Source: Actinomycetota bacterium | GTDB taxonomy: Bacteria > Actinomycetota > CADDZG01 > WHSQ01 | NCBI GenBank assembly: GCA_034665685.1 | Contig: JAXDJL010000160.1 | Coordinates: forward strand, 1 to 31,027 | Direction: 5' to 3' | Length of the DNA: 31,027 nucleotides | Shown: positions 1 through 31,027 of the stretch, one piece after another | Position numbering within the stretch: the stretch's first letter is position 1 | Layout of the letters: every line of letters begins with the position of its first letter | Program-made: the position numbers and the translations under genes | Notes under the pieces: generated by a model | What the model saw: only the letters and a program-made list of their open reading frames with translations | Told to the model about the DNA's origin: nothing | Database searches by the model: none

Positions 1-513
1 GCCCATCTAGATTTCGTCGACGAACGGTTCGGAGTCACCGAAGGCCACGGAAACGTCATGAGGCGGATAGCTGAGATGCCCCACGTCTCCGGGCTTGCAC
101 AGATCGGGATCAGGGGGCCGGGCTCGAGCGACCCTGCCGACTTCGAGAAGGCCCGAAGTATGGGCAGCGTGATCATCGGGCCGCGCGAGTTCAGGCGGAT
201 CGGAGTTGACGCGGTGCTCAGCCGGGTTCCTCAGGCAGATGTTTATTACGTAACGATCGACTGTGACGGGTTCGATCCGGCTTTGATGCCCGGCAATGGT
301 TCCCCCTCCCCCGGTGGGTTCACGTATCACGAGGTTGTGGACTTCCTCAGAGCACTCGCTTTCGATCGAAAGAACGTGGTTGGAGTGGACTTCGTCGAGG
401 TGAACCCCACGTACGACCCAACGGGGGTAACCCAGCAAACCGCGGCGCGCGTTCTGCTGGACTTCCTGGGGGCCATCTACAAGGTGCGGGAGGGAACGCA
501 TGCGACGGGCTGA
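1..513 (+). CDS. Ureohydrolase (agmatinase/arginase family), 5'-truncated by the window edge
   Basis: Frame is open from base 1: AHLDFVDERFGVTEGHGNVMRR (tail of the DAHxD metal motif), QIGIRG, YVTIDCDGFDP (DxDxxDP), PGG, GVDFVEVNPTYD. The ORF-track ATG at 58 is internal. Confidence 0.92.
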   Translation, partial: AHLDFVDERFGVTEGHGNVMRRIAEMPHVSGLAQIGIRGPGSSDPADFEKARSMGSVIIGPREFRRIGVDAVLSRVPQADVYYVTIDCDGFDPALMPGNGSPSPGGFTYHEVVDFLRALAFDRKNVVGVDFVEVNPTYDPTGVTQQTAARVLLDFLGAIYKVREGTHATG

Positions 514-567
514 TCAAGTTCCCCTACGCCGTGGTTCTCTCACGTCCGAAGGAAGGGCGGAGGTCGC

Positions 568-819
568 GTGGATCAAGTGATCCAGGTGTCCGGAGCGATC
601 CTCATCCTGTCCGCCTTCATGTTGGCTCAGATGGGACGGATCTCGGTGGAGTCTCTTCCGTACCTCTACCTGAACGCAGCGGGGGCCGGGACCTTGGCAG
701 TCGATGCGTTTCGAAACGAACAGTGGGGGTTCGTCCTCCTGGAGGGTGTTTGGTTCCTAGTCACCCTCTGGAGCCTCACTCGGGCTTGGAGAGCGAAGAC
801 CCCTCACACATCCGACTGA
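568..819 (+). CDS. Small 3-TM membrane protein, CBU_0592-like family
   Basis: 83 aa hydrophobic protein with the pattern GAILILSAF...YLYLNAAGA..LAVDA...QWGFVLLEGVW; GTG start with purine-rich AGGGCGGAGG upstream. Family recognised from memory. Confidence 0.7.
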   Translation: MDQVIQVSGAILILSAFMLAQMGRISVESLPYLYLNAAGAGTLAVDAFRNEQWGFVLLEGVWFLVTLWSLTRAWRAKTPHTSD

Positions 820-1400
820 GGGTCCTCTGCGTCGGTGCCCAAGAGAGACTGCTGCCACTGCGCGATGTCGATTACACGCGTCTTGTAGTACGTCTGCATA
901 TAGCGAAGTGCGCGCTGATGCTCGGAGAAGTCGGGGGCATCGCAGGCATCCTCCAAAACACTCGTAGCAAACGTCCGTACGAATCCATCCCAAACGGTGT
1001 GCTGAACGCAGCAATCGGTCTGGATTCCGATAACGACTATTTCCCTGACGGAAAGTTCCCGTAGGAGTAGATCGAGTTGTGTGCCCGGGAATGCGCTGTA
1101 GCGCTTCTTTGGGATGATGAAATCCGACGTCGTGGGCTTCAGTTGATCGATTATCTCGGCGCCTGCCGTGCCCGCAATAGCGTGTTCCCCCCAAACCTTG
1201 TATTCCACCGTGGTGGGCATCTCACGTGCTTCAAAATGGTCGTTCGTGTAGATGATCGGGACGTCAGCTTCGCGAGCAACGGCGATCGCGCGCTCACATC
1301 CGCCGATGACGCGCTCTTTCTGCGGCGTCGCAGGAAGACTAGGCGGCCTGCCATGAACGAAATCGTTGATCATGTCAACAACAACCAGCGCTTGACTCAC
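804..1400 (-). CDS. Isochorismatase-family cysteine hydrolase (nicotinamidase-like amidase)
   Basis: Catalytic triad motifs VVVDMINDF (Asp), IPKKRYSAF (Lys), GIQTDCCV (Cys); WGEH. Start moved to GTG 1400 (GGAGG 5 nt upstream); the ORF-track extension to 1448 runs through a hairpin. Confidence 0.9.
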   Translation of the reverse strand: MSQALVVVDMINDFVHGRPPSLPATPQKERVIGGCERAIAVAREADVPIIYTNDHFEAREMPTTVEYKVWGEHAIAGTAGAEIIDQLKPTTSDFIIPKKRYSAFPGTQLDLLLRELSVREIVVIGIQTDCCVQHTVWDGFVRTFATSVLEDACDAPDFSEHQRALRYMQTYYKTRVIDIAQWQQSLLGTDAEDPQSDV

Positions 1401-1415
1401 GATCGCCTCCCATAA

Positions 1416-1443
1416 GGCTGGCGGAGATGACTCTCCGCCAGCC
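1416..1443 (-). terminator. Perfect 12-bp stem-loop between the binding-protein gene and the amidase (terminator or 3' stabilising hairpin)
   Basis: GGCTGGCGGAGA (1416-1427), 4-nt loop, TCTCCGCCAGCC (1432-1443); only a short TTAT follows on the minus strand. Confidence 0.65.
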
Positions 1444-1459
1444 CTCACGACGAGATCCT

Positions 1460-2578
1460 CTAAACGTCTGACGGGTCAAAATCCTCCGGTGCCATGTCGT
1501 TCGAAGTTTCGATCGAACCCACATCATCACTCGTGTAGACGGGCGCATCGAAGATGTACAGGATCTTTGGAGGCAGTGGCGTGAGCGCCTCATATGAAGG
1601 AAGGTCCACTTCCTCACCGTTCAACGACTTGATGGCGAGCTGTACGCCCAGGCGTCCCGTCAAAACAGGCCGCTCACTCTGAACGTAATCAACGAGGCCT
1701 TGCTCCAGAAAATTCAGCGTCTCCTCATTCAACGTTGATACGAGAACATCTGTATCTCCCTCGCGGCCCTCTGCCTCCAGCGCCGCCCCCGCACCTTCAC
1801 CCAAGGGGGCGGCTACGGCGATAATCGCGTCAATCTGATCCCCTGTGACCAACCAGTCCTCGACCACCTGCTGGGCGACGGCGCGATCCACATCCGTACT
1901 CTTTTCGAAGACGACCTCGAGACCGGGGTGGGACTCTGCGATGCGATCTTCGAAGCCCTTGACACGATCCATCGCCCAGTTCGCTCCGGCGGGTCCCGAG
2001 AGAACAGCGATCTTCGCATCCGGGTTTTTCTCGGCGACCCAGTCTGCCATGGCCTCGCCCACCGCCGGATCGTAGTTGTTCACGCCGTACGCGACCTTCT
2101 CACTGGCCGACATGTTCGCAAGGTTGATAACAACCGTGCCACTGTCGGCCGCTCTGTCGGCGATGGCTGCGGTGCCTTCATAGTCGTTTGGCGCGAAAAG
2201 GATCGCGTCAACGTCCAGTTGGATGAGGTCCTCGACTTGCTCTATCTGAGTATCGAGGTTCTCGTAGCCGCCCGCCTCGTACACGGCCTCGATCGTGCAT
2301 CCTGCTCGTCTCGCCTCATCCGCGGCGCCGTACGCTATCGCTACCCAGAAAGGGTCACGGAAGTGGGGAAGGGCCATCCCGAGCTTGCATTCCCCTTCGG
2401 GAGCCGACGGATCCAGATATCCACCTAGATCCGCCTTTGTAGACCCCGCCACCTCGCCGCCACTACTTGGCTCGTCTGCGGAGTCGTCGCCTCCGCCGCA
2501 CGCACCGGCGACAAGAAGCAGCACCATCGTCGTCAAAACCCATCGCAACAACACACTCTTCCGTTTACTTTGCACCAT
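1460..2578 (-). CDS. ABC transporter substrate-binding lipoprotein, RbsB/LacI fold, TorT-like
   Basis: Lipobox VAGAC after a hydrophobic stretch; PHFRDPFWVAIAYG, EAGGYENLDTQIEQVEDLI, VLSGPAG; AAGGAGG RBS. Confidence 0.9.
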   Translation of the reverse strand: MVQSKRKSVLLRWVLTTMVLLLVAGACGGGDDSADEPSSGGEVAGSTKADLGGYLDPSAPEGECKLGMALPHFRDPFWVAIAYGAADEARRAGCTIEAVYEAGGYENLDTQIEQVEDLIQLDVDAILFAPNDYEGTAAIADRAADSGTVVINLANMSASEKVAYGVNNYDPAVGEAMADWVAEKNPDAKIAVLSGPAGANWAMDRVKGFEDRIAESHPGLEVVFEKSTDVDRAVAQQVVEDWLVTGDQIDAIIAVAAPLGEGAGAALEAEGREGDTDVLVSTLNEETLNFLEQGLVDYVQSERPVLTGRLGVQLAIKSLNGEEVDLPSYEALTPLPPKILYIFDAPVYTSDDVGSIETSNDMAPEDFDPSDV

Positions 2579-2667
2579 TCCTCCTTAGATCGATTCCGGC
2601 CGCCATCATGGACAAACCAGCGGGGTCCTCCTTCCGCTCATGCGCATTCCTCGGTGATGTTCAGACC

Positions 2668-3705
2668 TCACGTTCGCACCCGCTTCCTCCAGCCGTCCAA
2701 CACCACGGCCGTGACGATCACGACACCGATCGCCATCAGCTGGATGTAGGAAGAAACACGTAGGAGATTCAGCCCGTTCGAGAGGATGCTGATGATGATG
2801 GCCCCCCACACGACATTTCCCAGCCGGCCCTCTCCACCACCGAGCGCGAAGCCGCCGATGATCACCGCTGCTAGAGCTTCGAGTTCGAGCCCGGTTCCTA
2901 GATTTGGCTGCCCTGAATCGACCCGCGACGTTAAGACGGCAGCACCGATCCCCGTTATGACGCCACAAAGGATGTAGGAGATTGCCTTCACTCGTCTAAC
3001 GGGAATACCTGCGAGGCGCGCGGCTTCGACATTTCCACCCGTTGCATAGAGATGTCGTCCATAGGTGGTCCGATTCAGCACGATCCAACCAATGACGAAT
3101 ACAGCTGTCGCGATGATGAACGGCATCGACAGAGGGCCGATTTCTCCCTCGCCTAGAAACCCAAAGTTATCGTTGAATCCATAGATCGGAACTCCGTCCG
3201 ATATGTAGAGAGCAAGACCCCGAGCGAAGCTGAGCATTCCTAAGGTCACTACGAACGGAGACACCCCAAAGGTCGAGATGGTGAGTCCGTTGACGACGCC
3301 GACACCTCCCGCCGCCACTACCGACATGCCTAGCCCGGCAGCCAACCCCCACGATTGCGTCGCGAGCGCCATCACCACGCTGGCGAGCCCCACTTGCGAA
3401 CCAATGGAGATGTCGAAGCCTCCGCCGAGGACTGGGAAGGCTTGCGCAAAAGCAAAGACCGCGAGAAGGGCAAACTGCCTTGCAACGTTGACCCCGTTAT
3501 CGAGGGTAGCGAAGCGCGGCTCTTGAATGGCGAAGAAGACGCACAAGAGAACTGCGGCTAGAGGGATTCCAGCTTGAAGTAGGGCCGCCGAGAGCCTGGT
3601 GAATTCCAGCCGTCGCGAGGACGGTTTCGAAGACTTCGAAAGCCCGTCATCCTCCCGTCCAGCTTCCGTTACCTGGTTCGTTTCGGACTCATTCCCCTGC
3701 GGCAT
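2668..3705 (-). CDS. ABC transporter permease, RbsC/BPD_transp_2 family
   Basis: GGFDISIGS, SPFVVTLGML, YGRHLYATGGNVEAARLAGI, LELEALAAVIIGG. Start moved to ATG 3705 (GAGGAG RBS, 1 nt after the ATPase stop). Confidence 0.93.
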   Translation of the reverse strand: MPQGNESETNQVTEAGREDDGLSKSSKPSSRRLEFTRLSAALLQAGIPLAAVLLCVFFAIQEPRFATLDNGVNVARQFALLAVFAFAQAFPVLGGGFDISIGSQVGLASVVMALATQSWGLAAGLGMSVVAAGGVGVVNGLTISTFGVSPFVVTLGMLSFARGLALYISDGVPIYGFNDNFGFLGEGEIGPLSMPFIIATAVFVIGWIVLNRTTYGRHLYATGGNVEAARLAGIPVRRVKAISYILCGVITGIGAAVLTSRVDSGQPNLGTGLELEALAAVIIGGFALGGGEGRLGNVVWGAIIISILSNGLNLLRVSSYIQLMAIGVVIVTAVVLDGWRKRVRT

Positions 3706-3706
3706 G

Positions 3707-5248
3707 CTAAGCACTCCTCGGCACAGGGTCGTCACCGAATGCCAGCTTCGCGATCTTCTCCTCCGACGCTTCCGCTCTGGTCAACCTCGCCACGACCTTT
3801 CCCGTCCGCATCACGTAGACGACGTCGCACAAACCGAGTACCTCCTCCAACTCACTTGAGAAGAGGAGGACGCCCGCCTCCTGGTCGACAAGGTCTCGAA
3901 CGAGCTGATAGATGTGCGATTTGGCGCCAACGTCGACCCCGCGAGTGGGTTCATCGAGCACGAAAAGGCGCGCTCGCGCGGCAATCGCTCTGCCGAGAAT
4001 CACCTTCTGTTGGTTTCCGCCGCTCAACTCCCGAATGGCGGTGCGCGAGTCGCGGGCGCGAATGTCCAGCTGCTCCTTGATGCTGCCGTAAAGCTCCTCT
4101 TCATCCCGGGGCCGAATGAAACCGTTCCGACCGATGATCCGAAGGGCAGACAAGGCCAGATTCGTCCTTACCGAGAGAGCAGGAATCACGCCATCCCGCT
4201 GACGGTCTCCAGGTATGTACGCAACACCCAGGCGGACCGTGTCAACAGGTGAATCGATTCGGACGGTCTCGCCAAACAACTCGATAGTGCCTACTGACGC
4301 AACTTCAGCACCGACGACCGCTCGTAACAACTCTGATTGACCCGAACCTTCGAGACCAGCAAGGCCGACGATCTCACCCTTCCGAACCACCAGGTCGACA
4401 TCATCGAACGCAGGCGGCCTCGACAGCCCGCGTAGTCGCAGGGCCTCTTGAGGAACCGACCCTGACTTAACCGCTGGGAACCACTCGCTCAGGTCGCGTC
4501 CGATCATCATCCGGATGAGGTCCGGGATCTCGACCTCATCCGTTCGCCTGGTAGCGACTAGACAACCATCCCTGAGCACTGTCACTTTGTCCGAGATCTG
4601 CTGCACTTCGGCAAGTTTGTGGGTCACGTAAACGACGCCCACACCCTTACCCTTCAATCTCTCGACAACGTCGAAGAGCCGTTCTATCTCTCGGTCATTC
4701 AACGACGAAGTCGGCTCGTCAAGGATCAGAAGCCGCATCGACGCAAGGAGCGCCCGCCCTATCTCCACAAGCTGGCGTTGATCAGCGGGCAAATCGCGGA
4801 CCTTGGTGCTGATGTCAATCTGCGGAGCGATCTCATCCAGGGCGGAACGAGCACGTTTGGCCATTCGGGCTCGATCCGTGAAGAATCGCATTCGGGGATG
4901 GTTCAGTTCCTGCCCCAGAAACAGGTTCTCCTCTACAGTTAGCTCCCCCACGAGGGAACCCTCCTGATAGATCGTCGCTACGCCGCTTCTACGCGCTTGC
5001 ACCGGCGAGTTGAAGCTCATTGCGACGCCGCCCATCAGCAGGTCCCCACCATCGGGCCGAACCGCGCCCGAGAGGATCTTGATAAGCGTCGATTTCCCGG
5101 CGCCGTTTTCACCGACTAACGCATGCACCTCACCCCCGTAGAGATCGAGCGAGACCGCGTCCAAGGCAAGGACCCCCGGATAGGCCTTTCTTATGTGACT
5201 AGCAGTTAGCAGCGGCCGCTCGTCCAACGCTTTCGTCGGGGTTGTCAT
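3707..5248 (-). CDS. Sugar-type ABC ATP-binding protein with two ATPase domains (RbsA-like)
   Basis: GENGAGKS Walker A, LILDEPT, YVTHKL; second domain LSGGNQQK, LDEPTRGVDVGAK. Confidence 0.96.
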   Translation of the reverse strand: MTTPTKALDERPLLTASHIRKAYPGVLALDAVSLDLYGGEVHALVGENGAGKSTLIKILSGAVRPDGGDLLMGGVAMSFNSPVQARRSGVATIYQEGSLVGELTVEENLFLGQELNHPRMRFFTDRARMAKRARSALDEIAPQIDISTKVRDLPADQRQLVEIGRALLASMRLLILDEPTSSLNDREIERLFDVVERLKGKGVGVVYVTHKLAEVQQISDKVTVLRDGCLVATRRTDEVEIPDLIRMMIGRDLSEWFPAVKSGSVPQEALRLRGLSRPPAFDDVDLVVRKGEIVGLAGLEGSGQSELLRAVVGAEVASVGTIELFGETVRIDSPVDTVRLGVAYIPGDRQRDGVIPALSVRTNLALSALRIIGRNGFIRPRDEEELYGSIKEQLDIRARDSRTAIRELSGGNQQKVILGRAIAARARLFVLDEPTRGVDVGAKSHIYQLVRDLVDQEAGVLLFSSELEEVLGLCDVVYVMRTGKVVARLTRAEASEEKIAKLAFGDDPVPRSA

Positions 5249-5296
5249 CAGGACGGCCTCACTCGCCGACTCTCCAGGAACAACACGCGGCGGCTG

Positions 5297-6301
5297 TCAC
5301 GGCGAGAAGAGGGGAACGATCTCTCTGGCAATGAGATCGAGTTGTTTTGGATCGTCGGAGGTCGGCCCCAGCATGAGGTGATCCAATCCGACATCGATGA
5401 GATCCTGGATACGAGCCAAAATATCGTCCATCGAGCCCAGGAGATATGACTCTTGCAGGTGCTCGAAGGTTCTATGCGTTCCCATGATCTCCTCGAAGAA
5501 AGGACGCTGGACCTCCAGCGCCTTCTCGCGATTCGATGTGTCTACGAGGTAGGTGAACTGACAATGTGAAAAGGTGAACTCCGACCGGTCTTTGCCTGCC
5601 TTTTGCAGCCCTTTCTGCACCTGCTGCCAATCGTTTTTCACGAAGTCCTGATTGCCGGCACACCGAGAGATCCAGCCATCGGATCTGACGATCCGATCAA
5701 GCACGGGTCGCGCCATGACGGGAACGTCGTGATAGTCGGGATCTGGGATCCGTGAGCCTCCTCCCGCCCATACCTGAGGTAACTTCGGTGGGCGAGGCTC
5801 GATCGTGACATCGTCGAATTTGAAGAAGCGTCCTTCGAAAGAAACCTTGTCCTCAGACAGCAATCTAAGGACCGCACTCAGTACCTCGTCCGTCCGCCGT
5901 CCTCGTTCAGAGATGTCGTTACCTACGGCCGTGTATTCGTCCGGGAACCACCCAGGCCCGATGCCGAAGACGAATCGCCCGCTCGTGAGGTAATCGAGGG
6001 TGGCGATCTCCTTCGCCAACACCACTGGATGCCGCAGTGGTAAGACGAGGATCCCCGTCCCAACCCGGGTACCGGGTACCAGGGCCGCGGCGTAGGTCAG
6101 CGTCGTCATGGGCTCCAGCCAGGACACGCCATACAACCCTTCTGCGTGAAGAAGGTGGTCGATAACCCAAAGATCGAGGCCGAGCTCATCGGCGCGAATG
6201 GAGAAGTCGCGTACGCTCTGTTTGACTCGATCGTACGAGAGATCCTTATACGTGTACGAGGGAATCCAACACCCAACAGGACGCTCTTCGGCTTTGGTCA
6301 T
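5297..6301 (-). CDS. LLM-class flavin/F420-dependent oxidoreductase (LLM-1)
   Basis: LWVIDH, LEPMTTLTYAAA, GTGILVLPLRHPVVLAKEIATLDYLTSGRFVFGIGPGW, PKLPQVWAGG. Start set at ATG 6301 because the ORF-track TTG at 6376 is the -35 box. Confidence 0.9.
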   Translation of the reverse strand: MTKAEERPVGCWIPSYTYKDLSYDRVKQSVRDFSIRADELGLDLWVIDHLLHAEGLYGVSWLEPMTTLTYAAALVPGTRVGTGILVLPLRHPVVLAKEIATLDYLTSGRFVFGIGPGWFPDEYTAVGNDISERGRRTDEVLSAVLRLLSEDKVSFEGRFFKFDDVTIEPRPPKLPQVWAGGGSRIPDPDYHDVPVMARPVLDRIVRSDGWISRCAGNQDFVKNDWQQVQKGLQKAGKDRSEFTFSHCQFTYLVDTSNREKALEVQRPFFEEIMGTHRTFEHLQESYLLGSMDDILARIQDLIDVGLDHLMLGPTSDDPKQLDLIAREIVPLFSP

Positions 6302-6347
6302 GACCCTCGCACGGAGACTTATGGGCTCGAGCGCCCGAATGTCCGAG

Positions 6348-6376
6348 AGTGTAGTCGCGAGGTCGTTTGATGTCAA
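6348..6376 (-). promoter_or_regulatory. Sigma70-type promoter of the LLM-1 / sugar-type ABC / amidase operon
   Basis: TTGACA (6376-6371), 17 nt, TACACT (6353-6348). Confidence 0.75.
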
Positions 6377-6380
6377 GATT
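6363..6380. promoter_or_regulatory. Candidate MarR (PecS/TamR-type) operator
   Basis: TCGTTTGATGTCAAGATT, 13/18 to TATCTTGACGTCAAGATA; overlaps the -35 box. Confidence 0.6.
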
Positions 6381-6427
6381 CTGAAGAAGAAGAGATTTAT
6401 CCCGGCGGGCGGATCCCGGGATCGACG

Positions 6428-7249
6428 CTACTCCTGCAGTACCCCTTCGTTTCTCAGGAGCTTCGTGATCTTGTCGACGCGGTCAAGGAATTCGGGTGTC
6501 TTTTGATCATCGAGCTTCCGCGGTCTCGCGAGATCGACGGGCAGGTCAACGAGAACACGACCCGGCCTCGGGGAGAAAACCACAATCCGGTCGGCTAGGA
6601 ACACGGCCTCAGTGATGCTGTGCGTGACAAAGATCACCGTCTTCTGATCGTTGAGCCACAAGGCCTGTAGGTCGATTCCCATCTGATCGCGTGTCAACGC
6701 GTCGAGGGCGGCGAACGGCTCGTCCATCAGCAACAGGGGCGGATCGTGCAGTAACGCCCGGCAGATGGCAACTCTTTGTTTCATACCCCCTGATAGGCCC
6801 GAAGGGTATGAGTCCTCGAAGCCCCCAAGCTTTGTCGACTCCATGAGCTCGAGAGCGCGAGCACGCGCCTTCTCCTTGTCCATCCTCCGCACTTCCGCCT
6901 GCATCATGATGTTCCGTAATGCAGTCCTCCACTCGAGCAGGGTCGGATCCTGAAAGACGATCCCCAGATCCGTATAGGGACGACGAACCTCATGGTCGCC
7001 AAGCCGAACGCGGCCGGTGGTGGGCTTTAGTAAACCGGCGACCGTCAGCAAGAGCGTGCTCTTCCCACACCCGCTCGGACCGAGGAAGACGACGAATTCG
7101 CCGGCTGCGATCTCTAGATCGACCTCTTTGAGCGCTTCGACGCGTCTGCCTTCGTTGGTTACGTAGGAATGGCCGACGCCTTGGATAGAGATCGGGACCC
7201 CCACAGGTGCTCGCACGTCCGGGGGGACACTCTGGATCTGGCGGCTCAT
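6428..7249 (-). CDS. ABC ATP-binding protein, NitT/TauT/SsuB family
   Basis: GPSGCGKST, LSGGMKQRVAICRAL, LLMDEPFAALDALTR, FVTHSITEAVFLADR. Confidence 0.96.
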   Translation of the reverse strand: MSRQIQSVPPDVRAPVGVPISIQGVGHSYVTNEGRRVEALKEVDLEIAAGEFVVFLGPSGCGKSTLLLTVAGLLKPTTGRVRLGDHEVRRPYTDLGIVFQDPTLLEWRTALRNIMMQAEVRRMDKEKARARALELMESTKLGGFEDSYPSGLSGGMKQRVAICRALLHDPPLLLMDEPFAALDALTRDQMGIDLQALWLNDQKTVIFVTHSITEAVFLADRIVVFSPRPGRVLVDLPVDLARPRKLDDQKTPEFLDRVDKITKLLRNEGVLQE

Positions 7250-8079
7250 GTGGTCTTGCTCCTCATGTATTCGCTTCCAAGACGCGCTGTCGCGCCTCTC
7301 GCGATGAGACTGGCCCCTCCATAGAACACCATCCCCAGCGCCGCGACGACCAGGATGGCGGCGAATGCCAAAGTTGTGTCGCGGTTCCCACTTGCTATGA
7401 GCAGGAGGTTCCCGAGGCCCTCAGCCGATCCAACAAACTCTGCGACGAGGGTCCCGACGACGGCGAGCGTGGCTGCCGTCCGGAAGGCCGCAGCGATGTA
7501 CGGGGCTGCCGAAGGAAACCAGATGTAGCGGACGAGACCGAACGAGCGGCAGCCGATCGAGCGGGCGAGTTGAGAGGTGGTAACGGTGATGCTCTCCACT
7601 CCGACGATGGTGGCAAGCGTGAGCGGGAAGAAAGTAACCAGGGTGGTGATGATGAGCTTGGGTGCGGCGCCAAAGCCCAGCCACGCGACGAACAGTGGCG
7701 CGAGAGCTACCTTTGGGATGCTCTGGATCGCGACGATCGGCGGCATGAGCACCCGACGTAGCGGCTTGTAACGGGCGATAACGAAGCCCAAGGGCACGCC
7801 GAAGGCCACGCTTAGGGCGAGGCCGGTGATCGCTATGAGCCCTGTCGCTTGCGCCTCATTGAAGAGCGCAGAGCGATTCTCGAACATGCTCGCGACGACT
7901 GTTTCGGGACTGGGGAGGATGTATTTCGGAATGTCGAATAGGGCAACGACTCCGAACCAGATGAGCCCGACCACAATCGCAGAGACCATCGGAAGCACCA
8001 AGCTCATCGATGTTCCGATCGCGCCCGAGCCAAACTGTCGGCCGGCCTCGCTCGCTGCCTGCTGAGACTCTGTTCTCAT
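7246..8079 (-). CDS. ABC permease, NitT/TauT/SsuC family
   Basis: PKYILPSP, SIPKVALAPLFVAWLGFG, EAA-type loop, LVAEFVGSAEGLG. Start moved to ATG 8079 (TGATG overlap with the upstream stop). Confidence 0.92.
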   Translation of the reverse strand: MRTESQQAASEAGRQFGSGAIGTSMSLVLPMVSAIVVGLIWFGVVALFDIPKYILPSPETVVASMFENRSALFNEAQATGLIAITGLALSVAFGVPLGFVIARYKPLRRVLMPPIVAIQSIPKVALAPLFVAWLGFGAAPKLIITTLVTFFPLTLATIVGVESITVTTSQLARSIGCRSFGLVRYIWFPSAAPYIAAAFRTAATLAVVGTLVAEFVGSAEGLGNLLLIASGNRDTTLAFAAILVVAALGMVFYGGASLIARGATARLGSEYMRSKTT

Positions 8080-8918
8080 CAGAACCCCTTCCCTGCACGC
8101 GTGCCGCGCAAGAGAAGGAGCTCGGCTACATCGACCGCTCGGACCATGGCCCAGCACATGATCATCAAAGAGATCAACGCGCCGTAGAGAAATCCGCCGT
8201 TGAGCTGTCTCGCCGACGTGACGATCATGTACCCAAGACCCTTGTCACTCCCCAGGTATTCGCCCAGTACCGCACCGATCGCCGCGAGTGTCACCCCCAG
8301 CCTGATTCCGCTAAGGAACGACGGCAACGCCACCCAGATCCGGAAACTGAAGAAGCGGCGTAGGGGGCCGGCACCCATGCTGGAGGCGAGCAACTGCTGT
8401 TCCCGAGTGAATCGCTCCAGGCCCACAACGGTGGCCACCAAGATCGGGAAGAAGGCGATCAGGGAAGCCATCACGATCTTTGGCGTCGCTGAGAAACCCC
8501 ACCAGATGATGAAGATCGGAGCCAGGGCCTCCTTGGGCGCCGACTGCGCGACGACCATGAGCGGGAAGACGGCCTTCCGCACGATGTCGACCGAGACGAT
8601 CAATGCGGCCCACGCAACCGCCGCCCCCGTTGCCACCGCAAGGCCCAGCAGGATCTCGGTCGCGGTCACACGAGCGTTGGTTAAGAAAAAGCTTGAGCTC
8701 GTGGTCAAAGCGGTCCATACCTCACTTGGTGGGGGGATCAGATATGTGGGGACGTCCCATATCGACGTGGCCGCCCACCAAACGAGGCCCACCAAAGCGA
8801 TGGTGACCGTGATGACGAGCATGCGGCGCAGAAGGCCGGCGATGATCGCCACCGGCCTCCTGCGCACATCTTGGCCTGATTCGTCGGTTCGAGCAGCGTT
8901 GCTACTCGATGAAGTCAT
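8079..8918 (-). CDS. ABC permease, NitT/TauT/SsuC family (second)
   Basis: PTYLIPPP, QSAPKEALAPIFIIWWGF, VLGEYLGSDKGLGYMI. Confidence 0.92.
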   Translation of the reverse strand: MTSSSSNAARTDESGQDVRRRPVAIIAGLLRRMLVITVTIALVGLVWWAATSIWDVPTYLIPPPSEVWTALTTSSSFFLTNARVTATEILLGLAVATGAAVAWAALIVSVDIVRKAVFPLMVVAQSAPKEALAPIFIIWWGFSATPKIVMASLIAFFPILVATVVGLERFTREQQLLASSMGAGPLRRFFSFRIWVALPSFLSGIRLGVTLAAIGAVLGEYLGSDKGLGYMIVTSARQLNGGFLYGALISLMIMCWAMVRAVDVAELLLLRGTRAGKGF

Positions 8919-9927
8919 TCGTGAAGTATTTCTCTGGTGCCTGTGGATCCTTAAGATCCGCGTATTGCGCGAGTGTGTCGAGCGTGTCCTGCCAGTCTTG
9001 CGTGTCCATGTAGCCGATCGGCTTGTCTTTCGTCCGCTCGGTGTGGAGGTTCGCGAGAACCTCCCGCAGAGCGATGGTTGCTTGGTCGGGGTTAACGGTC
9101 ATCGGGAAGGTATCCACGAGGTTCTGCACTGCAGCTTCTTGATCGTCCTGGCAGAACTCGAACCCACGTTGTACGGCGGCAACGAAACCACGCACCGCAT
9201 CCGGATTCTCGTCCGCGAACTTCCGGGAAACGATCAAGCCATTGCTCATGGTGACCACGCCGTAATCCGCGTAGTACTGGACCGCGATCTTGCCCGGGGC
9301 TTCCGCCTCAACGATCGGGAGGTCGGAGCTCGAATAACCCACGATCGCATCGACGCGCTTCTGTAGGAGGGCGGTCGGTTTCGCAGCGGGGTCAACATTG
9401 ACGATCTTGACGTCATCCGGGTTCACGTCGTTCGCGCTGAGGTATGCCGGCAGGAGTTGCACCGGCGCCTCGCCGGAGCTCGCACCAACGGTCTTCCCCA
9501 CAAGATCCTCCGGGCCCTCGATGCCTGACTCGGTCAGCGAGATGAGGACTGACGGATTCCTCTGATAGATGCCGGCGACCATCTCGATGTCGGCACCGTC
9601 ATCGATCGTGCTTGCAACGACGCCTGCGTCGGAGAATCCGAAGTCATCCGAACCATTGGCGACAAGCGTTGCAGCCGTCCCCGAGCCGGCCCCTTCACGG
9701 ATCGTCACGTCCAGGCCTTCATCGCGGAAGTACCCGTTGGCCTCGGCCGCGTAATAACAGGTATGCGATCCATCGGCGATCCAATCGAGGCGGTACGTCA
9801 GCGGGATCAGTTCGCCAGACCCGGAGTCGCTCGCTGTCGGCGAACCTCCGTCATCGCCACATGCAGCCACGAACAAACTCATTACGACGAGCAGGAGCAG
9901 GAGATACCGGTTTGCCTTCACGTGCAC
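8902..9927 (-). CDS. ABC substrate-binding lipoprotein, SsuA/THI5 (NMT1-like) family
   Basis: Lipobox FVAAC; RLDW...H..YYAAEANGYFRDEGLDVTIREGAGS; LVGKTVG. Start could be GTG 9927 or 9921. Confidence 0.92.
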   Translation of the reverse strand: MHVKANRYLLLLLVVMSLFVAACGDDGGSPTASDSGSGELIPLTYRLDWIADGSHTCYYAAEANGYFRDEGLDVTIREGAGSGTAATLVANGSDDFGFSDAGVVASTIDDGADIEMVAGIYQRNPSVLISLTESGIEGPEDLVGKTVGASSGEAPVQLLPAYLSANDVNPDDVKIVNVDPAAKPTALLQKRVDAIVGYSSSDLPIVEAEAPGKIAVQYYADYGVVTMSNGLIVSRKFADENPDAVRGFVAAVQRGFEFCQDDQEAAVQNLVDTFPMTVNPDQATIALREVLANLHTERTKDKPIGYMDTQDWQDTLDTLAQYADLKDPQAPEKYFTNDFIE

Positions 9928-10027
9928 TTCCTTCCTAGGAATTCATCGGCGTAAGACCCCACGGTCGTCGCCTCTGCCGGTAGCGCTGTTGTTCTCCTCC
10001 TTCTACTCGAGCCTCGAACGAATTTCG

Positions 10028-11083
10028 TTACTCGTAAACGAGAGGGCCCGGATCGCGCAGGATCTCCATCGTGATGCACTTCATGGCGTTGACCCCACCC
10101 TGCATGATTCCGTCGGAGTCGAACGGGATGACTTCGACACCCGCCTTCTCCACCTTGCGCATGGTCTCCTCAGCGCGTTTCGGAAGGATGACCTTTCCCG
10201 GTTCAAGCACGACGATGTTCGCGGGTGCGAACTTCTGATCGTCTTCTGGTATCTCGATGATCTCGAACTCGAGATCGCGCAGCCAGCAGTACGTCTCCCA
10301 CGGGAGGCACTTCGGGTAGACCAGAACCTTCTTGTGATCGAGAGGCGTGATCACCATGTCCGTGTGGAACTCACCGCCGGCCTCGAATGTGTCCATGATC
10401 GTGGCCAGGTTCATCACGTGAACCTCTTTGATTCCCGATGCATGGAGTGCGGGGAGGATCTGATCGATCCCTTCTTGGTTGGCGGCGCAAGAGGTCGCAG
10501 CCACCCAGACGTCGTCACTCAAGCCCACGAGCATGGGACCAACCTCCATGACCGCGTCGCCGTGGACGGTGTGGAGGATCGGACAACCGATTTTCGTGAC
10601 GAACTTCTGGAACTCGCGTTCCAGGCCTCGTTTGTATGACGCGTGGCCGAAGCGAGGGATGAGAGCGCCGCCGTTCAGGAACTTCACTTCCTCACACACG
10701 AAAAGCTTCCGCATCGGTCCGTGAGCGCCCCAGACATCTTCGAACTCCATCCAGTGGATCTTCACGTCGTTCTCTTCGAGGAGAGCGGCCCACTCCTGGT
10801 GATTCCGGATCAGGAGGTCGATGTCGGGCTTGGCCCGGTACCGCAGGAGGAAGAAGTTCGGGTCCTGCGACCACAGCGAGTTGGCCTCATGCTCGCTCGG
10901 CGCGACGAGTCCGACCTCGCGCAGCTTGCCGATCCCCGGCGCTCCCCACCGGCGCCCCCAGATGGCCTCGTACTCGTCGAGGTACGAGAACTCTCGAAGC
11001 TTGTAGACGTCGGGCGGGCTGCCCTGCTTGTAATCCGGGTATTCCGTTACGTCGAAGTCCTCTATCGACCTGTCAGGTGCCAC
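10028..11083 (-). CDS. Pentein-superfamily amidino hydrolase/transferase (DDAH / arginine deiminase-like), divergent
   Basis: KLREV N-terminal motif, ME (catalytic acid region), FHTD (His), NIVVLEPGKVI, C-terminal GGVNAMKCITMEILRD (Cys). GGAGG RBS before GTG. Confidence 0.85.
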   Translation of the reverse strand: MAPDRSIEDFDVTEYPDYKQGSPPDVYKLREFSYLDEYEAIWGRRWGAPGIGKLREVGLVAPSEHEANSLWSQDPNFFLLRYRAKPDIDLLIRNHQEWAALLEENDVKIHWMEFEDVWGAHGPMRKLFVCEEVKFLNGGALIPRFGHASYKRGLEREFQKFVTKIGCPILHTVHGDAVMEVGPMLVGLSDDVWVAATSCAANQEGIDQILPALHASGIKEVHVMNLATIMDTFEAGGEFHTDMVITPLDHKKVLVYPKCLPWETYCWLRDLEFEIIEIPEDDQKFAPANIVVLEPGKVILPKRAEETMRKVEKAGVEVIPFDSDGIMQGGVNAMKCITMEILRDPGPLVYE

Positions 11084-11178
11084 AGTTACCTCCCTTTCAG
11101 GCCCCCCGGACCGCGACCCCCGACGGGGCCGGTCCTCCCGGCAGGAGCGTTAGCTGCAGAAACTCTCTTTACTGAAAG

Positions 11179-11196
11179 TCTCTCGACGTCAAACTA
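11179..11196. promoter_or_regulatory. Candidate MarR (PecS/TamR-type) operator
   Basis: TCTCTCGACGTCAAACTA, 14/18 to consensus; covers the -10 and predicted +1. Confidence 0.65.
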
Positions 11197-11219
11197 TGGG
11201 CGACGCGCATCACTGTCAA
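11191..11219 (-). promoter_or_regulatory. Sigma70-type promoter of the pentein / NitT-TauT ABC operon
   Basis: TTGACA (11219-11214), 17 nt, TAGTTT (11196-11191); the -35 overlaps the MFS stop codon. Confidence 0.7.
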
Positions 11220-12382
11220 GGTGATTGGGGCGAGACATCTGCCGCAAGGCCGATCGGATGCTCCGGAACAGGTGCCAAGAGCACGAGCGCCAACACCGCG
11301 CAAGCGGCCGCAACCCCCCCTGAGAGGGCGATCCCACCGGTAGCAAAGATCGGCTGGGCGAGGGCCGCTCCCACCGCCCGCCCCAGGCCCACGGACAGGA
11401 AAACTCCGGATAGAACCTTGTCCCGTGCCTGGGACATCTCGCTGATGAAGGGGACCGAGGCGACGAAAGACACCTCGTAGGAGACGATCCAGAGGGTCAC
11501 AACCCCTAGGCCCCCGAGCACACTCCCTCCAACGAGCGGGAACAAGAGATACATGAACGCACTCGCGGCCACGCCGGCCACCCACATCTTCTTCAGCCCG
11601 AAAGAGTCCGAGATGACTGCGACGAGCCCAGCTCCCACGAACTCCGCGACGAGGATCCCCAGGGTGAAGGCGCCGATCCCAGTGATCGAGAGCCCAAGCG
11701 ATCCCTCGAGCCACTGTCCGTAGACGACGAAGATGACTTCCGCCGCGAGGTTGAAGAGCGCAACGCAGGTCATGACCCGAAGCAGCCGCCCATCGATGGT
11801 CAGACGCTCTTTGCCTCGCCCGGTCTCGCTTCCGTCGGGCGGGATGCTTCGAGCGATCCAGATCGCGCCGACGGCGGCCATGGCGGCAACGAGGACGAAC
11901 GGCGCTCGCCAACCCCCAAGGACGATGAGATACGCAGCCAGGGGCACGATGAGGAGAGAAAGGGACCAGTTCAGCTCACTGATGCCGTAGACCCGACCGC
12001 GCTCCTTGTAAGGGACGCGGTCCGCGAACCAAGCCTGCGTGGCCAGGTCGAGGCCGGGACGGGCGATGCCGACGACGATCATCGCGACTGCCGCTACCAG
12101 AAAGATGTCGGTCGCCGCAACTACGAGACAGGCCACACCCACGACCGCAACCCCAAGGGACATCACCCTTCGCCGCCCGTAGCGCTCGGCAGCGCTAGCG
12201 GAAACCGGCGAGGTCAACGCCCCCAGGTTCCTGACCGCGATCACGCCGGCTATGTGTCCCGGTGTCACATGCAGGCCCCGGGCGATTACGGGGAGGAACG
12301 GATAAACCATTCGCAGCGCGGCGCTCGCGGATAAACGAGCGAAGAAGGTGCTGCCGAGAGCGCGGCGGATCTCAGGCTGCAT
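11216..12382 (-). CDS. MFS transporter
   Basis: About 12 hydrophobic segments, motif A-like AERYGRRRVM and SDSFGLKK, PYKERGRVYG. Confidence 0.9.
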   Translation of the reverse strand: MQPEIRRALGSTFFARLSASAALRMVYPFLPVIARGLHVTPGHIAGVIAVRNLGALTSPVSASAAERYGRRRVMSLGVAVVGVACLVVAATDIFLVAAVAMIVVGIARPGLDLATQAWFADRVPYKERGRVYGISELNWSLSLLIVPLAAYLIVLGGWRAPFVLVAAMAAVGAIWIARSIPPDGSETGRGKERLTIDGRLLRVMTCVALFNLAAEVIFVVYGQWLEGSLGLSITGIGAFTLGILVAEFVGAGLVAVISDSFGLKKMWVAGVAASAFMYLLFPLVGGSVLGGLGVVTLWIVSYEVSFVASVPFISEMSQARDKVLSGVFLSVGLGRAVGAALAQPIFATGGIALSGGVAAACAVLALVLLAPVPEHPIGLAADVSPQSP

Positions 12383-12413
12383 GCGCGAAGCCTAGACGTG
12401 GGTTGTCAGCCGG

Positions 12414-13064
12414 CTAGTTCGCGAAAACGACCATTCCGACCGGCGTTGGGTTGAACCCGTTGCAAGGGTTGCGTTCCTGGGGACAGTTGGACACCCCCGT
12501 CACTAGGTCCATCTCGGCCCTGAGGTCGTAGAAATCTCCGGGTGCCGAAGTGGGCTCCTGGATCTGCATCGCCCCGTCATCGGCAACCACAACGTTCATG
12601 AACGGGACGAAAGCGTCCGGGATGTCGCGCGTGCCCAGCCCCCATGGCTCGAGAGCCAGCGCGAAGTTGTCGCGGCAGTTGGGTGTGTTGGCCGCTCCAT
12701 AACGCAGACGATTGAGAGGTTCGCTGCACATCGATCCGTACGAGAAGCTGATGTCGTTCGAGTATTCGGTGATCGTTGCCATCGGGTTGCAGTCGATCGA
12801 ATAGAGGACGTTCCCCTTCACCAACTCCCGCCTCTTGTTCAGCAACAGGCTGTTGGACATGTTCAGCAGATCGCGCAGATCGTTGGCGTTGTAGAAAACG
12901 ACGTCGGGTACCTGCTTTCCTTCGAGATCGATGAACCTGAGGGTCTGGCCCCTGTTCAAGTGGATGCCCACGTAGCCCTTGGCAGGGAGAACCCACTTGC
13001 TCACCACCGTGCCCGGGATGGGGAACTTGTCGAAGGCTGCGGCGTACGTCTCGAGCTCGCTCAT
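12414..13064 (-). CDS. DUF1989 / urea carboxylase-associated family protein (CgdB-like C-terminus)
   Basis: GQTLRFIDLEGKQVPD, NCRDNF, PFMNV, SAPGDFYDLRAEMDL, SNCPQERNPCNGFNPTP. AAGGAG RBS. Confidence 0.88.
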   Translation of the reverse strand: MSELETYAAAFDKFPIPGTVVSKWVLPAKGYVGIHLNRGQTLRFIDLEGKQVPDVVFYNANDLRDLLNMSNSLLLNKRRELVKGNVLYSIDCNPMATITEYSNDISFSYGSMCSEPLNRLRYGAANTPNCRDNFALALEPWGLGTRDIPDAFVPFMNVVVADDGAMQIQEPTSAPGDFYDLRAEMDLVTGVSNCPQERNPCNGFNPTPVGMVVFAN

Positions 13065-13100
13065 TGGTCTCCTTGGGTCGGCGCCACACCATCTGGCGGA

Positions 13101-13118
13101 TATCTCTACCTTAAGATA
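13101..13118. promoter_or_regulatory. Candidate MarR operator for the DUF1989-MFS unit
   Basis: TATCTCTACCTTAAGATA, 14/18; overlaps the minus-strand -10 TAAGGT (13113-13108), with TTGCTA (13137-13132) 18 nt upstream. Confidence 0.7.
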
Positions 13119-13149
13119 GTTGCGAGTCCGCTAGCAAGTCCCTGCCAAA

Positions 13150-13167
13150 TAGCTCGACGTTGAGATA
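13150..13167. promoter_or_regulatory. Candidate MarR operator upstream of the Mo-hydroxylase large subunit
   Basis: TAGCTCGACGTTGAGATA, 14/18 and 14/18 self-palindromic; abuts a TATAAC -10-like box at 13166. Confidence 0.7.
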
Positions 13168-13212
13168 TAACTGGGCGGTGCCCCCGACGACCAAGCGGAC
13201 CAGCGACCCGGC

Positions 13213-15522
13213 GTGACCCGATGGATCGGACGACCGCTGTCGCGAGTCGAGGACGACGCCCTCATCAGAGGCGCGGGCTCGTACATCGGCGATATCTCAA
13301 GACCCGGCGAACGGCACGTCGTATTCGCTAGGAGCTCGGAGGCCCACGCCAAGATCGTTTCCATCGACACCTCCGAGGTTCGTGCTCATCCAGGAGTATT
13401 AGCCGTCTTCACGGCAAGCGAGGTCCCGAAAACCCCGATGCCACCGTTCCTGTGGGATCTGCCTCCGGCAGAGCTGATGAGCGGGCTCGAGGTTGAGACT
13501 CAGGATCACGATCAACACCTGTTAGCCACCGACCGCGTGCGGTACGTCGGAGAGCCGATTGCGATGATCGTTGCCACCGATCGCTACGTGGCCGAGGACG
13601 CGCTCGAAGTACTCGAGATCGAATACGAATCGCTGGAACCAGTCGTAGCTCCCACCGGTGACTCCGGGCCGCTTCTCCACGATGGCTGGAAGAACAACGT
13701 GGCCGTCCGGCTCACGGTTAGGAAAGGCGACGCTTCTGGCGTGACCGCATCGGCGGCTCACGTCGTCCGCGACACGTTCGAGATCCAACGGCAGGCGGGT
13801 ATCCCGCTCGAGGGACGCGGGGCCATCGCCGAATACGATGCCGATAAGAGCGCTCTCACGCTGTGGTCGTCGACCCAGAACGTCCATCCGCTGCAGAAGG
13901 CTGTGTCGCGGATCACCGGCGTCCCGGTCGAGCAGATCCGGGTCATCGCGCCGGATGTCGGCGGAGGATTCGGTACCAAAGGGGTTCTGTACCCAGAGGA
14001 CCTGCTGCTCGCATGGGCCGCGTTGCACTCCGCGTTTCCCCTTAAATGGATCGAAGATCGTGTAGAGCACATGCAGGGCTCGATCCACGCACGCGATCAG
14101 AAACATCGGATCGCGCTGGCGTTCGACGCTGATGGACGGATCGTCGCGCTGCAGGACGACTTCGACGTAGACGCGGGCGCGTACAACCCGTTAGGGATCG
14201 TCATCCCCTATAACTCGATCACCCACCTGATGGGCGCCTACCGCGTGCCGAACTTCGCCGCGACGGCGACGGTCCACGTCACGAACAAGACGCCCATGGC
14301 TCCATACCGGGGAGCCGGCCGCCCCGAAGCGGTCTTCGCGATGGAACGCATCATGCAGCGGGCCGCACGACAGATGGATATCGATCCCATCGAGCTCCGT
14401 CTCAGGAACATGGTGACGGCAGAGGAGATGCCGTTCGAGGTCGGGATCCCGTACCGGGATGCCAGACCGATCGTTCTCGACGGCGGGGACTATCCGGGCG
14501 CGTTGCGGGAGGCGCATCGCCATCTTGGTGCCACCAAAGGAGAGGCAAAACCCGGGACCGTCGTAGGCACGGGCGTGGCGGCGTACGTCGAGGGAACGGC
14601 GATAGGCCCGTTCGAAGGCGCCCGCGTGCGGGTCGAGGCCGATGGTCGTGTGTCGGTTGGCACCGGCGCAGCGTCACAAGGACAGGGCCATCGCACCTCG
14701 TTCGCGCAGGTGTGCGCCGAGGTTCTCGGCGTGCGGCCGGATCAGGTCGACGTACTCGGCGGCGACACCGCTGCCATCCGCTACGGGTGGGGAACCGTAG
14801 CGAGCCGAAGCGCGGTCACGGCCGGGAACGCAGTCGCACAAGCGGCACGGCAGGTCCGCGAGAAGATCTGCCGCGTCGCGGCGGAGGCTCTGAACGTGGA
14901 CCAAAGCGAGATCGAGATCGAAGATGGCATCGTCCGGCCCGCACTCGCGCCCGACCGCGCGGTGCCGCTCGCCGACCTCGTCGCCGGACTGCAGCCGGGA
15001 ACACCACTCTTCAAGGACATCGGAGCCGGCTTGGAAGCAACCGAATATTTCGAGCCCCCGACCGTGACCTGGGCCAGCGGCGTCCACGCCACCCGTGTTC
15101 AGGTGGACCTCGGCACGTATGAGGTTCGCGTCCTTGACTACGTCGTGGTCCACGACTGTGGACGGATCATCAACCCGATGATCGTGGACGGCCAGATCCA
15201 CGGGGGCGTCGCGCAGGGCATCGGTGCCGCCTTCCTGGAAGAGATGATCTACGACTCCGATGGGCAATTGCGAACGGGAACGTTCATGGACTACCTCCTC
15301 CCGACCGCCCTCGACGTGCCAAACATCACGACGATCCACCACGAGACCCACTCTCCCGGCAACCCACTTGGTCTCAAAGGGATGGGCGAAGGGGGAGCCA
15401 TCCCGGCTCCCGCTGCGCTGGCGAACGCAGTCGAAGACGCGTTGTCAGATCACGACATCGTGATCCGGCGCACGCCGATAACTCCGGACTACCTGTACGG
15501 GCTATTAACTCAACCGGGTTGA
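13213..15522 (+). CDS. Molybdenum hydroxylase large (molybdopterin-binding) subunit, CoxL form II / quinoline-oxidoreductase-like
   Basis: IGRPLSRVEDDALIRGAG, DVGGGFGTKG, PYRGAGRPEA, SQGQGHRTSFAQ, DCGRIINPMIVDGQIHGGVAQGIG, KGMGEGG. Confidence 0.94.
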   Translation: MTRWIGRPLSRVEDDALIRGAGSYIGDISRPGERHVVFARSSEAHAKIVSIDTSEVRAHPGVLAVFTASEVPKTPMPPFLWDLPPAELMSGLEVETQDHDQHLLATDRVRYVGEPIAMIVATDRYVAEDALEVLEIEYESLEPVVAPTGDSGPLLHDGWKNNVAVRLTVRKGDASGVTASAAHVVRDTFEIQRQAGIPLEGRGAIAEYDADKSALTLWSSTQNVHPLQKAVSRITGVPVEQIRVIAPDVGGGFGTKGVLYPEDLLLAWAALHSAFPLKWIEDRVEHMQGSIHARDQKHRIALAFDADGRIVALQDDFDVDAGAYNPLGIVIPYNSITHLMGAYRVPNFAATATVHVTNKTPMAPYRGAGRPEAVFAMERIMQRAARQMDIDPIELRLRNMVTAEEMPFEVGIPYRDARPIVLDGGDYPGALREAHRHLGATKGEAKPGTVVGTGVAAYVEGTAIGPFEGARVRVEADGRVSVGTGAASQGQGHRTSFAQVCAEVLGVRPDQVDVLGGDTAAIRYGWGTVASRSAVTAGNAVAQAARQVREKICRVAAEALNVDQSEIEIEDGIVRPALAPDRAVPLADLVAGLQPGTPLFKDIGAGLEATEYFEPPTVTWASGVHATRVQVDLGTYEVRVLDYVVVHDCGRIINPMIVDGQIHGGVAQGIGAAFLEEMIYDSDGQLRTGTFMDYLLPTALDVPNITTIHHETHSPGNPLGLKGMGEGGAIPAPAALANAVEDALSDHDIVIRRTPITPDYLYGLLTQPG

Positions 15523-16487
15523 AGGAGCGGAGCACGGCGCTCCGCATCCTCGGCGAGAACGATCCCGATCCGATCACTCCCCCTACGACCGGCGTAACCG
15601 AGGGCCATGACGACCGCCGTTAGTAGGGCAACCCCGAACCACTGAGTTGCGCTGAGGGTGGTCCCGAAGACGAAGCGGTTCAAAGTGATCGCGCTGAGTG
15701 GGAAGGCGAGCTCGGCGATCGTCGCTGCCGCCGCCGGGGTCCGTCGCAAGCCCGCGTAATAGATGAGCAGCGCGCCCAGGCCCGGGATAAGAGCGAGCAG
15801 CAGGAGGGCCCACAGCTCCTTTCCACCCACGGTGCCTAACGCCCCAAATCCCTCCTCGGCCCACAGAACCACGCCCGCGGCCGGCAGGCCTATCGCGAAC
15901 CGCATTGCGGTGAGCGAGGTGAACGGGATCTTCGTTACGACCAGCCGTCCGAAAACCGTCCCCATCCCCCACAGCGCCGCAGCCCCTATCGCGTATGCCG
16001 CTGCGGCGAGGGAATCGAGGTTGTGGACGCCCGGGCTGGGAAACGTGATGAGGTAAGCACCGATCAAAGCCGCCACCAGATACGCACCGTACCGAGCGGT
16101 GAGACGCTCCTTCAAGACAACGTATGCGCCCACCAGCGCGAACAGGGGCTGCAGTTTCTGGAGCAGCAGTGGCGATGTCGGGTCTCCGTAAGCGAAGGCC
16201 TTCGTGAACAGGATCGTCGCCACGGCCGAGGCTCCCGCGCCCACGACGATCAACGCCGCCCAGTCGCGGCCCTGCAGCTCCTTGAGGAAAGGCCGGGTCC
16301 TCCACAGCAGCGGCAGCACGAGCAGGACGAGGATCGCGTGCTCGACGAACACCACTACCGAGGCCGGCAGTTCGAGAGCGAGACCGCGACGGAAGACCGC
16401 GTCCGACCCCCACATCGCTGCCGCGATCATTACGAAAAACGCCCCGCCGGCCGGGGCCGCATGAACCTCCCGTCGAGATATCTTCAT
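15510..16487 (-). CDS. EamA/DMT-family transporter (PecM-like context)
   Basis: Two EamA repeats (IAAAMWG... and AAALWG...), ten hydrophobic segments, LKERL. Start may be leaderless at 16487 or at ATG 16430. Confidence 0.9.
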   Translation of the reverse strand: MKISRREVHAAPAGGAFFVMIAAAMWGSDAVFRRGLALELPASVVVFVEHAILVLLVLPLLWRTRPFLKELQGRDWAALIVVGAGASAVATILFTKAFAYGDPTSPLLLQKLQPLFALVGAYVVLKERLTARYGAYLVAALIGAYLITFPSPGVHNLDSLAAAAYAIGAAALWGMGTVFGRLVVTKIPFTSLTAMRFAIGLPAAGVVLWAEEGFGALGTVGGKELWALLLLALIPGLGALLIYYAGLRRTPAAAATIAELAFPLSAITLNRFVFGTTLSATQWFGVALLTAVVMALGYAGRRGSDRIGIVLAEDAERRAPLLQPG

Positions 16488-16499
16488 CTTAAGATTCTA
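16479..16499 (-). promoter_or_regulatory. Candidate operator plus -10 box of a probably leaderless eamA transcript
   Basis: TATCTTCATCTTAAGATT (16479-16496, 13/18) spans the ATG; TAGAAT (16499-16494) lies 6 nt before ATG 16487; no consensus -35. Confidence 0.6.
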
Positions 16500-17108
16500 T
16501 ATCCAAAGACAGTTATCCGCCTCCATCAAGAGCCGATAATCGCCTGGGTCATCGAGGTCCGGGAGTTCCTCCCCCAGGGGAAGGTCTTCCACGAGGTGGG
16601 GGTAGGCCGCGATCACGTGGCGGGCGCCCTCTTCGCCGGTCTCCGGCAGATGGGACCAGACCTCTCTGGCCAGGAGCACGGGGTGAGACGGGGTTCCAAC
16701 GCGGAGGCAGCGGACGACCGGCCGATCGGTTTGTCTCCACCGGCCCACAACCGCGTCAATGGTCTGCGGCCGTATCTCCGGCTGATCGCCCAGCAGCACG
16801 ACGACGGCTGCTGCGTCGCCCGCGGCACTGACGCCGGCTCGAAGGGACGACGCCTGCCCGCGTGCGAACCCCGGGTTCGTGACGATGCGGGACCGGGTCC
16901 CGAGCCGGATAGCTCCTGCGATCGACATCGCGTCGTGGCCTAGGACGACGACGATGTCGTCCGCGCACGAGGCCTCCGCCGCGTCGACCACGTGCTGAAG
17001 GATCGGCTTCCCCCGCCAAGGAAGTAGCTGTTTCGTTTCGCCCATCCTGGTGGCCAGACCGGCCGCGAGGACCACCACGAAGACAGGACCGCCGCTATCG
17101 TCCGTCAT
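16497..17108 (-). CDS. mocA: Molybdenum cofactor cytidylyltransferase (MocA-like nucleotidyltransferase)
   Basis: VVLAAGLATRMGETKQLLPW, GQASSLRAG, VLLGDQP; adjacent to xdhC. Confidence 0.85.
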   Translation of the reverse strand: MTDDSGGPVFVVVLAAGLATRMGETKQLLPWRGKPILQHVVDAAEASCADDIVVVLGHDAMSIAGAIRLGTRSRIVTNPGFARGQASSLRAGVSAAGDAAAVVVLLGDQPEIRPQTIDAVVGRWRQTDRPVVRCLRVGTPSHPVLLAREVWSHLPETGEEGARHVIAAYPHLVEDLPLGEELPDLDDPGDYRLLMEADNCLWI

Positions 17109-17114
17109 ACCGAG

Positions 17115-18221
17115 TCAGACGCGTTGCCGGCGCTTGTGGATCGGCTCCCCCGTCACCGACAAACGACCCCCTTGGGCTCCGTGGCGCACCGCGACTATCT
17201 CCGCGGCGATGGACAATGCAACTTCTTCGGGCGTCGAAGACCCGATATCTAGCCCGATGGGGCTCGAGATCCGAGCGAGTTGTTCCTCCGTAACGCCTGC
17301 CTCGAGCAGCGCGTCACGTCTCTTCGCATGAGTATCGCGGCTACCCATCGCCCCTATGTAACCGGCGGGGCCGGCAAGAGCCTCGAGCAACACGGGCACA
17401 TCGAACTTCGGATCATGGGTCAAGACACAGATGACTGTTCTCTCGTCGATCTCGGAATGCGCCAGGAATTCGTGCGGCCACCTCACCACGACCTCGTCCG
17501 CCTCGGGGAAGCGCGCGCTGGTGGCAAACGTCGCGCGCGCGTCGCACACGGTCACCCTGTAGCCGAGAAACTTTCCGATACGCGCTACCGCCGCCGCGAA
17601 ATCGATCGCTCCGAAGACGAACATGTTCGGGCGTGGGGCGAAGGCTTGGAGGAACACGGCGACGTCGTCGGGACGACGTTCTCCCCTCGTTCCATACCTC
17701 AGAACCTTGGCATCCCCAATCTGGGCGATGCCCGCGGCATCGTCTGCAACGGCGCGGTCGAGGCCGCTAAATCCCAACGTCCCGCGGATCTCTCTGTCAT
17801 CGACGAGCGCGACGGCCCCGGCTCCGGGCCCTTCGATCACCGTCGCAAGCACCACGGTCTCCTCATGGTCCAGGGCATCTCTGAGTCCGAGCAGGACCGC
17901 AGCATCTGGGGGAGTGATCGGGGTGATCGCTATCCGGATCGTGCCCCCGCACGTGAGGCCAACCTCGAAGGCTTGGTCGTCGGAGATGCCATACGCGGAC
18001 ACCGATGGGGCGCCGGTTGCGATAGCAGAAAGAGCTTCCGCGTATACGGCCGGCTCGACGCAGCCTCCCGAGACCGAACCGGCAACGACCCCATCCGCAG
18101 ATACGGCGAGGGACGACCCGGGTGCCCGCGGTGCCGAACCGGCGACTGCAACGACGGTGGCGACTGCGACGTCCTTCCCCTGAGCAAGCCAGTCCAGCAC
18201 GTCATCGAGGATGTCGCGCAT
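17115..18221 (-). CDS. xdhC: XdhC/CoxI family molybdoenzyme maturation factor
   Basis: GSAPRAPG, GSVSGGCVE, GLTCGGTI, LTHDPKFD, YIGAMGSR, SPIGLDIGSSTPEEVALSIAAEI. Confidence 0.93.
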   Translation of the reverse strand: MRDILDDVLDWLAQGKDVAVATVVAVAGSAPRAPGSSLAVSADGVVAGSVSGGCVEPAVYAEALSAIATGAPSVSAYGISDDQAFEVGLTCGGTIRIAITPITPPDAAVLLGLRDALDHEETVVLATVIEGPGAGAVALVDDREIRGTLGFSGLDRAVADDAAGIAQIGDAKVLRYGTRGERRPDDVAVFLQAFAPRPNMFVFGAIDFAAAVARIGKFLGYRVTVCDARATFATSARFPEADEVVVRWPHEFLAHSEIDERTVICVLTHDPKFDVPVLLEALAGPAGYIGAMGSRDTHAKRRDALLEAGVTEEQLARISSPIGLDIGSSTPEEVALSIAAEIVAVRHGAQGGRLSVTGEPIHKRRQRV

Positions 18222-18271
18222 CAGGTTCGCCTACCACGTCGAAGAGCATCGAACGGAGTCACCTTGACAAC

Positions 18272-19192
18272 CTATTTCGCCCCGTCGCTCCATCGCGTCA
18301 CGCTCTCGTCTAAGACCTCGAGGCGAGCTTCGATCAGAGCGGCGGATCCACCGACGGCCGGGAGTGGTGCCCTCATGCCGCCGCTGGGGAGACCACGCCG
18401 GTGCATCAGATACTTGATCCCACCCACGTAGGGAACCCCGTCGAGAACGGCCTGCAAGCGGGCGGCAGTCAGCTGCACACGGGTGGCCTGGTCTACCTCT
18501 CCCTTCTTCCACAGCTCGTACAAGGCGACGAAAAGCTCGGGGAATGCGCTCGCGAGGGCCGAGACCGACCCGAGCGCGCCCATCAATAGTGCCGGTAAGA
18601 CGATCAGATTATTGCCGGTATAGACCTCGACCGGGGGGTCGGTGAAGGTGCCGTACCGGGTCACCCGGGCGACCGAGTCGCCGGTGTCTTTGACGCCACG
18701 GATGTTCTCGACCTCGCGGACAAGCTCGTGAACCATCTCGAAATCGAGCGAGTAGCCCACTCGTTCGGGGTTGTCGTAGAGATAGACCGGCGCCGAACAA
18801 GCGTGTGCAACATCGGTGAAGTGTTGTCGCAAAGCTGCAGGACCGTAAGCGAAATAGAACGGCGAGACGACGGCCACCGCATCTGCGCCCCCCTCAGATG
18901 CATGAGCGGCAAGAGCAGCAGCCGTGTGCGTGTCCGGCGCGCCACAGTGCACAGCCAGAGGGACGCGGCCGCCGACCTTCTCGAGGGCAAACTCCGCCGC
19001 AGCGCGTCGCTCGTCGGGGCCGAGTAGAAGGCCCTCTCCCGCCGTGCCCAGCACGAACAACCCATGGATCCCCGATGCGATCTGGTGCTCGATCAACTCG
19101 CCGAAGGCCCCGTAGTCGATGCTTTGGTTCGGTTGGAACGGGGTTATCAACGAGCACACGATGCCGCCCGCCAGGCCTTTCGGCGCTGTCAT
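18272..19192 (-). CDS. DapA/NanA-family class I aldolase/lyase
   Basis: ITPF, GTAGE, YLYDNP, Schiff-base GVKDT; GTAGE differs from the GTTGE of true DHDPS. Confidence 0.9.
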   Translation of the reverse strand: MTAPKGLAGGIVCSLITPFQPNQSIDYGAFGELIEHQIASGIHGLFVLGTAGEGLLLGPDERRAAAEFALEKVGGRVPLAVHCGAPDTHTAAALAAHASEGGADAVAVVSPFYFAYGPAALRQHFTDVAHACSAPVYLYDNPERVGYSLDFEMVHELVREVENIRGVKDTGDSVARVTRYGTFTDPPVEVYTGNNLIVLPALLMGALGSVSALASAFPELFVALYELWKKGEVDQATRVQLTAARLQAVLDGVPYVGGIKYLMHRRGLPSGGMRAPLPAVGGSAALIEARLEVLDESVTRWSDGAK

Positions 19193-20337
19193 CGCCGCGG
19201 TAGCCGCCCCTTCAGATCCATCGCGGCACGCACGCGTGCCTGAGCCAGCGAAGTCGCTGCCTCGTGGGTGGTTACGTCGGCCTTTCGGGCCGCCTCGACG
19301 ACGCTCCGTGCATTCGCCCTCATCTTCTCCGAGATCAACTCGAGGATCGCACCGGCGTCCGGACGGAAGGCTGAATACCGGGCATCCATCGCCACGCCGG
19401 CTCCGACAACCGCACCTGCGTTCGCGATGAAGTCGGGGATGACGGTCACACCTCGCTCCTTCAAGCGTTGCTGCGCCGCCACGTTCGTCGGAAGGTTGGC
19501 TCCTTCGATCAAGACCTTGCAGGTGAGCTTATCGATGTCGTTCTCGTCGATCACGTCCTGTCGAGCCGCCGGCACCACGACGTCGGCGCTTACGAACAGC
19601 TCTTGGCCCAATTCGATCCGTTTTGAGTCCTCGTACTTCTCGACGAGCGAGTCGCCTACCTCCTTGCGGAGGTCGAGCAGCCTCGCCACGTCGAGGCCAT
19701 TCGGGTCGTGCAGCGCGCCTTCTGCAGTCGAAACGGCGACCACGGTGGCCCCGAGCTCTGCGAATCTCTTTGCTGCCGCGTGCCCAACCGCGCCGAACCC
19801 CTGGATCGCAACCGACGACCCCTTGAGCTCGAAACCGTGCACCTCGCAAGCCGTTTCGGCGGCTTCGGCGACGCCGTAGCCGGTCAGTCCCAACTCGTCA
19901 TAGGGGACGCCGCCCAGCTCGTAGGGACTTCCCACGGCCGCTCCCCTGTCGCCGAGCTCGTCCTGCACGACGGCCGCGTCACGCTCCTCCAAACCCATAT
20001 CGAGACCCAGCACGTAGTCGTCGGGGATGTGGCGGTGGAGGGCGCGCGCCCATGACCGGAGGATCTCTTCCTTGTTCGGCGCTTTCGGGTCGGCGACGAT
20101 CCCGCACTTCGCACCCCCGAAGAAGATGTCGACCCCCGCCCATTTCCACGTCATGACCCGCGCCAGTCGCGCTACCTCCCGGATCGAGACGGTGGGACTC
20201 ATCCGAGTGCCTCCCTTACCCATCCCGCGCGCGGTGTTGTCGATCACCATCACGCCCTTCATGCCGGTGCGCGTATCGGAGACGCAGATGACCTGCTCCG
20301 GACCCCACTCGTCCATTAGCTCGAACACTTCACTCAC
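19189..20337 (-). CDS. Glu/Leu/Phe/Val dehydrogenase family protein
   Basis: GKGGTR, MTWKW, GGAK, TGYGV, IQGFGAVG, IEGANLP, IPDFIANAGAV. Confidence 0.93.
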   Translation of the reverse strand: MSEVFELMDEWGPEQVICVSDTRTGMKGVMVIDNTARGMGKGGTRMSPTVSIREVARLARVMTWKWAGVDIFFGGAKCGIVADPKAPNKEEILRSWARALHRHIPDDYVLGLDMGLEERDAAVVQDELGDRGAAVGSPYELGGVPYDELGLTGYGVAEAAETACEVHGFELKGSSVAIQGFGAVGHAAAKRFAELGATVVAVSTAEGALHDPNGLDVARLLDLRKEVGDSLVEKYEDSKRIELGQELFVSADVVVPAARQDVIDENDIDKLTCKVLIEGANLPTNVAAQQRLKERGVTVIPDFIANAGAVVGAGVAMDARYSAFRPDAGAILELISEKMRANARSVVEAARKADVTTHEAATSLAQARVRAAMDLKGRLPRR

Positions 20338-20359
20338 TGGAACCCCCGTTCTGTTGGGC

Positions 20360-22018
20360 TTATCCGTCTGTGGCGCGAGTCAGGTTCACCGGCTCGCCTT
20401 CTGTCACCAAGAAAACGTCCTCCACCCCGATGCAGTGATCGCGGAAAGGCCACTGGAATTCGGCGGCTCCGACCATCCCGGGCTCGAGCGTGCCGGCGGC
20501 GCCTAGTTTCAGTCCCACGGTCGCAGGTTCTTGTTTCCCGAGGAGATGTCCGATATCCCTCTTGAAACCATCGGTCAGCGACGGCCCCGGGGGGGCGAAG
20601 CCCGCCGAAACGATCTCGTTGCGATGGGGTTCGAGCGCCGCCATCCCCGCTCGGAAAACCTCTTCTCCGGTGACTCCCGGTTTGCAGGAGCCGATCGCAT
20701 CCGTCACGAGCGTCTGGTGGAGGAGGTCATAGAGCCAGCGACCCTCATCGCTGCCGACGACGGACCGGGTGATATCCGAGACCGCGCGATACATGCCGAA
20801 CTCGTCGTACAGGAGCAGGCCTGCGTCGATCTTGAGGCTGGTCAGCCCCTTCAAGCTGAAGTCCGTCGCCCGCGCCGGAAGAAGGGAGCGGTTCCCGGCA
20901 TGGGTGTGCGTGAAGTAGCTCTCCACACGTATCGGAAGTGACTCGTCGGTGATGATCCCGCGGACCGTTTGCCGATACCGGCGGTACGCGTCGAGCTCGG
21001 TGACGTCACCACCGCGGTCCAGCACATTGGTCACCAGCTGCAGGGCCGCCATCACACCCCGCAACGTCACATCCGCGGCAACCACGTAGTACGGGACGTC
21101 ACGCCACGAGCGCCGTTCACGCCACCTGCGAAGAAGATCGGTCGCCGGCCTCGCCGTAGCGAGATCGATCCCGAACCCACGCGCCGCCGCCACGCTCAAG
21201 TCGCGCTCTTCGTAACCGATGACACCGATGGTTGCGAACCGAGACGCGTAGTCGGTCTCGCGCCGGTTCTCTGCCGGAGCCAGCCATGGAAGTTCGCGCC
21301 GCGACAGAACCTGGACTTCGTCCGAGTCCCTCTCGACTATGGCCCACACGTCGTCCCTCAACGTCCCCATCGGGAAGCCCGTCAGCTCCTGGACGTTCAG
21401 CGGAGAGCTTGCCACGAGGACATCGATACCGGCGCCCTCCAACATCTCGTCGAGGGGGCCGAACGAGTCGTCGCTATCGCCGTCGAGGAAAGGCGCCAGG
21501 GCGGCCGTGACACCGAGGGCCTCGATCCTTGGGCGCGCATGCCCCACGATCGTTGCGAAACTGCGTGCGAAAGAAGCTGCCACGGCGGGCCGGGTGATCG
21601 AGTAGTGATAGCCGGGCACCACGAACAGCGTCGGCTCTTCGGGTCGGAACCCAGCTTCGTTCACCAGCCGGTCGTGTGGTTCGACCGGCATCTTCGAGTC
21701 GAGGCGGGCCGAAGGGGCGGCGACGGATTTCGCTGCGGCCACCACATCTTCGACGGCGTCGGTAGGTTCGAGGCTCGCATCAAAAGTGAAATATGGGTTG
21801 TGGAACAGGACCCTAACGTCGCTGTTCCACTCGAGCTCAACGTTCGGTCGGTCGATCTCTTTCATGAGCAGCGTCGGGATGCCGTCATTGGGGACATAAA
21901 CGACCGGGAGCTCGCTCTTGAACCCATCCAGCGAGAGGTGTGCGGGGAGCGACTGGTACCACGCGTCGAAACCGGTGTGTTGGGCGACGACCTCGGGATC
22001 CGCGCTGAGATATCCCAT
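20360..22018 (-). CDS. M24 (pita-bread) family hydrolase with an extended N-terminus
   Basis: Creatinase_N-like GIDVLVASSPLNVQELTG; metal-ligand motifs KIDAG, SDITRS, IGHLLG, AAEF, GVEDVFLVT. Confidence 0.85.
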   Translation of the reverse strand: MGYLSADPEVVAQHTGFDAWYQSLPAHLSLDGFKSELPVVYVPNDGIPTLLMKEIDRPNVELEWNSDVRVLFHNPYFTFDASLEPTDAVEDVVAAAKSVAAPSARLDSKMPVEPHDRLVNEAGFRPEEPTLFVVPGYHYSITRPAVAASFARSFATIVGHARPRIEALGVTAALAPFLDGDSDDSFGPLDEMLEGAGIDVLVASSPLNVQELTGFPMGTLRDDVWAIVERDSDEVQVLSRRELPWLAPAENRRETDYASRFATIGVIGYEERDLSVAAARGFGIDLATARPATDLLRRWRERRSWRDVPYYVVAADVTLRGVMAALQLVTNVLDRGGDVTELDAYRRYRQTVRGIITDESLPIRVESYFTHTHAGNRSLLPARATDFSLKGLTSLKIDAGLLLYDEFGMYRAVSDITRSVVGSDEGRWLYDLLHQTLVTDAIGSCKPGVTGEEVFRAGMAALEPHRNEIVSAGFAPPGPSLTDGFKRDIGHLLGKQEPATVGLKLGAAGTLEPGMVGAAEFQWPFRDHCIGVEDVFLVTEGEPVNLTRATDG

Positions 22019-22021
22019 CCG

Positions 22022-22777
22022 TTACTGCGCGGTCCAGCCGCCGTCGACCAGGAGATGATGACCCGTGACGTAAGAAGATTCCTCCGAGGCAAGGAACGTG
22101 ACGGCGCCCACAACGTCACTCGGCTCGCCGACCCTGCCCAGAGGGGTCCGGTCGAGGACGAACTTCTCGTTCTCCGCCTTGGCGAGCCACTCCTCGTTAA
22201 GACTCGTTCGGATGTATGCCGGTCCCACTGCATTGACACGGATCGTCGGGGCCCAGTTGACGGCCAGAACTCGGGTCATGTGGATCAACGCAGCCTTGGA
22301 TGCGGAATAAGAGACGGACGCCCCTGTCGTGACCTCACCCGCGACTGACGTGATGTTGACGACGTTCCCGCCGGCCCCATCGAGCATCTTTCTTGCGACC
22401 GCTTGCGTCAGGAAAAACGCTCCGCGAACGTTTATCTCGAACACCTCGTCCCACGACTCAGGTTCCATCTCCAAGGGGTTCCCGCGCACGATCGTTCCCG
22501 CGGCGTTCACCAGCACATTGATAGGTCGCCACTCCCATGCCAAGGCGACCGCAGCCTGGATGGAGGCCAGGTCACGGAGATCTGCGGGCACGCTCAAGAA
22601 GTCGGTACCGAGCCCCCGCAGCTCGTTGCCAAGCTCGTCGAGTGCCGACTCGGTCCGCGCGAGACCGACCACGGAGGCCCCTTCCCGGGCAAGACCACGA
22701 GCGATCTCTCGACCTATCCCACGGCTCGCGCCGGAGACCAGGACCGTGCGGCCTGCGAGTCTCCCGGACGGCGTCAC
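22022..22777 (-). CDS. SDR family NAD(P)-dependent oxidoreductase
   Basis: SGASRGIG, LVNAAG, NITS, YSASKAA, RVNAVGP, TGHHLLVDGG. Confidence 0.95.
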   Translation of the reverse strand: MTPSGRLAGRTVLVSGASRGIGREIARGLAREGASVVGLARTESALDELGNELRGLGTDFLSVPADLRDLASIQAAVALAWEWRPINVLVNAAGTIVRGNPLEMEPESWDEVFEINVRGAFFLTQAVARKMLDGAGGNVVNITSVAGEVTTGASVSYSASKAALIHMTRVLAVNWAPTIRVNAVGPAYIRTSLNEEWLAKAENEKFVLDRTPLGRVGEPSDVVGAVTFLASEESSYVTGHHLLVDGGWTAQ

Positions 22778-22790
22778 GCGCTCGTCATGA

Positions 22791-23816
22791 CTAGTTCGGC
22801 GCGAAGAGGTCCATCAAGCGCGTTGCTTGGTGCTTGGCGGCAGGTCGAAGGATCGGCAGCTGCACGCCGACATCTCTGAACTCCTGAACCCGCTTCTGAA
22901 CCTCCTCGGGCGTGCCACTGGCGGTCATGCCCTCGACGTACGAATCCGGCACCGCTTTGATGAGTTCCTCTTTTCCGCCGCGCGCCCAAGCTTCCTCGAA
23001 CTTGGGGATGTCTTCCTTCTTGATGTACGGCTCGCCGACGCGCATCTTGGGGCCTGCGATGAACGGGAGTTGGATAGGGTCGAGTTTGCTGGCGACCTCC
23101 CACTTGATGGCATCGACCGCCTTCTGATGGTCGTCCTCCACCGAGCAATTGATCAACTGGGCAACCTTGAAGTCGGCCCAGTCACGTCCGGAGTCGTCCA
23201 CCGCCTTGCGAACGATCTTCAACGCGTTGGCGGAGTACTCCGGAGAGCAGATCGCGTTCAACAGCACACCGTCTCCGATCGTGCCGGCGATCTTTAGCCC
23301 GGTCGTGCTTGTTGCCGGGATGTACATCGGGATGTACCTACGACGTGGTTCGAAGCCGAGCTTCACGTTGGAGAACTTCACGGTTTCCCCGTCGTAATCG
23401 ACCTCGCCGCCGGCCAGGATCGCCCTGATCGACTGAATCCAGTCGCGCAAGGTCGCGCCGGGGTTGATCGACTCGAGCCCGTGGCGCTTCGCATGCGTGT
23501 TGGTGCACGCCCCCGGTGCAACCATCAGCCGGCCGTCGGCGATCTCATCGAGCGACGCGAAGGTCTGAGCCATGACGAGCGGCGTACGAAGGCGAACTAT
23601 CTGAGTGCACCCGATCTGCATACGCTTAGTGGAGAGTGCGAACGCCGTAAGAGCGGACACAGAGTCCCTCATCAGCTCGATCGTCTCCGAGAAGAACCCG
23701 ATCTCGAACCCAGCCTCATCGGCGCGCTTGAACCACTCCGCCATCTCCTTGACATCGGCCGCCGGGTCGTACCCGGCAGCAAACCCGACCCGGTCGTTGT
23801 CCATTGACGCAATCAC
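22791..23816 (-). CDS. LLM-class oxidoreductase, Mer-like (LLM-2)
   Basis: ADEAGFEIGFFSE, RTPLVMAQTFASLDEIADGRL, IPMYIPAT, AGTIGDGVLLN, GTPEEV. Alternative start ATG 23804. Confidence 0.88.
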   Translation of the reverse strand: MIASMDNDRVGFAAGYDPAADVKEMAEWFKRADEAGFEIGFFSETIELMRDSVSALTAFALSTKRMQIGCTQIVRLRTPLVMAQTFASLDEIADGRLMVAPGACTNTHAKRHGLESINPGATLRDWIQSIRAILAGGEVDYDGETVKFSNVKLGFEPRRRYIPMYIPATSTTGLKIAGTIGDGVLLNAICSPEYSANALKIVRKAVDDSGRDWADFKVAQLINCSVEDDHQKAVDAIKWEVASKLDPIQLPFIAGPKMRVGEPYIKKEDIPKFEEAWARGGKEELIKAVPDSYVEGMTASGTPEEVQKRVQEFRDVGVQLPILRPAAKHQATRLMDLFAPN

Positions 23817-23860
23817 CCCTTCGCAGGCCCTTCCAGGCCCGCACTCGCCTGCCCAAATGT

Positions 23861-23888
23861 ATTTTAACGTTTAGTATCTTGATGTCTA
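23861..23888 (-). promoter_or_regulatory. Promoter of the LLM-2 / SDR / M24 / dehydrogenase / aldolase / xdhC / mocA operon
   Basis: TAGACA (23888-23883), 16 nt, TAAAAT (23866-23861), in an AT-rich patch. Confidence 0.55.
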
Positions 23889-23892
23889 GATA
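23875..23892. promoter_or_regulatory. Strongest candidate MarR operator (autoregulatory site)
   Basis: TATCTTGATGTCTAGATA, 14/18 self-palindromic, in the divergent region next to the MarR gene; a weaker overlapping site TATTTTAACGTTTAGTAT lies at 23860-23877. Confidence 0.78.
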
Positions 23893-23947
23893 CGTCACGG
23901 CGACACATCTGTCAAGATGCTCCCCTACAGTGCGAGCGGAGGACACG

Positions 23948-24466
23948 GTGGCCGAGGACTACGTCGACGAGATCTTGCGGCAGTGGAGCCGCGAACGCCC
24001 TGACCTGGATGTATCGCCGATGGGGGTGATCGGGCGACTCTCGCGGCTGACGCGCCATCTCGAAAGGGCGATCGAGGAGACATTCCAGAGCCACGGCCTC
24101 GGAGCGGGAGGCTTCGACGTTCTCGCGGCGCTTCGCCGCTCGGGCAAGCCCTATCGTCTCTCTCCCACCGAGCTTTACAACTCTCTCCTGATCTCCTCGG
24201 GCGCTATGACGAACCGGATCGACAGGCTCGAGGAACAGGGACATGTGGTGCGCGCCCCGGATGCCCACGATCGTCGAAGCATATCGGTCGCGTTGACGCC
24301 GAAGGGGAAGAAGACGATCGATGACGCGGTTCGCGAACACACGGAACGGGAGCACAATCTCTTGGCGAGCCTCAGTTCGCAGGAACAGAAGCAGCTTGCC
24401 GGTCTGCTGAGAGAGCTCCTACTGCAGTACGACGGCCAGGGCGTCCGGGAGAAAGCTCCCTCCTAA
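23948..24466 (+). CDS. MarR-family repressor of the PecS/TamR/HucR (UrtR) class
   Basis: DYVDEILRQWSRERPDLDVSPMGVIGR, FDVLAALRRSG, SGAMTNRIDRLE, DRRS. Start moved to GTG 23948 (GGAGG 5 nt upstream). Confidence 0.92.
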   Translation: MAEDYVDEILRQWSRERPDLDVSPMGVIGRLSRLTRHLERAIEETFQSHGLGAGGFDVLAALRRSGKPYRLSPTELYNSLLISSGAMTNRIDRLEEQGHVVRAPDAHDRRSISVALTPKGKKTIDDAVREHTEREHNLLASLSSQEQKQLAGLLRELLLQYDGQGVREKAPS

Positions 24467-24948
24467 CCCGGGTCCCGGGGTAGCCGTCCCGAAGCTTTCC
24501 TCACTGCCGCCACGATGTTCTGGTAACCGGTACACCGACAGACGTTTCCACTGAGACGCTCCCGGATCTCGTCATCCGTTGGATCGGGCTTTTCCCGGAG
24601 CAGCTCGGTGATCGTCATCAGAAACCCCGGAGTGCAGAACCCGCACTGGAGGCCGTGCTCCTCCGCGAAGGCCGCCTGAAGCGGGGCGAGCTCGCCGCCG
24701 ACAGGGGCGAGGCCTTCCACTGTTTCGAGCTGGTGGTCGTGCGCTTGCACAGCGAAGAGCAGACACGACCTGACGCTCCGCCCGTCCATGAGGATCGTGC
24801 ATGCACCACAAACACCGTGTTCGCACCCGAGATGAGTACCGGTGAGCCGTAACCTGTCCCGCAGGAAGTCGGCCAGGGTCATGCGCGGATCAACGGACTC
24901 TCGAACCTCTCGACCGTTGATCCGGAAAGAGATCTCGACGGAGCTCAT
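24463..24948 (-). CDS. coxS: Mo-hydroxylase small [2Fe-2S]2 subunit (CoxS/CutS-like)
   Basis: GCEHGVCGACT, LQCGFCTPG, GNVCRCTGY. Start moved to ATG 24948 (ATGA overlap with the coxM stop). Confidence 0.93.
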   Translation of the reverse strand: MSSVEISFRINGREVRESVDPRMTLADFLRDRLRLTGTHLGCEHGVCGACTILMDGRSVRSCLLFAVQAHDHQLETVEGLAPVGGELAPLQAAFAEEHGLQCGFCTPGFLMTITELLREKPDPTDDEIRERLSGNVCRCTGYQNIVAAVRKASGRLPRDPG

Positions 24949-25817
24949 CGGCCACCATCCTCTGCTCGGTCCACGGCTAGTCGCATCGCGCGCTTCATTA
25001 TGAGAGCCGCACAATGGCGCCTGAACTCACTCGACCCATGGATATCCCCCGTCGGATCGATCTCGTCTTGGAGAGCTACACCGATCGCGTCCAAGACGTC
25101 ATCTCCCCCGTCCGAGCCGATCATCATCGCGGCCGCCTCGGAGCGCACCGGAGTCCCACCTACTCCAACAAGCGCCACTCGGGCATCGCTGATCACGCCT
25201 CCCGAACGATGCACCACTGCGGCCGATCCGACTATTCCGAAGTCTCCGTGACGTCGCGAGAACTCCTCGAACGCCGACCCTGCCCCTCGCTCGGGGAGAG
25301 GAAACCGAATCTCGGTAAGCACCTCCTCGGGCTCGAGAGCAGTTGTGAAATACGACTGGAAGAAGTCAGTAGCCGCGATCGTCCGCCGCCCGCCTGGCCC
25401 CGAAGCTTCGAACTCGGCATCCAAAGCCAATGCCAGAGCCGGCCACTCAGCCGCGGGATCGGAATGGGCACAGCTGCCGCCCACCGTTCCTCGATTGCGT
25501 ATCGCCACATGGCCGAGCACCGACATCGCTTCTCGGATCATCGGAGAGCGGTCCTGCAGGGCCGCATCGAGCTCGATATCGCGGTGGGTGGTCATCGCGC
25601 CGATCCGAACGACGTCGTCGCCGTGTCGCACGTACCTCAGCTCGGCGACGCGGCCCAGGTCGACCACGACCGACGGGCGGGCGAGTCGCAATGCCATGAG
25701 CGGCACGAGGCTCTGGCCGCCTGCCAACAGCTTGGCTTCGTCACCGTGTTGCTTGAGGAGCGAGACAGCCTCATCGACCGTATCCGGAGCGGCGTAATCG
25801 AACGGTGGGGGCTTCAC
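24945..25817 (-). CDS. coxM: Mo-hydroxylase FAD-binding subunit (CoxM/CutM-like)
   Basis: LLAGGQSLVP, IRNRGTVGGSCAHSDPAAE, RRHGDFG, DIHGSSEFRRH. Confidence 0.93.
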   Translation of the reverse strand: MKPPPFDYAAPDTVDEAVSLLKQHGDEAKLLAGGQSLVPLMALRLARPSVVVDLGRVAELRYVRHGDDVVRIGAMTTHRDIELDAALQDRSPMIREAMSVLGHVAIRNRGTVGGSCAHSDPAAEWPALALALDAEFEASGPGGRRTIAATDFFQSYFTTALEPEEVLTEIRFPLPERGAGSAFEEFSRRHGDFGIVGSAAVVHRSGGVISDARVALVGVGGTPVRSEAAAMMIGSDGGDDVLDAIGVALQDEIDPTGDIHGSSEFRRHCAALIMKRAMRLAVDRAEDGGR

Positions 25818-26425
25818 GTTGTTCGGCGACCGAAGATGCGCTTCAAGAACCTAGTGAAAGCCCGGAACAGGGCACCGAGCAGAAGGCGTCCACCCTTGAG
25901 CGGAGGGGCGGCCGTGGGGGGAGATTGCATTTGGGGTTGCGAGGCCGGGTCTCCGGCCGACACGCCCGGCTGCGCAGGAACGATCTCGAGCTTGCTCGCT
26001 ACGCAGCGGGCGAAATCGTCGATCATGCGCGAGGAAACATCTTCGATCATCCCCCTGCCGTACTGCGCGACCGCCCCCGCGAGTTTCAGGTCCGTGCTGA
26101 TCGATACCCTGGTGCCCTGCTCGTAAGCCTCCAGCACGGACACGACCGTTGCTTGCGCGCTCCCCTTCCCGCGGGTCTCCTTGCCCTTAGCTCGAAGTGA
26201 CACGCGACGCGACGCGACGTCGCGTTCCTCGAGTTCGACTTCGCCGGCGAACGATAGGCGGATGGGCCCCAACTTGACCGACATCTTGCCCTTCCAGTGG
26301 GAGTCATCGACCACCTCTGTTAACTCCGCTCCGGCGACGCAGGGGACGATGCGCTCCACATCGAGGAGCAGCTCCCACGTCTCCTCAGGGGGCGCAGGCA
26401 CTATGAATTCGTTCTTTATCTCCAC
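25814..26425 (-). CDS. coxG: CoxG/SRPBCC family protein
   Basis: PEETWELLLDVERIVPCVAGAEL, GKMSVKLGPI, AQYGRGMIEDV; Pro/Ala-rich linker and basic amphipathic C-terminus. Confidence 0.9.
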   Translation of the reverse strand: MEIKNEFIVPAPPEETWELLLDVERIVPCVAGAELTEVVDDSHWKGKMSVKLGPIRLSFAGEVELEERDVASRRVSLRAKGKETRGKGSAQATVVSVLEAYEQGTRVSISTDLKLAGAVAQYGRGMIEDVSSRMIDDFARCVASKLEIVPAQPGVSAGDPASQPQMQSPPTAAPPLKGGRLLLGALFRAFTRFLKRIFGRRTT

Positions 26426-26443
26426 CTGGATACGACTCTTTCG

Positions 26444-27949
26444 TCAGTTCGTCGGGAAGCCGAGGTTGACCGAGCTTCCTTGGGTATCCGGCCACCGTGC
26501 AGTCACGGCTTTGGTCCGGGTGTAGAAGTTGATGCCCTCTTTCCCGTGTACATGTGAGTCTCCGAACAACGATTGCTTCCAACCGCCGAAGGAGAAGAAG
26601 GCCATGGGAACGGGGATGGGAATATTGATTCCCACCATCCCTACTTCAACCTCGTTCTGGAAGTGACGGGCGGCGGCGCCGTCCGAAGTGAAGATCGCCG
26701 TTCCGTTCCCATACTCGTTCTTGTTGATCAGCTGTATGGCCTCAGCGAGTGACTCGACGCGTAGCACGCTGAGGACCGGGCCGAAGATCTCATTGCGATG
26801 TATCTCCATCTCTGGGCGAACGTCGTCGAACAACGTTGGGCCCAGCCAGAAACCTTCGGAGCCGGGAGCTGCTGGAACCTCGGGCGACCGGCCGTCCACC
26901 ACCAGGCGGGCGCCTTCGCCCCGACCGGTCTCGACGAACGCTGCGACGCGATCGCGATGCTCACCGGTAACCAACGGCCCCATGTCCGCCGCTTCGTCCG
27001 AGGCCGGCCCAAGCTTGATCTCGCCGATCCGCTGCACCAACCGGTCGATCAGGGGGTCCGCGGCGTCACCGACGGCCACGATCGCGGAGATCGCCATGCA
27101 ACGTTGCCCGCTCGACCCGTATCCCGCGGAAACAGCAGCATCTGCGGCGAAGTCCAGGTCGGCGTCGGGCATCACGACCATGTGGTTCTTCGCGCCGCCA
27201 AGAGCCTGAACGCGCTTCCCGTGCTCGGCAGCCGTCTGATAGATGTGGCGGGCCACGGGGGTAGACCCGACCGAAGATACAGCCGCCACGTCCGGGTGCT
27301 CTAGCAAGCGATCGACCGCTACCCGGTCCCCCTGGATCACATTGAAGACTCCTTCGGGAAGCCCCGCTTCGTGGAACCATTCGGCGAGAAGCAGGGCTGC
27401 GGAAGGGTCCTTCTCGGACGGCTTTAGGACGAACGTGTTCCCGCATGCGATGGCTATGGGGAACATCCACATCGGAACCATCACCGGGAAGTTGAACGGC
27501 GTGATGCCCGCGACTACCCCGACAGGCTGCCGGATCGAATAGGCATCGATCGACCTAGACACGTTCTCGGAGAAGTCGCCCTTCAGGAGATGCGGGATAC
27601 CACAAGCGAATTCGACAACCTCCTGGCCGCGCGCAACCTCGCCCATCGCGTCGGACAGCACTTTGCCGTGTTCGGAGGAGATGACTCGGGCAAGATCCTT
27701 GCCCCGCTCATCCAGGATCCCGCGATACGCGAACAAGATGCGAGTCCGACGGGTCAGCGGGGAATCCCTCCACGAATCGAACGCTCGGGCAGCGGAGTGC
27801 ACCGCGGCGTCGACTTCGTCGGGCGATGCGAACGCCACCTCGGCCTGAACGGCACCGGTAGCGGGATCGAAGACGGGACCGGACCTGTCGGCGCGCCCGG
27901 CCTGGCGTTTCCCATCGATCCAATGAGGGATCAGCACTCTCTCCGTCAC
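26444..27949 (-). CDS. mmsA: CoA-acylating (methyl)malonate-semialdehyde dehydrogenase
   Basis: GITPFNFPVMVPMWMFP, LKPSEKDP, QALGGAKNH, GSSGQRCMA, EIFGPVL, GGWKQSLFGD; AGGAGG RBS before GTG. Confidence 0.94.
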   Translation of the reverse strand: MTERVLIPHWIDGKRQAGRADRSGPVFDPATGAVQAEVAFASPDEVDAAVHSAARAFDSWRDSPLTRRTRILFAYRGILDERGKDLARVISSEHGKVLSDAMGEVARGQEVVEFACGIPHLLKGDFSENVSRSIDAYSIRQPVGVVAGITPFNFPVMVPMWMFPIAIACGNTFVLKPSEKDPSAALLLAEWFHEAGLPEGVFNVIQGDRVAVDRLLEHPDVAAVSSVGSTPVARHIYQTAAEHGKRVQALGGAKNHMVVMPDADLDFAADAAVSAGYGSSGQRCMAISAIVAVGDAADPLIDRLVQRIGEIKLGPASDEAADMGPLVTGEHRDRVAAFVETGRGEGARLVVDGRSPEVPAAPGSEGFWLGPTLFDDVRPEMEIHRNEIFGPVLSVLRVESLAEAIQLINKNEYGNGTAIFTSDGAAARHFQNEVEVGMVGINIPIPVPMAFFSFGGWKQSLFGDSHVHGKEGINFYTRTKAVTARWPDTQGSSVNLGFPTN

Positions 27950-27986
27950 GGCGCCTCCTACTCGCGCCTAGTCGCGGCGCATGATT

Positions 27987-28004
27987 TGTCTTAAGCTCAA
28001 ACCA
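27987..28004. promoter_or_regulatory. Weak candidate operator upstream of mmsA-coxG-coxM-coxS
   Basis: TGTCTTAAGCTCAAACCA, only 11/18; overlaps the minus-strand TATGGT -10-like box (28006-28001). Confidence 0.35.
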
Positions 28005-28060
28005 TATATGAACACGATTCCGAGACTCCTGGGCCCCCTTGGTCAATTTTCGTTACAGCG

Positions 28061-28253
28061 GTGGTGAGCCGGGTCGGTTGCTGGATCCCCTCCTACACGT
28101 ACCGAGAACTCTCGTACGAACGGGTCGATAACTCGGTTCGCAACTTCAGCATCAAGTCGAACGATCTAGGGCTGGACCTGTGAGTGATCGACCACCTGCT
28201 CCATGCCGATGGCCTCTACGGGGTGTCGTGGCTCGAGCCGGATGGCGACCCTC
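28061..28253 (+). pseudogene. 5' remnant of a second copy of the LLM-1 gene
   Basis: VGCWIPSYTYRELSYERVDNSVRNFSIKSNDLGLDL*VIDHLLHADGLYGVSWLEP: 44/56 aa identical to 5297-6301; TGG>TGA at 28181; extra G at about 28241; homology ends after MATL. Confidence 0.93.
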
Positions 28254-28311
28254 TGTTCCTCGGTCGATTGGGACGAGTGCACATGAATAAATGTCTAGGA
28301 GGGAGCCACGA

Positions 28312-28734
28312 ATGAAAAGCGTTGCCAAGGAGATCATTGCTAAGGACATCGCTCCGCCGGCCTATCAGTACACGCATGGGCTGCGGGTCTCCGGAGCCGA
28401 CCTCTTGATTCTGTCAGGTCAGCTAGCGGTGGGGACCGATGGCGAATTGGTGGGCGCCGGAGACTTCGCCGCTCAAGCACATCAGGTTTTCCACAACATC
28501 GAAGTGGTGCTGAATGCCGGCGATGCATCTTTGGCCGATGTAGTGCGGTTCACCGTTTACCTAGTCCGGCCCGAGGACGGCCCGATATTCTGGGAGGTGA
28601 GGGAGCAGGTTTTCGCCAAGACATTCGGGTTGGATCAGCCCTTCCCCACGTCGACGATGATCTACGTGAGCGGCCTCGTGACTCCCGAGTTTCTCATCGA
28701 GATCGAAGCGACGGCGGCGGTAGCCCGTAATTGA
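28312..28734 (+). CDS. Rid (YjgF/YER057c/UK114) family protein lacking the catalytic Arg
   Basis: YTHG, LSGQ, QAHQVFHNIEVVL, FPTSTMIYVSGL, LIEIEA. Start moved to ATG 28312 (AGGAGG RBS). Confidence 0.9.
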   Translation: MKSVAKEIIAKDIAPPAYQYTHGLRVSGADLLILSGQLAVGTDGELVGAGDFAAQAHQVFHNIEVVLNAGDASLADVVRFTVYLVRPEDGPIFWEVREQVFAKTFGLDQPFPTSTMIYVSGLVTPEFLIEIEATAAVARN

Positions 28735-28890
28735 GAGGTCTCAACCACCCAGGGAATCCAACCCGACACACGCAAAGATCGGTCGCTCGTCCCAGGTCCG
28801 CGAGTTGGACGTCTGAAGACGCGCAGCGGTTTAGATATCCGCTCTAGCTCGGGCGACTCGGAAAGCCGTCCCCGCGGCTACCCTTGAGTG

Positions 28891-29175
28891 ATGGGTTGTC
28901 TCGCGGCGGTCCTCGTCCTAGCAGCACCGAGATTCGTGATGGTCATTCTCTGGATATTCACGAACTACCTGAGCCGCGCCTACGACAGCTGGCTGCTTCC
29001 CCTCATTGGGTTCTTCGTCCTTCCCACGACGACGCTTACCTACGCGATCGCCCAGAACAGCAGCAAGGGCGAGGGCATCCACGGTTTCGGATTCCTCCTC
29101 GTGATCCTGGGCGTGCTGTTCGACCTCGGAATCTGGGGCAGCGGGCGCGGCGCCTTCTCGACGCGCAAGGTCTAG
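28891..29175 (+). CDS. Small hypothetical membrane protein (about 3 TM)
   Basis: MGCLAAVLVLAAPRF...LLPLIGFFVLPTTTLTY...GVLFDLG; TACCCT 6 nt before the ATG suggests a leaderless transcript. Confidence 0.75.
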   Translation: MGCLAAVLVLAAPRFVMVILWIFTNYLSRAYDSWLLPLIGFFVLPTTTLTYAIAQNSSKGEGIHGFGFLLVILGVLFDLGIWGSGRGAFSTRKV

Positions 29176-29302
29176 CAGATCTCCCAAGAGCCTTCTGAAC
29201 GCCGGCAGGGGCCTCCGATTCAGCGGACTCATAGTCCGCGGCTTTCAAAGTGTTTTTGGAAAACCTCTTCATTTCTTGCTAGTCACCCACGCCGGGCGGC
29301 AG

Positions 29303-29343
29303 ATGGAATCCTCCGCCGTTCCCGTCACGGCGTGGGGTTCCAT
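29303..29343. terminator. Long stem-loop between convergent genes, probable bidirectional terminator
   Basis: ATGGAATCCT/GGGGTTCCAT (with G.U pairs) stacked on CGCCGT/ACGGCG, 7-nt loop; 24 nt past the PD40 gene stop. Confidence 0.6.
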
Positions 29344-29366
29344 ATCTGCAGATGCCACCTCGCCAA

Positions 29367-30395
29367 CTAAGGCGCCGGCGCCCAGTCGGGCGTTTCATCC
29401 GTGTAATCGTTCGTAGTGAGACGGCGCACTCCAGTGGCCTGCCCCGTACTGCCGAGATCAGCACTGTAGATCTCGCAGGTAGAGGTCACCGGCCCGCCTG
29501 TTGTAGCCGGAGCGCACCCCGTCCATACGATCTTCAACCCGTCTGGGGACCAGCTTCCCAACCACTCGGACGTTCGCCCATCGTCGGAAAAGTCAGTGGT
29601 ACCCGCACCACTGTTGGTGACAACGGCGGTGGCGGGCGTCTCGCTCTTTTCTCCTGTCGCTGGCATCCGGTAGAGGTCCCATTGGTCATCGATCTTGCGC
29701 GCAAACAAGATGCTCTGCCCATCTGGTGACCAATCCGGGTGTGCGTCGACACCGGAGTACCCCGGCGTTAGGTTGCGCCAGTCCTCGGGAGGCACCACTC
29801 CGTTTGAGTGCGGCAATGTGAAGATCGCTTGGTCGCCGGTCGAGTTCGACTGGAACGCGACGGTCCCGTCGACTGAAACCGAGGGTGCGCTCTCGTTGCC
29901 GGCCGCTGCCGTTAGTCGTGTCTCGAGCCGGCTTGAGAAGGTGTACTTGTAAAGGTCGGTGGTCCCGTTCGTCGTTCGCGTGAACAGGAGATAGCTCCCG
30001 TCGGGGGACCATGCGCCCGGCAGCTCTGTGGCAGAGTTGGTCGTGATGCGCGTGACGATTCCGGTGCTGAAGTCTTTGACATAAACGTCCTGGTTCCCAC
30101 CCCGCGTACTCATGAAGGCCAGTTTCAGGCCGTCACGGGACCACCTCGGACTCCAGTCCGTTAATGAGGTGTTGATGCTGGTGCTCTCAGCCTTCTTGCT
30201 CTTAGCTACAGGGCTCGCTAGTCGCTGGTTGGTTCCGTCTGCGTTCATCAGCCAGATGTCTTGTCCGTTGAGCGTGCGAGCGAAAGCGATCGTCCCATTG
30301 GAGGGCCCCGTCGCAAACGCCTGCCCGCTCGACATCGCCAGCGCTCCCGTAACCAACAAGCTCAACCCAGCTACTTTCCTGGAACGATTACCCAT
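29367..30395 (-). CDS. Secreted TolB-like PD40 beta-propeller protein
   Basis: Signal peptide MGNRSRKVAGLSLLVTGALAMSSGQAFA; about six WSPDG-type repeats. Start moved to ATG 30395 (GGGGGA RBS). Confidence 0.85.
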   Translation of the reverse strand: MGNRSRKVAGLSLLVTGALAMSSGQAFATGPSNGTIAFARTLNGQDIWLMNADGTNQRLASPVAKSKKAESTSINTSLTDWSPRWSRDGLKLAFMSTRGGNQDVYVKDFSTGIVTRITTNSATELPGAWSPDGSYLLFTRTTNGTTDLYKYTFSSRLETRLTAAAGNESAPSVSVDGTVAFQSNSTGDQAIFTLPHSNGVVPPEDWRNLTPGYSGVDAHPDWSPDGQSILFARKIDDQWDLYRMPATGEKSETPATAVVTNSGAGTTDFSDDGRTSEWLGSWSPDGLKIVWTGCAPATTGGPVTSTCEIYSADLGSTGQATGVRRLTTNDYTDETPDWAPAP

Positions 30396-30751
30396 TGCAG
30401 CTTCCCCCCAAGTCGCAGTCGTTTCCACTACGTTACGAATATCCGCTTCTTGAGGGAATAGTCCGTATGAGCCCTTTCGACGTCCGGTAATGACCATTTA
30501 GGAAGTGCTCTGAGGTCAGTGGGGACGGGACGTTATGCCCCTCACCCAATCAGCATCCAGGTGAGGGCAGCAACATCCCGTCGCGGGTCGAGCTGAGGAC
30601 GAGCCCTCGACTGAACAATCAGCTCCTGGGTTCACAATTCCCTTCGCTAGCTCCCCAACACTTGAAGTCCGAAGTGACCCGAAGGGGCTATTGCTCCCAT
30701 CCGCCCCATTTGATCAACTGGCCACACACCGACGCTCTTTGAGGGGGAGGC

Positions 30752-31027
30752 TTGCAAAGATTCAGGTCGTCGCCAGCGGCCGCGATCGCAGGCGTGCTCT
30801 GCGTCGGGGCATTACTCGCCCCAGGGTCCGCTGCAGCAACGACGGATAGCTCGGGGACCCGCGCCAGCGTACCGGGCGAACTTTCGATGGTCGTGATCAA
30901 CGCTCGTCAGCAGCAGCTCGACGTGGACGACGTGAGACTGGGCTCGCTGGTCTCACAGATTCGCGCCAGAGCAGTCGACCCCAACGACGGCCGGGCCATT
31001 GCGCCGGACGTCCTCGTGTTGAACGAG
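30752..31027 (+). CDS. Secreted endonuclease/exonuclease/phosphatase (EEP) family protein, 3'-truncated
   Basis: TTG start after GAGGGGGAGG; MQRFRSSPAAAIAGVLCVGALLAPGSAAA signal peptide; ELSMVVINA and APDVLVLNE match the first two EEP motifs; frame open to the window end; absent from the ORF track. Confidence 0.72.
   Translation, partial: MQRFRSSPAAAIAGVLCVGALLAPGSAAATTDSSGTRASVPGELSMVVINARQQQLDVDDVRLGSLVSQIRARAVDPNDGRAIAPDVLVLNE

Follow-up and report, generated by a model that had tools for sequence, protein, structure and literature searches.

The window, a complete contig of 31,027 nucleotides (31 kb) from a MAG that is 82% complete, contained a five-gene module conserved across phyla. 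This core comprises genes encoding a Mer-like luciferase-like oxidoreductase (LLM2), an SDR oxidoreductase, a 552-aa M24 hydrolase, a GDH-like amino-acid dehydrogenase (ELFV), and a pyruvate aldolase of the DHDPS or HpcH type. These genes probably serve the breakdown of an N-heterocyclic ring acid by a route without prior description, and no described pathway was found to match the cluster. There is an even chance that the window represents a catabolic island for an N-heterocyclic carboxylic acid, putatively under MarR control, in which variable upper-pathway feeders would supply a conserved lower pathway.

Conserved core and layout of the window

The source is a soil bacterium for which metagenomes are the sole source, and DNA of the window occurs in soil and permafrost metagenomes. 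The GC content was 58-61% at 1-11 kb, 62-67% at 11-28 kb, and approximately 59-61% thereafter. From 13064 down to 804, the genes run in the same direction and are closely packed. All domain calls of the preliminary description were right at their positions based on Pfam and NCBIfam. It had also listed uricase, allantoinase, barbiturase, dihydropyrimidinase, RutA, and urea carboxylase as absent from the window, and we likewise found no Pfam family match for uricase, allantoinase/dihydropyrimidinase, barbiturase, or urea carboxylase in the window, where the RutA, RutB, and RutC models scored far under their cut-offs.

The core recurred in approximately 16 loci, counted as those with an M24 protein of at least 44% identity, from MAGs of Actinomycetota, Chloroflexi, and Bacteroidota, all uncultured bacteria. 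ELFV and aldolase genes were each present in 15 of these loci (the aldolase being of the DHDPS type in 7 and the HpcH type in 8), LLM2 and SDR genes in 12 each, and coxL in 11. A quinoline-oxidoreductase-like (Qor/Kdh-type) Mo hydroxylase usually adjoined the module, and the NMT1 importer, Rid, EamA, DUF1989, and pentein genes each recurred within such clusters. The core thus keeps its neighbours across phyla, and this recurrence supports the earlier view of a real, conserved catabolic cluster without a described pathway. The outline proposed for it, running from ring hydroxylation and reduction through ring opening, N release, and C-C cleavage to acyl-CoA formation from (methyl)malonate semialdehyde, agrees with the gene set that stays together in other genomes. 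Co-occurrence of the window genes in other genomes held for the five-gene core, usually with the Mo hydroxylase, but not for the arginase-family and isochorismatase genes, which were found in none of the near-clade loci. The idea of five C-N hydrolases acting stepwise in one pathway was not supported, as M24 alone among the five belongs to the core.

Mo hydroxylase and accessory genes

The coxL gene (13213..15522, + strand; PF02738, PF20256, and PF01315), divergent from the DUF1989 gene, encodes a CoxL-type Mo-hydroxylase large subunit, with quinoline 2-oxidoreductase (1t3q, 6.9e-151) and 6-hydroxypseudooxynicotine dehydrogenase (7dqx) as its top PDB matches. The glyceraldehyde dehydrogenase model scored 606 bits; the CODH models scored below their cut-offs. 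The remaining subunit genes, all on the - strand, were coxS (2Fe-2S; 24463-25014; PF01799 and PF00111), coxM (FAD; 24945-25817; PF00941 and PF03450), and coxG (25814-26425; PF06240). They lie (24463..26425) downstream of mmsA in an order identical to that in locus L003. Genes for Mo cofactor maturation, encoding XdhC (17115-18221, - strand; PF13478 and PF02625) and a MobA-like nucleotidyltransferase (16497-17108, - strand; PF12804), also shared their order with L003. Several clusters were adjoined by VdcC/VdcB-like UbiD/UbiX genes or by Amidohydro_2 genes, which suggests decarboxylation of hydroxylated heteroaromatic acids.

The pentein (Cys hydrolase) gene (10028..11083, - strand; PF02274 at 38 bits) encodes a fold for which DDAH/ADI had been listed as known members. 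Its nearest solved relative was 2-nitroimidazole nitrohydrolase (NnhA, 9azg; E 3.5e-44), making it NnhA-like rather than ADI- or DDAH-like (E values of approximately 1e-3 or weaker; DDAH approximately 4e-4). The catalytic residues of NnhA (Cys357, His260, Asp262, Glu197, and Asn311; PMC11659421) all have retained equivalents in the window pentein. We propose that this enzyme could act on an amidine-like carbon of the ring and hydrolytically replace its exocyclic N substituent. Its orthologue (63%) was found in one of 17 other M24-bearing genomes searched (L015), immediately upstream of coxMSL. The DUF1989 gene (12414..13064, - strand; PF09347) encodes a protein scoring below the cut-offs of the UAAP models; its orthologue (62%) in L026 overlaps the coxL stop, and a search of the 17 other genomes with M24 found no orthologue-level DUF1989 in the remaining 16. 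These results show that the pentein and DUF1989 genes are sporadic accessories that travel with Mo-hydroxylase genes, each being directly joined to them in one other cluster.

Core enzymes of the proposed lower pathway

LLM2 (22791..23816, - strand; PF00296 at 171 bits) is encoded by the first gene of the core operon and showed 68-74% identity to its counterparts in 12 other loci. Its nearest NCBIfam and PDB matches were F420 Mer proteins, and a fused form of FbiC is encoded in the source genome; LLM2 is probably F420-dependent. F420 use is nevertheless uncertain: CofH-like matches in the Bacteroidota genome were below cut-off, and a search of two other MAGs gave no CofH-like match that reached it. 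A role as ring reductase is proposed. The SDR gene (22022..22777, - strand; PF13561 and PF00106) adjoins M24 in the near clade and distant clade alike, and the two are fused in P0067 (895 aa). We propose that the SDR would carry out a keto/hydroxy step on the reduced ring.

The three-domain M24B metallohydrolase (20360..22018, - strand; PF00557) matched no NCBIfam model and no PDB sequence at E<0.01. Its predicted structure (pLDDT 91.8) had prolidases as top folds at 19-21% identity, and five metal ligands (D398, D415, H491, E520, and E533) were invariant in 37 homologues. The protein was found in just 18 loci among 185,579 species genomes. Identity to the distant-clade M24 proteins was only 28-33%, and these may have a different substrate. 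We propose that M24 is a ring-opening hydrolase acting on a lactam or cyclic C-N bond.

The ELFV gene (19189..20337, - strand; PF00208 and PF02812) had GDHs as its top PDB matches and retained equivalents of GDH Lys89, Lys113, and Lys125, with Ser380 replaced by Ala; the Lys that binds the side-chain carboxylate in GDH was invariant in 16 orthologues. ELFV identity reached 64-72% in 15 loci, a level that is not pathway-specific because orthologues of 65-69% identity also occur in other contexts. In Actinomadura, a 67% orthologue lies in an operon with a pipecolate/sarcosine-oxidase-like oxidase and an ALDH whose best model was P6C dehydrogenase, a context that points to 2-aminoadipate-type substrates. 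We propose that ELFV oxidatively deaminates an acidic amino acid.

The DHDPS-family class I aldolase (18272..19192, - strand; PF00701 at 196 bits) scored below the cut-off of the dapA model and contained the Schiff-base Lys (GVKDTG) and an equivalent of DapA Arg138 (YDNPERVG), which in DapA binds the carboxylate of the aldehyde. An HpcH/HpaI class II aldolase fills the same position in L004, L006, L007, L009, L010, L011, and L017, a non-orthologous swap at one position. The nearest relatives of this partner were the C6/C7 diacid aldolases GarL and HpaI. Together, the ELFV Lys, the Actinomadura operon, the kin of the HpcH-type aldolase, and the DHDPS Arg point to an acidic substrate. A CoA-acylating (methyl)malonate-semialdehyde dehydrogenase, MmsA (26444..27949, - strand; TIGR01722 at 718 bits, cut-off 448), is encoded by the first gene of the mmsA-coxGMS unit and adjoins the cluster in the window and L003 only. 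The Rid (YjgF) family imine/enamine deaminase gene (28291..28734, + strand; PF01042) has counterparts in L004, L016, L026, and three distant-clade contigs.

Transport and regulation

An NMT1/THI5-type ABC importer (6428..9927, - strand; PF09084, PF00528, and PF00005) consists of a binding protein (8902-9927), two permeases, and an ATPase (6428-7249), with 4nmy and ThiY (3ix1) as top PDB matches. NMT1-type ABC genes also lie beside M24 in L008, L012, L015, L018, L024, L025, and L042. Additionally, the window contained an MFS transporter gene (11216..12382, - strand; PF07690) downstream of DUF1989 and an EamA-family carrier gene (15510..16487, - strand; PF00892) that recurs in L003 and L026. Transporter types differed among clusters (NMT1 ABC, LivK-type ABC, MFS, and TRAP), and all would suit a carboxylated heterocycle.

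A MarR-family regulator gene (23804..24466, + strand; NCBIfam MarR-type matches), divergent from LLM2, probably starts near 23950, and a MarR of 172 aa occupies the same place in L003. The palindrome TATCT-N8-AGATA, a putative MarR operator, was exact at 23875..23892 and 13101-13118, with one mismatch each at 13150-13167 and 16479-16496. These four matches, against 0.18 expected, were all in promoter-side intergenic DNA; they mark the LLM2/marR and DUF1989/coxL promoters and the region upstream of EamA. The marR/LLM intergenic region of L003 carries an exact copy, whereas the promoters of mmsA and the pentein gene showed none. This shared putative operator links the DUF1989/coxL promoters with those of LLM2/marR.

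Left block

Genes encoding LLM1 (5297-6376), a second, sugar/TorT-type ABC system (1460-5248), and an isochorismatase-family amidase (804-1400/1448), all assigned by domain calls, form a - strand block (804..6376) that stays together in L052 (73-86% identity) and was never found beside a near-clade M24. An arginase-family fragment (1..513, + strand; PF00491), cut by the contig end and scoring below the agmatinase and HutG cut-offs, converges on the isochorismatase gene and is replaced by a MOSC gene in L052, a 76%-identical relative. It probably lies outside the unit. Both hydrolase genes sit past the second ABC system, where GC is lower. In the distant clade, the SDR-M24 pair is joined by arginase-family (HutG-like) genes in L018, L042, and two more contigs.

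Proposed pathway and alternative readings

In the proposed pathway, the Mo hydroxylase would add an oxo group at a ring carbon adjacent to N, and the NnhA-like pentein could reach that oxo product by hydrolysis of an analogue with an amino or nitro substituent. The Mer-like LLM, using F420H2 or reduced flavin, and the SDR would then convert the pyridone-type ring to a hydroxy-lactam, which the prolidase-like M24 would open at the N bearing the alpha-carboxylate to give an acidic 4-hydroxy-2-amino acid of six carbons, possibly 4-hydroxy-2-aminoadipate. The GDH-like dehydrogenase, helped by Rid, would liberate NH3; the aldolase would cleave the 4-hydroxy-2-oxo acid to pyruvate and a carboxy-aldehyde; and MmsA would convert the latter to an acyl-CoA. 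The most specific route might run from pyridine-2-carboxylates by way of 4-hydroxy-6-oxopipecolate, 4-hydroxy-2-aminoadipate, and 4-hydroxy-2-oxoadipate to pyruvate and malonate semialdehyde. Since the window has a single CoxL, the oxygen at ring position 4 would have to come from a hydration or from another round of hydroxylation by that enzyme. We judge the whole model, an N-heterocyclic carboxylate degraded by a conserved lower pathway with variable feeders, to be evenly poised. Pyridine-2-carboxylates such as picolinate, or pyridine dicarboxylates in genomes with UbiD/UbiX, are tentatively favoured as substrates, at clearly less than even odds.

It is highly improbable that unrelated operons came together in the window by chance, with M24 as an ordinary Xaa-Pro peptidase. 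The several transport systems, the change in GC, and the remnant of LLM1 at 28046-28240 are signs of rearrangement, and the JGI annotation calls homologues Xaa-Pro aminopeptidase; nevertheless, the core and its neighbours recur across phyla, the aldolase is swapped in some loci, SDR and M24 occur fused, promoters have a putative operator in common, and M24 is at most 21% identical to any solved peptidase and matched no NCBIfam model. It is unlikely that the module degrades a cyclic, non-aromatic substrate, whether an imino acid or a lactam (pipecolate, hydroxypipecolate, or a related ring derived from lysine). Here the Mo enzyme would oxidise a cyclic imine or aldehyde, and M24 would cut a 6-oxopipecolate-type lactam. 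Xanthine-oxidase-family enzymes convert cyclic iminium ions to lactams and also oxidise aldehydes, in keeping with the score of the glyceraldehyde dehydrogenase model, and prolidases, whose fold M24 resembles, bind cyclic imino acids; the enzymes encoded beside the Actinomadura ELFV orthologue would also agree. However, the closest relatives of CoxL are the heteroaromatic hydroxylases Qor and Kdh, the hydroxyarylic-acid decarboxylase genes (UbiD/UbiX) of sister clusters imply aromatic substrates, and a saturated ring leaves little work for a reductive LLM and SDR.

The preliminary description had favoured an amidine-, guanidine-, or ureido-containing ring. A single pathway for such a heterocycle (a pyrimidine, imidazole, or cyclic-guanidine carboxylate), with M24, pentein, DUF1989, isochorismatase, and arginase-family enzymes successively removing or opening one C-N bond each, is a fairly improbable reading. 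It would agree with a pentein closest to an enzyme attacking imidazole C2, a binding protein closest to the pyrimidine-binding ThiY, the 62-63% identical DUF1989 and pentein genes each in one other M24 cluster, the HutG-like genes of the distant clade, the tight co-directional packing from 13064 to 804, and the putative operator at the DUF1989 promoter. Against this, pentein and DUF1989 were both missing genome-wide for most near-clade clusters, no near-clade locus had counterparts of the window arginase and isochorismatase genes, the former of which runs convergently and gives way to MOSC in L052, GC is lower across the left 11 kb, and the distant-clade M24 proteins may be too divergent to share a substrate. 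Because near-clade cores mostly lack another adjoining hydrolase that releases N, a single-N ring is more economical than an amidine, guanidine, or ureido one. A ring with two nitrogens would also be compatible with the resemblance of the pentein to NnhA and of the binding protein to ThiY, and with arginase-family genes at 3-4 distant-clade M24 loci.

Conservation of the core module across genomes

We mapped all proteins of the window onto the loci encoding homologues of its M24 hydrolase, with gene calls read by Pfam families. This 552-aa protein (20360-22018, minus strand) is rare, having about 70 homologues, nearly all metagenomic, among 5.8 billion proteins; a search of 185,579 species, with one genome per species, gave 18 M24 loci, all in MAGs, and 19 further loci were found in JGI metagenomes. 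In the near clade (M24 44-82% identical), which includes Actinomycetes, Acidimicrobiia, Propionibacteriales, Streptosporangiales, Chloroflexi, and Bacteroidota, the M24 gene is accompanied by genes for a Mer-like LLM (68-74% identity; LLM2 in the window, 22791-23816), an SDR (22022-22777), a GDH-like ELFV dehydrogenase (64-72%; 19189-20337), and a pyruvate aldolase (18272-19192), all on the minus strand in the window. An SDR-M24 fusion protein of 895 aa was also found. The aldolase at the same position is of the DHDPS type in seven loci and of the HpcH/HpaI type in eight, and this non-orthologous replacement provides strong evidence that the function includes aldol cleavage of a 4-hydroxy-2-oxo acid.

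A CoxLMS-type Mo hydroxylase adjoins M24 in 11 of the 16 near-clade loci, and Rid is present in at least six loci. Several sister clusters contain genes for VdcC/VdcB-like UbiD/UbiX decarboxylases and a second CoxL, or for an Amidohydro_2 protein, and the transporters differ by cluster (NMT1 ABC, LivK-type ABC, MFS, or TRAP). The cluster thus comprises a conserved lower-pathway module with variable feeders. The preliminary description had proposed gene-neighborhood conservation as a check, and the core genes indeed co-occur with the Mo hydroxylase across MAGs of several phyla. A distant M24 homologue (30%) was additionally found in a Bacillota MAG (locus L032, 1172-10781), where the neighboring genes encode a PxpABC-type 5-oxoprolinase (all three genes), a tungsten-type aldehyde:ferredoxin oxidoreductase, and a TRAP transporter; this locus looks like an anaerobic variant in which M24 would again be paired with lactam-opening enzymes.

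Composition of the contig

The source MAG has a size of 2.07 Mb and is 82% complete, and the window is an entire 31-kb contig, the DNA of which is also present in soil and permafrost metagenomes. Every domain named in the preliminary description was recovered, in place, by ORF listing and profile searches. None of the hydrolases reached an NCBIfam equivalog cut-off. The only window enzyme above a specific family threshold was MmsA (26444-27949, minus strand), which scored 718.4 bits against a cut-off of 448.5 for TIGR01722, the CoA-acylating methylmalonate/malonate-semialdehyde dehydrogenase.

The GC content is 58-61% at 1-11 kb, 62-67% at 11-28 kb, and 59-61% after 28 kb, and the Mo-hydroxylase/M24 module is a compositional island inside the contig. 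The mmsA/rid intergenic region retains a remnant LLM1-like gene (28046-28240, plus strand) with 69% identity to LLM1 residues 25-89, and in the relative locus L052 a Rid fragment adjoins LLM1. Because of these two observations, an ancestral Rid-LLM1 pair looks to have been split by insertion or rearrangement of the segment at 6.4-28 kb. M24, the isochorismatase, and an orthologue-level LLM2 were not found in the 40-60 relatives of the MAG that were searched (60 for M24), and therefore the native flank and the island are not separable by synteny with these relatives. Intrinsic terminators and sigma-70 promoters at 500-13300 are no guide to operon limits, since their counts were not above the shuffled expectation.

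The M24 hydrolase

An AlphaFold model of M24 (pLDDT 91.8) has a three-domain prolidase/APP-like fold, and the top Foldseek matches were prolidases (probability 1.00, TM by target 0.75-0.78), in line with the pita-bread fold of M24B. The five dinuclear-metal ligands (D398, D415, H491, E520, and E533), assigned by the motifs IDAG, SDITRS, and GHxxG rather than by superposition, are invariant in 37 homologues, and the H-E-E ligands are spaced as in prolidases, by 29 and 13 residues. The protein had no sequence match in the PDB and no NCBIfam model. M24 shares the fold and the metal ligands with prolidase and aminopeptidase P, with a domain layout like that of eukaryotic APP1; however, identity to these enzymes is only 13-21%, and in M24 six residues are inserted between the Asp ligands. 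M24 is always encoded within a redox/aldolase operon, unlike the peptide-utilization context of prolidase/APP, and this gene context argues for a non-peptide substrate.

The ectoine hydrolase DoeA/EutD, also an M24 protein, opens a non-peptide N-heterocycle carboxylate, as the window M24 would in the proposed route. DoeA (6twk) is a fold match of the window M24 (E 4e-13) ranked below the prolidases, with about 16% identity and a TM by query of 0.44-0.47; the window M24 is 150 residues longer and has a third domain. Genes for PLP-dehydratases (PALP) accompany the distant-clade M24, and EutB is the PLP-dehydratase counterpart in ectoine clusters. A Doe-type deacetylase, transaminase, or semialdehyde dehydrogenase was not present in the cluster, and ectoine breakdown needs neither a Mo hydroxylase nor ring reduction. 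Creatinases ranked 27th to 30th among the fold matches (13-15% identity), and M24 conserves all five ligand positions rather than the lost-metal-ligand active site of creatinase. The ectoine and creatinine pathways were rejected, as partner genes are missing and the metal ligands are kept.

Redox enzymes and aldolases

The Mo-hydroxylase genes (CoxL, 13213-15522, plus strand; CoxS/CoxM/CoxG, 24463-26425, minus strand) encode a three-subunit enzyme of the xanthine oxidase family with MoCo, FAD, and two [2Fe-2S] domains, together with XdhC/MobA-type maturation genes, all with Pfam matches above cut-off. The closest solved relatives of CoxL are quinoline 2-oxidoreductase (Qor) and 6-hydroxypseudooxynicotine dehydrogenase (Kdh), and nicotinate dehydrogenase (3hrd) is a distant PDB match. 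Aerobic CO dehydrogenase was rejected, with CoxL scoring below the cut-offs (757.6 against 950 for NF040766 and 465 against 991 for TIGR02416). LLM2 is closest to the F420-dependent Mer, and the MAG encodes a fused FbiC; F420 biosynthesis was above cut-off in two of the five cluster-bearing genomes checked.

The ELFV dehydrogenase keeps three GDH lysines (catalytic, α-carboxylate, and the side-chain-carboxylate Lys89) and has Ala at the GDH Ser380 position (C. symbiosum numbering), all of which are invariant in 16 orthologues. It scored below the GDH equivalog cut-offs (192 against 620) and belongs to a large clade (1483 proteins at E<=1e-100). A 67% ELFV orthologue from Actinomadura verrucosospora (CP053892, 583933-605075) shares an operon, with genes at 7312-11143, with an ALDH and an FAD enzyme; the best model for the ALDH is L-piperidine-6-carboxylate (P6C) dehydrogenase, and the flavoenzyme is sarcosine/pipecolate-oxidase-like. 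This operon may represent a route from pipecolate via 2-aminoadipate to 2-oxoadipate in a cultured strain, a context that hints at 2-aminoadipate-type substrates for the ELFV enzyme.

The HpcH-type partner aldolase has its closest relatives in GarL and HpaI, aldolases acting on C6/C7 diacids. The DHDPS-type aldolase of the window keeps the Schiff-base Lys and the DapA Arg that binds the carboxylate of the aldehyde. Reversal of dipicolinate biosynthesis via DapA alone was rejected, since it leaves M24, the ELFV enzyme, and the HpcH replacement unexplained.

Putative MarR regulon

The palindrome TATCT-N8-AGATA occurs exactly at 23875, in the intergenic region of LLM2 and marR (23804-24466, plus strand), and at 13101, between DUF1989 and coxL, and with one mismatch at 13150 and at 16479, just 5' of EamA (4 matches in the window against 0.18 expected). 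An exact copy is also present in the marR/LLM intergenic region of L003, a locus in another genome. Because these units have the palindrome in common, the core operon, coxL, EamA, and the DUF1989-MFS unit are assigned to one putative MarR regulon. The palindrome was not found 5' of mmsA or the pentein gene, and a noisy search allowing two mismatches (8 matches against 3.4 expected) added no promoter site.

Pentein, DUF1989, and the remaining hydrolases

The preliminary description had assigned five C-N hydrolases to successive steps of one pathway, a view that did not hold: only M24 belongs to the core, and the arginase-family protein (1-513, plus strand) and isochorismatase (804-1400, minus strand) had no counterpart in any near-clade locus. 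LLM1 (5297-6376, minus strand), the sugar-type ABC system, and the isochorismatase form one block that is kept whole in L052 at 73-86% identity, with a MOSC gene at the position of the arginase gene, which in the window is convergent and cut off by the contig end. A tie between arginase-family proteins and M24 was nevertheless found in the distant M24 clade (28-33% identity), where HutG-like arginase-family genes lie alongside M24 in L018, L042, and two further contigs, in contrast to the near clade; this is a point in favor of the preliminary description. Companions there include an SDR, a succinate-dehydrogenase-like flavoprotein, a PLP enzyme, Rid, and a cupin, and at such identity the distant-clade M24 may have a different substrate.

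An orthologue of the pentein (10028-11083, minus strand; 63%) was found in one other genome, immediately 5' of coxM-coxS-coxL, and one of the DUF1989 protein (12414-13064, minus strand; 62%) in another, overlapping the coxL stop codon. The latter locus also has NMT1 ABC, Rid, EamA, LLM, SDR, M24, ELFV, and DHDPS genes, a set near that of the window. In whole-genome searches, both proteins were missing from most of the 17 M24-bearing genomes, indicating that they are optional accessories of the hydroxylase step rather than core components.

The closest solved relative of the pentein is the 2-nitroimidazole nitrohydrolase NnhA (E 3.5e-44; PDB 9azg; PMC11659421), while DDAH/ADI matched at about 4e-4 to 1e-3 or weaker. 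In the alignment, the catalytic Cys, His, and Glu of NnhA and the equivalents of its Asp and Asn are conserved, which, together with the greater closeness to NnhA than to ADI/DDAH, places the protein in an NnhA-like branch of the guanidino-group modifying (pentein) superfamily. Both belong to the same small uncharacterized branch, found in Actinomycetota; however, the second pocket Cys of NnhA (C352) is Val in the window pentein. Given this relationship and the conserved catalytic residues, the target of the pentein is probably an amidine-like ring carbon and not arginine.

The DUF1989 protein scored 155.6 against 284.7 for TIGR03424, below the cut-off. As the window has just one DUF1989 gene and no match to a carboxylase family, the urea-carboxylase (urea-amidolyase) and CgdAB systems were rejected, their model scores being below cut-offs, as was the Rut pyrimidine pathway (RutA 30.5 against 498, RutB 78 against 378, and RutC 38.5 against 169). 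Both families are unusually expanded in G071, an alphaproteobacterial MAG with nine matches to each, of which several NnhA-like penteins form tandem pairs; eight regions around pentein and DUF1989 matches showed tandem penteins and no link to M24 or a Mo hydroxylase.

Proposed pathway and alternatives

In the proposed route, the Mo hydroxylase would hydroxylate a ring carbon adjoining the ring nitrogen, LLM and SDR would reduce the ring, and M24 would open the resulting lactam at the nitrogen carrying the α-carboxylate. The ELFV enzyme, with Rid, would then carry out oxidative deamination, and the aldolase would yield pyruvate and a carboxy-aldehyde to be taken up by MmsA. That the architecture is a lower-pathway module with variable feeders, as modeled, is likely, and the explanation as a whole has about an even chance of being correct. 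Pyridine-2-carboxylates fit best as substrates, since six carbons would give 4-hydroxy-2-oxoadipate and from it pyruvate and malonate semialdehyde; this assignment of the substrate class is tentative.

Because most clusters need only one nitrogen release, the gene content favors a ring with one nitrogen. The two-nitrogen ring of the preliminary description, two of whose hydrolases (the pentein and DUF1989 protein) do recur beside hydroxylase genes, is unlikely, and a saturated pipecolate-type substrate, of which the Actinomadura operon may be suggestive, is quite improbable. A chance mosaic of genes would be compatible with the rearranged appearance of the contig; with the core recurring across several phyla, we consider it very improbable.

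A bolder reading of the single-nitrogen route is less likely than not. The core module would be an undescribed, probably F420-dependent, reductive-hydrolytic lower pathway for pyridine-2-carboxylates, among them picolinate and, via UbiD/UbiX or other decarboxylases, dipicolinate-type dicarboxylates of spores, plants, and fungi, proceeding via 4-hydroxy-6-oxopipecolate and 4-hydroxy-2-aminoadipate to pyruvate and malonate semialdehyde. A new lactam hydrolase would be represented by M24, the GDH-like enzyme would be the first aminoadipate-type dehydrogenase in the ELFV family, and the NnhA-like pentein a hydrolytic alternative to the Mo hydroxylase on amino- or nitro-substituted rings.

Comparison with described pathways

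We group the cluster with N-heterocycle catabolic clusters built around a Mo hydroxylase. The upper part of nicotinate fermentation in Eubacterium barkeri comprises nicotinate dehydrogenase, 6-hydroxynicotinate reductase, and enamidase, in which Mo-dependent hydroxylation beside the ring nitrogen is followed by pyridone reduction and hydrolytic opening of the cyclic amide. The proposed route would follow the same hydroxylate-reduce-hydrolyze logic; however, the nicotinate reductase is an Fe-S flavoprotein and the hydrolase an amidohydrolase-superfamily enamidase, whereas here a Mer-like LLM with an SDR and an M24 protein would act. Nicotinate fermentation yields no α-amino acid, because the carboxylate sits at C3, and has no ELFV dehydrogenase or pyruvate aldolase, whereas the window has both and the proposed route would form an α-amino acid. 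The proposed route is set apart from nicotinate fermentation and from DoeA-type opening by its enzyme families and by its amino-acid/aldolase end.

Soils commonly contain pyridine and related N-heterocyclic acids, for example as metabolites of tryptophan, dipicolinate from spores, toxins of fungi, or residues of agrochemicals, and to our knowledge the known bacterial routes for such acids are mostly oxygenolytic and from Proteobacteria. If the proposal is true, uncultured soil Actinomycetota and their allies would have a new, reductive-hydrolytic way to mineralize ring nitrogen, and the route would provide a first function for a rare, deep-branching M24 family and a GDH-like clade of more than 1000 members, as well as a physiological setting for NnhA-like penteins and the orphan DUF1989 protein. 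The five-gene module is compact and thus suited to heterologous reconstitution, and the putative MarR operator and the binding protein are direct handles on substrate identity.

In Alcaligenes faecalis JQ135 and Bordetella, the aerobic pic pathway for picolinate starts with a three-component Mo hydroxylase and includes the isochorismatase-family amidase PicF (bioRxiv 10.1101/530550; PMC10142695). The window cluster would also start with a Mo hydroxylase, and the substrate class is possibly common to both; however, the pic pathway continues with another oxygenation and a decarboxylation that gives 2,5-dihydroxypyridine, the ring of which is cleaved dioxygenolytically on the way to maleamate, whereas the proposed route would be reductive and hydrolytic. 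Pfam searches of the window matched no family of dioxygenases, deformylases, or maleate isomerases, and at the level of Pfam families the cluster does not correspond to the pic pathway, with no match for the PicB monooxygenase, PicC decarboxylase, PicD 2,5-dihydroxypyridine dioxygenase, PicE deformylase, or PicG isomerase. In agreement with the preliminary description, full-text searches on the gene set, the proposed intermediates, and actinobacterial picolinate genes returned no pathway of this composition, with the dipicolinate dip cluster (PMC11472048) outside the comparison by enzyme family.

Other genes of the contig

A TolB-like PD40 beta-propeller protein is encoded outside the cluster (29367-30497, minus strand), with no evident link to it. 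The window also encodes MFS and EamA carriers and a second ABC system, of the sugar/TorT type (1460-5248), the sugar-type binding protein of which (1460-2578, minus strand) had the TMAO-binding TorT as its best NCBIfam match (140 bits, below cut-off). Additionally, the DUF1989 protein weakly matched the DUF1989 domain of TMAO demethylase. These two matches may be a coincidence or may hint at N-oxide or quaternary-amine ligands.

What the first reader, a model, noticed from the sequence alone, without database searches (positions are those of the whole stretch)
6348..28006. One 18-bp operator at almost every promoter: a roughly 25-gene regulon for a PecS/TamR/HucR-class MarR repressor
Seen: TCGTTTGATGTCAAGATT (6363), TCTCTCGACGTCAAACTA (11179), TATCTCTACCTTAAGATA (13101), TAGCTCGACGTTGAGATA (13150), TATCTTCATCTTAAGATT (16479), TATCTTGATGTCTAGATA (23875) and a weak TGTCTTAAGCTCAAACCA (27987). 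All but the eamA start-codon site are intergenic, and each overlaps a -35, -10 or +1. The MarR at 23948 keeps the Trp, Asp and two Arg positions (QW, FDVL, LRRSG, TNRI) that define the urate-responsive class (HucR W20/D73/R80/R106). Known: those regulators bind 18-bp palindromes, and the characterised local targets are mostly one divergent gene (uricase, pecM, tam, mftP). Inference: here one such repressor co-ordinates seven transcription units on both strands, which defines the pathway's membership and hints that the inducer is a urate-like oxidised N-heterocycle.
Basis: partly seen in the sequence, partly recalled or inferred. Interest (0 to 1): 0.88.

Follow-up and report, generated by a model that had tools for sequence, protein, structure and literature searches.

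The report
UrtR operator regulon on catabolic island
A soil actinobacterial genome carries a urate-sensor-type (UrtR/PecS/MftR/HucR) MarR repressor whose known 18-bp operator recurs at six promoters of a 27-kb N-heterocycle degradation cluster, which makes it a new, unusually multi-operon member of a known regulator family and not a new kind of system.

Summary
All seven 18-mers are where stated. A matrix trained only on other genomes puts four window sites as the four best hits in the 2.07-Mb genome, and six among the best eight. No intergenic hit of 12 bits or more occurs outside the window. The weak seventh site scores at background level.

The motif (TATCTTGAYRTCAAGATA) is not new. It is the published UrtR operator (T-xx-CT-x8-AG-xx-A), nearly identical to PecO1 and MftrO. 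The MarR at 23948-24466 is a clear UrtR: E 1.8e-39 to MftR, with the effector-pocket Trp, Asp, Arg and His, the three DNA-binding Arg and the S-S-G-A core element all present.

What is unusual is the layout. In 56 of 70 long UrtR loci the boxes sit in one place beside the gene. Here they head five to six operons, about 22-26 genes. A 13-member UrtR clade, linked to orthologous LLM, Mo-hydroxylase and SDR genes, shows the same multi-box layout with boxes before the orthologues.

The likely mechanism is promoter occlusion relieved by urate, xanthine or a related oxidised heterocycle. Binding, transcription starts and effector are untested. Verdict: new member of a known kind, moderate interest.

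The parts
23948..24466 (+). UrtR-family MarR repressor gene. Starts at GTG 23948, with GGAGGA 5-6 nt upstream.
   Evidence: Pfam MarR_2. Matches MftR 8YLF at E 1.8e-39, PecS 8YLH at 2.8e-36 and HucR 2FBK at 2.6e-22. It keeps W13, D57, R64, H131, S83-S84-G85-A86, R90, R102 and R110. It is the only UrtR match found in the genome.
23875..23892 (.). Box 6, TATCTTGATGTCTAGATA. Shared operator of the divergent marR and LLM2-operon promoters.
   Evidence: 26.8 bits, the best hit in the genome; 6 of 6 core positions. It overlaps the -35 of the tool-called promoter TAGACA-16-TAAAAT on the minus strand at 23888-23861.
13101..13118 (.). Box 3, TATCTCTACCTTAAGATA, 36 nt upstream of the DUF1989 ATG at 13064.
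   Evidence: 23.2 bits, rank 2 in the genome, 6 of 6 core positions. In L014 the orthologous DUF1989-MoCoL operon has a box at 13664.
13150..13167 (.). Box 4, TAGCTCGACGTTGAGATA, 45 nt upstream of the Mo-hydroxylase large-subunit start at 13213.
   Evidence: 19.7 bits, rank 4, 6 of 6 core positions. Boxes lie 35-47 nt upstream of MoCoL orthologues in L108, L109 and L157.
16479..16496 (.). Box 5, TATCTTCATCTTAAGATT. It abuts the mocA stop codon and covers the eamA ATG at 16487.
   Evidence: 21.4 bits, rank 3. On the minus strand, TAGAAT followed by 6 nt and then ATG fits a leaderless promoter, which would place the box at about -9 to +9 (read by eye).
11179..11196 (.). Box 2, TCTCTCGACGTCAAACTA. 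Upstream of the operon made of the pentein (ADI-like) gene and the NMT1-type ABC importer.
   Evidence: 16.1 bits, 5 of 6 core positions. On the minus strand the layout is TTGACA, 17 nt, then TAGTTT, which is the first six bases of the box.
6363..6380 (.). Box 1, TCGTTTGATGTCAAGATT. Upstream of the operon made of LLM1, a sugar-type ABC transporter and an isochorismatase.
   Evidence: 15.4 bits, 4 of 6 core positions. It contains the -35 of the tool-called promoter TTGACA-17-TACACT on the minus strand at 6376-6348.
27987..28004 (.). Site 7, TGTCTTAAGCTCAAACCA. Candidate or relic operator between the ALDH operon and an LLM1 pseudogene.
   Evidence: Only 9.6 bits. About 0.01 such hits are expected in this 341-bp gap. 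It shares 12 of 18 bases with box 1 read in the gene's direction, including the TCAAAC variant half-site. The operons carrying the medium and small hydroxylase subunits are preceded by boxes in L014, L108 and L012.
16497..23816 (-). Operon under box 6: LLM2, SDR, M24-like, Glu/Leu-DH-like, DHDPS-family, XdhC and MocA.
   Evidence: Pfam; gene gaps of 50 nt or less. LLM2 orthologues (64-72% identity) have a box within 100 nt upstream in L019, L096, L108 and L157.
15510..16487 (-). EamA-family transporter under box 5.
   Evidence: Pfam EamA. Only 26% identical to a PecM-like EamA from a typical UrtR locus.
13213..15522 (+). Mo-hydroxylase large subunit under box 4.
   Evidence: Pfam MoCoBD_1/2. 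The nearest solved structures are quinoline 2-oxidoreductase 1T3Q and 6-hydroxypseudooxynicotine dehydrogenase 7DQX.
11216..13064 (-). DUF1989-MFS operon under box 3.
   Evidence: Pfam.
6428..11083 (-). Operon under box 2: pentein (ADI-like), NMT1 substrate-binding protein, two permeases and an ATPase.
   Evidence: Pfam.
804..6301 (-). Operon under box 1: LLM1, ABC ATPase, permease, substrate-binding protein and isochorismatase-family hydrolase.
   Evidence: Pfam. LLM1 start reassigned to ATG 6301.
24463..27949 (-). Possible seventh unit behind site 7: ALDH (MMSDH-type), CoxG, FAD medium subunit and 2Fe-2S small subunit.
   Evidence: Pfam and NCBIfam. Whether it is regulated is inferred only.
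28073..28240 (+). LLM1 pseudogene fragment that shares its upstream region with site 7.
   Evidence: tblastn: 79% identity to LLM1 residues 9-64, with an in-frame stop.

Best explanation
The MarR at 23948-24466 is a UrtR-family repressor.

DNA binding. As an apo dimer it binds each 18-bp box. By homology with the PecS-DNA and MftR-DNA crystal structures, the S-S-G-A core element of the recognition helix reads C4/T5 and the wing Arg reads T1.

Repression. The boxes overlap the predicted -35, -10 or +1 of six promoters, so the bound repressor would exclude RNA polymerase. The units affected are:
- its own gene;
- the LLM2...MocA operon;
- the hydroxylase large-subunit gene;
- the DUF1989-MFS operon;
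- eamA;
- the pentein plus ABC-importer operon;
- the LLM1 plus ABC plus isochorismatase operon;
- possibly the ALDH-CoxG-M-S operon.

Induction. An effector binds the inter-subunit pocket formed by W13, D57, R64 and H131. It is most likely urate, xanthine or a closely related oxidised N-heterocycle that is imported or made by the Qor-like Mo hydroxylase. Binding releases the repressor and the whole island is derepressed together.

Shown in silico: family membership, operator identity, enrichment, and positional conservation in related clusters.
Inferred: binding itself, repression, transcription start sites, effector identity.
For: - Family: MftR E 1.8e-39, PecS 2.8e-36, HucR 2.6e-22, with all pocket and DNA-contact residues aligned. 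These residues are conserved across 169 homologues.
- Operator: the window consensus TATCTTGACGTCAAGATA fits the published T-xx-CT-x8-AG-xx-A. It differs at 2 positions from PecO1 (TATCTTGACTTCAAGGTA) and at 3 from MftrO (TGTCTCTACGTCAAGATA) (PMC11602129).
- Enrichment: with the foreign-trained matrix, the four best hits in the genome and six of the eight best are in the window, all intergenic. There are 0 intergenic hits of 12 bits or more elsewhere. Poisson probability about 1e-12.
- Only one UrtR was found in the genome.
- Promoters: both sigma-70-like promoters that the scan calls in 6000-25000 overlap boxes. TTGACA-17-box layouts occur at sites 2 and 6, and a leaderless layout at eamA.
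- Conservation: a 13-member UrtR clade (support 0.82) sits beside LLM2, MoCoL, SDR, FAD-M and Fer2-S orthologues. Boxes lie upstream of those orthologues in L014, L019, L096, L108, L109/L157 and L012.
- Every gap of 100 nt or more that heads an operon in the cluster holds a box.
Against: - There are no experimental data, and no RNA run holds this DNA.
- Boxes 1 and 2 match only 4 and 5 of the 6 core positions. Their scores (15-16 bits) are also reached by two hits inside coding sequence elsewhere in the genome.
- Site 7 is at background level.
- The box itself contains TTGAC, so its coincidence with predicted -35 elements is not independent evidence.
- The genome is 82.5% complete, so other targets may exist.
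- The effector is unknown. In five of nine cluster-linked relatives the pocket Asp is replaced.
Confidence: 0.82

Rival explanations
1. Only the four high-scoring boxes (3, 4, 5 and 6) work. The regulon is then about 12 genes: marR, the LLM2 operon, MoCoL, DUF1989-MFS and eamA. Sites 1, 2 and 7 would be decayed operators or chance matches that happen to include promoter-like TTGAC.
For: Sites 1 and 2 score 15.4 and 16.1 bits with 4/6 and 5/6 core matches, a level also reached by two hits inside coding sequence elsewhere. The 95th percentile of the best score in a shuffled window is 15.2 bits. Site 7 scores 9.6 bits.
Against: No intergenic hit of 12 bits or more exists in about 179 kb outside the window, yet sites 1 and 2 both lie in operon-heading gaps of about 130 nt. 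Each overlaps a good -35 or -10. Sites 1, 2 and 7 share the same variant half-site, TCAAAC.
Confidence: 0.12
2. The boxes are real, but the local MarR is part of a wider regulon. It would have further targets in the unassembled 17% of the genome, or would act with a second regulator. The island would then not define the regulon or the pathway membership.
For: The MAG is 82.5% complete and split into 358 contigs. PecS is described as a master regulator of virulence genes and TamR represses several genes (PMC5487221).
Against: In the assembled 2.07 Mb, the off-window hits lie in or beside unrelated genes: an adenylate-cyclase/AAA protein, an acyl-CoA synthetase, LigD and a two-component system. 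Relatives of the same clade also concentrate their boxes inside the cluster.
Confidence: 0.1
3. The repeated 18-mers are chance or generic promoter sequence with no dedicated regulator.
For: The motif is AT-rich and contains a -35-like TTGAC, and intergenic DNA is AT-richer.
Against: Poisson probability about 1e-12. The motif matches an operator defined by experiment. The same motif lies upstream of UrtR genes in most of the 160 loci fetched from other genomes and metagenomes (138 hold at least one box of 14 bits or more) and upstream of orthologous cluster genes.
Confidence: 0.02

Closest known systems
MftR (Burkholderia thailandensis; PDB 8YLF/8YLG/8YLK)
   Same: It is the best solved homologue (E 1.8e-39). 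It has the same alpha0 Trp, alpha2 Asp and Arg, core element S-S-G-x and three DNA-binding Arg. Its operator MftrO (TGTCTCTACGTCAAGATA) differs from the window consensus at 3 of 18 positions. It is a repressor released by urate, and less well by xanthine.
   Different: MftR's local target is the divergent efflux gene mftP, and it otherwise acts on scattered targets. Here the boxes are concentrated on one catabolic island, and the divergent neighbour is an LLM oxidoreductase operon.
PecS-PecM (Pectobacterium, Dickeya, Agrobacterium, Vibrio)
   Same: Same family. The operator PecO1 (TATCTTGACTTCAAGGTA) differs from the window consensus at 2 of 18 positions. It is autoregulated from a divergent intergenic region (PMC11602129, PMC12288460).
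   Different: The canonical layout is a pair of boxes between pecS and a divergent EamA pump. This was seen in 5 of 9 sampled loci, and 56 of 70 long loci have a single box location. Here marR is divergent to LLM2. The only EamA gene lies 7.4 kb away with its own box and is just 26% identical to a PecM-like protein.
HucR (Deinococcus radiodurans; PDB 2FBK)
   Same: D73, R80 and R106 align with D57, R64 and R90. It controls a catabolic enzyme acting on its own ligand.
   Different: HucR binds one site and controls one divergent uricase gene (PMC5487221). No uricase, HIU hydrolase or OHCU decarboxylase was found in this MAG.
TamR (Streptomyces coelicolor)
   Different: Its targets are scattered TCA-cycle genes and its ligands are citrate and trans-aconitate, not a purine.
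BpsR / NicR, MarR-type repressors of nicotinate catabolism
   Same: This is what the system works like. A MarR repressor holds several promoters of an N-heterocycle catabolic cluster (nicC, nicE). It is released by 6-hydroxynicotinate, the product of the pathway's first step (PMC6837509); that this step is catalysed by a molybdenum hydroxylase is from my own knowledge.
   Different: These are not UrtR proteins. They have different ligand-pocket residues and a different operator, and they share only the MarR superfamily.

Membership tests
UrtR (urate-responsive MarR subfamily) | N-terminal alpha0 helix carrying the invariant Trp (PecS W24, MftR W11, HucR W20) | tested here: met
   W13 in DYVDEILRQW aligns with the Trp of MftR and PecS. 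Trp occupies this column in 168 of 169 homologues.
UrtR (urate-responsive MarR subfamily) | alpha2 Asp and Arg (PecS D68/R75; HucR D73/R80), exclusive to the family | tested here: met
   D57 (in FDVL) and R64 (in LRRSG) align with HucR D73 and R80 and with the PecS residues.
UrtR (urate-responsive MarR subfamily) | alpha5 His that contacts urate (PecS H142) | tested here: met
   H131 (in REH) falls in the aligned column. His is present in 104 of 169 homologues.
UrtR (urate-responsive MarR subfamily) | Three invariant DNA-binding Arg and the major-groove core element T/S-S-G-T | tested here: met
   R90, R102 and R110 are present. The core element reads S-S-G-A; the fourth residue is Ala, as in 160 of 169 homologues.
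UrtR (urate-responsive MarR subfamily) | Operator T-xx-CT-x8-AG-xx-A in the regulator's own promoter region | tested here: met
   Box 6 matches 6 of 6 positions and lies 55 nt upstream of the marR start. Consensus taken from PMC11602129.
UrtR (urate-responsive MarR subfamily) | Urate or xanthine weakens DNA binding | not testable with these tools
   Needs EMSA or fluorescence polarisation with purified protein.
pecS-pecM divergent regulator/efflux pair | A PecM-type EamA pump transcribed divergently from the regulator | tested here: not met
   The divergent neighbour is LLM2. The only EamA gene is 7.4 kb away and 26% identical to a PecM-like protein.
hucR-uricase pair | A uricase gene adjacent to, or controlled by, the regulator | tested here: not met
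   No PF01014 hit in the 82.5%-complete genome. PF09349 and PF00576 are also not found.

The most novel reading that the evidence does not exclude
The cluster-linked UrtR clade marks an undescribed, uricase-independent catabolic route for urate or a urate-like oxidised N-heterocycle. The route would combine a Qor-like Mo hydroxylase, a Mer-like (probably F420-dependent) LLM reductase and an SDR with variable ring-opening enzymes. Clade members whose pocket Asp has changed to Ala, Tyr, Thr or Gly would be natural sensors for other heterocycles. If so, the box map gives the gene list of an unknown pathway and a family of ready-made biosensors.
Probability: 0.25. Interest if true: 0.65.

Novelty: new member of a known kind. 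Interest (0 to 1): 0.45.

Why it matters
The operator map gives an independent definition of which roughly 22-26 genes belong together in an uncharacterised N-heterocycle degradation island. It is based on regulation, not on homology.

It also points to a testable inducer class: urate, xanthine or related oxidised heterocycles.

Finally, it shows that one UrtR sub-clade has moved from the usual regulator-plus-efflux-pump pair to controlling whole catabolic clusters. The ligand pocket varies among its relatives. That is useful for pathway discovery and for extending HucR-type biosensors, but the mechanism and the operator are already known.

Tried and rejected
- Window-trained matrix. It is circular, so I replaced it with a pattern from site 6 alone and a matrix trained on foreign genomes.
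- A second box at 23860 beside site 6. It scores only 8.7 bits and its 15-nt offset is unlike the 27-42-nt pairs seen elsewhere. Rejected.
- Half-sites CTGTCAAG(A/G)TG near sites 2 and 6. They read better as the -35 TTGACA of promoters whose -10 is the start of the box.
- Off-window hits on C302, C238, C144, C5 and C139. They lie in or beside unrelated genes and I treat them as chance.
- eamA as the displaced pecM orthologue. Not supported: 26% identity to one PecM-like EamA, no significant match to another.
- Transcript evidence. No RNA run holds this DNA; only soil and permafrost DNA runs do.
- Close relatives carrying the same cluster. The best MarR identity is 68% in genomes and 62% in metagenomes. 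The LLM2 orthologue was not found in 60 relatives of the same genus, family or class at E 1e-60.
- DNA alignment of the LLM1 and psi-LLM1 upstream regions. Nothing aligns beyond the box.
- Pathway identity. Not resolved. Canonical urate-oxidation genes were not found. Relatives carry HyuAB and UbiD-like genes instead of the window's pentein, M24 and DUF1989 set.
- Literature search. No report of a UrtR controlling a Mo-hydroxylase cluster turned up in the held library.


Full report
**Setting.** The window is a complete 31,027-bp contig (C160) of a soil MAG: 2.07 Mb, 358 contigs, 82.5% complete. The nearest labelled relatives of its MarR are Actinomycetes or Actinomycetota MAGs. Pfam and NCBIfam annotation gives a dense cluster, mostly on the minus strand:
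- 1-513 (+): arginase family.
- 804-6301 (-): isochorismatase family, sugar-type ABC transporter, LLM1.
- 6428-11083 (-): NMT1-type ABC importer and a pentein (ADI-like) protein.
- 11216-13064 (-): MFS and DUF1989.
- 13213-15522 (+): Mo-hydroxylase large subunit. Its nearest solved structures are quinoline 2-oxidoreductase and 6-hydroxypseudooxynicotine dehydrogenase.
- 15510-16487 (-): EamA.
- 16497-23816 (-): MocA, XdhC, DHDPS family, Glu/Leu-DH-like, a 552-aa M24-like protein, SDR and LLM2. LLM2's nearest solved structure is the F420-dependent Mer.
- 23948-24466 (+): MarR.
- 24463-27949 (-): 2Fe-2S small subunit, FAD medium subunit, CoxG, and an ALDH of the methylmalonate-semialdehyde dehydrogenase type.
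- 28291-28734 (+): RidA.

**The observation.** All seven 18-mers are present once each at the stated coordinates. I avoided judging the sites with a matrix built from those same sites.
- A degenerate palindrome taken from site 6 alone (at least 14 of 18 matches) recovers exactly the six strong sites. Shuffles give 0.22, and the other 2.04 Mb holds 11.
- I then trained a matrix on 68 boxes that match the literature core and lie within 200 bp upstream of UrtR homologues in 51 other genomes. With it, window sites 6, 3, 5 and 4 are the four best hits in the whole genome (26.8-19.7 bits). Sites 2 and 1 are ranks 7 and 8 (16.1 and 15.4 bits).
- Outside the window there is no hit of 12 bits or more in about 179 kb of crudely called intergenic DNA.
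- The higher off-window hits lie in or beside unrelated genes.
- The Poisson probability of six hits of 15 bits or more in 31 kb is about 1e-12.
- Site 7 scores 9.6 bits, which is background level.

**What the motif is.** Song et al. (NAR 2024, PMC11602129) solved PecS-DNA and MftR-DNA complexes. They give the UrtR consensus as T-xx-CT-x8-AG-xx-A, with PecO1 = TATCTTGACTTCAAGGTA and MftrO = TGTCTCTACGTCAAGATA. The window consensus TATCTTGACGTCAAGATA is the same operator. Sites 3, 4 and 6 match 6 of 6 core positions, sites 2, 5 and 7 match 5 of 6, and site 1 matches 4 of 6. The operator is therefore known, not new.

**The regulator.** The MarR is closest to MftR 8YLF (E 1.8e-39), PecS 8YLH (2.8e-36) and HucR 2FBK (2.6e-22). 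Numbering from GTG 23948, the alignments place:
- W13 on the alpha0 Trp;
- D57 and R64 on HucR D73/R80 (PecS D68/R75);
- H131 on PecS H142;
- S83-S84-G85-A86 on the T/S-S-G-T core element;
- R90, R102 and R110 on the three DNA-binding Arg.

Across 169 homologues these columns are almost invariant, except the Asp (145 of 169) and the His (104 of 169). It is the only UrtR found in this genome. Every family feature that sequence can test is met. Ligand response cannot be tested here.

**Placement at promoters.**
- The scan tool calls only two sigma-70-like promoters in 6000-25000, and both overlap boxes. These are TTGACA-17-TACACT (minus strand, 6376-6348; the box 1 sequence supplies the -35) and TAGACA-16-TAAAAT (minus strand, 23888-23861; box 6 supplies the -35).
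- This is not fully independent evidence, because the box contains TTGAC.
- By eye, sites 2 and 6 both show TTGACA, a 17-nt spacer, and then the first six bases of the box acting as the -10 (TAGTTT, TATCTA).
- At eamA, the sequence TAGAAT plus 6 nt plus ATG 16487 fits a leaderless promoter, with box 5 at about -9 to +9.
- LLM1 starts at ATG 6301, preceded by GAGGG, and not at TTG 6376. Box 1 is therefore intergenic.
- Every gap of 100 nt or more that heads an operon carries a box. The one box-free gap of that size (9928-10027) lies inside an operon.

**Comparison with other loci.**
- I fetched 160 UrtR loci from genomes and metagenomes. The usual picture is two boxes 27-42 bp apart just upstream of the gene and nothing else. 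Among 70 loci of at least 15 kb, 56 have one box location, 7 have none, 6 have two and 1 has three.
- Of nine sampled divergent neighbours, five are EamA (PecM-like). The others are aconitase, PhzF, DUF3891 and one protein with no Pfam match.
- The window, with five or six box locations, is at the extreme.
- It is not alone, though. The window MarR falls in a 13-member clade (support 0.82). In this clade the neighbours are orthologues of LLM2 (64-72% identity), MoCoL (44-56%), SDR, FAD-M and Fer2-S, and the boxes sit before those genes.
- Examples: L108 has boxes at 5095 before LLM2, at 11291 between SDR and MoCoL, and at 13523 before a UbiD-like-M-S operon. L019 has boxes at 11448 between SDR and LLM2-MoCoL and at 5987 before HyuAB. 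L096 has boxes at 1362 before LLM2-marR and at 8868 before HyuAB. L014 has four locations, including ones before DUF1989-MoCoL and before M-S. L109/L157 and L012 show the same pattern.
- The LLM2 orthologue was not found in 60 relatives of the same genus, family or class, so the module is patchy and island-like.

**Site 7.** The score alone does not support it. Three indirect points favour it.
1. Only about 0.01 hits of that strength are expected in the 341-bp gap.
2. Read in the gene's direction, it shares 12 of 18 bases with box 1, including the TCAAAC variant half-site that site 2 also has.
3. The operons for the medium and small hydroxylase subunits are preceded by boxes in three relatives.

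I rate it as a possible weak or relic operator.

**Mechanism.** Repression would be by promoter occlusion, with negative autoregulation from box 6, and the island would be derepressed as a unit when the effector fills the W13/D57/R64/H131 pocket. Because all four pocket residues are kept, urate or xanthine are the default candidates. Several observations make a pathway-specific urate-like heterocycle equally plausible:
- the hydroxylase is Qor-like;
- uricase, HIU hydrolase and OHCU decarboxylase were not found;
- the pocket Asp is replaced by A, Y, Y, T and G in five of nine cluster-linked relatives.

Functionally the arrangement resembles BpsR and NicR. These are MarR repressors of several nic promoters, released by 6-hydroxynicotinate, the hydroxylated pathway intermediate (PMC6837509).

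**Novelty and score.** The regulator family, its operator and multi-gene regulons (TamR; PecS as a master regulator of virulence genes; PMC5487221) are all known. What is new is a UrtR sub-clade attached to Mo-hydroxylase/LLM catabolic islands with one box per operon, of which this window is the most elaborate example. I found no report of this in the held literature. I class it as a new member of a known kind, with interest 0.45.

Noticed in passing
window 28073-28240 (+): Pseudogene fragment of an LLM1 paralogue: 79% amino-acid identity to LLM1 residues 9-64, with an in-frame stop. It sits in the gap upstream of the ALDH operon. Site 7 lies about 44 nt upstream of its inferred start.
   Followed up: yes
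L014, L019, L096, L105, L108 (MarR homologues): In the cluster-linked UrtR clade, the 'invariant' alpha2 Asp of the urate pocket is replaced by A, Y, Y, T and G respectively. The Trp, the Arg and all DNA-contact residues are kept. This suggests that ligand specificity has diversified on a constant operator.
   Followed up: partly
L019:6069-9828, L096:5013-8857, L108:7430-9961 and 13573-15036, L012:1804-3276: Related clusters place UrtR boxes before ATP-dependent hydantoinase/oxoprolinase HyuA/HyuB genes (L019, L096) and before a UbiD-like decarboxylase that heads the FAD-M/Fer2-S operon (L108; the L012 copy is 81% identical). L108 also carries a HyuB gene, with no box called in front of it. 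The window has pentein, M24 and DUF1989 genes instead.
   Followed up: partly
window 16441-16457 (-): GC-rich hairpin followed by GTTTTTCG, lying inside codons 11-16 of the eamA reading frame just downstream of box 5. It could be a terminator or attenuator for read-through from mocA, or a coding coincidence. Terminator-like hits are not enriched in the region.
   Followed up: no
window 11214-11219 and 23912-23917 (-): The same layout appears twice: TTGACA, a 17-nt spacer, then the first six bases of the box acting as the -10. At site 2 the TTGACA contains the stop codon of the upstream MFS gene.
   Followed up: partly
L012:3340 and L012:15794: The identical 18-mer TTCTTCTACGTCAAGATT occurs twice. 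One copy lies upstream of the UbiD-like gene at 1804-3276. The other lies upstream of a similar-sized ORF (14258-15730), not itself compared, that heads the hydroxylase large-subunit operon.
   Followed up: partly
G000 (whole MAG): No Pfam hit for uricase, OHCU decarboxylase or transthyretin/HIU hydrolase in the 82.5%-complete genome, although it carries a urate-sensor-type regulator.
   Followed up: partly
L017-L091 (typical UrtR loci): The spacing of the paired boxes upstream of UrtR genes varies with lineage. It is 42 bp in cyanobacterial and Eremiobacterota loci, about 33 bp in Ilumatobacter and Acidimicrobiales loci, and 27 bp in relatives of the window's own family and class (L003, L004, L010).
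   Followed up: no
window 22791-23816 (-): Among solved structures, LLM2 is closest to the F420-dependent methylene-H4MPT reductase Mer (E 1e-33). The protein Atlas holds it starting from residue 5 (ATG 23804), so the true start may be 23804 and not GTG 23816.
   Followed up: partly
window 1-513 (+): A truncated arginase-family (ureohydrolase) gene at the contig edge, next to the box-1 operon. No box is visible for it.
   Followed up: no
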